Position numbers and translations under genes: made by a program
The notes under the pieces: model-generated
Told to the model about the DNA's origin: nothing
The model's input: only the letters and a program-made list of their open reading frames with translations
The model's database searches: none
In this document: piece by piece, positions 1 through 64,000 of the stretch
How the letters are laid out: every line of letters begins with the position of its first letter
Position numbering within the stretch: the first letter of the stretch is position 1
From: a virus
DNA: 64,000 bases
Reading direction: 5' to 3' (one strand)
Virus record (IMG/VR): IMGVR_UViG_3300044640_001517
Coordinates: 26,335-90,334 of that record

Positions 1-500
1 CCAACTGTCTTAAAGTCGCGGAACATACGCACACCGTCACCCTTACGGCGAACACGCATGTCAAGTTTGCCTTGCAGTTCTACCTCACCGTCGAACATCG
101 GCATTGAGATGATCTCTTCAGTTGAGATCATTTCAAGCTCTGCATCAATGCCGTTTTCATCTACCCACTGCAGATAACCTTCGAGCATGATACGACCGAG
201 CTCGGCTTCGCTGTCGAGATCCATTGTGTCGCGGTATGTGTCAATTAGCAGTTGCTTGTCTTTCTTGACAAGTTCCGCGTGTGCCTCAAGCAGTGGAACA
301 CCTTGGCCGTAGTACGCATCAAGCGCGCCGTGGATACGTGTACCAAGCGCAAGCGCGCCTGTCATGTTCTGTGATTTTGGTTGAAGTCGACGATAGTAGT
401 TCAACCACCACTTACGACGACAGTCTTTGAATGTTTGGATCTCCGAGTTTGAGATCTTGATTGGTCGCGGTGTAATCGCTACCGGAACTGACATGTCCAC
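1..500 (-). CDS. PD-(D/E)XK (RecB/Cas4-like) exonuclease, runs off the window edge
   Basis: Manual translation from GTG 500 or ATG 494: ...ISNSEIQTFKDCRRKWWLNYYRRL...ALGTRIHGALDAYY...LQGKLDMRVRRKGDGVRMFRDFKT. PDDEXK_1-type N-terminus and D...DFK motif. Start overlaps the helicase stop (TAGTG). Confidence 0.8.
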   Translation of the reverse strand, partial: MDMSVPVAITPRPIKISNSEIQTFKDCRRKWWLNYYRRLQPKSQNMTGALALGTRIHGALDAYYGQGVPLLEAHAELVKKDKQLLIDTYRDTMDLDSEAELGRIMLEGYLQWVDENGIDAELEMISTEEIISMPMFDGEVELQGKLDMRVRRKGDGVRMFRDFKTV

Positions 501-2293
501 TATGAACCTGCTTTCTCTGTCTTGAGCATGGCAAGCAATTGATCCTTATCGCGAACGATCTGTTCAAAGTTGTCTGCTTTTGTGTCGAGTACGTCGATGA
601 CGCGCTCCTCTATTGTTCCCTCAGTGACATAGTCCATGATCACGATTGAGTCATGGATTTCGCTGCCGATGCGGTGAACGCGATCCATCGCCTGCTTGTG
701 ATCCACAAGAGACCACGGACGTTGGAGCATTACCAATCTGCGCGCGGCTGTGAGCGTGATTCCAACGCCACCTGCCTGTGCGGTAAACAAGACCCACTTG
801 ATCTTGCCTGACTGGAAATCATCTACCGCCTTCTGACGTTCGTCTTCGTCTTGGGCGCCGGTAATAAGACCGTGCGGGATCTTTGCCTTTGTCATTTCTT
901 TGCTGAGCAACTCAATTAGCTGACGCGACACCGCGCAGACAGCGACTGAATCATCTCCAAAGTCACCGCTCGCAATATCGTCCATAAGCGCGTCAACCTT
1001 GCATGATGGACCGACAAGACGCACTTGGCTTTCGCCCGTAATCTCATCAACCTGCATCTCTGCAAACGAACTCGCAAACTGTAGTAGGCGTGTTGTCTGC
1101 GTGAGTGGACTTGGCGCAGTTACCGCAGATCCACCTTCAAGTTCTGCGATCATAAGATCACGCATCTGGTCATACGCTTTCTTCTGTTTTGATGACATCT
1201 CAATGTCGCGGCGTTCCTTGAGTACAGGCGGAAGCCACGGAAGCACGCGTGCCTTAAGCATTCTGCGCATACGAGGATTTATCGCGGCATAGAATTCTTC
1301 GTTCATGTGAGGCTTTACGCCGATCACAATCATTCCGCCAAACGCGTTGAGCATTGTGTCAACCATGCGATCGATCCAGCGTGTCTTACTTGGCCACTCA
1401 CTTGGTGACAACCAGTGAAGGATTGGCCAGAGGTCAAGAACGTTGTTTGCGATCGGTGTTCCAGTGAGCGCAAAGCGAACGTCTGCATCGCCTGTTGCCG
1501 CCCATAGTGCACGCGTCTGCTTTGACTTTGGATCTTTAGAGCGGTGAATCTCGTCAGCAACAACAACCTTGAAGTCGATACCGTTGAGTTCACGCTTGTG
1601 GATCTCACAACGATTTTCACTTACTTTTTCGTCGTGGCCACCGCAATCAGTGCAACGTGCTAGTGCAACAGAGCCATAAGGCGCCAGTCGCGAGTGTGAG
1701 CGCAATGACTCCCAGTTGATTACGTATACATCAGCCTCTGTATCGAATTGCTTGCGGCGTTGACCTGCTGAACCTTTGATGACCTGGACGCGAACGCCAG
1801 GCCACCACATCTTAAACTCACGTTCCCAGTTTTTCTTGAGCGTGTTAGGGCAAACAACCAAGGCAGGAAATACTTCTTCAGTCTCTGACAGTTTCTTAAT
1901 TGCACGAATTGTCTGTGCTGTCTTACCAAGACCTGGTTCATCGGCGAGCAACGCGCGACGTGCAGTTGACAAGAACGCAACGCCGGCGCGCTGATGAGGA
2001 AACAGATCTTCATCGCCTTCAAAGGTGTCAAGATCACGTAGGGCGTTCGCCGGCGAGATTCTCGTTGCGAGTTCATTTGCGGCCCACGCCGACAGTTTTG
2101 GTCCAATTACAAGATCTGACCTAAATACCGATCGAAGTGCGAGGCACGATGACCAGCCCAGTGGCACGCGCCACGCTTGATCCGATGCTGACCATGTCGC
2201 ACCTGGGATACTCTTGCATAATTCCTTAAAACGCCACTCTGTTTCAATACGGATGTGTTCTCCCGTACTGTTAAGATCTACATTTACTGGCAC
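500..2293 (-). CDS. SNF2-family (SMARCAL1/HARP-like) helicase
   Basis: LLADEPGLGKT Walker A, DEIH, ALTGTP, GGVGITLT, QAMDRVHRIG; HARP-like N-terminus (IPGATWSASDQAWRVP). Confidence 0.9.
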   Translation of the reverse strand: MPVNVDLNSTGEHIRIETEWRFKELCKSIPGATWSASDQAWRVPLGWSSCLALRSVFRSDLVIGPKLSAWAANELATRISPANALRDLDTFEGDEDLFPHQRAGVAFLSTARRALLADEPGLGKTAQTIRAIKKLSETEEVFPALVVCPNTLKKNWEREFKMWWPGVRVQVIKGSAGQRRKQFDTEADVYVINWESLRSHSRLAPYGSVALARCTDCGGHDEKVSENRCEIHKRELNGIDFKVVVADEIHRSKDPKSKQTRALWAATGDADVRFALTGTPIANNVLDLWPILHWLSPSEWPSKTRWIDRMVDTMLNAFGGMIVIGVKPHMNEEFYAAINPRMRRMLKARVLPWLPPVLKERRDIEMSSKQKKAYDQMRDLMIAELEGGSAVTAPSPLTQTTRLLQFASSFAEMQVDEITGESQVRLVGPSCKVDALMDDIASGDFGDDSVAVCAVSRQLIELLSKEMTKAKIPHGLITGAQDEDERQKAVDDFQSGKIKWVLFTAQAGGVGITLTAARRLVMLQRPWSLVDHKQAMDRVHRIGSEIHDSIVIMDYVTEGTIEERVIDVLDTKADNFEQIVRDKDQLLAMLKTEKAGS

Positions 2294-2385
2294 GTATCAA
2301 ATTCCTTTTGTCGTTGCGTAGGTGTCACTATACCATATACTAAGTCAAAATTGCATTAGTTTTGGATAATTCTTTCTTAGTATTT

Positions 2386-2850
2386 TTATTGGAGCAGTCT
2401 TCGGGGTGTCCAGCCCTTTTTAGCAAGATAAAGCAGCCCGTGGCGGATTGCATCAAGGGCGTGACCTTCCCCGCCTTTATGCCAGTAGTCAAGCTTCTTG
2501 AGCGCCTCGTTTGGGAACATTCTCTTGGCGTCTACAGGACTTTGAAGCACAATCGACTCTGGACTTGCGCAGGTGGATTCACGCGCAAGATGCTTGAGAA
2601 CGCCGATCTGCTCGAGTGAGTACGGTGCCTGCGAGTTCTTTGCGGTCTGCGCCGTGATAGTAAATCGCTCACAGGCGATCTCGAGATCTACCCGAGCATC
2701 AAGTGCCATGTCAAGTCCACGACGAACCGCGGTTGCAAACTCGTCTGCTTGGTATTCACCCGACCAAAGAAGCTCTGGCTCGCCATCTGAAAATGAAAAT
2801 AGACAGATACCGCTGGCTTTACCAGGATCTACTGCAAGGATCAATCTCAT
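2386..2850 (-). CDS. RuvC-like Holliday junction resolvase
   Basis: ILAVDPGKASG N-terminus, conserved E (ACERF), C-terminal HALDA. Confidence 0.75.
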   Translation of the reverse strand: MRLILAVDPGKASGICLFSFSDGEPELLWSGEYQADEFATAVRRGLDMALDARVDLEIACERFTITAQTAKNSQAPYSLEQIGVLKHLARESTCASPESIVLQSPVDAKRMFPNEALKKLDYWHKGGEGHALDAIRHGLLYLAKKGWTPRRLLQ

Positions 2851-4673
2851 AGGTACTTATCTCCCCAACACTCAAGCGGACCGTCAACGTCTGCTGTTAA
2901 TGGAACTGCCCAACCTTCACGCGTTGTCATGCACTCGCGAACAAGTTTCTTGATCTCTTCGGCGTCCTTACGCGGAGCATTGAGCACAATTTCGTCGTGC
3001 ACCGGAACGATAAGAAGTTCCGTGAGATCTGCTTGATCGAGTTTTACAAGGTTGCTCTTGAATACCTCGGCCGCGCCGCCTTGAATCAGATAGTTGACAA
3101 GTGTATACACACGGCCATCGTCACATGGAAGACGTCGTCCGGTCCAGGTGTATACATATCCCTGTCCCTCGGACTTAAATCTACGCATGCCAACGTCTTC
3201 AATCTGACGTTGGAAGTGACTCATTCCTGGGAATCGCGAGTCAAACGCGTCAGACACTGACTTCATCTGTCCCTCAAGCACGCCGGCGGTGATCGCCTGC
3301 TTTGCAACACCTGCGCCGTATAGGCGACCGTAGACCATGCTCTTGATGAGGTTACGACGTTTATCAGACTTCTTCATCGTTGGATCTTCGTACACCTCGC
3401 GACCAATCTCCGTAAACGGATCTGATCCTGTAGCGTCAGCAAGATGAAACAGGTTTACAAGGTTTTGATCTTGTGAGAGACTTGCAAACATGCGGAACTC
3501 AACCTGATCGAGGTCCGAGGTGATGATTACATGGTCCTCGTCTTTTGGAATAAACGCGCGACGAACGACGTCATCGCCTTTTGGCAACGTTTGAAGTGCT
3601 GGGCTTGTAATCGACATGCGACTAGTACGAGCACCGAGAGTACGGACAGACGGATGAACCACGCCGTCAATAGACTCAGTAAGGAAGTTCGAGAAGTATG
3701 TGTTGGCAAGTTTGTCGGCCTTTCGTTGTTTAAGTACTGTGTCAGCGAGGTTCTTTACCTCGTCATTTCCGTCACGGAGAAGAATCTTTAGCTGATCCTT
3801 TGTGCAGGACTTCTGTCCTGTCGGCGTATACTCCGTGATCTCTGCGCCGAGACTTTCAAATAAACGTACAAGTTGAACGTTACTTGTGATTGACGTTCCG
3901 CTATAGGTTTGCTTTGCCCACGCCTTAACCTTCTCGGTATACGCAGTGAGTTCGTCAAACTTTTGCTTAGAGTAGTCGAGGTTTACACGTGCTCCATTCA
4001 ACTCCATGCGCGTCACAATTTTGCGCGTCGCCATCTCGAGTTCATACGCTTTTTGGTACGGACCATCAGGACCGCACTGCTTGTAGAACAACTCCCAGAG
4101 ACGGGTTGTTAGCACACAGTCAAGCGCACCGTATGACCAATATGGTTGAAAGTTTGTTGGCACAGTTCCCCATGTCCAACCGTTCTTTGCAAGCTCAACG
4201 TCGAGTGTTTCCTGTAACGCAACCGCACGACTGTCAACATGCAATGCTGCAAGACGTTTTAGCGCGCCTGATCCTAGTGGATCGATGACGTGCGCCATAA
4301 TCATTGTGTCATGCGCGCGGTGCCAAGGCATCTCCCAACGTGACTTGACAGCGAACCAACGAGCCTCAAACGCGATGTTGTGGCAGATGATCGGGCCGTC
4401 AAACTTATCCATCGCTTCATAAAATACGCCGCCCCACTCGTTCCACGGAATTGACCAACCCTGTTCACCGTCGCCAACCTGCACAAGACGAAGTTGACCG
4501 TGCCACGGAGAGAACGCATGTTCACGCGGATTACCTGGAAGTTCTCCTGTTTCAGTGTCAATTGAGATCGCGTCATACGGACGACGTTGACCTAGCCAAT
4601 GAATGAAATCGTTGGCCTTCTGTGCTGAGTCAACGAGATGTAACTGAACATCTGAAAGATTATTGGTTGTCAT
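2847..4673 (-). CDS. polA: Family A DNA polymerase with 3'-5' exonuclease domain
   Basis: Exo motifs DTET, HNIAFE, YGALD; polymerase motif A DLDQVEFR, motif B KSMVYGRLYG, motif C VHDE. Confidence 0.95.
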   Translation of the reverse strand: MTTNNLSDVQLHLVDSAQKANDFIHWLGQRRPYDAISIDTETGELPGNPREHAFSPWHGQLRLVQVGDGEQGWSIPWNEWGGVFYEAMDKFDGPIICHNIAFEARWFAVKSRWEMPWHRAHDTMIMAHVIDPLGSGALKRLAALHVDSRAVALQETLDVELAKNGWTWGTVPTNFQPYWSYGALDCVLTTRLWELFYKQCGPDGPYQKAYELEMATRKIVTRMELNGARVNLDYSKQKFDELTAYTEKVKAWAKQTYSGTSITSNVQLVRLFESLGAEITEYTPTGQKSCTKDQLKILLRDGNDEVKNLADTVLKQRKADKLANTYFSNFLTESIDGVVHPSVRTLGARTSRMSITSPALQTLPKGDDVVRRAFIPKDEDHVIITSDLDQVEFRMFASLSQDQNLVNLFHLADATGSDPFTEIGREVYEDPTMKKSDKRRNLIKSMVYGRLYGAGVAKQAITAGVLEGQMKSVSDAFDSRFPGMSHFQRQIEDVGMRRFKSEGQGYVYTWTGRRLPCDDGRVYTLVNYLIQGGAAEVFKSNLVKLDQADLTELLIVPVHDEIVLNAPRKDAEEIKKLVRECMTTREGWAVPLTADVDGPLECWGDKYL

Positions 4674-5170
4674 AGATATGTCGTTCCTTGAGGCGTGTCT
4701 CTGTCGATTGTTGTTACGAGTATTCCGCAGTTCCTGAGATATGTAACTGATGTCTCAGGATTGCGATGCGCGTCCACTCCGCCTATTCTACATACAACTC
4801 GCTTGATTCCTGAGTTTGATATGAGCTTTGCACATTGCATACACGGAGGGCTGCTAATGTAGATAGTTCCACCCTCGCTCAACGAGCGATCTACATACAA
4901 AAGTGCGTTTGCCTCGGCGTGGATCGCAGGGCAGGCATCATACATATTGTCAAGTGGTGCAACGCCTTTTGCGCGATCGCACCAGTTGATGCACTCACCA
5001 GACTCTGGCCAACTTGCGGCAGGTCCATTGTAGCCTGTTGCGACGATGTGCTGATCGTGCGAAACAATTGCAGCACCCATCTGTGCACGGGTACAGCGTG
5101 ATCGTTTTGCTACGGCGTCAACGACCGCAAGCCAGGTATCGTCCCAAGACGGACGATTGTCACTTGCCAT
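4670..5170 (-). CDS. dCMP deaminase
   Basis: RPSWDD N-terminus, ATGYNG, HAEANA and PCMQC zinc motifs. Likely start is ATG 5170 rather than the longer ORF start. Confidence 0.9.
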   Translation of the reverse strand: MASDNRPSWDDTWLAVVDAVAKRSRCTRAQMGAAIVSHDQHIVATGYNGPAASWPESGECINWCDRAKGVAPLDNMYDACPAIHAEANALLYVDRSLSEGGTIYISSPPCMQCAKLISNSGIKRVVCRIGGVDAHRNPETSVTYLRNCGILVTTIDRDTPQGTTYL

Positions 5171-5336
5171 TCTGTTCCCTGTGGTTATTTGCCTCGTTGA
5201 TTGTTCCGGCCATGATCCGAGCAAGTAGCTCAATCGCGTCGCGTCGTGAGAACCCAGCTGCCTTGAGCGTGATAAACAACTCATGCATGCTGATGGCCGC
5301 GTCTTTCATCGGTGAGTTGTACTCGTCTTTTGCCAC
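5160..5336 (-). CDS. Small hypothetical protein (58 aa)
   Basis: Manual translation VAKDEYNSPMKDAAISMHELFITLKAAGFSRRDAIELLARIM...; fills the gap between the flanking genes with tight spacing. Confidence 0.65.
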   Translation of the reverse strand: MAKDEYNSPMKDAAISMHELFITLKAAGFSRRDAIELLARIMAGTINEANNHREQNGK

Positions 5337-5337
5337 T

Positions 5338-6198
5338 TTATTGTTCTTTCTTCTTGTTGTTCTCGATCGCCTTTGCCATAACGTCTGTGTACCAACGTTC
5401 GGCAGGAGTTAGACGATCGCGAAGTTCTGTCTGATACACAGCCTTGAGTGCGATCAGCGCAGACGATTCAACCTCGCGCCACGTACGACCTGTGATCTCT
5501 GGGTTCGCCTCGACCTTGTCTGTATACTTGAGTCCTTCCGCGGCTTCGTAGTGATCTGCGTAGATATGCAATGATCCAACGTGATGTGAATATGTACCCG
5601 GTTCGATCTGCAAAATAGAACAGATCGCAAGCTGCGCACGTGAGAACTGAAAGAAATCGTAAGCTGCGCCAAGCCACACATCGTTTGATCGCATGTACAC
5701 ACTCATGTTGAGCTTGTTCTTGCGGATACGGAACTGGTGTAGCACTGTGCACGGATAGTCACGCTTGTTTTCTTGTGTATCGAGCTGTGGACTCCACATT
5801 GTGATTACGCCCTGACGGGTATCTGGGTCGCGCTTGAGACGCTCGATGATGATCTCATATTGACCTTTTGTCCGCGTACCGTATGAGCCGTGGAACATTC
5901 CGTCATCTTCGATGTAGTTCTTAAACTGTGGGCCGATGTCAATTACGAGTTCAGGAATACTTACGCCTGAGAGCAACTGCAGCGCCTCAACAGCACCGAT
6001 ACCTGAGACGGGGTTACGGTTCACATTGAGTGGAAGTGCCGCACGAATATCGTGGATATGAATTGTCGCGTCTTCAATCTCACGCGTCTTCATTCCACGA
6101 GGTGCAACCTCTTCGCCATGCTTAAGAACATGCTGGACAAGATCAACATAGCCGTTTACGCCGTCTTGAATCTCAATTGTCTTTATGGAAGTATCCAC
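5338..6198 (-). CDS. Thymidylate synthase superfamily protein, Asp-type (dCMP methyl/hydroxymethyl transferase-like)
   Basis: Catalytic PC (DYPCT), MRSNDVWLGAAYD, HHVGSLHIY. Confidence 0.85.
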   Translation of the reverse strand: MDTSIKTIEIQDGVNGYVDLVQHVLKHGEEVAPRGMKTREIEDATIHIHDIRAALPLNVNRNPVSGIGAVEALQLLSGVSIPELVIDIGPQFKNYIEDDGMFHGSYGTRTKGQYEIIIERLKRDPDTRQGVITMWSPQLDTQENKRDYPCTVLHQFRIRKNKLNMSVYMRSNDVWLGAAYDFFQFSRAQLAICSILQIEPGTYSHHVGSLHIYADHYEAAEGLKYTDKVEANPEITGRTWREVESSALIALKAVYQTELRDRLTPAERWYTDVMAKAIENNKKKEQ

Positions 6199-7181
6199 GG
6201 GTCTCCTTCTGTAGTTTCTTTATTTGCAAATCTTTCAAGTGCAAGTCCGTACTCTACCCGGTCATGGTGATGAAACCGGCGAACATACTGCGGGTGAGGT
6301 GCAACGACAATGTCTGCAGAACTTACTCCAGAGCGGAGTAGACGCTTCTCGGCCATTCGACCAAGCGCGACAATCTGCGGCTGCCCCAGTGCCATCCACA
6401 GTTCAATGAATCTCATGTTCTTGACGTCATCAGAGTTTACAACTCCTACCTCACGCCAGAGTGTCTCGGGTAGCGCCGATAATAGGTAGTCGCCAGAGTT
6501 TCCGTTATACGGCATGAACGGAAGTATTGTGCCGTCTTTGTTGATGCGATCATCGCCAACGAGGAGAGCCTTTGGCTTTACAGCTCCGATGTACTCTGGA
6601 AACTCGCGGAGAAACTCAGCGGCATATACCCGCTTTGTCGCGATCTCGATGAGCGCGGCTGCAAGATTCGGTATCTCGTCCATGCTGTCCGGCTGCGGCG
6701 TAATTGTTCCGGCAAGACCGTGGGTAGATTTAGCAGCTGTCGCGTATAGCCCAATGATTGTTTCCAGATCTTGTTCAGTTACATAGTCATCGCCACGCCC
6801 TCTCAGACGCATCTGGATGACATCTAAGGGCTGGTAAAGCCAGAATTGGGATACTCCACGGGACGCCAAAACCATCTCAACCCAACGCCACCCAGGGATA
6901 CCAAGCAGTCCGTAGTTATCGTTTATACAGGTGTGAGGACGCTTGAGCGGTGCATATGTCGCCTCGCCCCAGTGCCAGCGATCCGCCACCCAGTATTCAT
7001 TTAAGAAGTCAGTATTTTCAATGCTGGCGCCGTACTCGTTTAGCACCCAAAGGCGAGATTCTTCTTGGGGACGACCTTGATGAATTGTGCGCACAGGTCC
7101 GCGTTCTTCGAGCTGTCGCGCAATCTCTGCGCATAGAGAACTTTTTCCAGAGGCGTCTGTGCCTTCTACTGCGATAAACAT
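6183..7181 (-). CDS. dNMP (thymidylate-like) kinase fused to a uracil-DNA glycosylase-like domain
   Basis: N-terminal IAVEGTDASGKS P-loop and ADRW; C-terminal LLVGD...PF...SGDYL...IVALGRMA...PHPQY, matching the UDG-superfamily pattern. Confidence 0.75.
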   Translation of the reverse strand: MFIAVEGTDASGKSSLCAEIARQLEERGPVRTIHQGRPQEESRLWVLNEYGASIENTDFLNEYWVADRWHWGEATYAPLKRPHTCINDNYGLLGIPGWRWVEMVLASRGVSQFWLYQPLDVIQMRLRGRGDDYVTEQDLETIIGLYATAAKSTHGLAGTITPQPDSMDEIPNLAAALIEIATKRVYAAEFLREFPEYIGAVKPKALLVGDDRINKDGTILPFMPYNGNSGDYLLSALPETLWREVGVVNSDDVKNMRFIELWMALGQPQIVALGRMAEKRLLRSGVSSADIVVAPHPQYVRRFHHHDRVEYGLALERFANKETTEGDPWILP

Positions 7182-7236
7182 GTCTGTCGTCCTTTGGTCA
7201 TTGTGGGTACTACTATAACAATAAGTCGCCTTTGAT

Positions 7237-7722
7237 TTAGGGAATCATTTCTATTTTATAGATCGACTCAATTCCTTTATCTACCTGTGCAGATTCTTCA
7301 AGAAGTCTTTGCGCAACATTTGTTAGGTAGCGTGCGCCAGCATTGTCATACTTATACAGCGCCTCGAGCACAGCACCTGGATCTTCACTTACCTGCGCCC
7401 AGTAGCGATCTTTCTCTGGAAAGATAAGTCCAGCCTCGAGCCGTGGACCGCAGTCAGGGCAGGGCACAGCGTCTTGCTTGATCTCACTTGCTGGAATTTC
7501 TTGAAGACCGTATCGCTTAACTAGATGGCAGGCCGCGCCGTGAAAAGTAACGGATACGCCAACTCGAGAAAGTATGTACGCTCCGTTTTCTGTTCTATAT
7601 AGCTCGAATTCGATCCAGCGCGTAGAACCGCTCTTCCATGAAGACGATTTGCCTAGTAACTTTCCGTTAAACTGAAGCGTGCGTGAGCCATCTTTTACTT
7701 GAATCATTGGTCTATTTTCCAT
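7237..7722 (-). CDS. Hypothetical protein with CxxC
   Basis: 161-aa ORF co-oriented with neighbours; CPDC motif. Confidence 0.7.
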   Translation of the reverse strand: MENRPMIQVKDGSRTLQFNGKLLGKSSSWKSGSTRWIEFELYRTENGAYILSRVGVSVTFHGAACHLVKRYGLQEIPASEIKQDAVPCPDCGPRLEAGLIFPEKDRYWAQVSEDPGAVLEALYKYDNAGARYLTNVAQRLLEESAQVDKGIESIYKIEMIP

Positions 7723-7768
7723 CTCTGTGTGCTTGTGTCAATAATATCAACAACTAAAAATAATGATG

Positions 7769-7936
7769 TTACTTCTTCATCTGTGCAATTTGGTCTTGAA
7801 GTGTGCGGACTGTCGCCTTAAGAATAGCGTTATCTCTGGCGTAGTTTGCCACCTGAATACTTAGCTCGTTTATGATCAACATCGGGCTGAGATCAGAAGG
7901 TATATCTTGTGCTGTTATTGGTGCAGGATTGCTCAT
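7769..7936 (-). CDS. Small coiled-coil hypothetical protein (55 aa)
   Basis: MSNPAPITAQDIPSDLSPMLIINELSIQVANYARDNAILKATVRTLQDQIAQMKK; the ATG directly follows the oxygenase stop. Confidence 0.65.
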   Translation of the reverse strand: MSNPAPITAQDIPSDLSPMLIINELSIQVANYARDNAILKATVRTLQDQIAQMKK

Positions 7937-9319
7937 TTATATTCCGTTCGACGTTGACTCGATGTAGTTATACCAGCGAACAGCCGCGTATCGTGTGCCA
8001 GTGACAACGGGGTCTACGCGGTGCATGTTCTGAAATCCTGAACTAAACAAGACTATTTTTCCAGCCTCTCGCTTGATTGGTAGGTTGAAGTGTTGAAAAT
8101 GCAGATCTCCACCGGTGTAGTCATCGTTGAGAAGCGCAGATACTGATAAGACGCGCTGGAACTCAAAGCAATCATCAACGTGGTTATGAAATGATCCGCC
8201 ACGCTCGTACCTGGTGATCTGCCAGTTATATGACTTAAGTCGAGGCACGTTGTACATTGCCCTAAAGTCTTCGACCATCGGCGCGATACCGGCCTCGAGA
8301 CTTTCATACAGTCTTCGGATTGGATCGTGCGGATGGCAGCTTAGCTGCGTCTCATTGATGAACTTTACGTAGCAAGTTCGTGCATTATAGTTTACAGCAG
8401 CCTCACGCTTGTCATCGAGTACCTGTGCAGGCTCCCACTGACGAAAACATGAGTTTTGCGCAAGACCTCGAAGAAGATTGGCAGCTTCCTTTGTTGTCCT
8501 GTACGCGACAATTCCAGGTGCAAGAACCTCGCGGTCAACAATGGGTATATCAACAAGCTCAACCGGATCATCAACATAGTCACCAAGGATCTGGTCATAG
8601 AGAGACAAGACACCTGAGTACTCGTGACAACTGCATGTTGGCTGTTTTACTGGAGGATCTGGTAGAGGTATGTACCTGTTGCGATTGAAAAATCTAATGT
8701 CGCCGTCACTTCCATACCTTCCAATACTCTTTGGGCTTTTCTGAATCCAATGATCTGGACGGGTAAAGTGCAAGAAAAGAACAGTTGTAAACCGCTCTTT
8801 ACTCAATGTCGGGAACGGTGGTCGCGCGTGAATATGTTGTTGACCAGCAAATATAATAGCCTCGTTGTCGTGCTGCTCATATTCATTGCCTTCTACAATT
8901 AAGTTCCAGTTGGCTGTGTTCTCAATCGTGATGTCAATTGTTGTCTGTGTACCGTTCTGGTCAGTATGTGGCCATAGGTGCGGGACGCACCCGTCAACTG
9001 ACTGATATCTTGTTGCAAAGAAGTAGGCCTTCTTTAGCGAGTCATCATTGAACAACTCCCTGGCGCGTTTGATCATGTATTCTTCAATATCCTGCGAAAA
9101 TGACACAGGCGATTCCCAGCGGCCGATCATTGTGTGATACTGAAGTGGACCGCCCGGGCCCATCTTTAGGTTGTTTACAGTTTCTTTTACGCGAGCAAAC
9201 ATCTCGTCTGAAAAGAAAGACTTGATTACAACAGGCTCACTTATTAGTGGATCTGGAAGATCAAACTGAATTTGTCCGTTGCGCATGTTACCACTTGCCA
9301 AGTGGACATTTTGCTCCAA
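7937..9319 (-). CDS. Tandem double 2OG-Fe(II) oxygenase (prolyl 4-hydroxylase-like)
   Basis: Two HxD...H...R sets: PHTD...HIHARP and YERGGSFHNHVD...LNDDYTGGDL...HRVDPVVTGTRY. Confidence 0.85.
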   Translation of the reverse strand: MEQNVHLASGNMRNGQIQFDLPDPLISEPVVIKSFFSDEMFARVKETVNNLKMGPGGPLQYHTMIGRWESPVSFSQDIEEYMIKRARELFNDDSLKKAYFFATRYQSVDGCVPHLWPHTDQNGTQTTIDITIENTANWNLIVEGNEYEQHDNEAIIFAGQQHIHARPPFPTLSKERFTTVLFLHFTRPDHWIQKSPKSIGRYGSDGDIRFFNRNRYIPLPDPPVKQPTCSCHEYSGVLSLYDQILGDYVDDPVELVDIPIVDREVLAPGIVAYRTTKEAANLLRGLAQNSCFRQWEPAQVLDDKREAAVNYNARTCYVKFINETQLSCHPHDPIRRLYESLEAGIAPMVEDFRAMYNVPRLKSYNWQITRYERGGSFHNHVDDCFEFQRVLSVSALLNDDYTGGDLHFQHFNLPIKREAGKIVLFSSGFQNMHRVDPVVTGTRYAAVRWYNYIESTSNGI

Positions 9320-9527
9320 GAAGTTTGGTCTTCATGTTCATAAAACATCCGCATTCTCGGCATTGTTTTGTGAGTGTAATTAGACGGTCACATTGGACGC
9401 AGATATCCATACGAGAGTTAGAAAGGTCTTCATTTGCGCGTGGAACATGCGGATTAAAGAAATCAAGCGGAGTTACATTGTCTCCGTATTTCTCCTTAAA
9501 TTGCTCCCACCGTGACTTTGGCTTCAT
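9288..9527 (-). CDS. Small Cys-rich protein (DUF6171-like)
   Basis: RMDICVQC...QCRECGCFMNMKTKL..AKCPLGKW pattern. Confidence 0.7.
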   Translation of the reverse strand: MKPKSRWEQFKEKYGDNVTPLDFFNPHVPRANEDLSNSRMDICVQCDRLITLTKQCRECGCFMNMKTKLLGAKCPLGKW

Positions 9528-9952
9528 CAGACAACCCGTCCCATTCCGTCAATTCGACGTTCAACGCCGTTGATCGTCTGCATGATGTAAAAGCCTTCAT
9601 CGTCGTGCTTCCAGCCTGTCGCAACCTGCCTACTTCGCTCGCGAGTTATACGAATCGCCTTAGCCTCACTAAGAAGTACAGCCGTAAACAGCTCGTTGAG
9701 AATAAGTTCAGTTATGCCATTCTCGTCTTCAACGCCGTACTCATCAGTGGCGCGAACGATCTCAACCTCGTTTCCGTCGATTACCTCAGTAAACGAAGAG
9801 TATGTTGGATTTGTGAGAAAGAACGCACCCGCTGAAGGAGAGAATGCGTCTGCGTAGACGACGTCTCCGTCAATGACAAACGCAATAGCGATGCCAGTCT
9901 GCTGCCCGTCGCGCTCAAGTGAATATATAACGTCTTGTGTAGTTAGTCTCAT
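9527..9952 (-). CDS. Hypothetical protein (possible fibre assembly factor)
   Basis: 141-aa ORF immediately downstream of the fibre gene. Confidence 0.65.
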   Translation of the reverse strand: MRLTTQDVIYSLERDGQQTGIAIAFVIDGDVVYADAFSPSAGAFFLTNPTYSSFTEVIDGNEVEIVRATDEYGVEDENGITELILNELFTAVLLSEAKAIRITRERSRQVATGWKHDDEGFYIMQTINGVERRIDGMGRVV

Positions 9953-9991
9953 GATGCTTAATTTATCATCTAATCAAGTAAAAAAGCGAAC

Positions 9992-11503
9992 TCACTTAAA
10001 TGTTGGCGGTGCTGTTACCGGCGGTGTCACTGGAGGAACTACCGGAGGAACTACCGGAGGAACTACCGGAGGAACTACAGGAGGAACTACAGGAGCGACA
10101 ACAGGAGCAGGTGATGTGCACGTAGCGCCAGACGCCAGCGGACTTACACACTCGCCGACATATGTACAGCTGTTGAATCCGATGTCACCAGGGTTGCAAT
10201 ACTTGTTGCTTGGGGCGACCGGTGCTGTCACAGGCGCTGTTACTGGCGCAGTTACTGGCGCAGTTACTGGCGCAGTTACCGGAGGATAGGTCATTGTTGA
10301 GCAGCCTGCGCCAGTTCCGTATCCGCAGTCGCCGTTGTTGTAGCAGCCTTCAAGGTTGGAGATGACGTTGGCAGGTGAGCAGATGTTAAACGGTTCTGGG
10401 GTAACCGGAGCTGTAACAGGCGCTGTTACCGGTGCTGTTACCGGTGCTGTCACAGGTGAAGCTGGTGTACACGAGGCACCGCTCGCGCCTACTTTACATT
10501 CACCAACATCATAGCATTCGTAAAATCCAATATCTCCTGGGTTGCATAAGTTATACGTAACAACTACAGGTGACACCGGAGGTGTGACAGGTGACACTGG
10601 AGAAGATCCGCAGAGAGTGAGACAGTACTGCGTTGTTGTTCCCGCTTGATCTGTAATGTTGCAGTACAGCGTTGTGCCGTCATACGAGAGTGCGTATGTA
10701 TTTGTATCGTTCTGCGCATCAAACCTGATACCGCCAGGAACAAGTTCTGTTTGATTTCCAGCCGCGTTATATGCAATCAGTCCGTCATATGTCAAGACAG
10801 AGACGTTTCCAGGATAGACACCGCCTGTAGGACCAACAATCAACGCGCCAGCAACCGCTGATGTGTACGCGGCATCTCCAAGGTTGCCGATATACATATA
10901 ACCAAGAAAACTTCCACCTGTGAACAAAGTGTCACCGACAATTGTCCAGCCGGCGATTGAACTTCCTGTACCGCCAAAACCTTGACCAATCTGGATATCG
11001 ATACCGGTGAGAGTTCCTACAGTGATGTTTCCAGCGTCAAGATTGGACACAGTGATGATGCTTGCATCAATACTTCCAGCGGTAATCTTGTTGGCGCTGA
11101 CGCTCGCAATTGCGTGATCACCAAGTTCATTTGGCTGCCAGCCGGTGCCGGTCCAACGATAAATTCTATTGTCATCGTCGGTGTCAAACCAAAGATCTCC
11201 AACCGCCGTGGCTGTTGGCGACTCTGGTTGATGAAACGCCTTGTTTTTTCCATTGGCTGTAGTTACAGCATTTGAGATGTCTGTTGATACGTCGTTCCCA
11301 AGTTTTGGACCAGTGACAGCGCCGTCTGCTAGTTCAATGGGCGTTACTGCGCCTTTTTCAATTGCCCGTGAGGGTACAGACCGTGTCTGAATCTGCGTAG
11401 GTACAGATCTTTTTTGAAGAAGTCGAAGACGACTGTCCATCGATGTGACAAGTTTTCCGACTGTCCGTAAACTTCTACGACGTATGCTAGCCACGAGTGT
11501 CAA
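9992..11503 (-). CDS. Tail fibre / minor tail protein with Pro-rich and Cys-rich repeats
   Basis: Follows the tail-tip gene; AVGDLWFDTDDDNRIYRW and ANKITAGSIDA fibre motifs; C-terminal (PVTA)n and (PPVV)n tracts with three 4-Cys modules. Confidence 0.75.
   Translation of the reverse strand: MTLVASIRRRSLRTVGKLVTSMDSRLRLLQKRSVPTQIQTRSVPSRAIEKGAVTPIELADGAVTGPKLGNDVSTDISNAVTTANGKNKAFHQPESPTATAVGDLWFDTDDDNRIYRWTGTGWQPNELGDHAIASVSANKITAGSIDASIITVSNLDAGNITVGTLTGIDIQIGQGFGGTGSSIAGWTIVGDTLFTGGSFLGYMYIGNLGDAAYTSAVAGALIVGPTGGVYPGNVSVLTYDGLIAYNAAGNQTELVPGGIRFDAQNDTNTYALSYDGTTLYCNITDQAGTTTQYCLTLCGSSPVSPVTPPVSPVVVTYNLCNPGDIGFYECYDVGECKVGASGASCTPASPVTAPVTAPVTAPVTAPVTPEPFNICSPANVISNLEGCYNNGDCGYGTGAGCSTMTYPPVTAPVTAPVTAPVTAPVTAPVAPSNKYCNPGDIGFNSCTYVGECVSPLASGATCTSPAPVVAPVVPPVVPPVVPPVVPPVVPPVTPPVTAPPTFK
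10005..10455. repeat. 12-bp coding tandem repeats (PPVV and PVTA units)
   Basis: (ggaggaactacc)n at ~10032-10090, (gttactggcgca)n at ~10238-10280, (ggtgctgttacc)-like units at ~10400-10455. Confidence 0.9.
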
Positions 11504-13496
11504 CCTGCCATTCAGAGATAAGGTTCAATGTTACAACCTCTGGAAACGTTGGTGTGTTCTCTACCCTAACTGAGTATGAGTCAATCTTTCGTACAATCAC
11601 GGTATCACGAGGTTCAAGATCGCTTGCTAGTCTTGCGCGGATAAACTCGTCGTCTATATTTAGCGCGCACCAGTCTCCAGGTACGTACTCACCTACCTTT
11701 GGAGAAAGTGATCCGTTTACCGTTACCTGGATATCTGCAAGTGGAGGTCTAAACTCCGTGAGATATCTCTCCGCGTAGCCCTGTAACGCTTCTTCACTCG
11801 ACGTGTCAACATACAGTTGGTCCTGTGTAAGCGACACGCTAACCTGGTCAGCTGATTCTTCAGCGTCAAGTAGCGGCCATCCGGCGGCAAGAAGCTCTGT
11901 TGAACTTGCAACGGAGTACGGCTGACTTGCGTCTTGGCCGAGGTCTCCAGTGCTACCAACAATAAAGAAACGAGTCGCCGCGTTCTCTGACGACTCATCG
12001 ATCTTTACTTCTTGGATACTTCCAGGATAGTCAAACACAAGTCTGTCAGCGCCAAAACGACTGATCGGGGAAACCTCACCAGGCAACGGCGGATCTGGAA
12101 AATCAATTGGAATCATGACAAACTGACGCGTAAACGAATTGGTCAAGGCGTCGTATTCACAGTCAATGCGGTACTCAAAGCCGTCAATGCTGTCTGAGTA
12201 TTTATCGAGTTCTTCTCCAACTGATAGCAGCTGAAATCCTCGATATGTTTTATTTTTAAGGTTCTTTCCGCTGTATCCCAGATCTGAGTACGTCATGCCA
12301 ATGTCAGAGTTGGCTGGAAACGGACCGTATGTTTTTACACTGATCGCCGGCGTAACAGTCGCCGTTCCTCCGACAACAGGCACAGGTAACACATCGGTGA
12401 CGTAGGCTGTAACAAATGTAAATGTCGTGGGCGTAACAGCATCAATTGTGTGTGTTCCGTTAAACACCTCGTATGTCAATGTCGTATCGTCAACACCCGC
12501 CACCACGACAGTGTCATTGTCGCTAAACAGGTGCGGCGTTGACGTCGTAAGCATGGCCTGATAACTGCTAAGTTGCTTGTAGGTCACTGTCTGTGTATTT
12601 GCTGTAATTGGCGTTGTGCCTACGTTTGCCGCAATAATGTCAAACGTAACTGTAAAAGCATCAGGAATACTTGTTGCCTCGTATAGACCGTTAAGAGTAT
12701 GACCGGCATTTACGATCTCAAATTGCTGACCAAGAATCAGACCATGCTCTGTTGACGTGACCACAGTCCCTACGTTACTTGTAACCGAGTAGCTTACCAT
12801 TGGGGCGTTATTTGATACACCAGGCTCAATTTCATAGTTTGGAAAGTCAATGTTTGTATAGTCAACAAACATTGTGTCAAGCAACTGACGTATAAAATCG
12901 TATGTATCAACACGAACATATACAGAGCAATTAATGTACGTGCCGTCGGGCAGAGACGGCAGTGAGATCGTACAAGTGTTTAGGGTAGGCGCGGTTGCAA
13001 CCGTGTAGTAGCCGTTATAGATAAAGTCACCGACTTCATAAAATATGACCTGTACAGTTGAACCTATAGGAAACTCATAGTCAGAGATGTCAAGTGAGAT
13101 CGTCGTTGTGCCTGCGGCCTTTGTTATCGTCGCCGCAAAGTCATGGGTATAGGTTTTCCAGATATTGCGATGATACAAATAGCTAGTAAACTCTGCGCCC
13201 TGCACAGTCATTGTTCGTGACTCTACCGAGTACGAGCGTGACCAGATGATGCCTCCCCATACGCACTGACCGTCACGGACAATGTACAGACCTGTCTTAC
13301 CTGGCATTGTGGTCTCATACAGGTTAAATGGTACAGTATCTGGGATATACGGAATAGTCCCAGAAAACTTACCTGCACCTTTGATTGCGCGTTCGTACGT
13401 GACATTTGTAAACGGGATCTCAGCAATTACTGTGTTTGTCAACAGGTCAGTTGCAAAGTACCTGTATATTGATGAGTATTCTGTTATCGTTGACAT
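11487..13496 (-). CDS. Minor tail (tail tip/hub) protein with inserted beta-rich repeat domains
   Basis: YRYFATDLLT...EIPFTNV...VWGGIIW N-terminus typical of siphovirus tail-tip proteins; lies after Dit. Confidence 0.75.
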   Translation of the reverse strand: MSTITEYSSIYRYFATDLLTNTVIAEIPFTNVTYERAIKGAGKFSGTIPYIPDTVPFNLYETTMPGKTGLYIVRDGQCVWGGIIWSRSYSVESRTMTVQGAEFTSYLYHRNIWKTYTHDFAATITKAAGTTTISLDISDYEFPIGSTVQVIFYEVGDFIYNGYYTVATAPTLNTCTISLPSLPDGTYINCSVYVRVDTYDFIRQLLDTMFVDYTNIDFPNYEIEPGVSNNAPMVSYSVTSNVGTVVTSTEHGLILGQQFEIVNAGHTLNGLYEATSIPDAFTVTFDIIAANVGTTPITANTQTVTYKQLSSYQAMLTTSTPHLFSDNDTVVVAGVDDTTLTYEVFNGTHTIDAVTPTTFTFVTAYVTDVLPVPVVGGTATVTPAISVKTYGPFPANSDIGMTYSDLGYSGKNLKNKTYRGFQLLSVGEELDKYSDSIDGFEYRIDCEYDALTNSFTRQFVMIPIDFPDPPLPGEVSPISRFGADRLVFDYPGSIQEVKIDESSENAATRFFIVGSTGDLGQDASQPYSVASSTELLAAGWPLLDAEESADQVSVSLTQDQLYVDTSSEEALQGYAERYLTEFRPPLADIQVTVNGSLSPKVGEYVPGDWCALNIDDEFIRARLASDLEPRDTVIVRKIDSYSVRVENTPTFPEVVTLNLISEWQVDTRG

Positions 13497-13519
13497 GTCA
13501 TCGTCCCTAGGCTACTAAA

Positions 13520-14713
13520 CTAACCTATCCAGCCGGAGCGATAGTACACATCTAAAGTTGCAACACCCGTCGCGTCACCGTCGTCTGTGAAAGTGATCTC
13601 GTTGTCGCCAGGCTCAAGTCGGATCCAGTCAAGAAGAACCTCAAGCATTGAACGCGTGCCGGCGGTGATTCCGTTAAACGTTACCGAGTGATCATGCGTA
13701 TCAATCTCAAGAACGTCAACGTCAATTGACGCGGTGCCGGACACACCCGCACTGGCGACGTTTGCGGCGATCTTTTCATACGTAAACGACGACGTAGTAG
13801 GCGTGCCTGTGATTACGTGTACACCGTTATATGTGGCGTTGACGCCGGCAACCGTGACAATGTCGTCTATGATGAGGTTGTGTACCGCACTGGTTGTAAG
13901 TGTGGCAACATTACTTGTAAGCTGTGCGTTGGTGACACTGTGCGTTGTGGCGGCACGGAGTTGCTGGATGATCGTGATGAACTCATCATTTGCCGCGTTA
14001 TAGATCGTTCCGGTGCCTGTCAGAGGGCCTGTGACGGTAAGCACCGCCGGTACCTTGATGTTTCCACCGTTGTTGATGACACGCGAACCTGTCTCTGCGA
14101 CCGCGGTATTTGCTGACGGAATGTTCACAATCGTGTATCCGTCGGGATCGGCAGCGTTCCACTCGTACTTGATCGGGTCAGCCGCACGGAGACCGATCGT
14201 AAAGTCAATTCTTCCGCGCGCGTTTACCGATGTAATTGAAGGTCGACCGCTTAGACGAACCTTTGCAGCGCGGGTAGGTTCTTCATCGACCTTAAGCCAG
14301 CCATTACTGTAGACAAGACTTGTTGCCGCAATGAGAGTGTTTCGCGCCGCCGGCGCAAGACTTGGATCTGGTGTAAGTATTGAACCGGTGAGTGTGATCT
14401 GACGCGCCAGCCAGCGGCCACGTACGTCATACGAGCCGTCACCATAGCCGCGTTCGATGTCAGGGACAGCGGGATCTGGATGTACCCACCAGCCATCGAT
14501 ATCTGTACAGACCCAGATAACTCCGTTTTCATCAATTGCATTTAAGACAAGATCTCCAAGCTGAATATCGTTCTTCAGCTTCATACCGGTGATCCACGGA
14601 CGTGGAAGCGGTGTTAGAGCCTTGTTTACCTTTGATGTTTCATAGCCTTGCGTTACCGCGTCGACATACGCACCTGCGCCGTATAGTCCAGATCCATATG
14701 TTACTTCGGCCAT
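13520..14713 (-). CDS. Distal tail (Dit)-like protein
   Basis: DIDGWW...GDGSY...RQITLTG...LRAADPIKY...NGGNIKVPAVLTVTGP...LEPGDNEI...YRSGW. Confidence 0.8.
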   Translation of the reverse strand: MAEVTYGSGLYGAGAYVDAVTQGYETSKVNKALTPLPRPWITGMKLKNDIQLGDLVLNAIDENGVIWVCTDIDGWWVHPDPAVPDIERGYGDGSYDVRGRWLARQITLTGSILTPDPSLAPAARNTLIAATSLVYSNGWLKVDEEPTRAAKVRLSGRPSITSVNARGRIDFTIGLRAADPIKYEWNAADPDGYTIVNIPSANTAVAETGSRVINNGGNIKVPAVLTVTGPLTGTGTIYNAANDEFITIIQQLRAATTHSVTNAQLTSNVATLTTSAVHNLIIDDIVTVAGVNATYNGVHVITGTPTTSSFTYEKIAANVASAGVSGTASIDVDVLEIDTHDHSVTFNGITAGTRSMLEVLLDWIRLEPGDNEITFTDDGDATGVATLDVYYRSGWIG

Positions 14714-14722
14714 CGTAACTCC

Positions 14723-15949
14723 TTAACCAATGTTTCCAACGGTTGTTGCTGAGCCCATATCTACGTACATGAAGTTACTTCCAACAACCGATGTCACTGT
14801 TCCAGCAGAGCATGTGAACACCAAACCGAGTCGTGTGTTTGCCACCGGAATGACCGTTCCTGTGATCTTCATCGCCATTGTCGCCGTGTCCGCAATCGAG
14901 TACGAAGCGGCTGAGGTTGTTGTTGCGGCACCTGTGGCGTTCATGTGAATGATGTTGCCGTTTGTACCAGTTGTCAATGACGCGCCCTGTGTAATAAGCG
15001 TAATCAGTGCGGTAAGGTCAAGGTTTGTCGCGGCTGAGTTATTCATCGAGACAGTGACGGTTCCAGCCGTCGCCTTTGTAAACTTCAGGTCATACTCAAA
15101 ACGATACAGACGTCCGGCAAGAAGTGCTGGACGAACTGTGGCCGTAAAGAAGTGACCGCCAGAGGCAACAGACGCGCCAGTCGCAAGCTTGCCGTATTGA
15201 GGCGCCATGATGACGCCACGGCCTGTGCCGTTTGTCGTGTTACCGGTGATAAACATGTTATTGCCGTCAAACTCAATTGCACCTTGAGTAGGAGATGTAA
15301 GGTTTGTTCCGCTTGTTAGAGTAAGTGCCGCGGCTGAGGTTGTTCCAGCAGAGATGATTGGCGCGGTGAGCGTCTTAGTTGTCAGTGTCTGCGAGTCAGT
15401 TGTACCGACGATTGTTCCAGTTGGTACCGCTTTTCCAAGAACCTGCGTTGCGCTAAGCACAGTGCTTCCCGCAATTTCGTATACTTTTCCAGTGGCAAGG
15501 TTCAAGTCTTCAGATGATGTCCATGCCGCTGTTGAGCTTACCCAGTTAAATGTCTTGTCAGTTGCACCTTTGAGTGTGATTCCTCCGCCATCTGCCGTTA
15601 CGTCTGTGGGCGTAGTAACGGAGCCAAGCTCGATGTTCTTATCGTCAACGGTGAGAGTCGTGCTGTTTACTGTCGTGGTTGTGCCGTTAACAGTGAGGTT
15701 GCCTGTGATCGTCACGGCACCGCTGACAGCTAACGTTGTAAGAGTGCCAACTGACGTAAGACTCGAAGACACAACGTTTGATGAAAGTGTTGTCCCAACG
15801 ATTCCGTTTGCCGCCGCCTTGATCGCCCACGTGTTTGAGCTCAAAAACGCAAAACGGTTGTCAATCGCGACAATCGCCGCGTTGAGGGTTGTACCCCAAC
15901 CCGTGTCTCCGTTTGCCGGAATTTGTGTGCCGTCTATCAATGTTGCCAT
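14723..15949 (-). CDS. Tail fibre-like virion protein
   Basis: IPANGDTGWGTTLN anchor motif; SSLTSVGTL and GNLTVNGTTTTVNSTTLTVDDKNIELG fibre repeats. Confidence 0.7.
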   Translation of the reverse strand: MATLIDGTQIPANGDTGWGTTLNAAIVAIDNRFAFLSSNTWAIKAAANGIVGTTLSSNVVSSSLTSVGTLTTLAVSGAVTITGNLTVNGTTTTVNSTTLTVDDKNIELGSVTTPTDVTADGGGITLKGATDKTFNWVSSTAAWTSSEDLNLATGKVYEIAGSTVLSATQVLGKAVPTGTIVGTTDSQTLTTKTLTAPIISAGTTSAAALTLTSGTNLTSPTQGAIEFDGNNMFITGNTTNGTGRGVIMAPQYGKLATGASVASGGHFFTATVRPALLAGRLYRFEYDLKFTKATAGTVTVSMNNSAATNLDLTALITLITQGASLTTGTNGNIIHMNATGAATTTSAASYSIADTATMAMKITGTVIPVANTRLGLVFTCSAGTVTSVVGSNFMYVDMGSATTVGNIG

Positions 15950-15970
15950 GTCTGTTTTCTCCTATTCGAG

Positions 15971-18900
15971 TTATGCCATTCCGCGACTTAGTTGTACTGC
16001 CAGTTGTCGCGAAATCAACGAGGCAAGTTCTCTCTCATCCATACCAGGTGATGGCTGAACGTTTATTGTAATACCTCCGCCGGCACCGCCAGCGAATGTC
16101 TTCATGATTGCGATATCGCGCTTTGAAAGACCGTCTTCGTTGAGTGGCTCGACGCGCTCTGGGCGACCCGCCTCGGCTATGCGTGCGAGAGTACCACCCG
16201 GCGACGGCATGACGACGCCTCCCTCAGCAAGTTCTGGAATGTCAGGAAGGCCAAGAGTAAATCCGCCAACAGTCACTCCAAATATCTTTGCAGAAGGAAT
16301 CTTAAACTCTAGTTTGTTCCAAGCTCTAATGATGAAGTTGATTGCACTCTTAAATGTGCTAATAATCGCATCGCCGATCTTTCCAAAGATCGACTTTGCT
16401 CCATTGACTACTCCAACAATGAAGTCCCACGCCTTCATAAATGCTGTTTTAATTCCGCCCCAGACTTTGCCCCAAATTTCGCCGATGAATCCAAAGACTG
16501 GCTTAATTACATTGTTCCAGTAGAATTGAACTAGCGTAGATACATATCTCCAAACAGTAGAGAACACTGCCTGAATACCGTTCCATATGCCACTCCATAC
16601 AGTGCCAATGAGTCCAAAGACTGGTTTAATTATGTTGTTCCACACAAAACTAACTGAAGTTGCAATAATGTTCCAGGCCGTCTCAAATGCAACCTTCATT
16701 GCTTCCCAGACGGCACCAACGACTACACCAAAAATCTCAAACACTGGCTTAATAACGTTTTCCCAGGCCCATTGAATTGAGTTGTAGATCAGTGGCCACA
16801 CAAGGTCCCACCCGGCTTTAATGCCTTTCCAAATTCCAATTATGGCCAGTCCCATCAGTATAAATGGAAGCATGATCAAGCCAACGGCAATCTTAAAAGC
16901 AATCACAAGAGCAGGCCACACAGCGTCCCACGCGGACTTAATTCCACCCCAGACTGCGGCAAAGAATCCACCAATCTGTTCACCGACAAACTTGATGCCT
17001 TCCCAAAGAGCATAAAGTCCAGCTTTTATGCCATCCCACACAGCGTGAACAAAATCTCTAAACCACTCAAACTTCTTGTACATGACGACGACAATGGCGA
17101 TGAGTGCGACTATTGCTACGATCCATATCGTTATCGGGTTTGCAGCCATTGCAGCGCCAAGACCTTTTAGCGCGCCGCCCATCGCAACAATGGCGCCTTT
17201 GGCTTTGCCCATTGCTGTCTGGAAATAAGCAATCATCTTGCTGTTTTGACCAAACAGTGTTTGGAACGTTTTAGTGTTTGTCAATCCACTTTTTAGTGCG
17301 GCAAAGAATCCAGCTCCTCCCGCTCTAGCATACTTAAATCCATCTGTAAAAAGACCTAAGCCTGTTTTACTTGCAAGAAGAGCTTTGTCAAATGATATCA
17401 ATCCTCCCGTTGCATACTTAAAAGCTTTATTAGCTACTATGCCAAGCCGACTAAATCCTAGTCGCAGCCCGTGTACGGCCGCAAGTACACCGAATATCTT
17501 TCCAACAAGAGGGACACTAAAAAACGCAACAAGAGCGTCCATTGCTTTAGTAAGAACTAGAAAAAACATCTGTAAGCTACCGGACTCGAGGAAGACGGCA
17601 GTCATCTCTAAGAAGCTGCCTACAAATTCTGCAAACGCCGCTCCACCTTCAATGAGCGCTGGCATTCTATCGAGGATAGCATCTACACCTTCTCCGATCC
17701 GTGCAATTGAACCTTCAAGAGATCCATCTCCTCCAGCACGGAGGATTGCTGCAACGATTCTTCCAATGATACTAAGAATTTCTTGAAAGCTGCCAAAGGC
17801 TGTGTCAAAGTATTCTTTAAGTTTTCCACTTGCAAGATGCTTTGATGTAAAGTCTTCAAAGCGCTGGGTCAGATCGATCATCCAGTCAAGCATTGTTTGA
17901 CCAGCACCGTCTTTTCCAGTTACGGCTCGACCCATGTTCATAAACGCGCCGATGATATTTCCAATTGCTTTACCAAATCCGGCGGCAATATCTCCGGCAT
18001 GGTTGAACATGTCGGTCAATCCACTGATGTTTCCTTCAGCGTCTTTGGCCCAGCCGCCAGTAATTGTTGTGACAAAGTCAGTAAACCGCCTGGTCAACGG
18101 TCCTGCCGCAACAAGAAGCGATTGAATTAGCCGCGTGATACTGCCAAGTATTGTTCCGAATTGGCCAATAACATAGTTGTTGTTGTCCATGATAATGCCA
18201 AGGTCTTTGACTCCGGCAGGGGTTGTAACGAGCGCAGCAAAGTCTTTTGCAGACTTGCCTATCGCCGTGCCGGTTTCACGTAGCTTTGCCTTGAGCGTTG
18301 GGAACAACCTATCTACAAGTAACTGAATCGCCTCTTGAAGTGGAGGAAATAAAGTTTCACTAATTGCAAGTCTAAGTTCATCTAGCTTTGGTTTTAGACC
18401 CGCGATAAACTTTGCAAATTCTTTTTGGTACTCGTTTAGACCAGCAAAGGCGTCTTGCCCAGCGCCTCCAACACCTTTCATCGCGTCATCGACTTTTTTC
18501 GTTGCGATTGCTAAGTTGTCATAGGCCCGCGTGAGTTGATACGCCGCTTCTTTTTTAGCCTCTTCAGCGCCTAGCACTTCTTTAGAATTCAAGATCTGCT
18601 CTTGAGTGTTCCACGTATTGTTATTTGTCGCCTTATTTTGCTCTACAGTCAGGTCGTTGACACGGTCTTTTTGCTTACGTAGGTTAAGATCTGCCTGCGC
18701 AAAAGCAAGCTCAGCCTCCCGGCGAGCACGACTATTTGGAGCAAGATCTTGAACACGCGCAAGTGTTTCACGGGCTTTTTCAAGTTCGATTGCCGCACGT
18801 TTTTCGCCAATCACCGCGTCTTCAGTTGCAAAATTAAGATCTTCTATTCGATTTTTTGCAATGTCATACGCCTCATTTAAGTCTTCCTGTGCTCTAAAGA

Positions 18901-19414
18901 CACCAGCTTTTGCTTTTTCAAGCGCGCGATTTGCGTCAGCCTCTGCCCTAAGAAGTTGCGGCATATTGTCGCTCGCGCCGCCTCCAGACGGTTTTGTTAG
19001 CTGTCCTATCGCTTTTCCTACACCGCCGAATGCGATCTTAAACGCAACCATGCCTTGCAGAAGAGAAGACATTATTCCGCCGAGAGCCATGAGTGACGGC
19101 CCTGCGGCCGCAGCCTCAAGACCTATGACTGCGATACCAGCTGCGGCAGAGCCAAGAACAGGAACAAGAACGCCTATCGCGCCTTGCAGATAGTAGCTTC
19201 TTTCAATTAGCTTGTTGATTTGCTTATATGTGTTAACAGCTTCGTTTTGGAATGATGTCATTCCACGCGAAGCACCAGAACTAAATCCACTGCCGAGAGA
19301 ACTTCCAGCCCGATTACCGAGTGGGCCAAGACCGTTCATCGCCTGTTGCACTTGATTTTGGAAACCGGTGGTTATCGCGTTGACGACAATATATGCACTA
19401 CCTACAACGGCCAT
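15971..19414 (-). CDS. Tape measure protein
   Basis: MAVVGSAYIVVNA start, coiled-coil region, Trp-periodic repeats, C-terminal LAEGGVV...IAEAGRPE. Confidence 0.9.
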   Translation of the reverse strand: MAVVGSAYIVVNAITTGFQNQVQQAMNGLGPLGNRAGSSLGSGFSSGASRGMTSFQNEAVNTYKQINKLIERSYYLQGAIGVLVPVLGSAAAGIAVIGLEAAAAGPSLMALGGIMSSLLQGMVAFKIAFGGVGKAIGQLTKPSGGGASDNMPQLLRAEADANRALEKAKAGVFRAQEDLNEAYDIAKNRIEDLNFATEDAVIGEKRAAIELEKARETLARVQDLAPNSRARREAELAFAQADLNLRKQKDRVNDLTVEQNKATNNNTWNTQEQILNSKEVLGAEEAKKEAAYQLTRAYDNLAIATKKVDDAMKGVGGAGQDAFAGLNEYQKEFAKFIAGLKPKLDELRLAISETLFPPLQEAIQLLVDRLFPTLKAKLRETGTAIGKSAKDFAALVTTPAGVKDLGIIMDNNNYVIGQFGTILGSITRLIQSLLVAAGPLTRRFTDFVTTITGGWAKDAEGNISGLTDMFNHAGDIAAGFGKAIGNIIGAFMNMGRAVTGKDGAGQTMLDWMIDLTQRFEDFTSKHLASGKLKEYFDTAFGSFQEILSIIGRIVAAILRAGGDGSLEGSIARIGEGVDAILDRMPALIEGGAAFAEFVGSFLEMTAVFLESGSLQMFFLVLTKAMDALVAFFSVPLVGKIFGVLAAVHGLRLGFSRLGIVANKAFKYATGGLISFDKALLASKTGLGLFTDGFKYARAGGAGFFAALKSGLTNTKTFQTLFGQNSKMIAYFQTAMGKAKGAIVAMGGALKGLGAAMAANPITIWIVAIVALIAIVVVMYKKFEWFRDFVHAVWDGIKAGLYALWEGIKFVGEQIGGFFAAVWGGIKSAWDAVWPALVIAFKIAVGLIMLPFILMGLAIIGIWKGIKAGWDLVWPLIYNSIQWAWENVIKPVFEIFGVVVGAVWEAMKVAFETAWNIIATSVSFVWNNIIKPVFGLIGTVWSGIWNGIQAVFSTVWRYVSTLVQFYWNNVIKPVFGFIGEIWGKVWGGIKTAFMKAWDFIVGVVNGAKSIFGKIGDAIISTFKSAINFIIRAWNKLEFKIPSAKIFGVTVGGFTLGLPDIPELAEGGVVMPSPGGTLARIAEAGRPERVEPLNEDGLSKRDIAIMKTFAGGAGGGITINVQPSPGMDERELASLISRQLAVQLSRGMA

Positions 19415-19468
19415 ACGTATTCACCTCCTTCCATCGCAGTGTCTACCGCTATTCTAAATCATTTTTAG

Positions 19469-19896
19469 CTACCTGAGTGGGGCGTCTAATGCCTTACCAA
19501 ACGGTAGTATTGCATCTTCATTTAGAACAGTCGGCGGAACATACGGCTTTGTAGAATTTGACCGTGCAAACGGATCAATAGGCACTGGCACGCCGTCGTC
19601 ATCGTCGTCTAGTGGAAGATCGACATTCCGATTGCTGTTCTGCGTACTTGTTCCGTATTTGTACGTTGTTCCATAGAGGCTGCTATAGATTGTTTGTCTA
19701 AACTTGTCTTTTGCTTCGAGCATCTCACCGGACGAAACATTTAACGAATCTTCTTCAAACAAGTAGTGAAGAAAGTCGACTGCGTCAGCAGCATCTAATT
19801 GTCGGATATCAACGCCAAGTGAGATTGCTTTACCGTTGACATACGGCCAGGTATCAACCGCCCAAACTAGGAAGCTGCTGGCGGCTGCGTAGGGCG
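19469..19896 (-). CDS. Tail assembly chaperone, C-terminal frameshifted (G-T) portion
   Basis: The -1 frame is open from just after TGA at 19900-19898 (PPYAAASSFLVWAVDTWPYVNG...DFLHYLFEEDS...) to the stop at 19469, with no convincing independent start. Confidence 0.65.
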
Positions 19897-20208
19897 GTCA
19901 GAGTACTGCTCCACCAACCAAGCAACAATGCTGCTCAACTGCTCAACGTCGACGATCTTGTCATCACTTTGCACGAGTTCGTCAAAACGAACGTAGCTTT
20001 CTTGGACAAGAACAAGTTCAAAAAACCTGTTAATGATTGCGGCAGCCTCGGCTGGGTTATCTTGACTAGATGACTTTGCTACGAGGTCTAAAAGAACTTT
20101 TCCTTGCATCTTAGGTTTGCACTGAAAATCTTCACCGTGCAGCTTAAATGAAAGTGGCTCTACTGGTTTATCTTGGTCGCCTGAACCAAAATCTTTGAAT
20201 CTTGCCAT
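19867..20208 (-). CDS. Tail assembly chaperone (gpG-like)
   Basis: Position upstream of the tape measure gene; ends ...VEQYSDRPTQPPAAS. Confidence 0.75.
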   Translation of the reverse strand: MARFKDFGSGDQDKPVEPLSFKLHGEDFQCKPKMQGKVLLDLVAKSSSQDNPAEAAAIINRFFELVLVQESYVRFDELVQSDDKIVDVEQLSSIVAWLVEQYSDRPTQPPAAS

Positions 20209-20260
20209 ATGTGTTTTCTCCGTTATTCGTCTGAAACTGCACCGTGCAATTTCTAGTATG

Positions 20261-20653
20261 CTACCGTACCATGTATAAGAAGCGTGACAGGTACCTATTT
20301 GGTCGCGTGCCTGGGTGCATCACCGCCCGTGTGTAGACAATTCTGCCTCGACTTGAGAATCTTAGATGTGTGTTGCCGCCGTCTGGCGTAATGATGTGCG
20401 GCCGCGTACCTTCGTGGTGCATATACGCGTATCTAAGTGGAGATCCAATCGTCATGTCTTGCCCCATGCGAGTTGGCTTTTGCGATATGCTGATTGACGC
20501 GGCGAGTGCTCCCGTGCGTTTACCTACGACGCCTCTGGCCGCCTGTTGAATCCGCAAACCTCGGCTAAACATGTGACGACCTACATCGCCTGTTGGATCT
20601 TGTAGCAGGTGAAATAAAGGTGCCCTGTACCAGTTGATTACAACTAACTGCAT
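20261..20653 (-). CDS. HK97 gp10-like tail completion protein
   Basis: KRTGALAASI...YAYMHHEGTRPH...HPGTRPNRYL; ATG at 20653 is coupled to the upstream stop (TAATG). Confidence 0.75.
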   Translation of the reverse strand: MQLVVINWYRAPLFHLLQDPTGDVGRHMFSRGLRIQQAARGVVGKRTGALAASISISQKPTRMGQDMTIGSPLRYAYMHHEGTRPHIITPDGGNTHLRFSSRGRIVYTRAVMHPGTRPNRYLSRFLYMVR

Positions 20654-21156
20654 TACGGAATCGCCATCGTAAGTTGCATCGTTACAAGTTGAAATCCACC
20701 TTCTGGTGGTGGAATATCTACTGTTGCGATTGTGCCAACGCCAAAAGTTCCAGGCTCCCACTGGTCAAGAGCATTAAGCGACTCCATAAGAACCCACGCA
20801 TCTACCGCTGAGATCTCCGCGCCTTCAGATATCTTTTCTGGAGAGGGCGGACGTCCATTCATTCCTACAACAGGTATCTCACGGGCAAGTGTAATCATCA
20901 TCACAGCGGTGCGCGGCATGTTACATCTCTGCGGCATAGACGCCTGATCGCCTGGAGGACCTAGGTATATCTGAATAAGAGAGACAGAAAGTTGCTCACA
21001 GTCAATTGCAACTTGGCCGACGTTCCAGTACCTTCTATTTGGTAGAGGGACGTTGTACGAGTCAAATATCGTGATGATGGTCTCTAAGACGTTGTCAAGC
21101 AGGTTCTTTGCATTAAGCGCGTCTTCTGACACGTTTGCAATAGATGTAATTGCCAT
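20653..21156 (-). CDS. Putative tail terminator
   Basis: Size and position between the adaptor and the gp10-like gene; PEGG motif near the C-terminus. Confidence 0.55.
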   Translation of the reverse strand: MAITSIANVSEDALNAKNLLDNVLETIITIFDSYNVPLPNRRYWNVGQVAIDCEQLSVSLIQIYLGPPGDQASMPQRCNMPRTAVMMITLAREIPVVGMNGRPPSPEKISEGAEISAVDAWVLMESLNALDQWEPGTFGVGTIATVDIPPPEGGFQLVTMQLTMAIP

Positions 21157-21159
21157 AGG

Positions 21160-22302
21160 TTAATCGCCGATCGTGACTATTGGACTAAGTGACTGCGCGG
21201 CCATCTTAATCTGCAAGTTGCCCGAAGCGATGTACACTGTCTCAGTTTCGCCAGGTGTGACAAGACTAGGACGTGATGCATACAAATCCCAGGTACCAGG
21301 GTCAATCAAACCAACTACGCTAAACGCCTTTCCGTATGGAACTGTCACACGGATAGCCGTATTGCCTGAGATATACTCAACGGCAGACTGATCAAGATCT
21401 AGAGATTTTGCATTTGACCAGTTGTTGAGTACAACCTGCGTAACCCAGCCAGTTCCGTCGAGCAAAAAGTTAGCATTTAGATAGCTAAGCGTGAGATCAA
21501 CCGTACCATCAGCATCTTTATAGATCGTGATGTCTGTTGAAGATGCTGGAAGTTTAAGTTCTTTTGGATTAAGTCGACGAGCACGTGACATGTCAGGACT
21601 GAATACACGTGCACGGTTGCGTGCCTTGTCAGGGTTGACTGACTTCAAGAACATGTCAACCATGTAGATACCTGTTCGACCTTCTTGAACAAAGTCCTGA
21701 GGATCAAGAATCGTGTATGAAACACCTTGTCGTGAGATACTTGTCACGCGCTGTGGAAGTTCGCAGTCTTCTCCGGCCCACATCTTGCAGAACTCAATGG
21801 CGAGTGTTCTGGCGGCCATCTGTCCCATCGCAGGAGGTGGCGCGCCATATGTGTACGTGACCTCAATGTTACAAGGCCACCAAGGTACGCCGATGGTCGG
21901 TTGAATTGTTGAGTGGTCTGAGAGATAGTAATAGTTTGGATTGACGATATTGCCGAGGTGATCTCGAATTGCGTGAATCTTTTGCACAGGCGTACCGCGA
22001 AGTTTTAGTCGCGCGCCTGGAGTTACGCCGTCAGACGCTGTCTCATAGTAGCTATTTGCTGTAAGCGGAATGTTCTCTATGTTTCCGTTTGCGATGATCG
22101 CCGTTGTCGTGCCAGTTGCAAGACCAAAGCTGTGCCAGCGTGTAAAGCAGACATACCGTTCTGTTACGGTGTTTGTGCCGGTGTACTTTCTACCGGTCAA
22201 TGCCCAGAGTAGCTGTGACGCCGATTTTGCCGCGTCGTACGAATACTCTGACTCCGAGTAGCTACCGAGGTCTGCTGTACTTACCCAGAGGTTTGTCATC
22301 AA
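21160..22302 (-). CDS. Head-to-tail adaptor
   Basis: ASQLLWALTGRKY...VTYTYG..PP...CELPQRVTSISRQGVSY...TGIYMVDMFL, an actinophage adaptor pattern. Confidence 0.75.
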   Translation of the reverse strand: MMTNLWVSTADLGSYSESEYSYDAAKSASQLLWALTGRKYTGTNTVTERYVCFTRWHSFGLATGTTTAIIANGNIENIPLTANSYYETASDGVTPGARLKLRGTPVQKIHAIRDHLGNIVNPNYYYLSDHSTIQPTIGVPWWPCNIEVTYTYGAPPPAMGQMAARTLAIEFCKMWAGEDCELPQRVTSISRQGVSYTILDPQDFVQEGRTGIYMVDMFLKSVNPDKARNRARVFSPDMSRARRLNPKELKLPASSTDITIYKDADGTVDLTLSYLNANFLLDGTGWVTQVVLNNWSNAKSLDLDQSAVEYISGNTAIRVTVPYGKAFSVVGLIDPGTWDLYASRPSLVTPGETETVYIASGNLQIKMAAQSLSPIVTIGD

Positions 22303-22330
22303 AGTTCCTATCTATCCGTAGCTTTTCCAA

Positions 22331-22374
22331 TGAGCGTGGCGCTTAAGTATATATTACTACGCGCGCCACGCTCA
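22331..22374 (-). terminator. Stem-loop downstream of the major tail gene
   Basis: TGAGCGTGGCGC ... GCGCCACGCTCA, 12-bp inverted repeat. Confidence 0.65.
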
Positions 22375-22385
22375 GATTATGGAAA

Positions 22386-23438
22386 CTACGATGTTGGGTC
22401 CTCAGTTGACGCGATGATGAAGTCGATCGCGTTATCTGCGTTGAAGTCCGCGTTACCAGGAACGTTGTAAGCAGTTGTTGAACCTTGCGAAGCAAAGTCT
22501 GTAACCGCACGACTATTCGCTGTAACAACCGCCGTACCAACCGCCGCACCAGATGTGATTGAACCTGTTGTTGTGGTTGTGTACGTAAACGTTGTTGTTG
22601 TAGGTGCTGAAACAATTGTGTAAGTTCCGTTTAAAGGAGCGTAGGTGCTTGTCAGACCAGCAACTGTAACTGTGTCTCCAGCAACAAATCCGTGGTCTGT
22701 GCCTGTGGTGATTGTTGCTGTTGAGCTTGTGCGTGCTCCAAGTGTTGTTGCAGCTGTGAGATCTCCGTGCCATGTGTAGAAGCCCTTGCGTCCGGTTGGA
22801 GCCCACGACGAACGTGCGTACGAGTACGGACGTTCTGTTGCAACTGGGAACTCCCAACGGTCATCGAGTCCGTCACCGAAGAGTGAGTTACCGATGCTGT
22901 AGCCTTCAAACGTCGTCGCAAGCATGCCGTTTTCAATAACACGGTCACCGCTTTGACGCATACGGCAGTAAGGGAATACCCAGTGGAAGTAAGGAAGCGT
23001 TGCTGCTCGCTTACCGTTTGCCACTGCAAATGACCAGCACTCAATGGCGACACCGTAGCCGGCTGGGTCGTCACCAATACCAGGCGATGACCAACCAATG
23101 CTCTTGTTATCTGGCGATGCAAATGATCCGAGGTTCTTGCGAAGCAAGAGACCACCGGACATGAGCTCGGTCAGTTCTGGGTCTGGTTCGCAGATAGCGA
23201 GTTCCATCGTCACACGCTTGAGTGTGTCAGGTGCCTTGTATGAAACGCAGATTGTTCCGTTTGCGGACTTTTCTGTGATTTCATCGCCGTCTTCGTACTC
23301 AGGTGTAAATGACAAGCGCATAAAGCCGCTTGTTGTGTAGCTATCGCCTGCGTTGTTAAGCAAGTTACCAGAAGCGTCGAGGCGCGTGATGCGGATCGAT
23401 ACGCCTTGAATACTTGCTGCGTAATCTTGGGTTGCCAT
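22386..23438 (-). CDS. Major tail protein with an inserted accessory domain
   Basis: IRITRLD..G...EYEDGDEITEKSANGTIC...PDTLKR...CEPDP, typical of actinophage major tail proteins. Confidence 0.8.
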   Translation of the reverse strand: MATQDYAASIQGVSIRITRLDASGNLLNNAGDSYTTSGFMRLSFTPEYEDGDEITEKSANGTICVSYKAPDTLKRVTMELAICEPDPELTELMSGGLLLRKNLGSFASPDNKSIGWSSPGIGDDPAGYGVAIECWSFAVANGKRAATLPYFHWVFPYCRMRQSGDRVIENGMLATTFEGYSIGNSLFGDGLDDRWEFPVATERPYSYARSSWAPTGRKGFYTWHGDLTAATTLGARTSSTATITTGTDHGFVAGDTVTVAGLTSTYAPLNGTYTIVSAPTTTTFTYTTTTTGSITSGAAVGTAVVTANSRAVTDFASQGSTTAYNVPGNADFNADNAIDFIIASTEDPTS

Positions 23439-23458
23439 GTTTTCTTTTCTCCTTAGGA

Positions 23459-24334
23459 TTAGACTGTCAGGTCTACTCTGACTGCTAGATGAATTGTTGT
23501 ATCAAAGTAAACCGCCGCTGGGCGAATTGCCTTGAGCTTCATGTCATTTTGGTTTCCGCTGACATCGTATGCTTGACCGTTGTTGTCGTTTACAACATCA
23601 ATTTTTCCGACGTATACATGCACTGAGCCAGTGCCGTACATCCATTTATTTGCATCAGTTGCAGTTGCTCCAGTAGCACCAGTTGGACCTGTGCCAGAGT
23701 AACCAGATCCGATGATAACCGGAGTTCCAGCGACTGTCTCAATGCGCCCGTCTTCCTTATGAAAAAGCATATAGCTTGCGGAAAGAAGTCCTGCGATATC
23801 ACGTGTCATATGAATGACGCCCTGCTCACCACACGGGGACGATGATCCGATCTTAAAATCAAGAAGCGCGAGTGCTCTCGCCGCGCTGATCGCTGTTCCG
23901 CTGTTTAGTACCGTCGCGGTAGAGGCTGACAATGCGATATCGTCGTGTGACTCTCCCTCGCGAATTGCGCCGTCCCAAAGTTCTTGCTCAATTGCCTTTT
24001 GTGTAATGCCCTCAATTTGTCGCGAAATTCTGTCAAAGCGATCAAGTGCAGTATACCCAAATGTTGAAATCTGTTCTTCTACTTCAATAAAAAATGGCTT
24101 GATCTGTGTGTATCGCGTTGGGGTACTGTCTGAAGCAATTGACGCTGACGTTGTGTCAGTGTCGTCCCAATTCTTTGCCGAGTAGATACTCGTATCCCAC
24201 TCTTGCGCAAACGTACGGATCCACCGATCCTCGTCAGGCAAAGTAGTCGGCGCAGGCTTAGCCACCGAAAGCAGACCGTAGTCTGCTGGCTCAATCGCAG
24301 GTGCGACTACAACTCCATCTTTTGGAAATGCCAT
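23459..24334 (-). CDS. Second capsid protein (pentamer/minor capsid-like)
   Basis: Directly after the major capsid gene; PFFIEVEE...AIEQELWDG...GVIHM...GTPVIIGSGY...WMYGTG. Confidence 0.6.
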   Translation of the reverse strand: MAFPKDGVVVAPAIEPADYGLLSVAKPAPTTLPDEDRWIRTFAQEWDTSIYSAKNWDDTDTTSASIASDSTPTRYTQIKPFFIEVEEQISTFGYTALDRFDRISRQIEGITQKAIEQELWDGAIREGESHDDIALSASTATVLNSGTAISAARALALLDFKIGSSSPCGEQGVIHMTRDIAGLLSASYMLFHKEDGRIETVAGTPVIIGSGYSGTGPTGATGATATDANKWMYGTGSVHVYVGKIDVVNDNNGQAYDVSGNQNDMKLKAIRPAAVYFDTTIHLAVRVDLTV

Positions 24335-24371
24335 TTTTTCCTCTAAGTTCCTTGTGTGTTTGTTTTGTCTT

Positions 24372-24397
24372 GGAGAGGCCTGTCTCCAGGCCCCTCC
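24372..24397 (-). terminator. GNRA-loop hairpin between the two capsid genes
   Basis: Minus strand GGAGGGGCCTG-GAGA-CAGGCCTCTCC; no U-tract. Confidence 0.6.
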
Positions 24398-24427
24398 ACT
24401 ACAAATTGCTTACTACTACCGAGTGGT

Positions 24428-26332
24428 TTAGTACTCGATAGCTGCTGCTGTTGCGCCACCTGTGGTGTCACGGAGTGCTGCTGCAACACCGTTAACCGAG
24501 ATGGTCGATGTGACTACGAGTGACTCGACGCCAACCTTTGCGATTCCTTCGAAGGTTTCAACGAACATCTTGTAGTCGTTGGTTCCCACGAGTGTGGAGT
24601 CGCGGATGATGCCTACGTCCAAGGTGCCACCGTCGAGGAACAAGAATGTTCCTTCTGCAAAGATGTACCAGGTGAACGTGTCTAGGAACTCGTTGAGTGC
24701 TGCAGACGATGACTGTGTGCCGTAGACGTTCAAGTCATGCGAGTAGGTGATCTGAACACCGCGAGCTGCGAGGTATCCATCGATTTCACCAGTTGCATTC
24801 ATTGAGTTGTCGCCAGGCATTGCCAACGTAAGGTCTGCCACCATTGCGTCCTTGATCCAAGCTGGTGCGATTACGCGCAACTTGTGATCTGGGGACAAAC
24901 GATGACGGCTACGCATAGCTACTGCTGCACGACCAACCTGAACGAGGAAGTCACGAGCAACGCCGATAAGGCTTGTTGTCGTAACAGCTGTCGAACCAGA
25001 TGTCAACTTGCCAGCGAGGTACTGCTCGGCCTCACGTGCGTGCTGAACCAAAGCAAGCTCGTTGTGACGAGCAATCAACTCTGGGTAGGCACGTGTCATG
25101 AGGTTGCCGAACTGCAGTTGCAAAGTAACAGCGTCAGTTGCGACTGTTGTTTCTGTTGCTGCAGATACGGTCAAGCTTGACTTTGTTGCTGGGTCTGGGG
25201 AACCTGCTGCATCATTTGCTGCTGTCCAGATGCCAACTGCGTCTCCGTATTCGCTCAGCACTGGCGGAACGATGTAACGGATACCACCGCGGTCTGCCGA
25301 GAATCGTGGAAGCGAGTCGCGGATTGGACGGTCAGTTGATCCAAAACCGAAGATGTCATACTTGACTTCAAACGGTGTTGAGTGACCACCGGAAGCAACG
25401 AGTGCTTCTGGCGACATAACTGCCTTCATCTTTGCGATGTTGCTGTCAGTGTCCTGGGTAAGAACACGTGATTCTGGGTACTTGGTTGTGATCGATGCCA
25501 CGATGTGCTGTTCGCCGTCGCCACCCTTTACACGGCGCAAACCGTGCAAGCGTGAAGCCATAGCTTCTGCAATTTCTTGAGCATCTTTCATTGGTGATCC
25601 GGCCGTGTAACCAGGGATGTCTGCGCCAGCAGTGATTGCCACTGGTGCTGTTTCCTTCTGGCTTGGTTGACGGTCGGCTGGGGCTTGGAATTCTACTTCC
25701 AAGCCTGTGTTGTCTGCCGCGGCAGTCATGGTTGCCTCCTGGGCTTCCTGCTCTTGTGGAGCATTGGTAATTTCTGTTGATGTGCTTGCTTCAGCTTCGG
25801 CTGGCACTTCAATCGCTGCCTCTGCAACTGCTTCTTCCGCGACTGCGGCCTCTACGGTTGCTTCTGGAGCTACTGCTGCTTCAGCTGTTGCTGCTTCTTC
25901 TGTGGTTGAAAGTTCAGATGCTTCGATCACTTCTGTTGATGCTTCCGCCATTGGAGCTGCCTTCTTTTCCTCTTCAGGAGTTTCTGGCTTTTCTTCTTCT
26001 GGCTTCTCTTCTTCCATTGGAGCTGCTGGCATTTCTTCTGCTGGCATCTCTTCTGGAGTCTGATCCATGCTCTCAACTGCTTCACCCTTAACACGCATTG
26101 CGGCTTCGGCTGCACGTGCTGCAAGCTCTTGTGCAAGAGCTTCACGACGCTTAGCTTCACCACGTACCGTGTCGAGCATGTCCGCAAGTTGCGTCATAGC
26201 ATCCACTGTCTGTGCTGTTGGCTCCTGACCCTCAACCGTTTCGAACTCGGTAACGATTTCAGCTTGCAACTCGGCGATTTGGTCGTCGGTCAAGCTATCG
26301 ATCGTGTCGAGCTGTTGTTTGATACGGTCCAC
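24428..26332 (-). CDS. Major capsid protein with an N-terminal scaffold-like region
   Basis: Acidic, coiled N-terminal half, then ALVASGG...RGGIRY...EGTFLFLDGGTLDVGIIRDSTL..TNDY..F.ETFEG. GTG at 26332 is preceded by a GGAGG RBS. Confidence 0.85.
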   Translation of the reverse strand: MDRIKQQLDTIDSLTDDQIAELQAEIVTEFETVEGQEPTAQTVDAMTQLADMLDTVRGEAKRREALAQELAARAAEAAMRVKGEAVESMDQTPEEMPAEEMPAAPMEEEKPEEEKPETPEEEKKAAPMAEASTEVIEASELSTTEEAATAEAAVAPEATVEAAVAEEAVAEAAIEVPAEAEASTSTEITNAPQEQEAQEATMTAAADNTGLEVEFQAPADRQPSQKETAPVAITAGADIPGYTAGSPMKDAQEIAEAMASRLHGLRRVKGGDGEQHIVASITTKYPESRVLTQDTDSNIAKMKAVMSPEALVASGGHSTPFEVKYDIFGFGSTDRPIRDSLPRFSADRGGIRYIVPPVLSEYGDAVGIWTAANDAAGSPDPATKSSLTVSAATETTVATDAVTLQLQFGNLMTRAYPELIARHNELALVQHAREAEQYLAGKLTSGSTAVTTTSLIGVARDFLVQVGRAAVAMRSRHRLSPDHKLRVIAPAWIKDAMVADLTLAMPGDNSMNATGEIDGYLAARGVQITYSHDLNVYGTQSSSAALNEFLDTFTWYIFAEGTFLFLDGGTLDVGIIRDSTLVGTNDYKMFVETFEGIAKVGVESLVVTSTISVNGVAAALRDTTGGATAAAIEY

Positions 26333-26465
26333 TGTCCCTCCTCCGGGATCAGTCACGATAGACCCACTTTAGGTCTATCTGGGGCTTCTGTCCATGGAGA
26401 GGGACTCTTGCACCGATGTGCAGAGGCACTCACCTAGGAATAACAATAACACTAACTAAAATGTC

Positions 26466-29400
26466 TTATGTCAATAATCTCAACAGCTTGCTCATCTCTG
26501 ATGAGACCTCACTCTGAGAATACACGTCTCCGCCAGACTTATAGCTGCGGAGTGACTCGGTGGCGATGTCGGCGTCTTCCTTGCCGATCTTCGCCTCAAC
26601 CTTTGCGATCATGTCGTCGATCAGATCCCTAAGAACTGGCGGCAGGTCACTAAATCGAACCTTCTGTGCCTCTTTACCAAAAGGAAGTGGAAGGTTTGAC
26701 AGGACCTGGCCTAACAACCTTGCTGATTCCCTAACGTTTCCAAGGGCTGTGGCGTCTAAAGCCCCAGAATCAAGGCGGTCGATAAGGCTAATAAGTTGCG
26801 CAGAAGACTTCGCCGCGGCGTCGTAGTCGCCAAGACTTTCGTTATTCTGTGCTTCCTCGAGCTTCTCCATCAGCTGCGCGTTTCCACCTGTTCCAAGGTC
26901 TTGCTTGAGACGTGCGAGCACATCCCTAAACTTTCCCTTTACGTCACGGGGTTGGTTGACGCCAGAGATATATTTCCCAGGTGTATTGGAAACTGCTTCT
27001 GGACTATTCGGTTTCACCGCTGGTAGGGCTGCTAAAAGCCCCTCCTTGGCTGAGGCCACGCGGGCACGGAGTTCTTCGATCTTTCGAGTGTTCTCCGCAG
27101 TTGCGCTTTCCGCAGCTGTTTTCGCAGCCGCTACTCGTGCTTGGATATCGGTAACAACTTCTTCGTCAATGAGACCTGCTGTCTTCCACTGTTCTGGAAC
27201 CAGCTCGGACTTACCAAGTCCTCGCGCCTTCTTGATGATGTGACGGCGAACCGCGGCACGCTTACCTGGCTTTGAACGGCCGTACGCTTGGATCGCGTTC
27301 TTGAGGTCTTCCTCGTTGCGGATTGGATATGAACCATCTGGAAGAGCCTTGCCTTCACTTGCTAGACGCTCACGGGCCGCCTTCGAGATGTATCCGAATG
27401 TCTCATACTCAAAGCTACTGCGTACGCGGTTTGAAAGCTCCAAGGCCTGTGCCGCAAGTTCTGCGTTTTCTTTTCCTTCAAGCTTTGCGATGCGACTTGT
27501 GAGTTCAGCCATTGGATCTACCTTCATCTTTGCAAGTACCTGGGCACCTGCGGCGACGAGAGCGTAGACCTGACCTGATGCAACGCGTGCGCGTGCGATC
27601 GGGAAGCCGGGCACGTTTACCTGACACACAGCAACAAGTTCAAGCGCGCCGTTGATCGGACGCCAGTCACCCGACGGAGCTGATGCACGCAATGCACGAA
27701 TCTGCTCAGGCGTTGCGTTTGGACGAAGCGCACCTGCGACCCAGATGCCGTAGGCATCTTCGCCGGCGTGAACGTCTGCGATCGCTGAACCAGTGTCGTC
27801 ATAGTGGCGGGCGGCTTCTAGTGCGCTGGCCTCAAGTGATGCGTGTCCACCTGCGAGCGTCAGTTGACCGACAGGATAGTCCTTGCCGTCATCTGCGCGA
27901 ACAACACCTGTGTGGAAGTACGCGTAACCTGTGCGACTCTTTGGCGCGCGGGTACCGCTACGCATGCCGATGTGGTCTGTCTGCCACGACGCGATGTGGC
28001 CAAACACTCGGCCAAGATCATCAACTGTAAGTGGTGTAGGTCCGCTAAGTTGCGGATTTACAAACCAGTCAGAAGGTGGAACTGTTGGGATCGCCCCAGC
28101 AAGAATTCCGCAGGCCACGATCGCGGCTGCGTCCATCGGATCCATATCTTCTTCTACGTAGACTCCGTCTGGAATCTGTTCCATATTTCCCTCCTGGGAT
28201 TCTCCAGATGTGTCTGCTACATCCTCCAAGTAGATCTTGCATTCTTCGAATGCAGGCTTTGGAACAATTGTGACAGCCATAACCCTGGCCTTTGTGATTG
28301 TTATTTTATCACCGCCAATTTTCTTCTCTTTTGGAGAATCTGCGGCTTCGTCCTTTGCATCTTCATTTGCCTCAAAACGATCGAGGTCTGCTGATACTCC
28401 GCGTAGGAATCCTTGACGGACCATACGCTCGGCCTCTTTGCCGTATGCGTTTGTGTCAAATACTCCATGCGCATTTCCAATACCGTTCTCGGTACGTTCC
28501 ATCTTGTCAATACGACCTACAACGACAGAGCCATTGTGGCCATCTGCGGTCTTGATCTGCCAGAGTAGAGGCAGCGGCAAGGCACGGACACTGATCGCAT
28601 TTTTCTTAAACTTTCGACCGTCACCTGACTCAGTATCTTCAGGTATGACCAGCGGGATCATGAACTTTGAACCCATCATCGTGTCTTCAGCCGACGCCGT
28701 GAGTACACGATCGCGTGCCTCCTGTGCCTCCGCCTGTCGCACGATTGCGTCAATAACTGCTTCTTCATCGACAAGATCAAAACCACTTGCCTTGATTGAC
28801 TTGGCGTTCTTCTTGCCGACGTTGTACTTGCTGCCAGGCCAGACGCCTGTCGCCTCCTTGTGACGAAGTGCACAGTAGCCCTTGGCTCGTGGACCCATGT
28901 ACTTTGCGAGATGGTGGAAGCAACGCGTCCAGTCGCCTGGCGTGTTCCAGCGGATCTTCAACGCGCCGCGACCAAACAACCAGTAGTGACGTAGCTTCTC
29001 GGCTTTTCCGCGATTACGATCAACTCCACCTGCGGCTGTCAACGAATCAATGTCATCAAGCTCGGCCATGAGCGCCACAACGCCTGCTTCAGGCGCCCAG
29101 TCAGCTTCATAGTTGTCATCTTCGATCGCGTAGATCTCTTCAAGACTTAGGCGCATGTCGTCTTCGGTGACATCTGTTCCAGAGCCGTAACCGACGACAC
29201 CGTCGTGATCTACAAGCTCTGCGTACTCGGCCTTAAAGCCATCTGACGCCTCGGCAGCTGTTAGATACTTCTTGGTCTTTTTCTTCTTGTTTGAACCAAA
29301 GATGTCGTACACAGGCTGCTCAATGATGAACTCATTAACGGATTGATTCTTGCTCTTACCGCCGTGGAGCATCTTCGCGTGTGTTGATGTGTAGATATGA

Positions 29401-31922
29401 AGTGCGTCCTTGTGACGCAACTGGCAATATCCCTTTGCACGTGGGCCCATGTATTTGCCAAGGTGGCGTACACAACGTGACCAGTCACCCGGTAGACCCC
29501 ACTTGATCTTTGCAGCACCGCGTCCGTAGACCCAGTAGCGACGAAGTTTTTCAGCGTTACCGCGGTTCTTATCGAGACCGCCCTGCGCAAACTCTGTTGC
29601 GCTTGCCGTTACATTTACCTTTACAACTCCGTCTGGAATTACAGCAAAACGACACTTACCTTCATCTTCAATCGGCAGAGAGATGATTCGACAGACATCG
29701 TTGTCGTTTTCATCGTGCGTGTAGAAAACGCAGTTTTCACATTTAACGCCGATATCAGCTACCTTGTTCTCAGCCGCTGGCGTGTAACCAGCCCAGATGC
29801 CTGTGCCGTCTTCATTGAACTTGCCGTACTTATCGGCAATCTCAATAAGAGCGCGCATAAGGTCTTGTTCTTCAGCTACGAGAATTCCAGCGGCGGCTAG
29901 CGCATGCAACGCAGACGCGGTTGTTCCGCCGTCGATCTGTGCAAGAACATCGGTATACGCATCTCCGCTAAGCGGAACAACTGGTGGTGGAGTTGCAGAT
30001 GTTAGATCGCTTAGGATACCTTCGTCCGGTACCCACTTCTTATCTGTTCGCTTAAACACCATAGGACGCAGCGAGTCTGTTCCAGCAGGAACAATTGAGA
30101 TCAGGTCAAACACAGCGGACGGATCGTCTGGAGAAACAATCGCCATATACACTGGCTGAACGTCAGAAGTTTCTGGTGTAAGAGGTTTGCCGGGTCCTTT
30201 ATTGGTTAACTTGTACTCATCAGCAACTTGCTTGATCGTCTTCTTCTCTTCTACATCTGCTGATGCTGAAAATCCTGTAGGATTGTAGTACAGGTGATAC
30301 AGCGGATTTTTCTTAAAAAGATCTTTGAATAACGGATGTTCACGGCGATCACCTGTAAACGCTTTTTGGCCGGTAAGTTTTTCACGACCTGCAACATATT
30401 TATCCCAAGAAGCGCTTGTTTCTTCCTTTGTAGGCTGTGTTGGCTTTACAAACGTATTCTGCTGAGCTGACTGTCGTTGTCCGTTTACCCATGCTGGGTA
30501 GTTGTACAAGACCTGTTGTAGGTCTCCAGGTGTTAGCGGAGGAAGTGTACCTGGAATTCGCGCGTTAGGCGAGTTCATCGGAGTTCGTGGTTGACCAAGG
30601 ATTCCAGATGTATCAAGTGGCATGTTGCTTGGTGTGGCGACACCTTCACCGCCAGACCTTGCTGTGTCAGCGACCGCCTGTGTGTCTGTTCCAGCAACCC
30701 GCACAGACTCTCCCGAGTCCATCTTTACTGTTACACTCTGCGTGCCTTTGTCAATCGCGGTGATACGTCCGGTGTTTGCTGGATTGCCGCCAACTGAAAC
30801 ACGTGAACCCATGCGCGCAAACTTTCCACCTTTATCGCGTACTTGTTTCTGCGCGTTTGCCGCACGTTCTTTTGGAGAATAAACGTTGTCTGCTGGATTG
30901 ATCGCGCCTTCTGGACCAGCGGCAACGATCGTGTTGTCGATGATTCCCCAGTCAATGTCTCCGAGCTCAGCGGCCATAAGTTCAGCCTCTTCTGGATATA
31001 GCTCGTAGACACCCGTCTTTTCAAACGGTTGCTGCTGGAATCGCGCTGAAAGAATAAGTGCTGACTCGGCATCAATAGGCACATGCGTCTTCTCAGCCGT
31101 GTCATATATGTCGTCAAGCGCCTTGTCGTATGTTGCGATATCACTGTCAACATGCGCGAGATCGTCCCAACCGCCACCGTCCCAGACGTATGCCTCGCCG
31201 TCTTCATTGATCATGTATAGGCGATCGATAGATCCGTCATCGAGACGAATACGAGCCACAAACTCTGGACCGTTTTCTTGATCTTCTTCGGCAAGTCTAA
31301 ATGCGTTGACGTCGGCGTCGTAACTTGTCGCCATTCCGTAATAGTCATCATCAGCAACGATAAATGCGCCGGCGCTTACAGCCTTCTTGTTTTCGCGTTC
31401 AACGATCTGCTGTGCCCAGCGCCACGCGGCGTCGCCGCCCCAGAGTGCCCAGGCGATGCGACCGTTCGATGGAAATCCGTCTGAGCCTGGCTTGTAGCCT
31501 TTGCCTTTCTTATCTACCTCATGTCGTGGGAAGTACTTTGCGATGTGGCGGACCTTGGCCAGTCCGATCTGTCCGCCGTTGGCGAGTATACGCGCTGTGT
31601 TGAGACCAACAGGCGTTCCACCACGGCGATGCTCCTTACGCCACTCTAAGGCCCTCTTAGCCTCTGCTTGCGCTGCCTTAGGTATCGTGTACATACGTCC
31701 AGAGGCGGTGATTGCACTGATGCGGAGATCAGCCAGCGCGCCAGACGCGAGGTCAAAGTGAACTTGATCTGCTGAAGCTTCTGTATTCCACGGCTGTATA
31801 TACGAGAGGTTGCTTAACGTACCTACCTCGTCGACCATGTTAGTAATTGAGTCAATCACAACGGCAGATGTGCCGTCGGTAAACATCATGTAGCTACCGT
31901 GAGAACCAAAAAGCTTTATCAT
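26466..31922 (-). CDS. Capsid maturation protease fused to multiple accessory domains (1818 aa)
   Basis: Protease core ESGDGR..PLPLLWQ..GHNGSVVVGRI..GVSADLD (~28240-28680) and PSGDWR...LELV...VNVPGFP; extra domains on both sides. Confidence 0.8.
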   Translation of the reverse strand: MIKLFGSHGSYMMFTDGTSAVVIDSITNMVDEVGTLSNLSYIQPWNTEASADQVHFDLASGALADLRISAITASGRMYTIPKAAQAEAKRALEWRKEHRRGGTPVGLNTARILANGGQIGLAKVRHIAKYFPRHEVDKKGKGYKPGSDGFPSNGRIAWALWGGDAAWRWAQQIVERENKKAVSAGAFIVADDDYYGMATSYDADVNAFRLAEEDQENGPEFVARIRLDDGSIDRLYMINEDGEAYVWDGGGWDDLAHVDSDIATYDKALDDIYDTAEKTHVPIDAESALILSARFQQQPFEKTGVYELYPEEAELMAAELGDIDWGIIDNTIVAAGPEGAINPADNVYSPKERAANAQKQVRDKGGKFARMGSRVSVGGNPANTGRITAIDKGTQSVTVKMDSGESVRVAGTDTQAVADTARSGGEGVATPSNMPLDTSGILGQPRTPMNSPNARIPGTLPPLTPGDLQQVLYNYPAWVNGQRQSAQQNTFVKPTQPTKEETSASWDKYVAGREKLTGQKAFTGDRREHPLFKDLFKKNPLYHLYYNPTGFSASADVEEKKTIKQVADEYKLTNKGPGKPLTPETSDVQPVYMAIVSPDDPSAVFDLISIVPAGTDSLRPMVFKRTDKKWVPDEGILSDLTSATPPPVVPLSGDAYTDVLAQIDGGTTASALHALAAAGILVAEEQDLMRALIEIADKYGKFNEDGTGIWAGYTPAAENKVADIGVKCENCVFYTHDENDNDVCRIISLPIEDEGKCRFAVIPDGVVKVNVTASATEFAQGGLDKNRGNAEKLRRYWVYGRGAAKIKWGLPGDWSRCVRHLGKYMGPRAKGYCQLRHKDALHIYTSTHAKMLHGGKSKNQSVNEFIIEQPVYDIFGSNKKKKTKKYLTAAEASDGFKAEYAELVDHDGVVGYGSGTDVTEDDMRLSLEEIYAIEDDNYEADWAPEAGVVALMAELDDIDSLTAAGGVDRNRGKAEKLRHYWLFGRGALKIRWNTPGDWTRCFHHLAKYMGPRAKGYCALRHKEATGVWPGSKYNVGKKNAKSIKASGFDLVDEEAVIDAIVRQAEAQEARDRVLTASAEDTMMGSKFMIPLVIPEDTESGDGRKFKKNAISVRALPLPLLWQIKTADGHNGSVVVGRIDKMERTENGIGNAHGVFDTNAYGKEAERMVRQGFLRGVSADLDRFEANEDAKDEAADSPKEKKIGGDKITITKARVMAVTIVPKPAFEECKIYLEDVADTSGESQEGNMEQIPDGVYVEEDMDPMDAAAIVACGILAGAIPTVPPSDWFVNPQLSGPTPLTVDDLGRVFGHIASWQTDHIGMRSGTRAPKSRTGYAYFHTGVVRADDGKDYPVGQLTLAGGHASLEASALEAARHYDDTGSAIADVHAGEDAYGIWVAGALRPNATPEQIRALRASAPSGDWRPINGALELVAVCQVNVPGFPIARARVASGQVYALVAAGAQVLAKMKVDPMAELTSRIAKLEGKENAELAAQALELSNRVRSSFEYETFGYISKAARERLASEGKALPDGSYPIRNEEDLKNAIQAYGRSKPGKRAAVRRHIIKKARGLGKSELVPEQWKTAGLIDEEVVTDIQARVAAAKTAAESATAENTRKIEELRARVASAKEGLLAALPAVKPNSPEAVSNTPGKYISGVNQPRDVKGKFRDVLARLKQDLGTGGNAQLMEKLEEAQNNESLGDYDAAAKSSAQLISLIDRLDSGALDATALGNVRESARLLGQVLSNLPLPFGKEAQKVRFSDLPPVLRDLIDDMIAKVEAKIGKEDADIATESLRSYKSGGDVYSQSEVSSEMSKLLRLLT

Positions 31923-32654
31923 CTATTTAGCACCTTCATCTGCTTGTACTTTATCTTGTACAGGACCGCCTGCTACCCAGGCATCACATGTACGCGAGGC
32001 CGCACACTTGAAGTCGAAAGCCTCACAATACCCTAGTTCTGCGATGTCGATTGCGTCCCAGGCGTTCTGTTCGCTTGATCCACCCTGCTCCAGTCCCCCA
32101 GCGATGCAGTCACGCATCTGCTTTGTAATAATGAATACCGCGCAGTTTCCGCAGAGGCTTTTCTTCGCGTCATCGATCGTGACAGACCACCTGTCAGCTT
32201 TTGCCTGCCAAAACTCTTCATTTGGCTCTGCCGGATTTAGCGGCCCGTAGCCTGCGGTATCGATCGCGTTCTGACGGTACTTGATGTTTAGCGCAATGTC
32301 CTGGGTGGCTGGAGGGCACTTTGCTGGCGCCGCGGCCGTAAGCGCGTAGTTGTGGTTTCCTTCGTCATCTACCTCGTAGCGTGGTTTTTCGCCTCGCATG
32401 TCAAACGAGTCGTAGTACTTGACGTAATCTACTTCTACTTCATCGATCGTAAACTCGCCGCTGTGATCTTCATAGAACTGGTATGTATCAATCTTGTTCC
32501 ATGTACCGTTGTCGCGCATGAGCAATCCGCCCTTACTTGGACAGGCAAACATGAGATATTGGACGTCGTAGTTATCGTCTACAAGGACGTAAAGATCTTC
32601 ATCTTCTTTGATCTCAGTTGGCCATGTGTCAAGTGCTTTTGTGTCTTCTGCCAT
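31923..32654 (-). CDS. Head-module protein with a Cys-rich C-terminal domain
   Basis: CPPATQD...YGPLNP...CGNC...GYC..FDFKCAASRTCDAW. Confidence 0.7.
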   Translation of the reverse strand: MAEDTKALDTWPTEIKEDEDLYVLVDDNYDVQYLMFACPSKGGLLMRDNGTWNKIDTYQFYEDHSGEFTIDEVEVDYVKYYDSFDMRGEKPRYEVDDEGNHNYALTAAAPAKCPPATQDIALNIKYRQNAIDTAGYGPLNPAEPNEEFWQAKADRWSVTIDDAKKSLCGNCAVFIITKQMRDCIAGGLEQGGSSEQNAWDAIDIAELGYCEAFDFKCAASRTCDAWVAGGPVQDKVQADEGAK

Positions 32655-32669
32655 GTGCTCTTTCCTGTG

Positions 32670-35600
32670 CTATAGTTGAATTCTGTTAAGCTTCTCATCA
32701 GGCTGTATCGCCCTAATTTTATACATAATTCCGCGACTTGAGAACGTTATTTCTCGTTTATTTGGGTCCCACTTAAAGCCACTGTTCTCCTTGAGTTGGA
32801 ACGACAGACCACCATCACGGTCAGTCGTGATCTCCATGTAGCTTCTAATCGGAAGACCTTGGTCATCAAAGTCACGAATGATCTTTGCCGAGTATGCTGC
32901 ACGCAGCCAGCCGGCGTATTCACCGTCGACATTTTCAAGTACGGCCTGCGTGCCGGCGCGGTTGAGGTAGTTACCGTACTTTGCAAACTCGTCGTAGTCA
33001 GGCAGTGGAAGCATGTTTGTGTCTTTCTCTTCACCAGCCGAGGTGACGGGCATTGGTGGCACAGTGCGTCCAGTGTACAGCGTTAGGTTTATAAGCTGTT
33101 GCATGATATATGACTGCAGGTTCCTGTCCCTTGTGTTGGCGTACATGGGCAAAAGCATGCCTCTAGCCGCACTGTACATTTCAAATGACTTCATCTTTGC
33201 AACTTTTTTAATGATCTCGTCAACAAGTTTGTACCTGTCTAAGATATCAGCGTAGTCTTCTCCGGTTGGATTGCCTGCGTTTTCCTGCCCAAACGGAATA
33301 ACTATCTCCGCCCTAAGCATTGTGTCGTATCCACCTGCGTTAGTTACAGCATGGTTTCCAGAAAACGGCAACCAGTCGACCTTGCCTTCCTCTTCCTGCC
33401 TGTCAAACGGAGAGTTGTATTCAGCAACTTTATTTCTCAATACATTTACGTCACTGGCCAACATTGGCTCCACGTACGCGTCTCCAGATAAAACGGCGCC
33501 TGCACTGCCTGCGTCGTGCGTGTAGTAGTGCCCGTCTGGATACCTAACAATGATCTGCGGTAACTGTCTTGTGTTTTCTATTTCAAAAGGATCTAACCCC
33601 ATGTCAACTGTAAACATATATTTTGCAGCTACTGCCACGGATCCTGCAGGCGCGGGTTGATAGTGCAGATCTGATCCCGTATATGTAAGCATCGCCGCAA
33701 GGTCATTAAAGTCTACAGTTTCACTTCCACCCGCCTCTGTAAATGCTTCTGTGAGGTTTTCTTCTGCAAAACGCAGCAACTGTCCTTTAGCGCTGTCTTT
33801 ACTTCCTCTTCTATCTTCTAAGATTTTTGATCCAGCAGTCAAGATAATTTCCTCTATCGGAGTTCCGTCTATCTCAGTAATCCCACGTTCCTTTAGCATT
33901 TTAATTGCGCGGTCACGAACAAGTTGTGACACAACAATCTGCGCGTCCTTTGTAATTGGAACACCGTGCTTAACCATCGCTTCCTGGCCTTCGTACTTGA
34001 CTGCCCTTAAGATATCTGTTCCAGGGACACGCTTGCCGTACAGGTCGTCTATGTTTGCATATAGATCTGATCGCTCAAAGATGTCAGTTGCTGGCCACCA
34101 GATACTTCCTTCACTGTTTGCGTTAAATCCGCCCATGACTTCTAGCGTGCTATTTTCGTCATGCTTTGTCGGCCTAAGAAACACGTAGTCAGCCCCGCCT
34201 GTCCATAGGTCTTCAGTCGAGGACATTCCCTTATAGTTGAGACCTTCTTGTACTCGAGAAACTGTTGCAACTAGTCCGTTTGTTACTACGTCAACAATTG
34301 CGTTTGTAGTTACCTGTATAAGTTCTTCTGGGGTCGGTGGTCTGCTCTGTGTATCAACAAGATTTGCAACTGCTTTTTCAAGACTTAAGTTGTGCTTAAA
34401 GCCTTTTATGCCTGTATCTTCTTGCATAAGAAACGCCACATTGTCTGGAAGCATATACTCAATGCGTCCATGAGACCCGATACGCGGGAACACATCTGCT
34501 GCTTCTACTCCCCAGCGTTCTTTGATCTTTTCAAGTTTCTTATCACGACGATCTTGGTCTGTAATGTTGATGTTTGGGTCAGTCTGAGAGTCGAACAGCG
34601 ACAGCAGTCTGTTTTCAATAAGCGACTTTGTGTCTTGCTGTTGCGCGGCGCGCACATCACGTACACCGGCCGCGCGGAGCGCCTCTTCGATATCAGACTG
34701 CTCGGCGTCAATTGGAAGATCAATGATCACCTGGTTGTGGAATGCTGCAGGCGCTGATTCATATTGTGCGTCAAGTGGTTCAAGACTATTGTCGTCATTT
34801 GCACGCATGATATTTATTGACCACGGATTGCCTGTATCTTCGCTATCTGAGACAAACATTCTGCCGTTATTGAATACCGCTCCGCCCCAGTTATTTACAA
34901 CACTTTCACCTGAGAGAACAATGTCGCCGTTTTCAGCAACGCTTACACGTTCAATTTGCGGCGCCTCTGCTCTAAACAAACTTCCAGCTTGACCTAGATT
35001 AGATGAGATTTCTTGTGTAACTTCCGCTCCGCGCCAGGACGTAAGTTTGAATCGAAGGCGCAACTTGCGCTCGCCGTCTGGCGTAATGATTGTTGATGCA
35101 CGGATGTCAAGATCTTCAATATCTGTACTGTCGACAGCCGCTGATACTCCGCGTTCTTTGTACTGATCTGGGCGATCTACAACAGTAGAGACAGCCTCCA
35201 TTAGAGAAGGAATGCCAGTAAGTCCAGATGAAGATATAGGCTTTGGATCTTTAATGACAACAGGAGGTCTACCTGCAGGTGTGACTTCTGAATTAGATTT
35301 CCCGTGCAGCTTTATCTTGTCACTTGTCACGAGTCTTGCGCCTTCACGCAGAGATAGTCTATAGTCACTTTCTTCAGTTGCGTCCATGTATTGTATGCGG
35401 TCTTTCCACTTCTTAACCTGTGGATCAGTTGAGGCGTTTAGCATCTGATCAATAAACATGTCAAGATTCATCAATGAAGGCCGTGCAAAATCCCAGTCTT
35501 CTGCAAGTTGCTTCATTTTCTTTGAATTATCAAAGTCTCCGCCGAGATACATGTCTGACGCGTTTTCTTTTATGGCTTGATCGAGAAGCGCAAAATACGC

Positions 35601-38600
35601 TCCGGCATTTTTATTTATCTCTTCTTGACTACGGACATCGTCTTCTTGGCGTTCAAATATCATCTCAATACCGTGACGAACAGCCGCGGCAACGTCTTGT
35701 CTAGATGTAATCCCATCTGCCATGAGCAAAAACCTAGGCCATGTTGACTGATCACCGCTTCTAAATAATGTTGGATCCCAGCCCGTCCTGATTACGGGTG
35801 TCTTGATGTCGTTGACGGTTGACTCAATATTTTGCTTGAGGATCTTTGCAGACTTTGCGCTGCTTCCGCTGGTTGTGTCCATGTCAGTGTTTATCGCAGC
35901 GAGTAGATCTTGGTATTCTTGCTCGCCTGCTGCCTTAGGAATATCAGGTACCATCGCCAGTGGATTTGCAAGATTTGCGTTTAGAAAATCAGCAACAGCT
36001 TTGAGCTCAGGTGAGTCATACATGTTGTTGATCTGCTCTTCTGTAAATCCTTTATTGAACCAACTTGTCTGAGGACTAATTCCAAATATCGGATACCACT
36101 TGTTTGTAGGTACACTTGTCTTTCCACCCGAACCTGTGCTTGCGTAGAACGGAACACTGACGCCGTTGATGTTGACGAGCACGATCGGACGACCTGCGAC
36201 GTTTGCGATTGACATCATTGTCTCATTGACAGGCATCTTTACGAGAGTCGCTGACATTCCACGGATCTGATCATGAAGAGTTGCGTGCATGTCTGAGAGG
36301 GCACTGTCAACCATCTCTGACATCACCTCTGGATCAATTGCGTTTTGCTCTGGTGCAGGTGTTTCATCACCAGTCTCGACTGTTGTGTCGGGGGTCTCTG
36401 AAACTTCTGGATTCCATGGTGGAGGTGGTGGTATATCGTCAGGAGCCTCTGTTGCCCCCTCTGGGGCTTCAGCTTTTGGGAGCGCTGAGCCGCCGTCGCC
36501 TTCTGGAGGACTAGGTGGAGGTTCAACGCCTACACCGCCTTCTCCTTCTGCTGGTGGTTCACCCTTAGGAGCTTTTGATTTCTTAGCCTTTGGATCGATC
36601 TCGCCCGCCTGCACCTTGTTCCAGATCTCCATCTGCTGTTCAAGATTCTTAGGCTTCTTCTTTTCGCTTCCCTTTTCACGTGTGATCTCGACGTATGGAT
36701 CTTCATCAGGACCGATGACGGTAAGTTCACGTGTGTTGTACGCCAGACGCGCAACGTACGGACCCCAGGCACCCTTCTGCTCTGTTGGACGTGGGTCAAT
36801 CTCCATGCGGACCTTGACACCGCCCCAGGTCTTTTCATACTCCTCGACGATACCTGCGTAACCAAACTTGGTACGGACACGCATGCCAGGTGTGAGGAAC
36901 GTTGTGCCGTCCTTCGCGTAACCTGCTGGGCGACCCTTAGAGTCGACAGCGTCGATCGGTGGGAGAGCGGCTCCTGTTGGACGCCAGTATGCCGAACCGT
37001 CAATGTAACGTTTTACTGCCTTGACCATGTCCTTGAATGACTCCATGTCAACGTATCTCTCGCTGAAGATGTCATATGTTGGTAGTGAGTCAATGATCGC
37101 GTTCAGTCGTGCGAGTGCTTGATCGTCTGTCATTGTTCCGTTTGCAAGAGCCTCGCGGATCTGTCGGACCTCTTCAGCAGCCTTCTTGATCTTGTTGCGG
37201 TCAGTTGCCATGAGTACCGAGTCTTCGCCCGTTACTTCGTCACGTGATTTCTCAACATCATCAAATGCGTTCTGCAGGTCAGCTGCTTTTTCGGAGTCAT
37301 CCTTGTAGCGGAGCACCTGCGACATATCAACGTTATTGTTGGTTGTCTCGAGCTGCTCTGGAGCAACATCATCTGGTGCCTGCTGTTCGCCCGTAGGTAC
37401 TACACCTAGCGGTGCAGGTACATCGTCTGGACGCCACTCTGGATCAAGCTTAGGTTGCTCAGCGGGTGTCTCTTTAGGAGTAAGTTTACTAATGCGGATC
37501 GCATCTGCGGCATCTGCCGCCTGAAGCATCAGACTCTGGAGGTCCCCAGCGCCTACCTCTGCGTAAGGTTCAAGAAGCTCGGCAGCATCGCGGAATCGCT
37601 CTTCAGCGTCGACGTACTGTTCACCTTCATAGGCGTAGAGCGCGTCTTTAACGGCTTGACGGAACTTCTTGATATTCTTCTCATCTTTTGAACTGCGATC
37701 TGAGTAGTCTTCAAGAGTATCGTCAGCATCTTTAACCGCCTGCTTTACAGACTTGATGATGCGCTCGTTGTCATCTCCACCATCGGAAGGTGTAGGTGTT
37801 GGTGCTGGTGGCTCTTCAACTCCACCGCCGCCTTCACCTTCTGTTGAAGGTACAGGCACTTCGGGAGCATTTGGCTCTTCAACAGGTGCAGGCTCTGCTG
37901 GTTGCTTGACAAAGCTATCGATCCAGCTAAGAGCACCGCGTCCTAGTTGCTTCTTAGCACGTGTAACTGCAACGTATGCAATCCTGAACTCTACTGGATC
38001 TGGCATCTCAACTTCGCCAGTTGCCTTATTGACACGAGGGCCCCAGAAGTCAGTCCAGATCAGAACCTTGTCCCACTCTAGACCCTTCGCCTGGTGGACT
38101 GTTGTGATAAATACGTCGATCGGCTTGGCATCAGCCTCGGCCGGCGCGACACCACCGTTGAGTGAGACGCTCAGTTTCTTGAGTACGTTGCTGATAGTGT
38201 CTTGGTTTGTTGTCTCAAGACGCCACTGGCCCTTTGACTTGTCCCACTTGAAACCGTTCTTTGCGATCGTTGACTTGTTCTCAAACGTGTTACCAAAGAC
38301 GCCGATTCCGTTTTCGTCGATCGTGTAGTCAACGCCCTTGCCGAGTGATCCTTCAGAGCCAACGTCTGTATCGTCAATGTCGACTGACTTCAGTGCTGCG
38401 CCTGTGCTCTTGGCAAGATGCAGTTGATCAAGGAGACCACGGATTCCATCGATGCCTTCAGTCTCAACCAGCCCAACAAACAACTTAAGCTTATTGCTTG
38501 CGTTGCTGTTCTCGTCTTCGGCCTCTTTCTTGACCTCCGCCCATGTCCTAAACGGTGCAAGTTCTGGATGCATCGGCTTAGGCTTTGTGCCGGTGCCTCC

Positions 38601-41600
38601 GTTGAGCAAGTATTCCGCAGAGTCTGTGAGATTTACAAGATCATTCTTGTAGTTCTTTGTCACGCCGACAGTGCGTCCGCGCTGAAGCTGATCAAAGATC
38701 GCGGAGAGTCCGCCGCTATTTGTACGCACAAGAATTGCATCAGCTGTGTCATAAAGCGATTCCTCTGGAACGAGTTCGCCCGGATCTGCGTTTCCACCGA
38801 TAACACGGTACGGTGACTCGAGCATGCTCAGCCACTTGTTGCCTTCATTTGCGATATTTGCACCAAAGCGCCACGACTTTGTGAGTGGGAACTCGACAGC
38901 TCCGAGTACTTTCCCGAGTTGGTTTTCTCCACCACGAAATGCGTAGATCGCCTGGTTTTCATCACCTACATAGACCTTTTGGATTGTCTGATCTGCGATG
39001 ACCTTGCCTGACACAGGGTTGATGTCTTGCGCCTCGTCAAAGAAGATGAAGTCAACGGCTTGCTTAAGTCCCGAGCCAATCTCGCCAAGATCTGGATTTG
39101 ACAACGCCCACATCTTTGTGATGATGGTGTTGTCCATACGCAGCTTGCCGTTTGGATCCTTGTAGTCTTCCCACATCTTGTTTACGATGTCGAGCATCCA
39201 AGGCTTAACGTCTTGTTCTGGGATATCAAAGTGCTGTGGACCAATCTCTGGATCAGCGCTGATTAGATACTTGCGCATCGCCTCCATAAAGAACTTGTGC
39301 GCTTCATACAGACCGTATCCTTGGGCACCTGGACCTTCAAACTCTGTGATGCCGAGATACTTGTCAATATCCTTGTAGTATGAAAGCTCAGGGTTCTTGT
39401 CGAGCTTCTTTACGATATCTTTAGGGGCCCAGCGTGTTGCGATCGCGTCATTGGTGATGACCTCGATGTTTGTAAGACCGGCCTTCCTAAAGCGTTCTTC
39501 AGCTTCAAGCTGCGCTGACTTGTTGAACGCGATATACACTCCGCGCTCTTGAGCAGCCTCTTTCTTCTTACGCTTTCCTGCGAGAAGAAGTGTCGCTGTC
39601 TTACCGGTTCCTGCGAGTGCCTGAACAACGACGTTCTTGCCCTCCATGATCGCATCAAGAATTGCGCGCTGTTCCTCGGTTGGCTTGAATTGCTCGTCCT
39701 TATATGGATCGTTGGTATCAACGCCGTCTTGTGATGGCGTGTCAATCTCTTGCGCATCGACCATCGATGACTCATTGCTTGTACTTCCACCGGCGACGCC
39801 GTCAGGATCGATCTCACCGATCGGAAGCGGCTGTGCCTCGCGGATCATCTGTTCAACTGAAGGTACGGAGCAAGGTCCGTTTGCAGGACCAACGGCCGCT
39901 GTCAATCCAGCGCCACCGCAGTTCCAAGAAGCCGCGATCGCCTTGGCGGCGACGTACTCTGCAAGATCTGCCTCGTACTTTGCGTACGCATTCTCGTAGT
40001 CAGCGATTTCCTGCTGCTTAGCCTCAAATGCACCGTCAACATTAAGAAGTGTTGTCGGCGTTGTGTCGGGATTATTGATAGCACGCGTAAGCATTGCATC
40101 AGTAATTTCCCACGAGGCCTGAGCATCTGCATCTGCGCGGTGCCAGTCTGGCAACTTAACTTCAAGGAATTCAGCAACTGGTCCAAGACTGTTTGATGCA
40201 CGACGCTTGCCGTCTTTTTCACTTACCTGACTTGCACCAAACTGTGTCTTTGAGTTCCACTTAGGAAGTGTGCCTTCAGCGAGATCTTTTGAGTCAATTG
40301 TTCCAACAATGTTGATTGACAGACCATTTGCGCTGAGAACTCGTTGAAGAATCTCAAGGTCAAACGGCGTGTACTGTCCGCCAAGAATTACCTCGTCACC
40401 TGCATGTTCTTTGACAAAATCTAAGAATTGCTGATGCGCGTCCTTCATCGAAGGCTGAGTTGTGAGCCACTCGTCTGTTACAGGCGAGCCGTCCATCTGC
40501 TTGAGGTTCTTAGCAGACCAGTCAGAAAGCTCATGCTCTGGATTCATGTATGAACTAAATTGAGCACGTACCTCTCCGTCTGCAACAAACGTTCCGCCGA
40601 TCTGCACCGGCTGGTTACGTCCACCCTTTTCAGGTCCTGGTAAACCTGTTGATTCATAGTCAAAGAACATGATAGGTGTCTTGCGGATGATCGCCGCGGC
40701 CTCTTCCCAGGTCTTGGCGTCCTTGAGAAGCTCAGCCATCTTTCCGGTGAATGCACCTGGTGAAGGTTTGCGTGGCGCCTTAGGACGGTGCAGTGCTGGT
40801 TTATCTCCCTTAGGTGGAATTGTGCCACCGCGTGCAACTGGAATGATTGTTGTTTCATTCCACTCTTTACGTTGTGACTCGTGACCTGGGAAGTAACCCT
40901 GCACGCTTACCTTGTTCTTTGGCGTCATCTGATCGCGGAACACACGTTCAATTACGAATGAATCGCCTTCAGCAACGTCGCCAGGTTGCAGATCTTGCGC
41001 GGCGTAGCCGATGCTCTCTGTCAAAGGCACGCGCTCTGCAAATGGATCAACTGTTGTATCTTTAATTCCAAGCTGATCAAGTATTGACTGACGACGACGC
41101 TTGAGCATGTCCTTAAGAAGTTCATTTTCTTTAGGACTATTTACGATCGAATCAACGATCTCGTCAATGCGACTTGGCGTGATGTTGAGGAGCTTTTCTC
41201 CGCTCTTCTTGATGTCTGCCGCTGTCATACTGCCAAACACATCTGAGGCGGTTGGGTTCATTCCAGGATCGCGCATTGAGTCAAGTTCAGCAACCTCTGG
41301 GCCAAACCATTCTTTACGTGAACCACGGGCGCGCCATACAAGCACTCCACCTTGATCAACGCGAATTGGATTGCCGTCTCCGTCTGCAACAACATTGTCG
41401 TAGACCATGCCGATTACGTCGTAGTTAGACAACCACGCGTCAATCGCAAAGCCTTCATGCAACTTGCCGAGGAACTCTGGATCATTGATGTAGTCATCCA
41501 TTCCAGATGTGGCGTTTGGAATCATCGGACTGATGATCTGTAGTGCACCGTCGCGTGTTCCAAGACCTACATCTGTTGCAGGAATACCAAGTTCACGATA

Positions 41601-44600
41601 CAAGGCTGATCCAAGTGTCTCGACATCAGCGTGATCTTGCGAACGCGCTGTCTTGACGTAGTAGCGATTTCCTTCGCTGTCTTCGTAAACACCACCTTGG
41701 TTTGAGCCTGCCTGTCCGGCTACACGCTTCCAGTCTGATACATCGCCGTATTCACGAGGAGCTGTTCCTTGTGTCGGAGCCTCTGGAGCTTCGACCACTT
41801 CAGGAGCCTCTGCCTCTGTCGGTTGACCGTACGCCTTCTTGAGCGCGTCTTCTGTTGCGCGCTTAAGCGTGATGATGTACTCGTTTTGGCCAGGCTTAAG
41901 AACTGCCGGCTGTTCGCGTACACTGTCGACGATAAACTCACCGGTGCCGAGGTGCTCTTGTTCTTGGTCATACCACGAGAATCCGTTGAGACTGACAGAG
42001 TCAATCTCACCTGCGGCGACCTCAAAGACGATACGTACGTCGTTTGGATTTGTAGGCGAGAATCCCACCGCACCGATCTCGCCTGTTGTTAGGTCTGTCT
42101 CGGTGAATGGACGTGGGTCAAATGAAACAACAAAGCCAGGCGTTGTGTATTTCTTGAACAGCTCAGAGTTTGCGTTTACGCCGATTGAACGATACAGCGG
42201 AATCTCTGATACTTCCTTTGCGGCGGCGACAAGTCTAAATAGACCGGCAGCAGGCGTGTCGCTCTCAAGGTCGTCGACACCGTCGGCGATCGCCTTCTTT
42301 GAGTCAACAAGATCTTTAAAGCCACCAAAGTCTTCATAGAGCTGGTAGTACATCTCCATCGCCTTGCCGCCGTCACCACCGGTGAGTCGTTCAAGTGCGT
42401 CAAGAATTATGGCACGTGAACCAGGGTGCTGCCAGTCTTCGAGGTCGCTGTCGCCACCATCGATTGAGAGCATAAGACCCCAGTAAGACTGGAACGCCTC
42501 GCGCTCTTCAGCGCTCTCACTAAATGCCCACGGAAGATATGTATCAAGATCGCGTGCAAGTTGCGCATCTGCGTCGCCTTCTTGCGAAAGATCAAGACCG
42601 TTTATTCCACGAGAGATAAGTTCTTGTGCAAGATCTTGGATGTTTGGATTTGTCTCTTTATGCTGATTGATCAGACGGAACGCTGTTATCGCGTTCTCCG
42701 GTTTTCCAAGTTCTCCGTTGATCGCCTGTGCGGCACGTGTCTGAGCGAGTCGATCGCTGAGTGGAATCGCGGCGCTCGGTGAACCTGCAGGAGGTGTGTT
42801 GATCGTGTCAACATAGTTCAACTGATTCTTCTTAGACTTGTCAGGTGACGCGCTGTCAAAGATCCCGGCGAGCAAGAACCCAGCATCCATACCTGTCTGT
42901 TCAAGTGCCTCAAACAAAGCCTCGGCCTTGACAGGTTCATCTCCACTTTCAAACGGAAGGTTTCCATATCCGTTTGCTGGGCCTGAGTCAGATGGAAGAA
43001 CAGCGTCGCGGAGTGCGCGAACAAGTTCATCCTCGGAGAACTTACCGCTCAATACCCTAGGATCGTCTGTGTAGTCAGCGCTGTCTTGGTTTGTGCGACC
43101 TTCAGGCTTATAGAACTCAAAGATATTTGGCTTGTACGCGCCTTCAGGCGTTGTGTACATCGAGTCAAAGGCCTCATCATTAAATGTGCCCATGTCTTCT
43201 GCGTCTGGTTCGCCGCCAAACAGGTTCTCGTCTACCGGCTCGTCAAGATCTCCAGCAATGTTGTCTGAGTCTGCGAGGTCACCGTTGTACCACTTACCGA
43301 AGTCTTCTTCACGTCCCTCTGGAACTGAGAAGTCAACGATCGGCCAGCCGCCGCCAGCGCCTTCTGACACAACAACATCTGCTTCGCCTTCAGGAAACTT
43401 TGCCTTGAAGTCCTTGAGCACATCATCAAGTGTTCCTTCTTCAAAAGCGACGTCAACCTCAAAGCTTGTTCCTGGGTTACCGTTCTTAAGCTCGGTGTTG
43501 TCTCCCATTGGAATGTTGTACTTTTCAGCAAACGCAACCGCGTCACCTGTTGGGAAGTCTTCAATGTTGTCTTCGCCAAACCAGTCGTTAAAGCGTTCTT
43601 CTTCGCCTGCTGGAATATCAAACTCAAACACTGGGTATCCGTTTTGTGCATCGCCTGTAAAGCGAGCTTTTCCACCTGGGATGTCTTCTTCGAACTCTGA
43701 AATGATATCTTCGTTGCTACGACCTTCAGGAAGAACTGCAAGACGACGTGTAGTTGTTGCTGCTGGTTTTTCTTCAAAGTTATTGTTGATTCTGTCGAAG
43801 GAAAGCTTGTCCTTTGACTGCTGTAGACGATCCAAGTTTGACTTTGCGCGCTTGTGAAGTTTGCCGTCTGGACTATCAGGTCCGTTAAGCACGTTCTTCA
43901 TTGTCTCGATCTTGCGGTTGAGATCAGCTATCTGCCTGTCAAACTCAGATACTTTTTCTTCATATGCAGGAGTTGCTGCGGTTGGTGTTGGCCATGCAGC
44001 GTCGACGAGACGATCAAGTTCGTCCTGCGGCATGTTGACGATGTCGTCAACCTTGACGTTTGTGTCAGCCGCAGGCTTGTTCATCTTGTCAATCGTGAAC
44101 GTGCGGTCTTCGCCGTCGGTCTTGCTGAAACCTTTAAGCTGCTTCTTGCCGGCCTTGTTCTCGACGATCTCTTCAGGCGTAACCACGCGAAGCTTATCGT
44201 TGAAGTCAAACGCAACGTCTTTCTTTTCTTCAATTGACTTCTCAATGATTGCTGGAAGATTTGCAGTTGGTGTATCACGCAGGTCGTTTGCCGCGTCTAC
44301 GAGACGTTGGATCTCGGGTGAGATCTCTGGTGGTTCAGCAAACAGTGTTGGTTGACCAGGCTTTGTCTTCTCCATTTTTGCTGGTCCTGCTGGAGCAGCA
44401 GATGGACGTGAAGGCGCGCCAGCGCGCTCATCAGAGTCAGGAATTGGCCGACTATCTTCTGCGGACTGTAGACCTTTTTCTTCCCGCGCTGCAAGAAGAT
44501 CTTGCATCAACTCTGGATACTCATCAAAGTCTGGAGTTGGACCGACGTAGGTCCACTCATAACTTGTTGTTGGAATACCTACAGGTTTCTGTTCCCAGTT

Positions 44601-47600
44601 ACCTGGATCATCAAGCCGTTCTTGGAATTTTTCTCGCTCTCTTTGCAGTTTTTCTTGACGCGTTGCTTTTGGTTCACGCTTGCCGTTCTTTATCGCAATG
44701 GCCTCTGCGTTTGGCATGTCAGCCTTGACTGCCTCAGCCGCCTCGGCGAGTGTGTCGGTAGTTGCAATCTGCTTGTTGTTACCTTCGCCTAACCAGATGC
44801 CTTTACGCCATACCTCAAACTTGCTCTTTCCATCTTTTTGTACAGCCTCGGTGATGCTGTGATCTTCGCCGTACTCGTCTGCCGGTGGAATGTGCGTCCA
44901 TGCGTTTGCCTCTCCGCCATACATGCCGGCGATACGGATATCCCAGCCTTCTGCGGTTGTGCCTTGCGGAACATCTGCCATCGGCTTGTCCAGGCTCGGG
45001 TCAATAATCCGTTTTCCGTCAGGTCCAAGCTTGTAAATCTCGGGCAGAGGCTCGTACTTGGGTGGTTCAAGTGGAATCAGTTCCCCGTCAGGTCCAAGCT
45101 TGAAATTCTCGTCGGGCCCGCTCCAGATCTGGTCAGGTCGCAATTCTTTGTCGTCGGGGATGTTAGGCAAGTTCTCCCACGGCAGATCATCCCACGCTTC
45201 TGCTGGGATACCATCTGGGGGCTCAGGCCACTTGGTGCGACTGGAAGGCTTAGGAGCAACGATCTTGTCCCACGCAAAGTTCTTGCTGGTGCCGTCTGAG
45301 TCCTTGGCCTTTAGGTTCGTGCGACCTGTCTGTCCGTTCTGCCAGACGCCTTCTGGAGTAACAACGCGGTCCTTGTCGCTATACATGAAGTGGAGCTTTT
45401 GGTCGTTATCAATAGCATCTTGAACAAACTTCTTGATGTCAGCGATCTTGTTGACTTCTTTTGGATTGAGGTCAATGACATTTTCTGCGGCGCTTGGTTG
45501 TACCTCATCTCGCTTAACGTCCCATCCGGCCGGAGCTTCAGGAGTGCTTACACCTGTAACCTTGTCAGCGGTAAATGTGCGACCTTCACCGTCTGTCTCA
45601 CTGAAACCGACGATGTTTGTCTTACCTGTCTTAGGACTTGTATAGATACGTTCTGGTCTAAACGTACGATCTTTTCCACCGTAGCCAAACTTGACAGGAT
45701 ACTGACCGTCGATCGCCTTCTGCATCTGATCAACAACCTCTTCAGGCGTGCTGTCAGGTTTGATAAACTGTGGTGCCTTGCCGCGGTCGGCCTCTGGCAT
45801 CGTGATGATCTTTGCCTTTTCTTTCTTCGCCTCTTTCTTAGGTGAAGGAGCATCCATCTTTGAGATGGTAAACGTGCGCTCTTCGCCGATCGCATGATCA
45901 AATCCAACGAAGTTTGTTTCACCGGTCTTCTTGTTGGTATATGTATTGCCGCTTGGTTGAACCTCGCGATCTTTTCCGTTATACTTAAATCGAAGAACGT
46001 CGCCGTTACGGTACGCTTGCATGACTGCGCCGATCTTTGACATTGACGTGTCACCTGCAAAGTCAACCAGATTGCCCGATGGAGTGGCGTAGCTAGGTAT
46101 GTCGACCATCGCTTTTCCGCCGCCGCGCTCTTCTCCAGTCAGTCTAAATCCATCTTTTTCGGCGTCATAGACCTCGTCTTCGGTGAACCAATATGCGCCG
46201 ACATTTTTTGACGCCATCTTGTATTCTTTTACACCGGTGTCCATCAGCTGTTTGTACGTAAGACCCTTAACGGCATTCTTCATCTTTTCAACATCAAGAA
46301 GAACACGATCTGTCGGGACACCCATTGACTCGAGCTGTGCCGAGTCCATGATGTAGTCCGTTGCGTTATAGTCACCGTCTGTCGCCTTGTCGAGCGCGTT
46401 GCGAAGATTTGACTCTGAACCTGTAAGCTTTACAGATCCGTCGTCTTGAAGTTTGATGTCAACACCAGGTGCAAACTCCTGCTTCCACGCATCAAGACCT
46501 TCTTGAGTTACAGGCTCTCCGTCTGTCTTCCAGTCAACACTGACAGACTTAACGTCTGCCTTTTCAAGCTGCGATGCTGGCTTTTCAAGTTGCGCTTTTT
46601 CTTCAGCTGCGCGCTTGTTTTCTTCATCAGCCATTCGCTGAACAGCAGGAGGCACTGGACCAGGGCGGTCGCCAGGTCCTGTTGTCTCACCCGCCGGCTT
46701 AAACTTATCTTCGCCGATGTCTTCTTGAACAACGTCAACACCCCAGCCACCTTGGCTGAGCAACTTCTGACCTTGCTTGCTGTTGAGAAACTTTTCATAC
46801 TGATCTTGGTCGGTAAGTGCTGTAAGCTCAACAGAGTCCCAACCGTCCGCCATGCCGATCTTTTGGTTTCCAACCGCACGGAATACTGACGCCTTGCGTG
46901 CGCCGGTGATCTCTTGCTGGCCGTCTTTGTTTATTGGGATCTCAACACGGTAACCGTCAGCGCTCATAAACGCGACGTGGTTAGGCTGTGATGCCTGTGT
47001 AGGTGTCCAGCCTGTCGGTGCGTCAAGCTTTCGCATTGACGAGAAGTTGACAGCGTACTTTTGATCTTCGCGAGAGACAGCTACTTCTGGGGTGTCCTTT
47101 AGATACGACTTCTTAATGATCGCCTTTGCGGACTGACCTTTCTTAGCTGGTACAGCGTAGACTCCGTTTGGGATATTTTTATCGTCTTTGATCTCGACTT
47201 CAATGTCATCAACACCTGACATGCCGACAACTTTTCCACTTACGTAGCTGTGTTTGCCAGACTTGAAGATGTTGAATTTCCAGCCACCACCCATGAACGC
47301 AAAACGGCCAAAGCGGTCACGGCGTTGCATACGTGCACGGGCAGAACGCGCCGCACGTGAGTTACCGCCAAGACCAAAGCCAAGTACGGCGATGATCGGT
47401 TCAAGATCAACAGCGGCTGTGATCGGGACAACACCAGGTCCCAATGCCGCGATACGTGCAAACGCGTGCTTGCGCTCAAATGAACCGTGTTCGTACGAGT
47501 GAGCAGACGCGACAAGTGCGCGGATGTCGTCGTCGATGATGAGGTCATCGGCCGCGATCCAACGTGCACGTGCGTGGCGCAACGCCGACGCGGTCATCGC

Positions 47601-47915
47601 GTGCGCGCGTGTCGAGAGCGGGTGACCTACCGAAAGAAGGTCAGAGTTTTCAAGAGAAGAGGTTGACACCTTGTTCTTTGAAGAAAGCGCGATAAAGCCA
47701 GACACGGCGCGTAACGCAGAGAACGCACGTGTTGAGTTGCTGCCGTATACTTCCTTGCGGATCTCACGGTTTGCAACCTCGATCGCCGAAGCGAGCGTTA
47801 CCTGACGTTCTGGTTGAATTGACTTGTTTGCAGTATCAAGCATCGTGATGATGCTTGAGCGAAGACGAAGTAGTTCAGCCGTACTGAGCTGTGTGCGCTT
47901 TTTCTTGTTTGACAT
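32670..47915 (-). CDS. Giant polyvalent protein (5081 aa): 4x WYL, ADP-ribosyltransferase, HipA/PI3K-like kinase, DEDDh exonuclease, UvrD-like helicase, putative second ART
   Basis: WYL-like F.Y..K.R.V.P...G......RTF..DK repeats; LYR...EQEH; GSNQGG..YYVK..E..DAWLSNYD..DN..VDQGG; DYESTG..FD..HRADAD; AGTGKT, DEAQD, VGDENQAIYAFRG, HQAKGLEW, YVAVTRA. Confidence 0.85.
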   Translation of the reverse strand: MSNKKKRTQLSTAELLRLRSSIITMLDTANKSIQPERQVTLASAIEVANREIRKEVYGSNSTRAFSALRAVSGFIALSSKNKVSTSSLENSDLLSVGHPLSTRAHAMTASALRHARARWIAADDLIIDDDIRALVASAHSYEHGSFERKHAFARIAALGPGVVPITAAVDLEPIIAVLGFGLGGNSRAARSARARMQRRDRFGRFAFMGGGWKFNIFKSGKHSYVSGKVVGMSGVDDIEVEIKDDKNIPNGVYAVPAKKGQSAKAIIKKSYLKDTPEVAVSREDQKYAVNFSSMRKLDAPTGWTPTQASQPNHVAFMSADGYRVEIPINKDGQQEITGARKASVFRAVGNQKIGMADGWDSVELTALTDQDQYEKFLNSKQGQKLLSQGGWGVDVVQEDIGEDKFKPAGETTGPGDRPGPVPPAVQRMADEENKRAAEEKAQLEKPASQLEKADVKSVSVDWKTDGEPVTQEGLDAWKQEFAPGVDIKLQDDGSVKLTGSESNLRNALDKATDGDYNATDYIMDSAQLESMGVPTDRVLLDVEKMKNAVKGLTYKQLMDTGVKEYKMASKNVGAYWFTEDEVYDAEKDGFRLTGEERGGGKAMVDIPSYATPSGNLVDFAGDTSMSKIGAVMQAYRNGDVLRFKYNGKDREVQPSGNTYTNKKTGETNFVGFDHAIGEERTFTISKMDAPSPKKEAKKEKAKIITMPEADRGKAPQFIKPDSTPEEVVDQMQKAIDGQYPVKFGYGGKDRTFRPERIYTSPKTGKTNIVGFSETDGEGRTFTADKVTGVSTPEAPAGWDVKRDEVQPSAAENVIDLNPKEVNKIADIKKFVQDAIDNDQKLHFMYSDKDRVVTPEGVWQNGQTGRTNLKAKDSDGTSKNFAWDKIVAPKPSSRTKWPEPPDGIPAEAWDDLPWENLPNIPDDKELRPDQIWSGPDENFKLGPDGELIPLEPPKYEPLPEIYKLGPDGKRIIDPSLDKPMADVPQGTTAEGWDIRIAGMYGGEANAWTHIPPADEYGEDHSITEAVQKDGKSKFEVWRKGIWLGEGNNKQIATTDTLAEAAEAVKADMPNAEAIAIKNGKREPKATRQEKLQREREKFQERLDDPGNWEQKPVGIPTTSYEWTYVGPTPDFDEYPELMQDLLAAREEKGLQSAEDSRPIPDSDERAGAPSRPSAAPAGPAKMEKTKPGQPTLFAEPPEISPEIQRLVDAANDLRDTPTANLPAIIEKSIEEKKDVAFDFNDKLRVVTPEEIVENKAGKKQLKGFSKTDGEDRTFTIDKMNKPAADTNVKVDDIVNMPQDELDRLVDAAWPTPTAATPAYEEKVSEFDRQIADLNRKIETMKNVLNGPDSPDGKLHKRAKSNLDRLQQSKDKLSFDRINNNFEEKPAATTTRRLAVLPEGRSNEDIISEFEEDIPGGKARFTGDAQNGYPVFEFDIPAGEEERFNDWFGEDNIEDFPTGDAVAFAEKYNIPMGDNTELKNGNPGTSFEVDVAFEEGTLDDVLKDFKAKFPEGEADVVVSEGAGGGWPIVDFSVPEGREEDFGKWYNGDLADSDNIAGDLDEPVDENLFGGEPDAEDMGTFNDEAFDSMYTTPEGAYKPNIFEFYKPEGRTNQDSADYTDDPRVLSGKFSEDELVRALRDAVLPSDSGPANGYGNLPFESGDEPVKAEALFEALEQTGMDAGFLLAGIFDSASPDKSKKNQLNYVDTINTPPAGSPSAAIPLSDRLAQTRAAQAINGELGKPENAITAFRLINQHKETNPNIQDLAQELISRGINGLDLSQEGDADAQLARDLDTYLPWAFSESAEEREAFQSYWGLMLSIDGGDSDLEDWQHPGSRAIILDALERLTGGDGGKAMEMYYQLYEDFGGFKDLVDSKKAIADGVDDLESDTPAAGLFRLVAAAKEVSEIPLYRSIGVNANSELFKKYTTPGFVVSFDPRPFTETDLTTGEIGAVGFSPTNPNDVRIVFEVAAGEIDSVSLNGFSWYDQEQEHLGTGEFIVDSVREQPAVLKPGQNEYIITLKRATEDALKKAYGQPTEAEAPEVVEAPEAPTQGTAPREYGDVSDWKRVAGQAGSNQGGVYEDSEGNRYYVKTARSQDHADVETLGSALYRELGIPATDVGLGTRDGALQIISPMIPNATSGMDDYINDPEFLGKLHEGFAIDAWLSNYDVIGMVYDNVVADGDGNPIRVDQGGVLVWRARGSRKEWFGPEVAELDSMRDPGMNPTASDVFGSMTAADIKKSGEKLLNITPSRIDEIVDSIVNSPKENELLKDMLKRRRQSILDQLGIKDTTVDPFAERVPLTESIGYAAQDLQPGDVAEGDSFVIERVFRDQMTPKNKVSVQGYFPGHESQRKEWNETTIIPVARGGTIPPKGDKPALHRPKAPRKPSPGAFTGKMAELLKDAKTWEEAAAIIRKTPIMFFDYESTGLPGPEKGGRNQPVQIGGTFVADGEVRAQFSSYMNPEHELSDWSAKNLKQMDGSPVTDEWLTTQPSMKDAHQQFLDFVKEHAGDEVILGGQYTPFDLEILQRVLSANGLSINIVGTIDSKDLAEGTLPKWNSKTQFGASQVSEKDGKRRASNSLGPVAEFLEVKLPDWHRADADAQASWEITDAMLTRAINNPDTTPTTLLNVDGAFEAKQQEIADYENAYAKYEADLAEYVAAKAIAASWNCGGAGLTAAVGPANGPCSVPSVEQMIREAQPLPIGEIDPDGVAGGSTSNESSMVDAQEIDTPSQDGVDTNDPYKDEQFKPTEEQRAILDAIMEGKNVVVQALAGTGKTATLLLAGKRKKKEAAQERGVYIAFNKSAQLEAEERFRKAGLTNIEVITNDAIATRWAPKDIVKKLDKNPELSYYKDIDKYLGITEFEGPGAQGYGLYEAHKFFMEAMRKYLISADPEIGPQHFDIPEQDVKPWMLDIVNKMWEDYKDPNGKLRMDNTIITKMWALSNPDLGEIGSGLKQAVDFIFFDEAQDINPVSGKVIADQTIQKVYVGDENQAIYAFRGGENQLGKVLGAVEFPLTKSWRFGANIANEGNKWLSMLESPYRVIGGNADPGELVPEESLYDTADAILVRTNSGGLSAIFDQLQRGRTVGVTKNYKNDLVNLTDSAEYLLNGGTGTKPKPMHPELAPFRTWAEVKKEAEDENSNASNKLKLFVGLVETEGIDGIRGLLDQLHLAKSTGAALKSVDIDDTDVGSEGSLGKGVDYTIDENGIGVFGNTFENKSTIAKNGFKWDKSKGQWRLETTNQDTISNVLKKLSVSLNGGVAPAEADAKPIDVFITTVHQAKGLEWDKVLIWTDFWGPRVNKATGEVEMPDPVEFRIAYVAVTRAKKQLGRGALSWIDSFVKQPAEPAPVEEPNAPEVPVPSTEGEGGGGVEEPPAPTPTPSDGGDDNERIIKSVKQAVKDADDTLEDYSDRSSKDEKNIKKFRQAVKDALYAYEGEQYVDAEERFRDAAELLEPYAEVGAGDLQSLMLQAADAADAIRISKLTPKETPAEQPKLDPEWRPDDVPAPLGVVPTGEQQAPDDVAPEQLETTNNNVDMSQVLRYKDDSEKAADLQNAFDDVEKSRDEVTGEDSVLMATDRNKIKKAAEEVRQIREALANGTMTDDQALARLNAIIDSLPTYDIFSERYVDMESFKDMVKAVKRYIDGSAYWRPTGAALPPIDAVDSKGRPAGYAKDGTTFLTPGMRVRTKFGYAGIVEEYEKTWGGVKVRMEIDPRPTEQKGAWGPYVARLAYNTRELTVIGPDEDPYVEITREKGSEKKKPKNLEQQMEIWNKVQAGEIDPKAKKSKAPKGEPPAEGEGGVGVEPPPSPPEGDGGSALPKAEAPEGATEAPDDIPPPPPWNPEVSETPDTTVETGDETPAPEQNAIDPEVMSEMVDSALSDMHATLHDQIRGMSATLVKMPVNETMMSIANVAGRPIVLVNINGVSVPFYASTGSGGKTSVPTNKWYPIFGISPQTSWFNKGFTEEQINNMYDSPELKAVADFLNANLANPLAMVPDIPKAAGEQEYQDLLAAINTDMDTTSGSSAKSAKILKQNIESTVNDIKTPVIRTGWDPTLFRSGDQSTWPRFLLMADGITSRQDVAAAVRHGIEMIFERQEDDVRSQEEINKNAGAYFALLDQAIKENASDMYLGGDFDNSKKMKQLAEDWDFARPSLMNLDMFIDQMLNASTDPQVKKWKDRIQYMDATEESDYRLSLREGARLVTSDKIKLHGKSNSEVTPAGRPPVVIKDPKPISSSGLTGIPSLMEAVSTVVDRPDQYKERGVSAAVDSTDIEDLDIRASTIITPDGERKLRLRFKLTSWRGAEVTQEISSNLGQAGSLFRAEAPQIERVSVAENGDIVLSGESVVNNWGGAVFNNGRMFVSDSEDTGNPWSINIMRANDDNSLEPLDAQYESAPAAFHNQVIIDLPIDAEQSDIEEALRAAGVRDVRAAQQQDTKSLIENRLLSLFDSQTDPNINITDQDRRDKKLEKIKERWGVEAADVFPRIGSHGRIEYMLPDNVAFLMQEDTGIKGFKHNLSLEKAVANLVDTQSRPPTPEELIQVTTNAIVDVVTNGLVATVSRVQEGLNYKGMSSTEDLWTGGADYVFLRPTKHDENSTLEVMGGFNANSEGSIWWPATDIFERSDLYANIDDLYGKRVPGTDILRAVKYEGQEAMVKHGVPITKDAQIVVSQLVRDRAIKMLKERGITEIDGTPIEEIILTAGSKILEDRRGSKDSAKGQLLRFAEENLTEAFTEAGGSETVDFNDLAAMLTYTGSDLHYQPAPAGSVAVAAKYMFTVDMGLDPFEIENTRQLPQIIVRYPDGHYYTHDAGSAGAVLSGDAYVEPMLASDVNVLRNKVAEYNSPFDRQEEEGKVDWLPFSGNHAVTNAGGYDTMLRAEIVIPFGQENAGNPTGEDYADILDRYKLVDEIIKKVAKMKSFEMYSAARGMLLPMYANTRDRNLQSYIMQQLINLTLYTGRTVPPMPVTSAGEEKDTNMLPLPDYDEFAKYGNYLNRAGTQAVLENVDGEYAGWLRAAYSAKIIRDFDDQGLPIRSYMEITTDRDGGLSFQLKENSGFKWDPNKREITFSSRGIMYKIRAIQPDEKLNRIQL

Positions 47916-47917
47916 AT

Positions 47918-49150
47918 CTAGCTTTCGATGTTAGGTAGCAAGTCGGAATCTTGGCTGTCATATGTCATTATGGCAAGTTCGCGCGCACGATCAAATCCGT
48001 GCTCGTTGTTGTCAACTCCACGCTTCCACGCTGCGCGTAGTGCGGGGATGATCTCGTAACCGAGACCGCTGTATTCTGCAAATGCTGTTATTGCGTGTTC
48101 AGGAGATTCGTATTCGTGTGAATCTCCGAGCGTGATGATCAACTCTGTGGCCGCCTGTGCAGCCGCTGTGAGAACTGACTCTGATGCGTTTGACGCTGTT
48201 GACTTTGGGTGACCTTCAGGTAACAAGTCATTGTCTTGCTTGTAGTTTGGATTCGCCGGTGTACCTGACTTGAGTAGACGAAGATATGCGTTTACGCGCG
48301 CCATCGCCCACTGATCACGGGTCTTACCTGGGCGATGTGAGCTCGAGTACGCACCAGCGCCGCGGCGATACACCGCCTTTAACTGTGCAAGTGTTGCTTT
48401 GCGGCCGGCCTTTGCATCTACGTTGTGCTCTTTGACCTTGTTCATCAACGCTGTCTCAGTCTTGGCTGAAAACGTAATGTTGCGTCCACCTGATGCAGAT
48501 CCTTTTGGATTCTTTTTTGATCCCGTGATTCTGTCTTTTTTAGGCGCAGGCTTTGAGGCCGCGGCTAAGAATACAGAATCATCTTCGGTGGCGTAGTCTT
48601 CAGCGCCGTCTTCATAGACGTATACCTCAACCTGCTCTTGCTCTGGCGTTGCGACCAACTTTCCGCCGGTCTGCATTCCGGTGATTGCGCGCAGTTGCCA
48701 TCCCCATTTTTTATGTGCAGCGTCTCGCTCTGCGAGAAGATCTGCAATGCCCTGCTCGTTTGCATCTGATGCGAGCTTAAATGACTCAAGAATACATTCA
48801 TTTAGAATGTTGTTTGCCTGGAGAAGATCTGCGCTCATCAGCACTGGATCGTCAATGCGGTCGTTGTCCATGCTTTCGATCTTTGAGAACGCAGACATGG
48901 CTGACAACGTTGCTGGTGAGTCAAACCCAAGCTTAAGAATACTTTCAGCGATCGGATCAATTGCACCTTGCGCATCTGCGTAGATGTCACCAAACAGATC
49001 ATGAAACTCGGAGAAGTCCGGCCCTTTAACATTCCAATGAAACCCGATCGCCTTTGTGTAAAAAGCAAATGTCGTACCGAGACAGTGACCGAGACTCATT
49101 GCGAGGTTTGCCTTCATCTCGTGTGAATGCTGTGGGTTGTTCATGATCAT
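47918..49150 (-). CDS. Dps/ferritin-like domain fused to additional phage head-associated domains
   Basis: FHWNVKGPDFSEFHDLF...IDPIAE Dps signature; second domain LKAVYRRGAGAYSSSHRPG..RDQWAMARVNAYL. Confidence 0.8.
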   Translation of the reverse strand: MIMNNPQHSHEMKANLAMSLGHCLGTTFAFYTKAIGFHWNVKGPDFSEFHDLFGDIYADAQGAIDPIAESILKLGFDSPATLSAMSAFSKIESMDNDRIDDPVLMSADLLQANNILNECILESFKLASDANEQGIADLLAERDAAHKKWGWQLRAITGMQTGGKLVATPEQEQVEVYVYEDGAEDYATEDDSVFLAAASKPAPKKDRITGSKKNPKGSASGGRNITFSAKTETALMNKVKEHNVDAKAGRKATLAQLKAVYRRGAGAYSSSHRPGKTRDQWAMARVNAYLRLLKSGTPANPNYKQDNDLLPEGHPKSTASNASESVLTAAAQAATELIITLGDSHEYESPEHAITAFAEYSGLGYEIIPALRAAWKRGVDNNEHGFDRARELAIMTYDSQDSDLLPNIES

Positions 49151-49164
49151 TGTTTTCTCTTTTG

Positions 49165-50904
49165 CTATTGAACCGGTGTGATTGCTGTTGGCTGCATCGC
49201 CTCAGCAGGTGACTCTGCTGGTGCTGCTGGTGTCTCTATCGGCGCTGGTACTTCTTCAACAGGTGCGGGTGTCTCAACCGGTGGCGGAGTTCCCTGCAGC
49301 ATCTGCTGTACCTCAGGCGGAATCGGCGCAATGCTTGACGCCTGCTGTGCACCCTTTGTCGCCTCCATCACCTCGGGCGCAACCGCGGCGATCATCGCCT
49401 CCGTAAGCTCTGGAGTGATCGCACCCTTTTCAATGAGCAGGCGTAGCGCAAGTTCATTTGGTGTAGGTGCATCAGCCTCGCTGAATCCGTGCGCACGACG
49501 CCATGTATCAAACGACACCGCCATGCGATCAAATCCACTGTCAGCGTCGAGTGCGCGGTCGTTGCGTGTTGCAACCTGTGATGGGTCGTACCAGATCGTG
49601 AGGCGATTAACCTCTGCCTCGTCAAATCCGTTTGCGAGCAGATATGGACGCAGATACACAACGGTGAGCGCGTCTGCAATGAGAAGCATCAACGGCTCGA
49701 TGTGTGCCTTGTACAGTGACTCGTCGATCTGCAGAGCGTTTGAGTACTTGACGTTTGCAAGACCTGTGACGACGTCCTTTGGAACATCAAGACCTTGCAA
49801 GATACGCTCGAGAACACGATCAGCACGCTGTGCGAGTGCGGGGTCAAACGAACGTTCAAACTTAAACTGCTTGATCTTGTCGCCAAGTTCAGCAGGTCCA
49901 CGGATGATCAACGGAACAACCGCAGATGCGGAGTCCTCGTCACGAATTGGCGTTGTCATCGCATCGATGAGTTGATCTTCAAATGCGTCCATCGCCTCTT
50001 CAGGGTTATACTCAGGATTGATGTCACCCATCTCGTCGAACGGATAGTCCGCGTCAGGACCGGCGGCGACACTGAGACCGTCAGGAAGATAGAGCGCGCC
50101 TGCGTTTAAGCGCGAGCGTGCGGTTGCACGGAACGTGCGGTTCAACAGCAGAAGTTCTGCGCAGAGATCGAGCAGACCGCGTAGTGACGAATCAGCCTCT
50201 TCAGAGAAGCGAGGATGCGCGCGCCAGATGCGACCGATAAACGCGTTCTGTGGAAGAGCGACGACACCCTTGTTGTTTTGACTGGCGATGCTGTTGCCAC
50301 CCATCAAGATGTCGCGACGACCGACGATTCCGTAGTTGTTCTTCGAGTCAACCTGAACCTCATCTGTTGAGCGGATGTCCCATGACTCTGGAACGCCTGT
50401 GCCCTTGCGCTCTGGCATCTGCACGAGGTAGCATTCGCCGGCGACGGCGATGTTCAACGCGGCGTCTCGGAGAAGTCCAGCCTGTCCGCCGTATGCGGAG
50501 TCTAGTCGTGCGAGAGCTCGCTCTGCGGCCGACGCAAGTCGTCCGCTGACAAGACTCGACGATCGAACCGATACAGGTGTTTCTGCCGGGTTCTCGACGA
50601 CAGCAGCATACAGACGTATACGACTAACAACGGAAGCAACCAGATTAAATGCATACTTGATCTCTCCAATCGCATCGTAGTATTCCCAAGCCTCGGCCTG
50701 CCACGCACTGGACGAAGCCGAACGGCGATGACGGAACTGTTCCGCCTCATCTTTATTTTCAACCCTGACCTGGGCGGCCGCCGCTGTAAGTGCTCTTGGA
50801 GTTCCCCAGATCGCTGATTCCGCGTACGAAAAGCCAGAAGGTAGCACGCCTGCAGGACGGACAACGCGCTTGACATTGCCTACATCACGACGAAAAACTG
50901 CCAC
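49165..50904 (-). CDS. Portal protein
   Basis: WQAEAWEYYDAIGEIKYA..VSRIRLYAA...SAVVP...GLDVP, an actinophage portal pattern; position near the terminase. Confidence 0.85.
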   Translation of the reverse strand: MAVFRRDVGNVKRVVRPAGVLPSGFSYAESAIWGTPRALTAAAAQVRVENKDEAEQFRHRRSASSSAWQAEAWEYYDAIGEIKYAFNLVASVVSRIRLYAAVVENPAETPVSVRSSSLVSGRLASAAERALARLDSAYGGQAGLLRDAALNIAVAGECYLVQMPERKGTGVPESWDIRSTDEVQVDSKNNYGIVGRRDILMGGNSIASQNNKGVVALPQNAFIGRIWRAHPRFSEEADSSLRGLLDLCAELLLLNRTFRATARSRLNAGALYLPDGLSVAAGPDADYPFDEMGDINPEYNPEEAMDAFEDQLIDAMTTPIRDEDSASAVVPLIIRGPAELGDKIKQFKFERSFDPALAQRADRVLERILQGLDVPKDVVTGLANVKYSNALQIDESLYKAHIEPLMLLIADALTVVYLRPYLLANGFDEAEVNRLTIWYDPSQVATRNDRALDADSGFDRMAVSFDTWRRAHGFSEADAPTPNELALRLLIEKGAITPELTEAMIAAVAPEVMEATKGAQQASSIAPIPPEVQQMLQGTPPPVETPAPVEEVPAPIETPAAPAESPAEAMQPTAITPVQ

Positions 50905-50943
50905 TTCTTCTCCTGTTCGTTTGCGACGGAATTGACAAAAACC

Positions 50944-51231
50944 CTAGTCAATGCGGTACATTATGCCAACAATCGCCGACACAGCGAGTGCGCTGCAGAC
51001 GATGACTGTTGCTTCGCTGACTATTGTATACATAAATATAGCCGTTGATGCGACCCAAACTCCACTACACCACTCGCAGGTGATCCAATATCCGAGTCGC
51101 TCTTTTTCAGGTGGTGACACGCGCCAGATCCTCTCACGAAGACCGTTGAATATCGTGTCGTGCGTGATCATGCGCGTGACGCGATATGCGGCGAGAGCGA
51201 TGATGATGAGGTGGTACGGGGTCGGGATCAT
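50944..51231 (-). CDS. DUF1360-like membrane protein
   Basis: LAAYRVTRMITHDTIF..LR...ITCEWCSGVW plus hydrophobic helices. Confidence 0.75.
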   Translation of the reverse strand: MIPTPYHLIIIALAAYRVTRMITHDTIFNGLRERIWRVSPPEKERLGYWITCEWCSGVWVASTAIFMYTIVSEATVIVCSALAVSAIVGIMYRID

Positions 51232-51623
51232 TCGATCGGGTCCTTGGTTGAGTTCATCGTACGGTACGGGTTCCAGGCGCGAAGTCGTGAGCCACAGCCG
51301 CAGTTGTTGTCCTTCTCGAAGAGGATGATCTTGTTCGTCTCGGTCGTGATCCGGCTCACCTTCTTTCCGCGGCGGTCAAGTACCTTCGACTCTGGCAGAT
51401 ATCTTTCGCGGAAGATCAGGACAGGTCCGGTGCTGCTGTCGGCGCCGATCAAGATCGTGTTCTCCGTGAGGATGATGCGCACCGCCTCGACCCTCCGTGA
51501 GTGCTGGACGTGCGGCGCGTCGGCGTACCCAAACGTGTCGGGTGAGTTGTTGAAGTAGGTTAGATCTACTCCGTCGGGCAGAACCACCGCCCGTGCGGGA
51601 AAGAGGTCAAAGATCACGTTCAT
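51228..51623 (-). CDS. Hypothetical protein
   Basis: 131-aa ORF with overlapping start/stop junctions; CGCGSRLR motif. Confidence 0.7.
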   Translation of the reverse strand: MNVIFDLFPARAVVLPDGVDLTYFNNSPDTFGYADAPHVQHSRRVEAVRIILTENTILIGADSSTGPVLIFRERYLPESKVLDRRGKKVSRITTETNKIILFEKDNNCGCGSRLRAWNPYRTMNSTKDPIE

Positions 51624-52162
51624 TACTTACCTACTCCCAGTCGACGGGCCATCGCCCGATATGTAACGCCGGCGGTTGCGGCGAGTTCTTGAACAGAGAC
51701 ACCGTCTCTATATAGGACTATACACAGGCCCGTGAGCTCTGTGTTTGCGACGGCGTACGCTCCGTTTGGGTTTGCCCGTGCGCGGTAGCGACGTGCGAGA
51801 GGTGCGAGACGTCTAAGTGTGCGGGCGTCGTCTTTTGAGATCTTGGGGGACTCTTCCGTATAGAAACGTCGTGCGCGTCGGTGACGGCGCGGTGGAGCGG
51901 AAGGGTTCTTTTTTTCCGCGGCGGTTAGCGATGAAGAAGGAGAAGGAGAGGGAGGAGACGAAACGATTGGGAGGGGGGATTTGGTTGGGGTTGTTGCGAG
52001 TAGGCGGATCGACGAGCGTTGCTTCGGCGGCGTCCACGCGTCCGCGATCGACGCCAGCGTCCAGCCCGCCTCGCGGAGCGCCTGCACACGGGCACGAAGG
52101 ACGTCACCCGAACACCTAACCAAAACCTCAACCTCTTCACTGGGCAGCTTCATGTTCGTCAT
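51623..52162 (-). CDS. Double helix-turn-helix DNA-binding protein
   Basis: AGWTLASIADA and GVSVQELAATAGVTYRAMARRL HTH-like segments; start uncertain (52162 or 52153). Confidence 0.65.
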   Translation of the reverse strand: MTNMKLPSEEVEVLVRCSGDVLRARVQALREAGWTLASIADAWTPPKQRSSIRLLATTPTKSPLPIVSSPPSPSPSSSLTAAEKKNPSAPPRRHRRARRFYTEESPKISKDDARTLRRLAPLARRYRARANPNGAYAVANTELTGLCIVLYRDGVSVQELAATAGVTYRAMARRLGVGK

Positions 52163-52213
52163 CGTATCACTCGTACATAGGGACGGCGGAACATTTGTGT
52201 ACGAAAGATACAT

Positions 52214-53050
52214 TAACGTTCAAAGACTTCTAGGAAATGTACAGAAAGGACGAATAGTACATTATGGTTAGTGGGTTTGGCATCTTAGAAGCCAGACGTT
52301 GTTTTTTAAGCAGTTTATAAACGTCTCGAAGAAAAAATTAGACAAAAAAATATTTTGCGAGAATTTTGAGAAATTAGACAGTGGCCATGGCCATTGCCAT
52401 TATTTTTTATTTTTTTGAAGGCCACTTGATATGTAACATCAATTGTTGTCGACAGTTCACTTAAAGCTATACATATGAGTACAAAAATAGAGATAAAACA
52501 TGACAGATAAGACGATGACAGACATATGTTGATATGACAGGTGGGTCATGACAAAGTTACACATGTATTGGGCGAGTCGATAGTAGATATGTGTATGTAC
52601 ATGAGACAATGTCGCTGAAGTTTCTGTTGAGGTTTGTATGTATATGAGACGACGTTGTTACATATATAAAAGTGCCAGGCGACAAGAATACATATAAGTA
52701 TATGAAAGTTCCTGGGAAAACCATGGCCATTGCTTTTTATATGTATAGCTATATGCCAGGGTGTTTACCAAGGGCATGTATATTTGTGTGATTTTGCCAG
52801 TAAATATGGTCAATGGCAGATAAAAAAATAGGTAACGCGATGATATTTATTGATGACTAGATAATCGTTAGCCGCATATGAATTATTAGCCGCATATAGA
52901 CTGTTACCGCATATAAAAGTCCCTACCGCATAGGTACTCCTAGATACCTATGGGTAGGGAACGATTAGATACTTGCCAAAGGCCCTTACCGCATGTATAT
53001 GCTAAGAGCGTAGAGGCTTTGTATTGACCGCGTTATATTTACCGCGCTTG
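52214..53050. other. AT-rich non-coding region with short direct repeats and a hairpin (candidate origin or packaging region)
   Basis: No internal ORF of 60 aa or more; visibly AT-rich; CCGCATA repeats at 17-19-bp spacing; 16-bp stem at 52920-52960. Confidence 0.55.
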
Positions 53051-53497
53051 TTATTCTCCAGCAACCGTAACGTTTGCGTCACCCGCAAAGATTGCAGAGA
53101 GGGTTGCCGCATTCATCAGGCCATCACCCTCAAGATTGTTTGCCGCTTGAAACGAGGCGACAGCTGACTTGGTGAGGTCACCGTACCAGCCATCCTTATC
53201 GCTATACGCATCCGTATATCCAAGCTCATTGAGTCGGCGCTGTACATGGTGAACTGTCAATGACTTCTTTGCGTACATGTTCTTGTATACGCATTTGTCA
53301 AGATAGACAGTATCAGTATCCGCGCTACCAATCACATGCCGCGTTGGCGCTGGTTGTGCGAAGACCTCGAGTACTGGTTCTGGAAGTTCTTGAGATTGGA
53401 CCTCAACTACCGCAGGCTGTGGTACTTCTACCACCTCTGCCGCAGGTGCAGTCTCTGTTACTTGTTCCTGTACTGGCTCTGTGAATTCATCACTCAT
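53051..53497 (-). CDS. Peptidoglycan-binding domain protein
   Basis: VHHVQRRLNELGY...DGWYGDLTKSAVASFQAANNLEGDG (PG_binding_1 pattern). Confidence 0.8.
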   Translation of the reverse strand: MSDEFTEPVQEQVTETAPAAEVVEVPQPAVVEVQSQELPEPVLEVFAQPAPTRHVIGSADTDTVYLDKCVYKNMYAKKSLTVHHVQRRLNELGYTDAYSDKDGWYGDLTKSAVASFQAANNLEGDGLMNAATLSAIFAGDANVTVAGE

Positions 53498-53531
53498 TAT
53501 TTGTACCTATCCTTTGAAGAGAGTGTCGACG

Positions 53532-54956
53532 TTATCGACCTGGTGTGAATATTCTTGCACCTTTTCCTGATCCACCATTTCCCCCACGCCACGCTGGAAG
53601 ACGCCTACCTGCGTGTGATTTTGCTGTGATTGTCCCTCCAACAAAACCAGGTGGTGGCTTGATGAGTAGCGCCGTAAGTGCATGAACAAGTGCATCGACT
53701 CTGTCAGGCGACTTGCCTTCGCCAGGTATCCATGCGCACATCTGAGATTCAAGATCAGCAAGATAGTTCACATGATGTACGCGATCCTGCTCATACGCAA
53801 GCGTTACAGGTTCAGCGCGTAGCGCCTTACCGTATTTGGAGTGTACCTCAAGAACCTTTACAGATGGATCAATCGCTTGAATTGCGTTGGTTACGAGTGC
53901 GCCACCTTGGTTGACTTCAGCAACAACAGGACATGAATACTTGCGCGCCATTGCAACAACCGCATTTGCCCAAACCTCAGGCGAACCATGAACGGTCGCG
54001 TCCTCAAGAATCCAAGCCTGACGTTTATACAGGTCACGATCGCCTGTCGATGCGCAGACAACAATGCCGCATTCGTCCCTGGGATTCTCAGCGACTGACG
54101 GGTCAACGCCCACGACGCGAAGTTGCGCGCCACCAGGGAATACGTTTTGTCGACTACGTTCGATCAACTCAATCGTCCAGAGTGCGCCTTCAACGTCTGA
54201 GAGCATCTCACCATAAAGTTCTTGTGCAGCCAACCGCGTACCTGCGTACACACCTGTGATCGCCTCAAGGTATGTGCTTGAGAGGTTACCCGCATTGTCA
54301 AGTGTTGAACCGCGTGATATCACAACGCGTCCTGTACGTTGCGCCTCGTTAAGCAGGTTATACAAAACAGGTACGCGCTTAGGTGTCGTGGTCGCGATGA
54401 TCTGTGGTGCTGATCCAAGTCGGGTACCTACGCGTAGGTTGTCCCACGAGGTCATACCTGCCGCGTCAGGTGATTGACGCCACGCCGCGATCTCGTCTGC
54501 CCACGCGTAATGGAATTGAGGACCGCGTAATCCATCAGGTTCGTCAGCGGTAAAGCATGTTGCCGTATTGCCATTCGGCCAGGTTAGTCGACGCTTTGAC
54601 GGTTCGTACAGAGGACGTTCGCTTGGTGGTGATACAGAGATGATTCCTGATTCACCCTCAACGATAACGTCGCGTACGTCAGCCGCTGTACGTGCGACCA
54701 GCGCAAAACGGAGTTGACCCATGTTTGTGACCTTCGCCTTGTCGCGCACCCACTCAGCAGCTGATCGAGTTTTACCAGCACCGCGTCCTGCGAGGAATAA
54801 CCAGATCGCCCAGTCATCTCCAGGCGGAGGTATTTGCTCAGGTCGGGCCCATGACTTCCAGTCCCAAACCAATTGCTCCATGTCGATGCCATCGAGGATT
54901 GCGCGACGTTCTGCATCAGACAGAAGTGCGATCTGCTCCATGACACTTTTACCCAT
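53532..54956 (-). CDS. terL: Terminase large subunit
   Basis: AGRGAGKT, LRGPQF..AW.DE, ATTTP, VVGVDP, SPDRVDA. Confidence 0.95.
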   Translation of the reverse strand: MGKSVMEQIALLSDAERRAILDGIDMEQLVWDWKSWARPEQIPPPGDDWAIWLFLAGRGAGKTRSAAEWVRDKAKVTNMGQLRFALVARTAADVRDVIVEGESGIISVSPPSERPLYEPSKRRLTWPNGNTATCFTADEPDGLRGPQFHYAWADEIAAWRQSPDAAGMTSWDNLRVGTRLGSAPQIIATTTPKRVPVLYNLLNEAQRTGRVVISRGSTLDNAGNLSSTYLEAITGVYAGTRLAAQELYGEMLSDVEGALWTIELIERSRQNVFPGGAQLRVVGVDPSVAENPRDECGIVVCASTGDRDLYKRQAWILEDATVHGSPEVWANAVVAMARKYSCPVVAEVNQGGALVTNAIQAIDPSVKVLEVHSKYGKALRAEPVTLAYEQDRVHHVNYLADLESQMCAWIPGEGKSPDRVDALVHALTALLIKPPPGFVGGTITAKSHAGRRLPAWRGGNGGSGKGARIFTPGR

Positions 54957-54978
54957 GACTAGATACTACACCGCGTAG

Positions 54979-55764
54979 TTATTCTTTAACCGCGAGCCAC
55001 GCGTTATTGCGTGAGTAATCAGGTAGTGCAGGTGCGAGGAAGCACGCAAGCACATCGTCACTATAGAAACTACGAAGCCGCGTGTATATATCCATGATCG
55101 CGTCAGTCTTGTCACTGCTGAATGTCTCGCGAATACCGCGCTTGATCTCAGGGTACGAACCAAAGGTACCGTATCGATCGATCACGCTGAATCCATTCTT
55201 CTCAAGCTTGTCCTGCAACTCGGTGATTGTGTATTCGCGGATGTGATTATTTGCAGCGCGTCCATTGAACACCGGCGTTGAGATCATCAGGCGACCACCA
55301 GGTGCGAGCAGCGCGTGTATACCGCGTAGGTATTCATCACCGTGAGACTCTGTCATGTGTTCGATCACCTCGAATGAGACAGCCATATCAAATGTTGCAC
55401 CGTACTCTTCAAGAAGTTCAGGCCATTGCGTTACGAAGTTGAACCGCTCCTTCAGCACAAACCTCTGCTCTGTCTTTGTGCCTGTCTTGCGTCGCGCGAT
55501 CGAAGGTATCGTGTTCAGGTCAACTCCAACGTAGAAGTCTGGTCTGCCATCGGCTCCGCGTGGACGATTGAGTGCATGATACAGAGGCGCATCAGCACCG
55601 CAACCAGCCTCAATTACGCGATGTGCCGCGGTGTCACCTTGGTTTATGTATCGTGAGGCCCAACCCCAACGGAAGACATGCGCAAGGTAGTCACGATGTA
55701 TCCGCAATGCAAATGAGGAACTCTTAAGGGCGGTGGTGTCAAACTCTCTCTGGTCATCAGTCAT
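54979..55764 (-). CDS. Class I SAM-dependent methyltransferase
   Basis: VIEAGCG, YVGVD, FDMAVSFEVIEH, LAPGGRLMISTP. Confidence 0.85.
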   Translation of the reverse strand: MTDDQREFDTTALKSSSFALRIHRDYLAHVFRWGWASRYINQGDTAAHRVIEAGCGADAPLYHALNRPRGADGRPDFYVGVDLNTIPSIARRKTGTKTEQRFVLKERFNFVTQWPELLEEYGATFDMAVSFEVIEHMTESHGDEYLRGIHALLAPGGRLMISTPVFNGRAANNHIREYTITELQDKLEKNGFSVIDRYGTFGSYPEIKRGIRETFSSDKTDAIMDIYTRLRSFYSDDVLACFLAPALPDYSRNNAWLAVKE

Positions 55765-55843
55765 TGCCCTAATATACCGTGCTTGCGTTGGAGATGGCGA
55801 AACTTGGTTCTAGAGAAAATATAATTAGTTTGTACATCCAAAC

Positions 55844-56059
55844 ATGAAAGGACGAATCATGGCAACAAAGAAAAAGCATACGAAGAATCTCGAGGCGATT
55901 CAAGCACGAATCTCAGTGCTCTCGTACGAGATCGCAGTCCGCAAGGAAGAATTGGCGGAACTCGCAAATCACGTGAGCGACTTCGAACTCTCAGTAAGTA
56001 TGAGCCTCCGCAGCCTCAGTGATGAGTTTGGTATCAAGCCTACCGGCTGGACTATCTAA
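55844..56059 (+). CDS. Small coiled-coil hypothetical protein
   Basis: Flanked by a promoter motif (55809-55825) and a terminator (56083-56107). Confidence 0.65.
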   Translation: MKGRIMATKKKHTKNLEAIQARISVLSYEIAVRKEELAELANHVSDFELSVSMSLRSLSDEFGIKPTGWTI

Positions 56060-56082
56060 CCTAACAAGATCGTCAGTAAATT

Positions 56083-56107
56083 GGCGGGGCGAAAGCCTCG
56101 CCTTTTT
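56083..56107 (+). terminator. Intrinsic terminator
   Basis: GGCGGGGC-GAAA-GCCTCGCC followed by TTTTT. Confidence 0.8.
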
Positions 56108-56125
56108 GCTGTGTATCGATCCGCG

Positions 56126-56692
56126 TCAGCGTGAGAATTTTTTACGGCACTCCGGTCCGAGTTGGAGTTCACGCGATTTCTGATCTGTGAGCTCTGCGCC
56201 ACATGACCCGCAACAGGAGTGATGCACCCCAAAGATCTTGGCGTATTTGTATGGGTCACGTTCGATGATCGACACGAGGGCCTTGACTGTGGCAGGTGAA
56301 AGCTTTGACCGCGTGAACCCACCCACGGACCCATGTAACTGACGCATGTATAGCGTCCCCATGTATTGCCGCACCTCGAGAAACATCAGGTCACCACTGA
56401 ACTCTTTATCCGCGTCTGTCAGTTCGATCTCATCAACCGGAACGGCGTACTTCGACTTTGGGATGTGGTAGAGCGAGACCTGTAGTGACGGTGACGGCTC
56501 ACGGGACTTGCGTAGTCGGGGCAACATCAGTGCCGCGTGGATCTCACGCGAGGCGCGTTCCTTGTCGAGTATGCCTGCGTCGATCGAGGCGAGCAGATCG
56601 GCCGCGTGCGCCTCATCCATCTCTCTCGTGTTGATCAGGTCTGTTAGGTATGAGACCTGTCGTTCTGTCGCCGGTATCAGTGTTGATGTCAT
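56126..56692 (-). CDS. DUF6011-like zinc-finger protein
   Basis: ATERQVSYL N-terminus; CGSCGAELTDQKSRELQLGPEC C-terminus. Confidence 0.7.
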   Translation of the reverse strand: MTSTLIPATERQVSYLTDLINTREMDEAHAADLLASIDAGILDKERASREIHAALMLPRLRKSREPSPSLQVSLYHIPKSKYAVPVDEIELTDADKEFSGDLMFLEVRQYMGTLYMRQLHGSVGGFTRSKLSPATVKALVSIIERDPYKYAKIFGVHHSCCGSCGAELTDQKSRELQLGPECRKKFSR

Positions 56693-56779
56693 GCTTCTGC
56701 TCCCTAGGACCTTCTCATTTACTTTGATGCTTGTTTATCCGCGTTTACTATTTGCGATGCACTCGACGCATCTGGATGC

Positions 56780-57057
56780 TTATGGCTTGCTGCTCAGCCA
56801 GATCTGTTGACCTGGATATATCTGTGTCGTTCCATACTCAATGACCAGGTCATCAACCGCGTTACCTATGTTGCCAGTGCAATGTGCGGAGGCGATCTGA
56901 TACAGGTTCTGTCCCTCTTGAATAATCACCGGCGCAGGGTCGCATGTGTACTCGTTCCATAGGTTTTCAAGGTGGTTCCAGTATGAGAAACCAGCAACCG
57001 CGATCAATGATATGAGCGCGATATAGATCTTGTCTGTGCGGGATACTTTCTTCATGT
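56780..57057 (-). CDS. Membrane-anchored LysM-like domain protein
   Basis: N-terminal TM helix; VIIQEGQNLYQIA...IYPGQQIWL. Start approximate. Confidence 0.65.
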
Positions 57058-57100
57058 CGTGTCCTTTGTCGTTGTCCTGTTTAGATCTTACATTCATTGG

Positions 57101-57343
57101 TTATCTCTCCCAACGTTCGGGTGTGACATGGTCCCACGTACCATCCGCGAATCTGAATCCGCAGGTGCAGTCGTATACTCCAGGATTTACCGGCTTTGCA
57201 CATGCCCAACATGAGACCGACCGCAACCTCGATTGAGAGTGCGGACGGTAGCTCATGTCGTGCTTCTTCATGGCGTGGATCATGTGTTCAGTGATCGAGG
57301 GAAATGTCTTCCCGCAGATCATGCACTCATGTTTGCCTGCCAT
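57101..57343 (-). CDS. Small zinc-finger protein
   Basis: CMICGKTF....HMIH..KKH (C2H2-like) and CWAC...CTCG. Confidence 0.65.
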   Translation of the reverse strand: MAGKHECMICGKTFPSITEHMIHAMKKHDMSYRPHSQSRLRSVSCWACAKPVNPGVYDCTCGFRFADGTWDHVTPERWER

Positions 57344-57345
57344 CG

Positions 57346-57720
57346 TTATCGAGTAGCGCTGTACTTCTTGTAGCGCGCGTCTGCCCACTGACGATACTCA
57401 TCGTCCGCAATCTCGTTCATTACAGTCCACACCTGGCTTGCCGCGTGGTGGAATTCCCATCCGCGTGAATCGGTGAGGCGATCCTTGAAGTTGCCGTAAT
57501 CGATCATTTCGATCTGGGCAGTCATGAACTCCTTGACCTGCTCTGGGGTTGCGTATACGCGGTACTGATAGTCACGTGTTGGGGTGAACTCAATTTCTGA
57601 GTTTGTCATCTCCGCGATAACGATCAGTGATTGGCGATCTCGGGCGCGAACCGCGAGGTGCCCTGGCTTGACCCTGTTATCTACTACGCTTAAAAAACCA
57701 TCTTGTGAGAATACCCACAT
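57346..57720 (-). CDS. Hypothetical protein
   Basis: MWVFSQDGFLSVV...VRAR...DYQYR...IDYGNFK; AGGAG RBS. Confidence 0.7.
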   Translation of the reverse strand: MWVFSQDGFLSVVDNRVKPGHLAVRARDRQSLIVIAEMTNSEIEFTPTRDYQYRVYATPEQVKEFMTAQIEMIDYGNFKDRLTDSRGWEFHHAASQVWTVMNEIADDEYRQWADARYKKYSATR

Positions 57721-57764
57721 GTTTGACTCCTTGTCATTTTGTCATTGTGCGAATCTCCGTTTGT

Positions 57765-57792
57765 TTACTTACTTACTTACTTACTTACTTAC
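57765..57792. repeat. (TTAC)7 tetranucleotide microsatellite
   Basis: Seven perfect copies overlapping the stop codon of the 57789..57971 gene. Confidence 0.95.
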
Positions 57793-57971
57793 TCGCCGAG
57801 GGTTACTCCTTCAGGCAGATCCGCGATCGAAACTGGTTCGACCGTGGAGTTACCGTACTCCGAGTTCATCGAAGATACGTACATGTGACGCTGCTTCGGT
57901 GTCACGTAGGCCACGATCTCGTTGCCTTCCGCGTCGACAGTCGTTACTTTGTATGCTTCTGCTTGTTCCAT
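57789..57971 (-). CDS. Small hypothetical protein
   Basis: 60-aa ORF downstream of the promoter motif at 57998-58014. Confidence 0.6.
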   Translation of the reverse strand: MEQAEAYKVTTVDAEGNEIVAYVTPKQRHMYVSSMNSEYGNSTVEPVSIADLPEGVTLGE

Positions 57972-58027
57972 TGGGGGTTACCTTTCCTGCCTGAGTAACT
58001 ATACATTCTTTAGAATGGATGTTTCCC

Positions 58028-58195
58028 TTATCTATTAAGGGACAATATTGCCAGTATAAGGCCAAATACCCCGAAACCAGCAACTGGAACTATATCACCC
58101 ACGAACACCGCGGTGGCTAGAGCACAGATGCCCATGACCACCGCGACGACCGTAATCCATACCAGGCTCCGTAATTGGGAGACCCAGTTTGGCAT
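58028..58195 (-). CDS. Small two-TM membrane protein
   Basis: MPNWVSQLRSLVWITVVAVVMGICALATAVFVGDIVPVAGFGVFGLILAILSLNR; TGATG coupling to the upstream gene. Confidence 0.6.
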   Translation of the reverse strand: MPNWVSQLRSLVWITVVAVVMGICALATAVFVGDIVPVAGFGVFGLILAILSLNR

Positions 58196-58533
58196 CAGAC
58201 CTGGGCCTTCTGCTTATCTGGTCGGGTACGACCCTTGAGTCGATCGGAGGCGTTTCGGATCGGGGTTCCGTTTGCCTTCAAGATCGTTCGGATCTTGTTG
58301 TACGTCACGCCATTCGCCGCGGCCACCTCGGCCACTGTGAGACCTGACTGATACTGGTCCGCAATTGTTTGCGCATTCAGTTCGATTGACACGATACTGC
58401 TCCTTCGTTTCGTAGTTTGTTTTTCTGTTTCTTCCATCACCGCAACATCCAGCGCGAGCGCTGCCTGTGACAGTGCGATCCGCGATGCCTCGATCAGCAG
58501 CGCAGCTTCGTTGAGCAACTGGTCGTTACTCAC
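58195..58533 (-). CDS. HTH DNA-binding protein
   Basis: YQSGLTVAEVAAANGVTYNKIRTILKANG. Confidence 0.75.
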   Translation of the reverse strand: MSNDQLLNEAALLIEASRIALSQAALALDVAVMEETEKQTTKRRSSIVSIELNAQTIADQYQSGLTVAEVAAANGVTYNKIRTILKANGTPIRNASDRLKGRTRPDKQKAQV

Positions 58534-58838
58534 GATCTTGTTTCTCCTCTGTCAGTGCGTCCAGCTGCTTTCGCAAGCGCATGTTCTCCGCAAACAGTTC
58601 GTCGTTTCTCCGACGCAGATAGTCGATTGTCCATTCTTTTTCAATCTCCGTATTTGTCATTTCCATCTACTTTTACTATACCACCCTCGGTGGCAGATCG
58701 CGTGATCTACTTACTTTTTCTTTTCCTTCGGCTGAACGACCCCAAGTAACGGAGTCGGATCCTTTCGCTTACCGCGTTCGGTGTACAGGTTGGCGACAAC
58801 CAGCGCGAGCACCATAACCACCGCAACGATGACGATGG

Positions 58839-58997
58839 TCACTTTGTTTGCTCCATCGCGATCACCGCTGTCGAATGCGCCTTGGGGTTTGTGCAGATCG
58901 GAGGCTCCGACGGACGTACGAACAGCGTGACCTTGTTGTCACATTTCGGACACTTCCAGATGCTCTTTGATTTTCCCTTAGGCTCTTGCTCTTCCAT
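58839..58997 (-). CDS. Small zinc-ribbon protein
   Basis: WKCPKC...PPICTNPKAH; AGGAG upstream of MEEQ. Confidence 0.55.
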   Translation of the reverse strand: MEEQEPKGKSKSIWKCPKCDNKVTLFVRPSEPPICTNPKAHSTAVIAMEQTK

Positions 58998-59038
58998 GCT
59001 GACTCCTTGACTTACCGCGCTGTTGGTCAATACTATAC

Positions 59039-59308
59039 TCACACCTTCACCGCAAACTGTGTCATCTTCTCCCGACGCTTCTCCCGACGTCGGAGATTTT
59101 TACGTTCGTTGGCAGTCATGCCGCCCCATACACCGAACTCATTATTGTCCATCGCGTAGGTCAAGCACTGGTCGACAACCGGACAGGTTGCGCATACGGC
59201 CTTTGCCTTTCGGACAATTGTCAGGTGATCGTCCTCAAAGAACAGATGGCCCTTGCCTTTACATGCCGCGCTATCAGTCCAACGCATTGTGGTGATGTCT
59301 TGTGTCAT
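59039..59308 (-). CDS. whiB: WhiB-family transcriptional regulator
   Basis: W..SAAC...LFF...AKAVCATCPV..QCL..A....FGVWGGMT..ER. Confidence 0.93.
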   Translation of the reverse strand: MTQDITTMRWTDSAACKGKGHLFFEDDHLTIVRKAKAVCATCPVVDQCLTYAMDNNEFGVWGGMTANERKNLRRREKRREKMTQFAVKV

Positions 59309-59320
59309 TCTGTCTCCTTG

Positions 59321-59935
59321 CTATTTCGTTTTGGTTTTTACTTTGTACTGCCGCGCTGACTGCGTCAGTATATGAAACGGTGGACCGGATCCCGGATCGA
59401 GCTTACCTGCGATCTGCAGAGCCTCGCGAACGAGCTTCTGCGTCTCACCCATGTTTAGTTCTCCGATCGTGTCTCCCTGCTTTGCGTGCATCGCAGCAAG
59501 TGCGTAGTCTCCGCCGGAACCGAACGAGTAGATTCCGGTTGTGTCACGCACCCATGCATAGTCAGATCCAATTTCGTAGATCTGTCCATTCACAATTACG
59601 AGCACAACAGAGCCGTGCACCTCCTGCTCCTGCTTCTCACGACCAACGTACCCGTGCTCTTCAAAACATGTCCGCAGTGCCGGTATGAACTTGCTGGTGA
59701 TGAACCGATCAAGTCGGATCCCAGTCAGATCGCCGGCAGACGGAGGTGAGAACGCGTAAGCAAGAATGTTGATTGCGCGAACATCACCGGCTGCTCCGAG
59801 CAGGTAGTTACCATTCTTCATCACCTTTGCTGATCCGCGTCCCAACGTGTACGTCCGGCCTCCATCTTCGGTGACCTTGGAGTCGAATCCAACGACGGCC
59901 CACGAGGGACCCTGCAGTGCGATGATCGTTGTCAT
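59321..59935 (-). CDS. Proteasome beta/HslV-like Ntn threonine protease
   Basis: MTTII N-terminal Thr nucleophile, FDSK, AKV, GAAG, FGSGG.YAL, D..SG. Confidence 0.85.
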   Translation of the reverse strand: MTTIIALQGPSWAVVGFDSKVTEDGGRTYTLGRGSAKVMKNGNYLLGAAGDVRAINILAYAFSPPSAGDLTGIRLDRFITSKFIPALRTCFEEHGYVGREKQEQEVHGSVVLVIVNGQIYEIGSDYAWVRDTTGIYSFGSGGDYALAAMHAKQGDTIGELNMGETQKLVREALQIAGKLDPGSGPPFHILTQSARQYKVKTKTK

Positions 59936-60031
59936 GGTTTACCTACAGTATCAGGTAATAGATCACGCCGGTGGTCGATCCGTATCGCGGTATCGGATTA
60001 TCGACCACGGCGTGAACTCGCATGGAGGCGA

Positions 60032-60277
60032 TCAGTTGTCTTTCTTTTCCCATCCGGCCGGGTGGCGCTTTTTGGAGGCGAACATCTCGATGTCCTGCCG
60101 GCCAGTCTCGACCGTATCCATCAAGTTGATCCACCGAAGGTCGGAGTCGTCCCACTGGAGTGTACCGTAGTAATCACCCATTAGGTCGACGTGGTGCACG
60201 CGCATGTACGCGCCGGTGGCGAGTATCAGAGCCATGAAGGCCTGACTCACCGCAATCAGTGCCAGAAACACTGTCAT
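60032..60277 (-). CDS. Small membrane protein
   Basis: Hydrophobic N-terminus MTVFLALIAVSQAFMALILATG. Confidence 0.55.
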   Translation of the reverse strand: MTVFLALIAVSQAFMALILATGAYMRVHHVDLMGDYYGTLQWDDSDLRWINLMDTVETGRQDIEMFASKKRHPAGWEKKDN

Positions 60278-60536
60278 CACTTTCTCCGCGTAATCGCGAT
60301 ACCGGCGATCAGGAAGGTGGCGATCGCCCACGCTACCGCGGTGATCGAGTTATATAGGTCAATATGAATTTCCATGCTGTCTCCTTGTGTAGTGAGGTGG
60401 GGGCTACTTTACCATGAAGGTCTCCCGCACCCTGTGATCTATATACTACTTTCTTTAGAAAGTAGCCCAACCCGGCTGAAACCCTTATTTCTCCGGGCCC
60501 AGCCGGCCAGCCGGCCGCGTCGGGGGGTTTGAACCC

Positions 60537-60686
60537 CTATCGCCCGGCGACCCGGACGATAAGGGTTTGGCGCGCCTGGGGCGCCTGGCGCACCCAGAAC
60601 TGGTTGCATTTTGTTTGGCTGCCGCTGAAAACGATCAACATTCGCGATCGATCGTAGACCTCGTGTGGTTTCGTGGATGGTTTCAT
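60537..60686 (-). CDS. Small hypothetical protein (49 aa)
   Basis: MKPSTKPHEVYDRSRMLIVFSGSQTKC...; has its own promoter motif and ACGACGAAGGG leader. Confidence 0.55.
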   Translation of the reverse strand: MKPSTKPHEVYDRSRMLIVFSGSQTKCNQFWVRQAPQARQTLIVRVAGR

Positions 60687-60801
60687 GTTTTGTCCCTTCG
60701 TCGTGGTTACATGATCATTTTACAATCCCAAGTTTTATCGGGCAAAAACGTGACGCCGGACGCCGGCAGGATCGCCGGACGCCGGACGTCGAACGTCGGG
60801 G

Positions 60802-60981
60802 TTATTTTTCGATCGTGATTTTGATTTGATCGTCGAATTCGATATTACGAAGATATTCGATATCGTTTTTATCGCAAAACGACAGGAGGATTTCGTACGC
60901 GTCGTAGACGATGAAATCGGGTTTTGTTGATGATATTGAGAATTCGCCGGATGGGACGTTGAGAGTATATGTTCGTTTCAT
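60802..60981 (-). CDS. Small hypothetical protein (59 aa), leaderless
   Basis: MKRTYTLNVPSGEFSISSTKPDFIVYDAYEILL...; ATG 6 nt after TAAAAT. Confidence 0.6.
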   Translation of the reverse strand: MKRTYTLNVPSGEFSISSTKPDFIVYDAYEILLSFCDKNDIEYLRNIEFDDQIKITIEK

Positions 60982-61061
60982 GTTCTCATTTTACAATCCC
61001 TAGTTCTGTGTGCAGCCATAGCGGGCCTGCCGGAGCAGACCCGCGCTGACTGACGATCAGA

Positions 61062-61265
61062 TTACTTCCAATCTGGAAGTGCGTATGGATCGCTGACTTT
61101 TTTAGCCGCGTCCAATCCGCTCAAGGTCCACTCAAACGATGCTTTGCTTTCGCGCAGAACATCGGAGAGTTCTTCAACCTCATCCCGCATCTCTGCGATC
61201 TTGCGGCTGAGTTCGTAGATACGTGCCTCAGCTGCCTTCGGGTTGTCTGCGTATTTCTGTTTCAT
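61062..61265 (-). CDS. Small coiled-coil protein
   Basis: Promoter motif at 61295-61311, AAAGGA RBS, downstream hairpin at 61021-61044. Confidence 0.65.
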   Translation of the reverse strand: MKQKYADNPKAAEARIYELSRKIAEMRDEVEELSDVLRESKASFEWTLSGLDAAKKVSDPYALPDWK

Positions 61266-61306
61266 TGCTGTCCTTTCGTTGAAGTTACGTTGCCATCTTA
61301 CTTTCT

Positions 61307-61651
61307 CTAGATAACGATCTGAGTGAATTGTTCCCAGAGGAAGTCCATCTGTTCTTGGTTCAGTCCCCGCGTATTCCCATTGCTATCGGGGGTCCCGGTG
61401 ATGACCGCGTTACCGACGATGTGGTCGGTGCCGGCTCCGAACGCTCTGTCCCACAGAATCTGCGCTGCCGGATTGTGCTCGAGACCGATCATCTTTCCTT
61501 CTTCGTGAACCCACATCGTGGTGTCATCGTCCAGGTCGATCGCCTGTACGTATCCACCGACCGCTGTCTGTAGGATCCGGAGCTGGTCACTTGAGATATC
61601 GAGGACGTTCAGATCCCCCGACATCATTATTTGCATTGCTTGCCTTTTCAC
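61307..61651 (-). CDS. DUF3846-like protein
   Basis: LQTAVGGYVQAI...MWVHEEGK..GL.HN..A...DHIVGNAVITG; GTG start with AAAGGAG. Confidence 0.75.
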   Translation of the reverse strand: MKRQAMQIMMSGDLNVLDISSDQLRILQTAVGGYVQAIDLDDDTTMWVHEEGKMIGLEHNPAAQILWDRAFGAGTDHIVGNAVITGTPDSNGNTRGLNQEQMDFLWEQFTQIVI

Positions 61652-61704
61652 TGCTTCTCCTTTGTCGCTGTGTTTACATTTTACTTTCTTTGGTTCTACT
61701 TGCC

Positions 61705-61929
61705 TTACGGCTTGGTCCCGTAGGACCAGCCGTAAGTTGCTTCGTAGAAGTTTTCCATCCAGGCGAGTGCGCCCTTCTTGGTGTTCTTGGGGCATCCGTA
61801 CTCGTGGGCTATCTTGACCAGCGAGAACCGGGAGGCCTTCATCCCCGTGCTCACCTCGAGTCGCAGGGAGCTGATCAGCGCTGCGATCCGGTAGTGTTCG
61901 ATGCCAGCCGGCGTGTCAATTACTAACAT
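61705..61929 (-). CDS. Small hypothetical protein
   Basis: MLVIDTPAGIEHYRIAALISSLRLEVSTGMK...; has its own promoter and leader. Confidence 0.65.
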   Translation of the reverse strand: MLVIDTPAGIEHYRIAALISSLRLEVSTGMKASRFSLVKIAHEYGCPKNTKKGALAWMENFYEATYGWSYGTKP

Positions 61930-61979
61930 GTCGTTTCCTTTCGTCGTGGTTGATGTAGTCATTTTACTTTCTCCAGATG

Positions 61980-62090
61980 TTACCACCTGGTGTTCTTCGA
62001 CCAGTAATGGTGGTGACGTGCCTTGCGAATTCCCCTGAGGATTCCGAACTTGCGCGCCGCGTTGATTCCGATTTTGATTGAATCGATCAT
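61980..62090 (-). CDS. Small basic peptide (36 aa)
   Basis: MIDSIKIGINAARKFGILRGIRKARHHHYWSKNTRW; has its own promoter and leader. Confidence 0.5.
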   Translation of the reverse strand: MIDSIKIGINAARKFGILRGIRKARHHHYWSKNTRW

Positions 62091-62155
62091 TTTGATTCCC
62101 TTCGTCGTGGTGATGAGTACATTTTACTTTCTCTAGATTTGAGAAATCGATCGCG

Positions 62156-62329
62156 TTATGCGATCGATTCCCAGATCGATGGTTGTTGTGGTACGAGATA
62201 CGCGACGTATTCGCCGGACAGGGCGTGTTGATACAGGACGTCGCGTTGTTCGGACGTGAGGAGATTGATGAGGAGATGATACGAATCGTGTTGGATAAGG
62301 ACTGGATGGTGTTCGCGTGTCGTTGTCAT
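62156..62329 (-). CDS. Small hypothetical protein (57 aa), leaderless
   Basis: MTTTREHHPVLIQHDSYHLLINLLT...; ATG 6 nt after TAAAAT. Confidence 0.55.
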   Translation of the reverse strand: MTTTREHHPVLIQHDSYHLLINLLTSEQRDVLYQHALSGEYVAYLVPQQPSIWESIA

Positions 62330-62358
62330 GTAATCATTTTACAATCTCCGGTTTCGAA

Positions 62359-62472
62359 TCACTCCTTTTCCCACCTGTGTAACTCGTCGTTTTCCGGAGC
62401 TGGACACGATACGTCGTAATCCATCCAATCCTGATACGTGAATCCGCATTCGCACGTTTCGATATTTTTCAT
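62359..62472 (-). CDS. Small Cys-containing peptide (37 aa)
   Basis: MKNIETCECGFTYQDWMDYDVSCPAPENDELHRWEKE; has its own promoter and leader. Confidence 0.5.
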   Translation of the reverse strand: MKNIETCECGFTYQDWMDYDVSCPAPENDELHRWEKE

Positions 62473-62542
62473 CGTTCGCCTTTCGTCGTAGGTTATGTGA
62501 TCATTATACGTTCACAGGTTTCTTGCCGCGGCTTGACGGGGA

Positions 62543-62737
62543 TTACTCCCCGCCTTCCTCCCGCGCCCACTTCATCGATTCGATGTGACCGCGGCCGGAC
62601 GCGGTGTGTTCGATCCAATATCCGAACTCGGATTCGGACAACGTTTCCTTGGCCTCGGCCAACTCCGACTCCGAACACTCCAACTCGATATATGGGGATG
62701 TTTGGAATGATGAATACTTCCATTCGATTGTTACCAT
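62543..62737 (-). CDS. Small acidic protein
   Basis: 64 aa; promoter motif at 62767-62783 and ACGACGAACGGAG leader. Confidence 0.6.
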   Translation of the reverse strand: MVTIEWKYSSFQTSPYIELECSESELAEAKETLSESEFGYWIEHTASGRGHIESMKWAREEGGE

Positions 62738-62791
62738 CGTTTACTCCGTTCGTCGTTGATGAGACCATTTTACGATCTCCGGTTCGGAGGA

Positions 62792-62833
62792 TCCGACTCC
62801 GACTCCGACTCCGACTCCGACTCCGACTCCGAC
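62792..62833. repeat. (TCCGAC)7 tandem repeat between divergent promoters
   Basis: Seven perfect 6-bp copies. Confidence 0.95.
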
Positions 62834-62860
62834 TTGAACTGGGGAAAGTAAAATAAAAAC

Positions 62861-63043
62861 ATGGAATCAATCATGAGACACTTTGACTACATCGATCACT
62901 ACGAACGACAGGTGGCGCGCGAGCGCGCAAAAAAGAAACCGCGTCTCGATATCATCGCGTCGGCGACGGAGTACATCGAACACTCGCGGAGACGGATCTC
63001 GGTTCTCAACGAGGAGTACGCAGCTCAGTTTTTCGCGAACTAG
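62861..63043 (+). CDS. Small hypothetical protein, leaderless
   Basis: ATG 6 nt after TAAAAT (62849-62854). Confidence 0.6.
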   Translation: MESIMRHFDYIDHYERQVARERAKKKPRLDIIASATEYIEHSRRRISVLNEEYAAQFFAN

Positions 63044-63061
63044 AGAAAGTAAAATGACACC

Positions 63062-63250
63062 ATGATGAAAACACAAAATACAAATTACGAAGTAGGTGAC
63101 ACGATCACCTACGCAACGTGGGGCGGAGCACTCCGCACCGGTGTTGTGACCGGAAAATACGCTGACGTCAAGAATGGCCTTCCAGGCTTTGACATGACGA
63201 CAGAGTCAGGGAGCACCGTGTGGGGTTACGACGATCAAATCGTCAGCTAA
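63062..63250 (+). CDS. Small beta-barrel (SH3/KOW-like) protein, leaderless
   Basis: YEVGDTITY...RTGVV...; ATG 6 nt after TAAAAT. Confidence 0.6.
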   Translation: MMKTQNTNYEVGDTITYATWGGALRTGVVTGKYADVKNGLPGFDMTTESGSTVWGYDDQIVS

Positions 63251-63473
63251 CCGCACACACTTCTAGAGAAAGTAAAATGGACTCAACGCCGGAAGCGTAC
63301 AGAGCGACCGGCCCTACCAATACCTGCCTGATTCGGCGCTGGCAGCATCAGCATTATGATGCGAACAAAATGCCGCATGTACATTTCTAGGAATTACGCC
63401 GCGCTATCCGGCCGGCGTAATTCCAAAGAAAGTATAATGATAAGGCAAGTTCAAACGACGGAAGGACAAAAAC

Positions 63474-63716
63474 ATGAATAAGAAATGGGCCCTCCTCAAA
63501 GCCAGCGATGGCGTTCGAGGAATCAGCGGAAAGAAAAAAATCTACGAGGTCATGGTGAACGACAACGTTCTCACGTGTTCGTGGGGAATGGCCGAAAAGC
63601 CACAGCGCCAGATGAGTCAAACGACGTTCTTCTCATCGCAAGCCGCGCTGGTTGCCGCGTACGAAAAAATCAATTCCAAAATCGACCGCGGATACGACGT
63701 CGCGTATTCCGTGTGA
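63474..63716 (+). CDS. WGR-like domain protein
   Basis: KKIYEV.V....LTCSWGM....Q.....F.S...A......K...K..RGY. Confidence 0.7.
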   Translation: MNKKWALLKASDGVRGISGKKKIYEVMVNDNVLTCSWGMAEKPQRQMSQTTFFSSQAALVAAYEKINSKIDRGYDVAYSV

Positions 63717-63728
63717 CGAAGCAGGGAC

Positions 63729-63748
63729 GCCGGGGCGAAAGCCCCGGC
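63729..63748 (+). terminator. GC-rich GNRA hairpin
   Basis: GCCGGGGC-GAAA-GCCCCGGC just after the WGR gene stop. Confidence 0.7.
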
Positions 63749-63815
63749 TGCCTGTGGTTTCGACCGCAAGCCGTAGCTAAGTCCGCTCGAGAACTAGGGA
63801 TTGTAAAATACTTAC

Positions 63816-64000
63816 ATGACGAAAAACGTAGATCTAATAATGCACACAACGTGCGGAATCGATTTTGAGGTGGTCGACGCGACCACAAAACAAAGCCTCA
63901 CAGGAAGAATGTATTGGTGTGGGGATGAAGAAGCCGAAGAAAAAGAAAGTAGTGGTTGGGCCTTCTTTAGGAAGAAGGTGTCCCAAAAAGGTTGGACCAT
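63816..64000 (+). CDS. Hypothetical protein, leaderless, runs off the window edge
   Basis: MTKNVDLIMHTTCGIDFEVVDATTKQSLTGRMYWC...; ATG 6 nt after TAAAAT (63804-63809). Confidence 0.55.
   Translation, partial: MTKNVDLIMHTTCGIDFEVVDATTKQSLTGRMYWCGDEEAEEKESSGWAFFRKKVSQKGWT

Follow-up and report, generated by a model that had tools for sequence, protein, structure and literature searches.

A short alanine-centred motif marks boundaries in the head proteins of an uncultured actinobacterial phage and its relatives

How the head proteins of this uncultured actinobacterial phage reach their mature form is a question raised by one short motif. It recurs in proteins as dissimilar as the portal, a 5081-aa giant, and the capsid, all encoded on the minus strand of the 64,000-nt stretch of DNA analysed here (the window). 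The question is whether the motif marks sites at which these proteins are cut and, if so, by which enzyme.

Enrichment of the motif in head proteins

The preliminary description of this DNA had listed 16 instances of the motif. All 16 are present on the minus strand, within ~10 nt of where it placed them. A strict regular expression of five residue classes, [LIVM][TV]A[AS][AG], fits 13 of them (FLAAAS, ITAAV, and LTAAV fall outside it) and also matches LVAAA at aa 1895 of the giant, which had not been listed. The six head-module proteins from portal to capsid (8,773 aa) contain 14 strict matches, versus 0.84 expected from whole-protein shuffles; since the expression was defined after looking at the window, this and the other window numbers are post hoc, and replication in relatives is the real test. 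All six proteins carry the motif: the portal, the Dps fusion, and the 243-aa protein have one match each, the capsid two, the giant three, and the protease protein six (0.22 expected). A single strict match was found in the other 36 ORFs examined in the window, in a 1147-aa tape-measure-like protein.

Could the motif be a by-product of Ala-rich linkers and inherited conserved segments, with no shared function? The head proteins are Ala-richer (12-16% Ala in four of the six), the expression was chosen with the window in view, and the relatives are homologous. However, shuffles within blocks of 20, 30, or 50 residues, which preserve local Ala content, gave means of 0.90-0.97 and maxima of 5-6 matches, and 0 of 2000 reached 14. 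The enrichment of head over other proteins, which the preliminary description had proposed as a check, survives correction for Ala content.

On four whole contigs, 25 head ORFs contain 45 matches versus 2.85 expected, and 508 non-head ORFs contain 18 versus 14.8 expected. When the residue classes were reordered, the real order ranked first of 120 orderings in the head modules of four genomes (45 matches versus a median of 3), and the runners-up were overlapping variants of it. At 80 related IMG/VR loci (best-segment capsid identity to the window, 57-86%), there are 243 matches versus 13.0 expected upstream of the capsid (protease side), 190 versus 15.6 in the capsids, and 28 versus 25.4 downstream (tail side); because these relatives are homologous, these are not counts of independent events and are inflated by shared descent. 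Cultured phages of Microbacterium, Arthrobacter, and Gordonia show the same distribution as the window, and among cultured phages Pumpernickel, Atuin, GMA2, and Phendrix carry the motif.

The carriers are non-homologous: portal, post-portal proteins, giant, small Cys-rich protein, protease protein, and capsid. In HK97, the motif is missing from portal, protease, and capsid alike. This absence, the rank of the real order, and recurrence in proteins without detected similarity and at non-orthologous positions all speak against a by-product, which we consider very improbable. The extended consensus, derived from 128 distinct sites, is [AP]-[LVIM]-[TV]-A-[AS]-[GA], with no acidic residue. Judged from these sequences, the motif is a boundary mark of head proteins in this phage and its relatives.

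Conserved sites ahead of head-protein domains

The preliminary description had placed many instances right before recognisable domains, including the protease core and the capsid shell. Alignments bear this out: the sites are conserved islands within variable linkers, directly before the capsid shell, the protease core, the portal body, and the giant's first conserved domain. In the linkers of homologues they persist as islands, with changes of position inside the linkers.

The major capsid protein precursor (642 aa; 24428..26356, minus strand; NCBIfam MCP_Sipho, E 4e-102; PHROG 777, E 1.1e-82) combines a conserved delta-like domain (aa 9-95) with a variable acidic linker (aa 95-205) and a shell conserved from aa 225. 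In an alignment of 65 distinct capsids, the candidate site MTAAA (aa 210-214, 25715-25729, minus strand) lies in a near-invariant island, E-A-[PT]-[VM]-T-A-A-A, between the variable acidic linker and the conserved shell. Residue 210 is V, M, or L; T211 is present in 64 of 65 sequences, A212 in all 65, and residue 213 is A in 61 and S in 4. The linker contains 87 strict matches versus 4.2 expected from shuffles of its own composition, again contrary to a by-product, and 61 of the 65 sequences have at least one. Extra sites occur at five other alignment columns in subsets of the sequences, indicating site turnover. A second site, LVASG (aa 319-323, 25388-25402, minus strand), is invariant and lies inside the conserved part.

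The portal protein (579 aa; 49165..50904, minus strand; PHROG 776 portal, E 1e-105) has its candidate site, LTAAA (aa 39-43, 50776-50790, minus strand), where a leader of variable length meets the conserved body. PRxLTA[AS] is present in eight of nine aligned portals, and Atuin has LTSSA. The next protein (410 aa; 47918..49150, minus strand) is a fusion of Ferritin/Dps (Pfam Ferritin, aa 24-155, E 2.9e-11) and DUF5824 (aa 240-304, E 1.3e-8). It contains a strict site, LTAAA (aa 327-331, 48158-48172, minus strand), and a degenerate one, FLAAAS (aa 194-199, 48554-48571, minus strand). By eye, without alignment of the two proteins, FLAAASKP here resembles VTAAASKP of the post-portal protein on contig G001. 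The 243-aa Cys-rich protein (31923..32654, minus strand), for which family searches gave no match, has LTAAA at aa 105-109 (32328-32342, minus strand); a 239-aa protein at the equivalent gene position in G001 has a similar site at aa 101.

The gene for the giant lies between those for the portal and the protease, and places several enzymatic domains in one polypeptide. Its body (32670..47345, minus strand) has Pfam and PHROG matches, including a UvrD-type helicase (~aa 2750-3325; UvrD E 2.2e-13; PHROG helicase E 2.1e-80) and a putative RNase T-like exonuclease (~aa 2417-2600; E 2e-4, below cut-off). Ahead of the body is an N-terminal pro-region (~aa 1-190; 47346..47915, minus strand) with MTASA (aa 107, 47583-47597), LVASA (aa 134, 47502-47516), ITAAV (aa 165, 47409-47423), and IIAVL (aa 174, 47382-47396), all on the minus strand. 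The conserved GGNS..QRRDRFGRF domain starts at aa 183, after these sites. Conserved sites of the giant all fall in its first ~180 residues; in the body, LVAAA (aa 1895, 42219-42233, minus strand) is not conserved and LTAAV (aa 2671, 39891-39905, minus strand) is partly conserved.

Homologues of the giant, which reach 7,004 aa, show the same arrangement. Among 150 representatives, residues 1-220 contain 196 matches versus 5.2 expected, and from residue 221 to the end the motif is at chance (22 versus 21.6). A pro-region with at least one core site was found in 120 of 122 representatives. In Pumpernickel gp82 and in locus L181, a leader of only 12-20 residues and a site precede a conserved domain equivalent to the giant's. 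The preliminary description had read the giant as a polyprotein cut into separate effectors. The evidence does not support this, as the conserved sites are confined to the front and the body is at chance; this pattern points instead to propeptide removal, and the giant probably loses ~180 residues.

A docking or assembly signal, bound but uncut, by which head proteins attach to the scaffold-like delta domain, portal, or protease for incorporation into the prohead, would explain head-protein restriction and conservation equally well. Concentration in the giant's N-terminal pro-region is a pattern of targeting sequences, and the invariant copies in folded conserved blocks (capsid 319, protease protein 1455) need no cut. 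On the other hand, a linker with several copies that change position fits propeptide degradation better than a single docking contact, the protease-like gene itself has six copies, and sites lie exactly at variable-to-conserved junctions, after short leaders. In Phendrix gp66, gp69, and gp70 and GMA2 Orf11, the motif lies 12-21 residues from the N-terminus. Cleaved leaders of T4 show a similar pattern, a short leader and then a site. The junction sites and short leaders of this clade also match the cleaved leaders in the account of SPN3US (PMC10052503). Overall, we regard a docking signal as improbable.

A candidate prohead protease

The 1818-aa protease protein (26466..31922, minus strand), encoded between portal and capsid in the head module, has six strict sites: ITASG (aa 71, 31698-31712), IVAAG (aa 332, 30915-30929), VTASA (aa 771, 29598-29612), LTAAG (aa 961, 29028-29042), LTASA (aa 1074, 28689-28703), and LVAAG (aa 1455, 27546-27560), all on the minus strand. 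Those at 332, 961, and 1074 are islands or lie at the N-edge of conserved blocks, and the site upstream of the protease core is shifted by ~18 residues in Atuin. Four sites, two of them strict (capsid 319, protease protein 1455) and two core-only (portal 88, capsid 285), are surrounded by fully conserved sequence; for these four, conservation is uninformative and a cut might be harmful.

The putative S78-like core spans ~aa 1085-1262 (28137-28670, minus strand), with His1129 (28536-28538) and Ser1177 (28392-28394), 48 residues apart and invariant in 31 of 31 homologues. Pfam Peptidase_S78 matches aa 1128-1231 weakly; the scores, 17.6 bits with the whole protein and 19.3 bits with aa 955-1818, fall short of the PF04586 gathering cut-off of 21. 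At a limit of E 0.1, 20 of the 31 homologues are matched (best, 3.2e-4). Profile and pairwise comparisons of HK97 gp4 with this protein were not significant. A local alignment places Ser1177 on gp4 Ser114, which together with His65 we take to be catalytic, with a score of 35, no better than shuffles (31.9, sd 5.4). Searches by sequence found no PDB relatives of the protease. PHROG 18402 (head maturation protease) matches farther downstream, at aa 1280-1472 (E 3.2e-56).

Could another enzyme cut the motif? Candidates are the second domain of the same protein (aa 1250-1482), an HslV-like protein, or a host peptidase with a preference for small residues. The genes annotated 'head maturation protease' in GMA2 and Phendrix match this second conserved domain only (window aa 1249-1482), not the S78-like core, and the HslV-like candidate (59321-59935) shares 64% identity with a DSL-LC01 protein that carries an HslV annotation. 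The small residues where the cut is presumed also bring to mind the Ala-x-Ala sites of signal peptidase. However, the gene for the HslV-like protein is not part of the head module, and a Pfam search with a limit of E 0.01 gave no match for it; a host peptidase would leave head-protein restriction unexplained. The S78-like core, for its part, has its invariant His and Ser, and the site just upstream is kept across relatives. Cutting by another enzyme appears decidedly improbable.

We thus favour, at a probability of roughly 70%, the reading that the phage's own prohead serine protease, with the S78/HK97-type core, recognises the motif in its substrates. The motif has the distribution, conservation, and position described above, and a protease-like gene lies in the head module; that the motif is cut, by this enzyme and at a particular bond, and that the proteins are packaged, we infer. 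The preliminary description's idea of a shared cleavage code found support in each computational test: restriction to the head module, replication in the 80 loci and cultured relatives, and islands at boundaries that change position within linkers. Its reading of the giant as a polyprotein did not. A polyprotein remains plausible for two others: the 1818-aa protease protein and the 410-aa Dps fusion may be true polyproteins.

Under prohead-protease cleavage, the enzyme would be active inside the assembled prohead. The capsid precursor would lose its delta domain and acidic linker through a cut at aa 210-214, and the portal would be trimmed by ~40 residues. The ~180-residue pro-region of the giant would be degraded at three to four sites, leaving one intact protein of ~4,900 aa that starts just before the conserved GGNS..RDRFGRF domain. 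The 243-aa protein would be cut, the Dps fusion would be cut between its modules, and the protease polyprotein would cut itself into up to seven pieces, one of these cuts being of the release type, at the invariant ARARVASGQVYALVAAGA block with which the protease region ends. The scissile bond probably follows the invariant Ala, if herpesvirus assemblin is a guide. Our literature search, whose coverage stopped short of the Rosebush supplementary mass-spectrometry tables (PMC7150772), found no proteomic data for the clade.

Comparison with known systems and implications

Prohead proteases that serve many head proteins are known from other phages. T4 gp21 recognises an L/I-x-E motif, and T4's N-terminal leaders target small internal proteins to the prohead and are then removed; phiKZ gp175 is a giant-phage prohead protease of the SPN3US gp245 kind. 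The motif identified here is not Glu-ended like those of T4 gp21, phiKZ gp175, and SPN3US gp245 (L/I-x-E or A/S/G-x-E). A short N-terminal leader plus site, as in T4, is proposed for Pumpernickel gp82, Phendrix gp66, gp69, and gp70, and GMA2 Orf11, but the cargo here is 5,081 aa in the window and up to 7,004 aa in relatives. As described in PMC10052503, SPN3US gp245 cuts 14 AXE sites in nine head proteins, among them the portal, the capsid, and ejection proteins, trims off its own C-terminal propeptide, and cuts N-terminal propeptides of 20-254 residues several times. The likeness to that account lies in one protease, one short motif common to many head proteins, and multi-cut N-terminal propeptides; A-x-E is cut after Glu, whereas here the pattern is hydrophobic-(T/V)-A-(A/S)-(G/A). 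Compared with SPN3US gp245 and phiKZ gp175, the hosts here are actinobacterial, and the putative protease is embedded in a polyprotein of 1,500-1,970 aa. From gene order (tape measure, tail assembly chaperones) we take the phages of this clade to be siphovirus-like, ~115-195 kb.

The motif resembles the site of herpesvirus assemblin, whose fold is related to those of HK97-type phage proteases. Its pattern (hydrophobic, any residue, Ala, then Ser/Thr/Ala) fits the capsid site as a pattern only, and there too a scaffold-like C-terminal part is fused behind the protease, whose end is marked by a site. P2 differs, being T/V here rather than Q/N/K. For pseudorabies virus, sites given in PMC4498786 are YLQA-T and VQA-S. 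Like HK97 gp4, the protease gene lies just upstream of a delta-domain capsid gene and has a weak S78 match over invariant His and Ser; unlike it, the S78 score is sub-cut-off, the protein is eight times longer, and HK97 head proteins are without the motif.

The giant, with several enzymatic domains encoded among virion genes, resembles the polyvalent proteins of Iyer et al. 2017 (PMC5512222), giant multidomain enzymes thought to be delivered with DNA. The same source describes fusions of such proteins to assemblin-like peptidases, and presumes that they are processed. Its passages on polyvalent proteins describe neither a cleavage motif nor a shared N-terminal pro-region, and the motif distribution here speaks for a giant that remains whole once its front has been removed. 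Tentatively, a large actinobacterial phage clade could share a portable loading-and-release tag: a ~200-residue N-terminal pro-region dotted with hydrophobic-(T/V)-A-(A/S)-(G/A) sites and, behind it, the conserved GGNS..RDRxGRF domain. It would pack single enzymes of 2,000-7,000 residues, freed by one protease that would have kept assemblin's hydrophobic-x-Ala|Ser specificity from a common ancestor. The module is present in no fewer than 636 protein clusters (50% identity). We hold this broader idea to be possible but doubtful.

According to a preprint on the capsid structures of actinobacteriophages (bioRxiv 10.1101/2022.09.09.507160), one cannot predict where the delta domain is cleaved from the mature capsid protein. 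Should the motif be the cut site, the mature ends of capsid, portal, and internal proteins would become predictable in this clade, to which many cultured SEA-PHAGES isolates from Microbacterium, Arthrobacter, and Gordonia belong, as probably do the cluster B mycobacteriophages. A testable picture also results, in which giant head-encoded enzymes (exonucleases, helicases, possibly anti-defence domains) go into the capsid undivided, after the front tag has been lost. The motif might act as a portable tag to load foreign proteins into phage heads, and through its resemblance to the herpesvirus protease site, substrate specificity as well as fold would be linked across the HK97 lineage.

Gene order and relatives of the head module

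The source contig is an IMG/VR record of 90,334 bases with a completeness rating of 68%, and all head and tail genes of the window lie on its minus strand. Downward from ~55 kb, the order begins with the large terminase (Pfam Terminase_6N, E 7.3e-22) and continues with a portal protein (579 aa), a fusion of ferritin/Dps and DUF5824 (410 aa), a giant protein of 5081 aa with RNase T-like exonuclease and UvrD helicase regions (32670-47915), a Cys-rich protein (243 aa), an 1818-aa protein that contains the prohead-protease region (here, the protease protein), the major capsid protein (642 aa), and the tail genes. Flanking the large terminase, at 53051-53497 and 54979-55764 on the same strand, are genes for a protein with a peptidoglycan-binding domain (E 3.8e-14) and for a methyltransferase of class I (E 4.6e-12). 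A 291-aa gene after the capsid was considered as a counterpart of the cluster B "pentamer protein", but the comparison revealed no similarity (E 0.47), and the idea was dropped.

The closest GenBank record is uncultured Actinomycetia phage DSL-LC01, with 82% capsid identity. Microbacterium phages such as Pumpernickel are second closest (54%), followed by Arthrobacter and Gordonia phages (47-50%); cluster B mycobacteriophages are distant relatives. A very large ORF lies between portal and protease in all of these groups. Elsewhere in the window, a 204-aa protein starting MTTII (59321-59935, minus strand) shares 64% identity with a protein of DSL-LC01 that carries the annotation HslV (a protease subunit), and has no Pfam match at E up to 0.01. 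An ORF at 62493-62870 (minus strand), which has consecutive Ser-Arg repeats close to its beginning and only 0.8% Ala, may not be a genuine gene.

A short motif concentrated in head proteins

The preliminary description proposed that a short motif at domain boundaries, [LIVM][TV]A[AS][AG] in its strict form, is a prohead protease cleavage code. Every instance that it listed was found in the window. The six head proteins from portal to capsid contain 14 strict matches against 0.84 expected from shuffles, and the 36 other ORFs analysed contain one. The enrichment withstood correction for Ala content: shuffling within blocks of 20-50 residues, which preserves local Ala richness, gave means of 0.90-0.97, and none of 2000 shuffles reached 14. 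When the five residue classes are permuted, the actual order ranks first among all 120 possibilities. LTAA, TAAA, LVAS, and TASA fall within the top 15 four-mers in an exact 3-/4-mer enrichment analysis of four genomes, a test that is not clean, being dominated by blocks shared by descent.

Given that the pattern was picked on the window, the relatives provide the real test. Four whole contigs (G000, G001, G003, and G005) have 45 matches in 25 portal-to-capsid ORFs versus 2.85 expected, and 18 versus 14.8 expected in their remaining 508 ORFs. We also retrieved 80 IMG/VR loci by capsid (best-segment identity 57-86%). There, ORFs upstream of the capsid contain 243 matches (13.0 expected), the capsids themselves 190 (15.6 expected), and downstream ORFs 28 (25.4 expected). 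In DSL-LC01, Pumpernickel, Atuin, GMA2, and Phendrix the motif is confined to head-module proteins apart from a few strays in tail proteins, near expectation; the sole gap is the Atuin portal, where LTSSA replaces it. The counts overstate the number of independent events because the sequences are related. The weight of the replication comes instead from retention of the motif at best-segment identity down to 34%, its presence in proteins with no detected similarity to one another, and its shifts in position inside linkers. The portal, protease, and capsid of HK97 have no matches, so the motif is a trait of this lineage rather than one common to all S78 systems.

Sites in the capsid, portal, and giant proteins

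The placement of sites at domain boundaries was read from conservation profiles. Across 65 distinct capsids, aa 95-205 form a variable acidic linker, followed by a near-invariant island, E-A-[PT]-[VM]-T-A-A-A (A212 in 65/65), ten variable residues, and a conserved shell from residue 225. The linkers contain 87 strict matches versus 4.2 expected from their own composition. At least one occurs in 61 of the 65, with VTAAV or LVAAT in the remaining four; subsets of the capsids carry additional sites at five other alignment columns. The boundary site itself reads AMAASA in Gordonia phages, VTAST in Atuin, and ITAST in Orion. The site at capsid residue 319, LVASGG, is invariant and recurs in Orion and GMA2; it is also the point from which cluster B capsids show BLAST similarity. 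This site could be structural and buried, or it could be the true final cut, which would leave a 320-residue shell protein. In eight of nine portals, PRxLTA[AS] marks the junction of a leader of variable length with the conserved body (LTSSA in Atuin).

The giant ORFs had been interpreted as polyproteins cut into separate effectors. For the giant protein, this interpretation is rejected. Its conserved sites, at aa 107, 134, 165, and 174, all lie in the front ~180-190 residues (the pro-region), upstream of a conserved domain, GGNS..QRRDRFGRF, with aa 183 as its first residue. Pumpernickel gp82 and one related locus (L181) have merely a leader of 12-20 residues and a site ahead of this domain. 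Among 52 distinct homologous N-termini, the pro-region contains 68 strict matches versus 2.1 expected, and the portion of the body that was fetched (39,082 aa) contains 1 versus 1.7 expected. The N-terminal module (aa 1-380), which has no Pfam or PHROG name, was run as a profile against 1.84 billion representatives and matched 636 of them, each standing for a protein cluster, at an E-value of 0.001 or lower. The best 150 of these range from 248 to 7,004 aa, and in all of them the module is near the N-terminus, with the match starting at residue 1-40. Residues 1-220 of these 150 have 196 strict matches versus 5.2 expected, and residues 221 to the end have 22 versus 21.6 expected. A core site occurs in the pro-region of 120 of the 122 among them with a recognizable anchor, and sites cluster ~85, ~58, and ~22 residues ahead of it. 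With its conserved sites in the front and the body at chance level, the giant resembles a single cargo protein whose front is removable rather than a polyprotein.

Two sites lie within the body. Neither of two homologues conserves the site at aa 1895, which was treated as chance. The site at aa 2671 (39891-39905, minus strand), part of a Cys..Cys loop that follows the exonuclease region and precedes the helicase, is partly conserved: LTAAV in the window, LTAAG in DSL-LC01, and missing in G001. It is possibly a single internal cut.

The protease protein and the proposed processing

For two other products, the protease protein and the Dps fusion, a polyprotein interpretation remains plausible. 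In the protease protein, site 71 precedes a phrog_2859 domain, and sites 771 and 961 each precede one copy of the 82-residue phrog_6439 domain. An insertion at aa ~680-960 (29000-29880, minus strand), missing in most of 33 aligned homologues, carries a second copy of that domain (aa 781-845 versus 966-1028). Site 1074 is 11 residues upstream of the conserved protease core, and site 1455 is inside the invariant block that closes the protease region. Atuin encodes its protease in a gene of its own, where the site lies 18 residues farther upstream of the core.

The S78-like core (aa 1085-1262) is the most likely catalytic enzyme. The Pfam S78 match is weak (E 0.0044, or 0.0013 when the segment aa 955-1818 is taken by itself, neither reaching the cut-off), 20 of 31 homologues match S78, and His1129 and Ser1177 are invariant. 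The alternative candidate is the following domain 2 (aa 1250-1482), which bears a strong PHROG protease label and makes up the whole of the genes labelled "head maturation protease" in GMA2 and Phendrix. Domain 2 is strongly conserved (aa 1250-1485; 27468-28175, minus strand) and ends in the tandem motif-like RVASG and LVAAG. Comparison of the two domains by hhalign gave no sign of an internal duplication. Searches of PDB sequences returned ribosomal protein S6 alone with the protease-region profile (E 0.11) and nothing with the capsid profile, and when HK97 gp4 was compared by hhalign with the protease region and with each domain singly, the probabilities were 0.1-5%, no support.

Restriction to the head module, replication in relatives, and position at boundaries together give the protease-code reading good computational support, and we estimate a probability of roughly 0.7 that the phage's prohead protease has this motif as its recognition site. 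In this scheme, the enzyme would act on the motif in head proteins, remove multi-site N-terminal propeptides from portal, capsid, and internal proteins, and also process itself. Our best guess, by analogy, is a cut after the invariant Ala. The pattern of a hydrophobic residue, T/V, invariant Ala, A/S, and a small residue matches YLQA-T and VQA-S, the assemblin sites given for pseudorabies virus (PMC4498786). Parallel logic is outlined for SPN3US gp245, with one motif (AXE), multi-cut N-terminal propeptides, and protease self-processing (PMC10052503).

In GMA2, the C-terminal part (aa 741-865) of Orf10, a head-module protein (7981-10632), weakly matches both anti-CBASS Acb1 (E 7.9e-4) and the 2H phosphoesterase superfamily, below the cut-off in each case. 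Since a motif at aa 713 comes directly before it, this part may be an anti-defence module that is packaged.

For this phage clade, we found neither a description of the motif nor proteomics or protein chemistry in the literature. Cultured relatives exist, so the protease-code reading is directly testable.

Follow-up and report, generated by a model that had tools for sequence, protein, structure and literature searches.

A 5081-residue multi-enzyme protein in the head-gene block of a lake actinophage: a candidate packaged effector with a family-defining front end

An uncultured freshwater (lake) actinophage encodes, within its block of head genes, one real and continuous protein of 5081 amino acids in which at least nine domain types are combined. 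This giant protein is a variant form of the polyvalent proteins already known (Iyer 2017, PMC5512222). Its first ~310 residues form a two-part front end, whose components are called parts A and B below, and this front end defines, as judged from sequence comparison, an unnamed protein family that is newly described here. We favour, with a probability of roughly 0.6, the reading that the giant protein is a polyvalent effector loaded into the head as a payload that leaves with the DNA, a packaging and injection that we infer from the evidence set out below. The window, meaning the whole stretch of DNA that was analysed, comprises 64,000 nucleotides, and the positions of its relevant features are collected in Table 1.

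Table 1. Features of the giant gene and its neighbours, with positions in the window
Feature	Residues	Position	Strand	Evidence or remarks
Portal protein		49165..50904	minus	phrog_776 E 1e-105
Upstream neighbour, Dps/ferritin + DUF5824, 410 aa		47918..49150	minus	homologue upstream of giant gene in 81 of 81 loci, many of them near-duplicates
Giant ORF	1-5081	32670..47915	minus	15,246 bases, 5081 aa, 558 kDa, pI 4.7
Front end part A, DUF5824-like	1-170	47406..47915	minus	motif DLLxxGHPxST; hhalign, local HMM
Front end part B	172-310	46986..47402	minus	NSxxARxxRAxxQRRDRxGRFAxMGGG, then small beta part; local HMM, 85 sources
WYL repeat 1	607-695	45831..46097	minus	Pfam, PADLOC
WYL repeat 2	720-794	45534..45758	minus	Pfam
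WYL repeat 3	809-894	45234..45491	minus
WYL repeat 4	1196-1285	44061..44330	minus	PADLOC WYL E 2e-13 at residues 1200-1290
Unnamed small alpha/beta domain (Ydom)	1575-1690	42846..43193	minus	family coverage
R-S-E type ART with helical N-lobe	1743-2030	41826..42689	minus	R1909, E1985-x-E1987
CtkA/HipA/PI3K-like kinase	2055-2290	41046..41753	minus
DEDDh 3'-5' exonuclease	2417-2604	40104..40667	minus	Pfam, PADLOC, motifs
UvrD/PcrA-type SF1 helicase with insert	2747-3324	37944..39677	minus	PF00580, PF13361, phrog_1967, motifs
Conserved C-terminal module 1	4220-4490	34446..35258	minus
DarT-like (H-Y-E) ART fold (model-based)	4491-4701	33813..34445	minus	invariant H4508, R4554, Y4577, E4645
C-terminal extension	4720-5081	32673..33758	minus	closest relatives only
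243-aa gene		31923-32654		between giant gene and protease-bearing gene
Downstream 1818-aa head protein with S78 prohead protease		26466..31922	minus	homologue follows 15 of 18 complete giant genes

A continuous gene among the head genes

The giant ORF begins with an ATG codon and contains zero internal stops over its 5081 aa, whereas the chance of a stop-free run through that many random codons is ~1e-106. The single 15.2-kb ORF reported in a preliminary description of the window is intact in contigs of three other lake metagenome runs (X17, X18 and X19, runs not flagged as the source of the record). These contigs, which have gaps between the listed pieces, provide depth in 30 of 30 bins across positions 32000-48500 and depart from the giant-gene region by 7 single-base differences, 0 indels and 0 joints. 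A single 18.8-kb contig of run X4, a possible source run, covers the entire stretch, and the 100%-identity cluster containing the giant protein has 8 member sequences. The stretch occurs in 24 sequencing runs from lake metagenomes, and no RNA run is among those listed. Because the source is a short-read metagenome assembly, one might suspect that the long ORF arose as a chimera during assembly, or that several genes were fused by sequencing error. This can be almost wholly discounted, given the 8-member identity cluster, the existence of collinear relatives at 82% and 53-63% identity, and contigs from three other runs that carry neither indel nor joint.

The head block runs on one strand with tight spacing in the order TerL, portal, Dps/DUF5824, giant gene, 243-aa gene, 1818-aa protease-bearing protein and major capsid protein. 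The giant gene had been placed between the portal and protease genes; it does share a block with them, but it is adjacent to neither, since the Dps/DUF5824 gene and the 243-aa gene intervene. In 79 of 81 IMG/VR loci the giant gene has a portal homologue upstream of it; many of these loci are near-duplicates, so that the synteny counts are not independent. The phage record includes two WhiB genes, and its portal is nearest to actinophage portals. A scan of GTDB genomes yielded a sole match, a 2.5-kb contig in a Ca. Fonsibacter lacus MAG; this is probably a misbinned phage contig, and the scan therefore supplies neither a prophage nor a clue to the host.

Enzyme domains and a candidate DarT-like fold

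The ORF had been described from its letters alone as a 'polyvalent' multi-enzyme protein inside the head module, carrying four WYL domains, an ART, a HipA/PI3K-like kinase, a DEDDh exonuclease and an SF1 helicase. The domain types and the neighbouring genes bear out this description, and the domain coordinates then proposed agree with ours within a few residues. Catalytic signature residues are kept in all five enzyme domains, counting the DarT-like one described below. WYL scores above cut-off with Pfam (26.2 bits versus 21.8) and is matched by PADLOC (E 2e-13 and 1.3e-12); the four WYL repeats are predicted to be ligand- or nucleic-acid-binding domains. The exonuclease matches RNase_T (PF00929; 31.1 bits versus a cut-off of 24) and the PADLOC DEDDh model (E 2.4e-10), with DEDDh motifs at residues 2417, 2517 and 2591. 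For the helicase, matches were obtained to UvrD (PF00580, E 2.2e-13), PF13361 (E 2.2e-10) and phrog_1967 (E 2e-80), and motifs III and VI are present along with Walker A and Walker B. The roles in 'DNA-end processing' and 'anti-defence' that had been suggested for these parts are guesses drawn from the names of the domains.

The ART and kinase calls hold at the level of fold and conserved residues. The R-S-E ART, of the VIP2/C3-like class, has an ART fold in which R1909 and E1985/E1987 are kept in at least 90% of alignment rows and the Ser motif is not confidently placed, and its best fold matches are scattered over bacterial ARTs in general. PF03496 has no match in the giant protein at E<=5. 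A homologue search gave 11 rows, of which 10 are relatives, and PF03496 is recorded for 6 of the 11. A phmmer search of PDB sequences with residues 1571-2400 returned chance matches only (E>=0.28), and a word-based homologue search with the same residues found one protein in the length range 456-1453 aa, so that ART-kinase blocks appear rarely to stand alone. The kinase domain has a kinase fold in which the residues for ATP binding and catalysis are conserved. It shares 13-15% identity with CtkA of Helicobacter pylori and with HipA/HipT kinases, and neither Pfam HipA nor any Pfam kinase model matches the giant protein; PI3_PI4_kinase matches weakly to 3 of 18 relatives and to gp82 of Microbacterium phage Pumpernickel.

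Near the C-terminus, at the end of a conserved module, structure modelling suggests a second ART fold, of DarT-like type, which is newly found here. The best structural match of the modelled residues 4491-4701 is DarT, with H...R...Y...E on matching strands. Foldseek returned nothing at E<=1e-3 for the C-terminal model in PDB or BFVD. Both structure models are middling in quality, with a mean pLDDT of 67.9 for the one built on a 12-row alignment and 68.6 for the one built on 11 rows. No fold was matched to Ydom, to C-terminal module 1 or to residues 460-600, 900-1140, 1390-1560, 2620-2740 and 3385-4190; the two models cover other parts of the protein. By sequence, DarT gave no match with Pfam (8 members), PADLOC or PF14487 (two records, E<=1). 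A profile of the DarT-like family obtained chance matches only among PDB sequences, and a homologue search with this profile recovered 19 short fragments annotated 'hypothetical', all from the same family, and nothing that led over to DarT. A search of the ESM Atlas with the C-terminal 1211 aa gave nothing usable (best score 0.80, unnamed clusters). The DarT of DarTG toxin-antitoxin systems has an H...R...Y...E pattern like that of residues 4491-4701 (PMC11543638). However, DarT is a defence toxin accompanied by DarG, whereas the candidate fold described here is a C-terminal part of a giant phage protein for which no partner was found: Pfam Macro, representing a DarG-type partner, was detected in 0 of 2 records (this one and DSL-LC01), the control giving matches in 8 of 14 genomes. 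Both the DarT-like fold and the family-defining front end had been overlooked in the preliminary description.

A two-part front end and its protein family

Part A is, on profile evidence, a paralogue of the DUF5824 part found in the neighbouring Dps protein. Alignment of part A with the upstream 410-aa protein by hhalign gave a probability of 93.5% (E 2.2e-7, 133 columns), and a local HMM of part A matches the ORF upstream in 77 of 84 sources. In Roseobacter phage CRP-822, the post-portal gene fuses DUF5824 to Peptidase_S78 and Phage_capsid. A literature search for DUF5824 found no paper. Part B also forms the N-terminus of separate cargo ORFs, in the loci L010, L011, L042, L047, L054, L058 and L079, in DSL-LC01 and in Pumpernickel gp82. 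In L042 and L047, part A, part B joined to DUF3626 (SopF, which we take to be an ART) and part B joined to WYL are separate genes. According to the local HMM, part B recurs weakly at ~residues 350-430 of protease-bearing head proteins from 12 sources, and its match to the window's own 1818-aa protease protein is likewise weak (HMM E 0.02; hhalign probability 36.5%, E 3.7e-4).

A front-end profile found 0 matches at E<=1 among PDB sequences, and the first 400 aa retrieved nothing usable from the ESM Atlas. MuF (PF04233) was detected in 0 of 3 related records at E<=0.01, the control being positive in 5 of 14 genomes. With no front-end match to a solved structure or to MuF, the case for a docking role is therefore built only from fusions and synteny.

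Front-end matches at E<=1e-3 were obtained in 363 representative proteins (50%-identity clusters), mostly of 2-7 kaa, and among the 150 matches listed the match begins within the first 50 residues. The 157 stored members have a median length of 2848 aa and a maximum of 7004 aa. When the front end, and part B separately, were compared by tblastn with 50,697 phage records, DSL-LC01 alone was recovered; this sole GenBank phage record with the front end is itself a metagenome assembly, and the parts of its paper examined make no mention of its 3289-aa homologue. A distant cultured relative exists in Pumpernickel, which has part B in post-portal proteins.

The combination of domains, not recognised in the preliminary description, is not unique to this phage, since there are collinear relatives of 5-6 kaa, including one of 5348 aa at 82% identity and others of 5.7-6.1 kaa at 53-63% identity. 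In the middle of the protein, modules behave as swappable cassettes. Relatives retain the front end, and in many cases also the ART-kinase and DarT-like parts, while modules such as WYL, exonuclease, helicase, NUDIX, GNAT and others including a sigma-region are gained or lost. The helicase covers ~30 of the 157 family proteins and the exonuclease ~57 of 157. The second most widespread family part is Ydom, which occurs in 103 of the 157 proteins and is often repeated 2-4 times (96 copies in 50 ORFs).

Proposed head loading, alternatives and precedents

In the reading that we favour, the giant protein would be made late, together with the head proteins, and its front end would dock it inside the procapsid in place of the MuF fusions of other phages. 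The S78 prohead protease may cut the protein, which would then exit the capsid along with the DNA. Inside the next cell infected, both ARTs and the kinase could modify host proteins and possibly DNA, and the exonuclease-helicase pair and the WYL domains could act on nucleic acids or nucleotide signals. Capsid loading is proposed because portal synteny is kept and the front end is head-associated, as in the CRP-822 fusion, and also because part B is common to cargo and, weakly, to the protease-bearing head protein, with MuF undetected in three of three related records. A more specific and distinctly tentative version holds that in abundant lake actinophages parts A and B are a domain-sized loading tag that sends interchangeable cargo into the procapsid, extending from a Dps mini-ferritin up to enzyme chains of 7000 residues, and that a constant C-terminal DarT-like enzyme might be injected to ADP-ribosylate host DNA.

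A protein of 558 kDa and acidic pI (4.7) would need to unfold or be cut to traverse a siphovirus tail. The candidate protease motif [LIVM][TV]A[AS][AG] occurs 3 times in the giant protein against 0.28 expected, 6 times in the 1818-aa protein against 0.19, and twice in the capsid protein against 0.16. The sites in the giant protein are at residues 107 and 134 of part A, which are family-conserved, and at residue 1895 in the helical lobe of the ART. As evidence of cleavage the motif was rejected, given that these sites fall within domains rather than at their borders.

Other functions can be envisaged for the same gene. The product might be a capsid protein with a mainly structural or assembly role, standing in for MuF or a scaffold, or serving as an ejection protein, and its helicase and exonuclease would act on the phage's own DNA during packaging or ejection. 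An occupied MuF slot, with MuF in 0 of 3 records, would suit such a role, as would the strong conservation of front end and gene order and the sharing of part B with a protease-bearing head protein. However, the front end alone is constant, many members lack the helicase or exonuclease, and the swapping of ART, kinase, GNAT, NUDIX and sigma-region modules is unlike a structural core; we regard this role as unlikely. The same low likelihood is given to an unpackaged, late cytoplasmic multi-enzyme serving host shut-off, counter-defence or phage exclusion and merely co-transcribed with the head genes. Its appeal is that size and acidic pI make encapsidation demanding, but it leaves the family-wide fixed position between portal and protease and the fusion of front-end domains to procapsid proteins elsewhere without a reason, and effectors acting only late would have little need of a conserved N-terminal head-linked module.

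VIP2-family ARTs have been reported from 24 freshwater phages, including some predicted to be actinophages, and a role as 'Trojan horse' toxins against protist grazers that eat infected cells has been proposed for these VIP2-like proteins (Kavagutti 2019, PMC6802176). That the ART of the giant protein serves this purpose seems very improbable. It is one domain in 5081 aa, beside DNA enzymes and a bacterial-type kinase; domain searches found no translocation or receptor-binding part, and the best ART fold matches are spread over bacterial ARTs generally.

The favoured reading, a payload loaded into the head, has precedents among single enzymes. T4 Alt is an ART, and the N4 virion RNA polymerase demonstrates that packaging of a ~3500-aa protein is possible. 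Both are head-packed enzymes ejected with the DNA (cited in PMC5512222 and PMC7302621). Each has a single function, and no sequence relation between either of them and the giant protein was found.

Closer in character are the polyvalent proteins, which also place many unrelated activities on one polypeptide encoded among virion genes, likewise include ART, kinase and UvrD-like helicase domains, and are predicted to be packaged and injected (Iyer 2017, PMC5512222); further precedent is given by Iyer 2022 (PMC9503650). The giant protein differs in having no detected MuF or zincin peptidase and, instead, a front end composed of a DUF5824-like part and part B. Its kinase is CtkA/HipA-like, whereas that described in Iyer 2017 is a truncated Ser/Thr/Tyr kinase (PMC5512222). 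In the main text of Iyer 2017, WYL appears in a CRISPR context only, DarT is absent and 'exonuclease' is confined to the bibliography; some of these domains may be listed in the supplementary domain tables of Iyer 2017 and Iyer 2022.

Large fusions and giant genes are also known from cultured actinophages. MuF-VIP2 ART proteins of Microbacterium phage clusters EH and EJ combine a conserved head-associated N-terminus with a variable toxin-like C-terminus and are portal-adjacent (PMC7302621). In contrast to such MuF-toxin fusions, the giant protein lacks MuF homology, is larger by a factor of 5-20 and bears many cargo domains rather than one. The 13-kb genes (>4400 aa) of Microbacterium cluster EK and of Burro are likewise giant genes in actinophage structural regions, and their proteins, compared with ours by description only, are said to hold few recognisable domains (PMC7302621). 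Burro virions show a ~250 kDa band that was taken as the product of the giant gene or a processed part of it, and the >4400-aa proteins were called the largest in actinophages (Jacobs-Sera 2020, PMC7302621). The giant protein (5081 aa) and its relatives (up to 7004 aa) exceed them.

Injected polyvalent proteins are still almost entirely a computational idea, for which the front-end family offers a clean test case. The front end is sharply defined and can be fused to a reporter, cargo varies naturally among relatives, and the family recurs in lake metagenomes and has distant cultured relatives such as Microbacterium phage Pumpernickel. Should the front end turn out to be a capsid-loading tag, this would account for the loading of very large payloads by siphoviruses and would provide a tool for packing chosen proteins into phage heads. 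A DNA-targeting ART delivered by a phage would, if true, be a new kind of host take-over, in which an enzyme fold of bacterial anti-phage defence has been turned into a phage weapon.

The giant gene and its setting among head genes

The giant gene is a stop-free frame of 5081 codons with an ATG start, and its product has a mass of 558 kDa and a pI of 4.7. Given that three of the 64 codons are stops, the chance of a frame staying open for so long is approximately 1e-106. The source IMG/VR record comprises 90,334 bases, of which the window covers 26335-90334, and has a CheckV completeness of 68%. The 100% identity cluster of the protein holds eight member sequences, a collinear relative of 5348 aa is 82% identical, and seven further relatives (5.7-6.1 kaa) are 53-63% identical where they align.

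The giant-gene stretch is contained in 24 sequencing runs, all lake water metagenomes, at word shares of 0.61-1.00. Contigs of four runs were compared over positions 32000-48500; three of these (X17, X18 and X19) were not flagged as a possible source of the record, and the fourth (X4) was. Contigs from X17-X19 provide depth in 30 of 30 bins, one X4 contig of 18.8 kb covers the entire stretch, and the comparison with the run contigs lists seven single-base differences with no indels or joints. Because contigs from other runs are continuous, the ORF is no assembly artefact within the limits of short-read contigs. Loose contig ends were observed at 41779, in the linker between ART and kinase (around residue 2045), with identical sequence in all three of X17-X19, and at 40705, in the linker ahead of the exonuclease (around residue 2403), in two of them. 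From these ends, the sequences of co-occurring relatives appear to part precisely where domains meet.

The preliminary description placed the gene between those for portal and protease, which holds in outline, except that one gene intervenes on either side (see table). The giant gene runs in the same direction as the head genes and lies close to its neighbours: two bases separate the stop of the upstream gene from its ATG, and 15 bases separate its own stop from the next start. The Dps/DUF5824 gene directly follows the portal gene; at another locus (L047), ferritin and DUF5824 are encoded by separate genes. The 1818-aa protein has its counterpart in three genes (603, 851 and 183 aa) of the metagenome-assembled phage DSL-LC01 and in a single 1534-aa gene of Microbacterium phage Pumpernickel. 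The product of the 243-aa gene shares 50% identity with a protein that carries the annotation 'high potential iron-sulfur protein' in DSL-LC01, and in some relatives its homologue precedes the giant gene instead of following it. A candidate protease-cleavage motif, [LIVM][TV]A[AS][AG], is enriched several-fold over shuffled sequence in the capsid, protease and giant proteins.

Two WhiB genes reside in the record (E 1.8e-20 and 2.2e-19); a control search among 14 genomes was positive in Corynebacterium only. The best portal matches among 50,697 phage records are to phages labelled Actinomycetia, Microbacterium, Arthrobacter, Gordonia and Mycobacterium. The source virus is an actinophage of lake water.

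Features of the head-gene block, the giant protein and related proteins (nt, window positions; res., residues of the giant protein; family coverage, stored members of 157 matching the giant protein by BLASTP)
Feature	Location	Strand	Details	Family coverage
Major capsid protein	24428-26356 nt	-		
1818-aa protein with S78 prohead protease	26466-31922 nt	-	phrog_859, phrog_18402 and others	
243-aa gene	31923-32654 nt	-		
Giant ORF	32670-47915 nt	-	ATG start, 5081 codons	
Dps/ferritin + DUF5824 protein, 410 aa	47918-49150 nt	-	Dps/ferritin domain, Pfam E 2.9e-11	
Portal	49165-50904 nt	-	phrog_776, E 1e-105	
Terminase large subunit	53532-54956 nt	-		
Front end	res. 1-300			~150
WYL repeats (four)	res. 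607-695, 720-794, 809-894, 1196-1285		clear common pattern	14-27
Ydom	res. 1601-1700			103
R-S-E ART				~45
Kinase				~61
Exonuclease				~57
Helicase				~30
C-terminal module				~55
L042/L047 gene 1			182 aa; equivalent of res. 1-170, part A alone	
L042/L047 gene 2			1591 aa; begins with res. 171-324 (part B), contains DUF3626	
L042/L047 gene 3			>1392 aa; part B again at start, then WYL repeats and more	
CRP-822 fusion			DUF5824 E 0.0012 (under Pfam cut-off); Peptidase_S78 E 4.8e-7; Phage_capsid E 2.8e-31 (HK97-type)	

Enzymatic and WYL domains

The WYL, DEDDh exonuclease and SF1 helicase domains named in the preliminary description are all matched by Pfam, PADLOC or phrog models. In Pfam, WYL reaches 26.2 bits (cut-off 21.8) in a separate scan of residues 461-1140, and PADLOC WYL models match residues 1200-1290 (E 2e-13) and 621-694 (E 1.3e-12). 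The exonuclease scores 31.1 bits for RNase_T (cut-off 24) and matches phrog_192 (E 4.6e-14) and the PADLOC DEDDh model (E 2.4e-10); its motifs are present as D-x-E at 2417, D at 2517 and H-x-x-x-D at 2591. For the helicase, UvrD N- and C-domains (E 2.2e-13 and 2.2e-10) and phrog_1967 (E 2e-80) are accompanied by Walker A, DEAQD, motif III and motif VI.

The ART and kinase regions yielded no Pfam match even at E<=5 and no PDB sequence match. A structural model of residues 1571-2400, built from an alignment with eleven relatives (A1; mean pLDDT 67.9), was compared by fold. Foldseek against PDB placed the Helicobacter pylori kinase CtkA at the top (E 3e-5) and also returned the ART Vis (E 1.7e-4). 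ART residues R1909 and E1985-x-E1987 are conserved in at least 90% of the A1 rows, as are the kinase glycine-rich loop and K2088, and kinase residues D2159/N2164/D2166 and D2187 are invariant. A precomputed PF03496 ART match is carried by six of the 11 rows of the homologue list, ten of which are relatives. By fold and conserved residues, the earlier assignments of an ART and a HipA/PI3K-like kinase, and their coordinates, proved correct, and the giant multi-domain ORF as first described is borne out by the ORF, contig and per-domain checks.

The C-terminus appears to hold a further enzyme. Conservation of residues 4206-4740 extends to every relative, short ones included. A model of residues 4190-5081, built with ten relatives (A2; mean pLDDT 68.6), had no Foldseek match at E<=1e-3 in PDB or BFVD. 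When it was aligned to all 48,161 representative chains, the five listed matches fell on model residues 302-512, corresponding to 4491-4701, and the remaining rows were generic helical matches elsewhere on the model. H4508, R4554, Y4577 (within TGGADYVF) and E4645 are invariant among 11 giant proteins. The first three are also invariant in the eight sequences from IMG/VR loci (A6), where E4645 is kept in all seven rows that reach it and the L058 fragment stops short. The H, Y and E of the triad each lie within or at the start of a strand in the model, and their order matches that expected for ARTs of the H-Y-E class in the accessible text of PMC11543638. Residues 4491-4701 are thus modelled, with fair confidence, as an ART fold resembling DarT in which the triad is intact; this would be a second ART fold missed by the preliminary description. 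No sequence link to DarT was detected (profile against PDB sequences, Pfam, PADLOC and PF14487), and a macrodomain partner is absent from the window's record and from DSL-LC01; therefore, we call the fold 'DarT-like' rather than assigning it to the DarT family. The domain is matched by 57 of the 157 stored family proteins and forms the extreme end of the protein in most relatives (e.g. residues 2077-2277 of 2279 aa).

The front end and the family it defines

Residues 1-310 form a front end composed of part A (1-170, DUF5824-like) and part B (172-310). With residues 1-400 as query, a HMMER search of all 1.84 billion representatives found 363 proteins at E<=1e-3, of which 262 remain at E<=1e-10 and 135 at E<=1e-30; in the 150 listed rows of the 363, the match begins no later than residue 50 of the protein. 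Members in the stored set (157) reach up to 7004 aa, with a median of 2848 aa. As their coverage indicates (see table), the front end is constant while the remainder is shuffled. Among 50,697 GenBank phage records compared by tblastn, the front end occurs in DSL-LC01 only, as a 3289-aa homologue annotated 'hypothetical protein'. The sole match in 185,579 species genomes (L085) is to a contig of just 2.5 kb from a MAG of Ca. Fonsibacter lacus; this contig is probably of phage origin and misbinned.

A scan of IMG/VR with the front-end alignment gave 92 relatives, of which 80 loci were kept; adding L005 gives 81 rows, among which L033 duplicates the contig of L005 and several further rows are near-duplicates. 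All 81 loci have a Dps/DUF5824 homologue upstream of the giant gene, and 79 have a portal homologue upstream, the two exceptions having less than 1.6 kb of upstream DNA. In 59 loci the giant ORF extends beyond the fetched DNA. There are 18 distinct complete giant genes (1729-3458 aa), 15 of which have a homologue of the protease-bearing protein downstream; the other three have 470-2077 bases of downstream DNA. Pfam recognized PI3_PI4_kinase in three of these 18 proteins, Sigma70_r4 in two, and GNAT, NUDIX and DUF465 in one each. Local HMMs order seven of the 18 as front end, one to four copies of Ydom (a small alpha/beta domain), ART, kinase, C-module 1 and DarT-like domain, and one more shows the identical order minus the ART; most of the remainder consist of the front end, three Ydom copies and unassigned sequence. 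By this sequence comparison, the window's protein is an expanded form; its additions are the four WYL repeats, the exonuclease and helicase, and a C-terminal extension of 360 residues.

Two loci, L042 and L047, offer a natural dissection of the front end, which is divided there among separate genes that replace the giant gene (L047 ~9950-19600; see table). Both parts also appear to recur in other head-module proteins, including the procapsid-internal protease and, in Roseobacter phage CRP-822, the capsid protein. Part A aligns with the C-terminal DUF5824 region of the upstream Dps protein (hhalign probability 93.5%, E 2.2e-7, 133 columns) and shares with it the motif DLLPxGHPxST; the part A HMM matches the upstream Dps ORF in 77 of 84 sources. 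DUF5824-like sequence is also present in Salinibacter, Roseobacter, Pelagibacter and Methylophilales phages. In CRP-822 (L086 4340-7264), the post-portal gene is a single 974-aa fusion annotated 'major capsid protein'.

In part B, the motif NSxxARxxRAxxQRRDRxGRFAxMGGG precedes a small beta part. The local HMM for part B matched 85 sources, of which 66 have a single copy, 17 have two and 2 have three. Extra copies head separate cargo ORFs in L010 (two), L011, L042, L047, L054, L058 and L079, and form the N-termini of a 466-aa B+DUF3626 protein in DSL-LC01 and of Pumpernickel gp82 (2235 aa), which has a weak PI3/4-kinase match at its end. In 12 sources, the protease-bearing head protein has a weaker copy at approximately residues 350-430 (E 3.6e-5 in DSL-LC01, 2.4e-5 in Pumpernickel gp84 and 0.02 in the window's protein, for which hhalign gives a probability of 36.5% and E 3.7e-4). 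Pfam MuF is absent from the window's record, the complete DSL-LC01 genome and Pumpernickel, with a control positive in 5 of 14 genomes.

Proposed packaging and delivery, and the polyvalent concept

The placement among head genes, the constant front end with its recurring parts, and the seemingly intact catalytic signatures of two ARTs, kinase, exonuclease and helicase were weighed together. We favour the reading, at a probability of roughly 0.6, that the giant protein is packaged in the capsid and delivered. The front end would load it into the procapsid, where the S78 protease may cut it, and the protein would exit with the DNA and act at once in the new host. Guessing from their families, the ARTs and kinase would target host proteins, and perhaps DNA, so as to re-programme or poison them; DNA would be the substrate of the exonuclease and helicase, and the ligands of the WYL domains would be nucleic acid or nucleotide signals. 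The Dps/DUF5824 protein may be a second capsid cargo.

Set against the same observations, a mainly structural protein seated among the head genes is unlikely, and an enzyme that uses its catalytic domains late in the cytoplasm is equally so. The 'Trojan horse' idea of a toxin directed against grazers (Kavagutti 2019) seems very improbable for this protein, and an artefactual ORF, against which the continuous contigs argue, deserves almost no weight.

Polyvalent proteins, as the available text of Iyer et al. 2017 (PMC5512222) describes them, combine 2-15 disparate domains, are encoded near virion genes, are often tied to MuF and are predicted to be injected; ARTs are their commonest macromolecule-modifying enzymes according to the portion of PMC9503650 available. 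The giant protein falls within the former definition, but its anchor is not MuF, its kinase is of a different type, and it has WYL repeats, a DEDDh exonuclease and a DarT-like domain. The main text of PMC5512222 has WYL in a CRISPR context only, does not contain DarT and has 'exonuclease' in its reference list only. MuF-VIP2 fusions and 13-kb genes of cluster EK and phage Burro are covered in the available text of Jacobs-Sera 2020 (PMC7302621), which also reports a virion band of ~250 kDa and calls those proteins of >4400 aa the largest in actinophages. The window's protein fits the known polyvalent concept as a variant with a non-MuF anchor. The injected-effector reading of the preliminary description is upheld in part: the polyvalent character and the catalytic signatures stand, whereas packaging and delivery are what we infer. 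Two leads stand out: the front end, whose two parts are a candidate tag for capsid loading, and the putative DarT-like terminal enzyme.

Follow-up and report, generated by a model that had tools for sequence, protein, structure and literature searches.

The window analysed here, a stretch of 64,000 nucleotides from the genome of an uncultured actinophage, carries on its minus strand a single uninterrupted open reading frame (32670-47915) encoding a giant protein of 5081 aa, presumed to be a polyvalent protein carried as virion cargo. Directly upstream on the same strand lies a Dps-like fusion gene (47918-49150; phrog_3636, 'DNA binding protein', E 4e-18), followed by the portal gene (49165-50904, minus strand; phrog_776, E 1e-105). 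Because the portal gene is located just two genes upstream, the giant reading frame is assigned to a head-module context. The portal is 77% identical to that of Actinomycetia phage DSL-LC01 and matches 812 records, almost all from actinophages; the host is very probably an actinobacterium. The order of portal, Dps fusion and giant gene is kept in L005, L008, L009, L010 and L011 as well as in DSL-LC01, and in L012 the giant gene is followed by a protease fusion. Given that the giant gene is placed between the portal and capsid-protease genes, and that phage polyvalent proteins have been described among late virion genes (Iyer et al. 2017), its product is probably loaded into the head and ejected together with the DNA.

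Several enzymatic domains were recognised in the giant protein. A DEDDh 3'-5' exonuclease domain occupies approximately aa 2417-2599 (40119-40667, minus strand; Pfam RNase_T, E 7.9e-5; phrog_192, E 2.2e-14), and a UvrD/SF1 helicase domain occupies approximately aa 2747-3324 (37944-39677, minus strand; UvrD-helicase, E 1.7e-13; UvrD_C, E 5.6e-11; phrog_1967, E 4.7e-81), with exonuclease subunit and DNA helicase as the PHROGs labels. Additionally, ART-like and kinase-like domains are present, and near-identical and related proteins of 5348-6091 aa occur in public data. The first-pass annotation had described four stand-alone WYL domains without HTH in this region. Four repeats were indeed found, each within about 30 nt of where it had been placed, and no HTH or WCX family was detected by Pfam at E<=0.1 anywhere in the 5081-aa protein. 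The term stand-alone holds in this sense, but not in the sense of separate genes, as the repeats span aa 621-1287 of the giant protein and are internal domains.

The array consists of exactly four repeats of about 76 residues, all on the minus strand and in a single reading frame. In a profile HMM, repeat 1 (45828-46055; aa 621-696), repeat 2 (45531-45758; aa 720-795), repeat 3 (45234-45461; aa 819-894) and repeat 4 (44055-44279; aa 1213-1287) score 113.9, 115.1, 117.4 and 113.3 bits, respectively. Pairwise identities among the repeats are 28-38%. When each repeat in turn was left out, a model of the remaining three detected it at 45-59 bits (49.5, 59.1, 45.3 and 50.7 for repeats 1-4), with the best non-repeat stretch of the protein scoring no higher than -1.2 bits. 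A 125-domain family profile run against the six-frame translation of the whole window returned exactly these four, the next best hit reaching 3.5 bits, and no fifth copy was found in the whole 90-kb virus record. Repeats 1 and 2, and likewise repeats 2 and 3, are spaced at exactly 99 aa. The intervening 23-aa linkers are basic between repeats 1 and 2 (45759-45827, minus strand; aa 697-719; pI 10.0, net charge +4) and acidic between repeats 2 and 3 (45462-45530, minus strand; aa 796-818; pI 4.1, net charge -3). Repeats 3 and 4 are separated by an acidic spacer of 318 aa (44280-45233, minus strand; aa 895-1212; pI 4.48, net charge -27), in which Pfam identified no named domain and only a weak FKBP_C match (E 0.055); part of this spacer (aa 980-1097) recurs in P0025, directly after a WYL domain.

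Scored together, the N-terminal 1300 aa reach 26.0 bits against Pfam WYL (PF13280; cut-off 21.8). Searched singly, no repeat reaches the cut-off: repeat 1 scores 16.0-16.3 bits (E ~0.01), repeat 2 scores 14.2 bits, and repeats 3 and 4 give no Pfam WYL match, although repeat 4 matches phrog_13105, a family of unknown function (E 6.5e-4). These low single-repeat scores, together with Sso7d-type barrels among the weak PDB matches (E 0.4-1.2), would fit another small barrel or a chance similarity. We regard this explanation as highly improbable, as several comparisons argue against it. WYL is matched by 14 of 17 aligned family members (best E 4.1e-5) and is the only Pfam family matched by more than one of them. 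Alignment of the repeats by hhalign with PafB/C-like proteins, represented by three Pfam-verified WYL-WCX proteins of which P0087 matches WYL only, gave a probability of 97.9%, an E of 5e-13 and 37% identity over 60 columns. Furthermore, a profile built from the four repeats alone retrieves Pfam-verified WYL proteins at the corresponding residues. In a PDB profile search, PafBC chains ranked on top (E 0.0024), and 7 of 14 among the matches listed are named WYL or PafBC. The four repeats are WYL-family modules by sequence, in agreement with the first-pass assignment, and each is predicted by homology to fold as a short helix followed by a small beta-barrel. Among 1.84 billion proteins searched, the nearest cellular relatives retrieved resemble PafB/PafC; on this count, and in view of the actinophage affinity of the portal, the first-pass annotation was apt in pointing to actinobacterial PafBC.

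The best solved-structure match to the repeat profile is the WYL region of PafB and PafC, which form the mycobacterial DNA-damage activator PafBC (PDB 7p5x, 9fnd, 6sj9). The homologous unit is the helix and barrel, and the host group, actinobacteria, is shared. Unlike in PafBC, the modules lack HTH and WCX, are carried by a giant protein of a virus and not by a transcription factor, and occur as four copies in one chain instead of one in each of two chains. In PafB, R181, R208 and R214 are all reported to be required for ssDNA binding (PMC11804915). In the alignment their equivalents in repeats 1-4 are R/R/R/R, R/R/K/R and K/K/K/K, and in the set of 125 family domains the first is R in 118, the second K or R in 113 and the third K or R in 89. 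The conserved polar or basic positions of the family are K30, R32 (118/125), N42, K44, N49, K/R61 (113/125) and K/R67 in family numbering. In this way the repeats retain three of six PafB residues that contact ssDNA, whereas Y196 is replaced by N/N/N/Q, R204 by I/D/D/D and R211 by T/T/A/T, and the W-Y-L triad corresponds to T-N-[F/I/L], with K-Q-L in repeat 4. The wHTH-WYL-WCX regulators CapW (CBASS) and BrxR (BREX) and the activator DriD belong to the same domain family, with only weak direct sequence matches to the repeats (E 0.75-2.3). Together with PafBC, they have ssDNA as an established ligand (PMC11662680, PMC13622015, PMC11804915), and in CapW, BrxR and DriD the reported contacts come from residues on either side of the triad strand and an arginine near the barrel end (PMC11662680, PMC13622015). 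Similarly, repeats 2-4 have basic residues ahead of the triad strand, and repeats 3-4 also have them after it. Unlike these regulators, the repeats have no RWHVR motif, no DNA-binding domain and no WCX, which is described as lining the opposite side of the ssDNA tunnel or crevice of PafBC and CapW (PMC11804915 for PafBC).

The repeats form part of a distinct WYL subfamily whose members are nearly confined to giant polyvalent proteins of actinobacterial phages. It was recovered in 86 representative proteins, 58 of which have at least 1300 aa, with one to four copies per protein at variable positions. Among the 47 giant relatives scored for neighbouring domains, the kinase-like domain is the commonest close neighbour, with WYL directly after it in 9/47. 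WYL directly follows the family's conserved N-terminal domain, itself common to 40/47, in 7/47, and adjoins the exonuclease in four proteins and the helicase in three; in P0067 it immediately precedes the same exonuclease family. The adjacencies to the kinase-like, exonuclease and helicase domains would fit a sensor in which ligand binding by WYL switches the kinase-like, ART-like, exonuclease and helicase domains on or off. WYL domains are described as relaying ligand binding to fused domains in transcription factors, and sensing roles have been proposed for enzyme-fused WYL (Makarova 2014). Nonetheless, an allosteric sensor of this kind, which the first-pass annotation had raised as a gate on the linked enzymes, was not borne out by any result of the analysis and appears quite improbable. 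Relatives differ widely in how many copies they carry, where these lie and which domains adjoin them, and no recognised domain lies within 150 aa of WYL on the left side in 28/47 or on the right side in 36/47. In the protein analysed here, the modules are set apart from any enzyme by flexible 23-aa linkers and the 318-aa acidic spacer. Moreover, the Trp that in CapW is reported to couple the WYL domain to the linker helix and pass on the signal is replaced, with Thr, Ile or Val commonest at that column across the 125 domains.

We favour, at a probability of roughly one half, a reading in which the WYL modules are non-catalytic single-strand nucleic-acid binders within a virion-cargo polyvalent protein. 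The giant protein, encoded in the head module, would be packed in the head and ejected along with the DNA; the modules would then bind single-stranded nucleic acid through their conserved polar or basic face. In this way the cargo protein and the enzyme domains it carries (exonuclease, helicase, ART-like and kinase-like) would be kept on ssDNA or RNA at, or close to, the incoming genome. The WYL domain of Thermotoga elfii PIF1 is reportedly an accessory ssDNA-binding module. Precedent for enzyme-linked WYL includes fusions to SF1/PIF1-type helicases, 3'-5' exoRNases and Cas3 (Makarova et al. 2014). Like these, the array is without HTH and shares a chain with an SF1 helicase and a DEDDh exonuclease, which WYL directly adjoins in some relatives. 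Unlike them, it is part of the presumed cargo of a virus particle, where up to four copies occur, and lies about 1100-1450 residues from both enzymes. This distance speaks against the binder role, as does the fact that WYL modules do not track nucleic-acid enzymes: the helicase type of P0001 is found in only 11/47 giant relatives, leaving 36/47 without it, and the exonuclease in 21/47. The loss of three PafB contacts and of the WCX wall weighs in the same direction, along with barrel-core net charges close to zero (0, +3, 0 and 0 for repeats 1-4) and the very acidic nature of the whole protein (pI 4.7). The role envisaged for WYL is the one proposed for ArdC-N and MutS-I, unrelated folds suggested to act as non-catalytic single-strand binders keeping an injected multi-enzyme protein on incoming DNA, in the same class of proteins encoded among late virion genes (Iyer et al. 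2017). In that study, ssDNA-binding domains are given as the commonest non-catalytic class in polyvalent proteins; its main text names WYL only as a host CRISPR-linked sensor and not as a polyvalent-protein domain.

All four repeats are under purifying selection. Each has its own orthologue in L005, with 52-92% identity compared with 24-44% for paralogues. Identity and dN/dS are 52% and 0.24 for repeat 1, 58% and 0.20 for repeat 2, 84% and 0.07 for repeat 3, and 92% and 0.03 for repeat 4, with dS near saturation. These values bear on the suggestion that the barrels have no nucleic-acid ligand and instead act as spacers in the structure, or make contacts with other proteins or the capsid interior, aiding loading, folding or threading of the giant protein. 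Cores that are not basic, the loss of half of the known contact residues and the position of WYL directly after the conserved N-terminal domain in some relatives are consistent with such a role. We consider it unlikely, as the conserved polar or basic positions are of surface type and match the PafB ligand contacts, which a mere spacer would not need, and dN/dS is as low as 0.03-0.07 for repeats 3 and 4.

The first-pass annotation had proposed a sponge or decoy that blinds host WYL sensors. A bulk sponge sequestering their ligand is not supported: the array is carried by a giant late protein of the head module and not by a small early protein made in abundance, and the low copy number of a virion protein rules out bulk sequestration. 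Half of the contacts and the WCX half of the ssDNA tunnel are also missing. In a form feasible at this copy number, the decoy idea becomes a local shield, in which PafB/C-type modules, captured from the host and arriving together with the phage DNA, cover what little of the incoming genome is single-stranded. Host WYL sensors such as PafBC and BrxR/CapW-like repressors would then never see the ssDNA cue. The PafB/C-like nature of the closest cellular relatives, the very probable actinobacterial host and the reported role of ssDNA as activating ligand of PafBC, CapW and BrxR are compatible with this, and a tandem set of three to four modules could bind longer ssDNA with avidity. With its gene in the head module, the giant protein could already be there at the very start of infection. 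The same incomplete contacts and absent WCX count against a shield, and WYL function is dispensable because relatives keep one to four copies and Pumpernickel, a cultured relative, has none; we judge a shield improbable. Our literature searches found no paper on a viral WYL decoy.

The nearest ESM-Atlas clusters to the array in feature space, taken as a lead only, are viral 'WYL domain-containing' proteins (score 0.86) of 122 and 115 aa. Small viral WYL-only proteins (representatives P0056, P0072, P0083, P0082, P0084, P0059, P0073 and P0066) are direct profile matches with the same motif pattern. In contrast to the internal modules described here, each of these is a genuinely separate protein of 64-134 aa that contains a single copy.

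The interval in which the first-pass annotation had placed four stand-alone WYL domains lies entirely within one minus-strand ORF (32670-47915), which runs for 5081 codons without a stop, and four WYL-like repeats are indeed present there, within ~30 nt of the positions first proposed. Across 83 columns, an alignment of the four stretches originally pointed out has eight invariant residues, and identity to repeat 1 is 32-40%. An HMM built from the four repeats detected exactly four copies in the giant protein, all encoded on the minus strand: repeat 1 at 45828-46055 (aa 621-696), repeat 2 at 45531-45758 (aa 720-795), repeat 3 at 45234-45461 (aa 819-894), and repeat 4 at 44055-44279 (aa 1213-1287). 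The spacing among repeats 1-3 is exactly 99 residues, with linkers of 23 aa. Across the full virus record of 90,334 bp, of which the window spans bases 26335-90334, the HMM matched these four copies alone, and a 125-domain family profile retrieved no others from the six-frame translation of the window. Because leave-one-out HMMs still recovered each omitted repeat at 45-59 bits, with the rest of the protein scoring at most -1.2 bits, the repeats are not an artefact of their own model.

Homology places these modules in the WYL domain family. Against the Pfam WYL model (PF13280; gathering cut-off 21.8 bits), the N-terminal 1300 aa of the giant protein scored 26.0 bits as a sum over the region; taken singly, repeat 1 (16.0-16.3 bits) and repeat 2 (14.2 bits) fell under the cut-off, and repeats 3 and 4 gave no Pfam WYL match. 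Two relatives found by the profile searches, P0005 and P0067, reached 38.9 and 27.1 bits. An alignment of 17 family repeats, comprising the four repeats and thirteen additional copies from six different related viral contigs, was matched by Pfam WYL in 14 of its sequences at E<=1 (best 4.1e-5), with other Pfam families matching one sequence each. When its profile was searched against all PDB chains, PafBC came first (7p5x and 9fnd, E 0.0024; 6sj9, E 0.016). The 14 chains listed also include four named 'WYL domain-containing protein', and five are unrelated (galactokinase, three Sso7d-type proteins and desmoglein); 8bns and 8tp8, candidate matches of this profile, align over the same columns. 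Furthermore, hhalign linked the 17-sequence alignment to an alignment of P0076, P0062 and P0087 (54.5, 39.9 and 42.3 bits by Pfam WYL) with 97.9% probability (E 5.2e-13, 60 columns), and P0076 taken alone aligned with the PafB-like PDB chain 9fnd_X (E 4e-26). The profile match that the first-pass annotation had named as a check on its assignment is provided, as homology to WYL proteins defined by curated criteria, by hhalign, by the 14 Pfam matches and by the first place of PafBC in the PDB. In the tail of the four-repeat profile search, the matches that were checked (P0076, P0062, P0087, P0078, P0086, P0071, P0055, P0059, P0067 and P0005) are Pfam WYL at exactly the matched residues, P0078 and P0086 being PafBC-like fusions. 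Neighbours in the ESM Atlas were viral 'WYL domain-containing' clusters (score 0.85-0.86), which we treat as a lead only.

The absence of an HTH noted in the first-pass annotation was upheld, as no HTH family matched at E<=0.1 in four Pfam-searched chunks covering all 5081 aa; the description as stand-alone was not, since the modules are internal to one giant ORF. The WCX domain (PF25583) likewise gave no match in the giant protein at E<=0.1, and it was detected in the control proteins P0062, P0076, P0078 and P0086. Between repeats 1-3 a WCX domain is impossible because the 23-residue linkers leave too little space. Since both flanking domains were looked for and found absent, the modules stand outside the wHTH-WYL-WCX regulators, and membership in that family (PafBC, CapW, BrxR, DriD) was rejected. 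The Trp-Tyr-Leu triad is also absent, the aligned residues being T-N-F, T-N-I, T-N-L and K-Q-L in repeats 1-4; at the centre of the triad, 83 of the 125 family domains have N and 13 have Y. In CapW, the triad Trp packs on the linker helix and relays the ligand signal to the HTH (PMC11662680), whereas this signal-relaying residue is not retained in the repeats.

The polypeptide around the modules is multi-enzymatic. It carries a DEDDh exonuclease (Pfam RNase_T, phrog_192) and a UvrD/SF1 helicase (phrog_1967, E 4.7e-81) that starts ~1450 residues past repeat 4, so that the four WYL modules, the exonuclease and the helicase combine many disparate activities in one polypeptide, as in polyvalent proteins. 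Its closest full-length relatives (5348-6091 aa) have additional ADPrib_exo_Tox, NUDIX and KTSC domains, and one of the seven bears a precomputed PF13280 label. The location of the gene among late, virion-associated genes is likewise that of a polyvalent protein. Upstream lie a portal gene (phrog_776, E 1e-105) and then a Dps-like fusion gene, and downstream a 243-aa ORF followed by an 1818-aa capsid-protease fusion. The Dps fusion (47918-49150), a Dps/ferritin-like domain (phrog_3636, E 4e-18) joined to further domains, is flanked directly by the portal and the giant gene. The order of portal, Dps fusion and giant gene is kept in five related viral loci and in the phage DSL-LC01, and in a sixth related locus the protease fusion follows the giant gene. 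From this gene position, the giant protein is predicted to be a virion component that enters the cell along with the DNA.

An actinobacterial host is inferred from the portal, which matches 812 phage records with hosts that are almost all Mycobacterium, Gordonia, Microbacterium, Arthrobacter and other actinobacteria, and from the predicted host of its best match, 'Actinomycetia phage DSL-LC01' (77% identity), a lake phage assembled from a metagenome and predicted to infect Actinomycetia (PMC10611076). In the same position DSL-LC01 encodes a 3289-aa 'hypothetical protein' with two strong WYL copies and one weak copy, and it was the only match when the array was searched by tblastn against 50,697 phage records. 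In Pumpernickel, a cultured Microbacterium phage, the corresponding place is taken by a 2235-aa gene, gp82, with no WYL match. In practical terms, the only public phage record with the modules is metagenome-assembled, and a cultured relative lacks them. No DNA-level similarity to known phages was found for 44000-47915, and no tRNA genes were found in the window.

A search of the four-repeat profile against 1.84 billion representative proteins (E<=0.001) returned 86 representatives of 50%-identity clusters, including P0002, which differs from the giant protein of the window at only two residues. Their median size is 2384 aa, with 58 of at least 1300 aa and 47 of at least 2000 aa. At least one single-domain match was present in 79 of the 86, at 1 to 4 copies per protein; the other seven (P0061, P0064, P0070, P0074, P0075, P0077 and P0079) had none at domain E<=1e-3 and are false positives of the search, as is P0085, an NHL-repeat protein. 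Several short matches are contig-limited fragments of larger ORFs, namely P0005 (315 aa on a 1122-bp contig), P0037, P0007 and probably P0067. In P0067 and its cluster (P0094-P0096), named 'DNA polymerase III epsilon subunit-like' by JGI, WYL is fused directly to the same DEDDh exonuclease family and then to DUF5872; because its contigs are short, P0067 may be a piece of a giant protein. Eight other matches, complete and only 64-134 aa long, contain little beyond a single WYL module of this subfamily (P0056, P0072, P0083, P0082, P0084, P0059, P0073 and P0066), and P0059 sits on a 71.9-kb contig. Phage signal sponges bind host signalling molecules and are small early proteins, abundant and expressed on their own, whereas the modules of the window lie inside a 5081-aa head-module ORF. 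The eight free-standing proteins would therefore suit the sponge role proposed in the first-pass annotation better than the array of the giant protein does.

Among related phages, the number of WYL copies in the giant head-module protein shifts rapidly: where the portals are 73-81% identical to that of the window, the giant protein has 4, 2, 2, 2 or 2 copies, and one related locus without a portal (L012) has 1. Compared with their orthologues in the four-copy locus L005, repeats 1-4 are 52, 58, 84 and 92% identical, paralogues sharing 24-44%, and dN/dS is 0.24, 0.20, 0.07 and 0.03, respectively, at dS values of 1.2-1.6 that are near saturation. Given that each copy has its own orthologue in L005 and a dN/dS of 0.03-0.24, the four copies are old, maintained one by one and subject to purifying selection.

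The surroundings of the modules vary among relatives. A phmmer map of the giant protein onto the representatives, scored over 47 giants (P0002, proteins below 1300 aa, and those with no WYL domain of at least 30 bits or no phmmer match to the giant protein were left out), revealed that modules have been shuffled. The N-terminal domain was common to 40 of the 47 giants, region 1570-2030 to 35 and region 2040-2300 to 32, while the exonuclease was found in 21 and a helicase of the type seen here in 11, in a single-sequence phmmer search that would miss other helicase families. To the left of WYL, the domains lying within 150 residues were region 2040-2300 (9 giants), the N-terminal domain (7) and the exonuclease (2); to the right, over the same distance, they were region 1570-2030 (7), the helicase (2) and the exonuclease (1). 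No recognised near neighbour was present in 28 of 47 on the left and 36 of 47 on the right. Of the domains that immediately precede the WYL module, the most frequent (9/47) corresponds to 41025-41804 of the window (aa about 2038-2297). The co-occurrence of 11/47 and 21/47 weakens the idea that WYL is a dedicated helicase or exonuclease accessory, and the modules differ from the PIF1-type helicase-accessory WYL, which is attached to and co-occurs with the helicase core. Gating of the linked enzymes by a sensor, the other role put forward in the first-pass annotation, is weakened by the shuffling of neighbours among relatives and by the loss of the CapW-type coupling Trp, and we regard it as highly improbable.

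Residue-level comparison with PafB gave a mixed picture. In Mycobacterium smegmatis PafB, mutation of R181, Y196, R204, R208, R211 or R214 abolishes ssDNA binding (PMC11804915), and mapping was performed via chain 7p5x_AY, whose numbering agrees with the residues of that study. Three of the six contact positions are basic in every repeat, namely the equivalents of R181 (R650, R750, R850 and R1243 in repeats 1-4), R208 (R680, R779, K878 and R1271) and R214 (K686, K785, K884 and K1277). The other three have been lost, with N668, N767, N867 and Q1259 at Y196, I676, D775, D874 and D1267 at R204, and T683, T782, A881 and T1274 at R211. The pattern conserved over 125 domains reads A-I, F-x-Y-N-G-K-x-R-x-V-x-P, N-P-K-x-G-x-x-N-L-x-G and D-G-x-x-[KR]-[TN]-F-T-x-D-K, and its first Arg is present in 118 of them. 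Strongly basic barrels were rejected, the core net charges being 0, +3, 0 and 0 for repeats 1-4, and the giant protein is very acidic overall (pI 4.70, net charge -266). The neutral charge would fit barrels with a purely structural role, but their conserved surface-type basic and polar residues do not, and we consider such a role unlikely.

The reading we prefer, with a probability of roughly 50%, is that the array consists of non-catalytic single-strand nucleic-acid binders that would hold the ejected multi-enzyme protein on ssDNA or RNA. In this scenario, the giant protein would be packaged in the head and ejected, its WYL modules would bind ssDNA or RNA as infection begins, and the bound modules would keep the enzymes on these strands. 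This reading draws on published facts and on the anatomy observed here. The ligand of the WYL domains of PafBC (PMC11804915), CapW (PMC11662680), BrxR and DriD is ssDNA; WYL domains are also found fused to SF1 helicases and 3'-5' exoRNases (Makarova 2014); and phage polyvalent proteins, whose genes lie with the late virion genes and which are proposed to enter the cell together with the DNA, have the ssDNA-binding ArdC-N and MutS-I as their commonest non-catalytic domains (Iyer 2017). Against it stand the lost contact residues, the missing WCX tunnel wall, the neutral charge and the weak link to helicase and exonuclease.

The decoy proposed in the first-pass annotation survives only in a local form, in which the array would mask the few single strands of the entering genome. 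Bulk sequestration is implausible because a virion protein is low-copy, and even the local form appears quite unlikely. Its most far-reaching version is that actinophages captured a PafB/PafC-type ssDNA-sensor barrel, removed its output domains and deliver 1-4 copies on virion cargo that masks the ssDNA of the entering genome, so that PafBC-type responses and WYL-controlled defence operons stay off. This version seems very unlikely to us; if true, it would be the first viral counter-measure against WYL sensors, made from the sensor's own domain.

WYL is established as the ssDNA-sensing switch of bacterial transcription factors, which govern the DNA-damage response (PafBC, DriD) or phage-defence operons (CapW, BrxR), and neither tandem WYL copies nor enzyme-fused WYL nor phage polyvalent proteins are new. 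Neither a viral WYL decoy nor WYL modules in virion or polyvalent proteins of phages came up in our search of the full-text literature, which covered main texts and few subscription journals. A viral WYL subfamily on head-module giant proteins is likewise described neither there nor in the main text of Iyer 2017, although the supplementary domain tables of Iyer 2017 or Makarova 2014 may contain an earlier mention. The present data add a well-populated viral WYL subfamily that has lost both output domains and resides, with 1-4 copies per protein, in the giant proteins that actinophages encode in their head module. Thereby a nucleic-acid-binding domain type, as predicted from WYL homology and unnamed in the main text of Iyer 2017, joins the polyvalent repertoire. 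If the modules bind ssDNA, they would offer a handle on how injected multi-enzyme proteins stay at the entering genome and, on a bolder reading, would raise the question of whether phages blunt the ssDNA cue of host WYL sensors.

Several further features of the giant protein were observed. Its N-terminal domain (46686-47915, aa 1-410) has no Pfam or PHROG name, is found in 40 of 47 WYL-bearing giants, nearly always N-terminally, and may be the head-loading part. Excision of the array as a free protein was rejected for lack of evidence: a scan for [LIVM][TVS]A[SAG][AGS] gave four sites (aa 107, 134, 1895 and 4692), none of which flanks the array. A small unnamed domain (aa 980-1097, in the region of 44976-45326) lies in the spacer between repeats 3 and 4 and recurs immediately after the single WYL module of the relative P0025 (95 bits), which hints at a WYL-plus-partner unit. 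Cysteine occurs only twice in the whole protein, at aa 2666 and 2682, in the stretch that separates the exonuclease from the helicase. Just past WYL repeat 4, a second, short acidic repeat with the pattern D-F-x-[IV]-P-x-G-x-E-E-x-F-x-x-W-[FY] is present in two copies ~97 residues apart, at 43575-43628 (aa 1430-1447) and 43281-43337 (aa 1527-1545).
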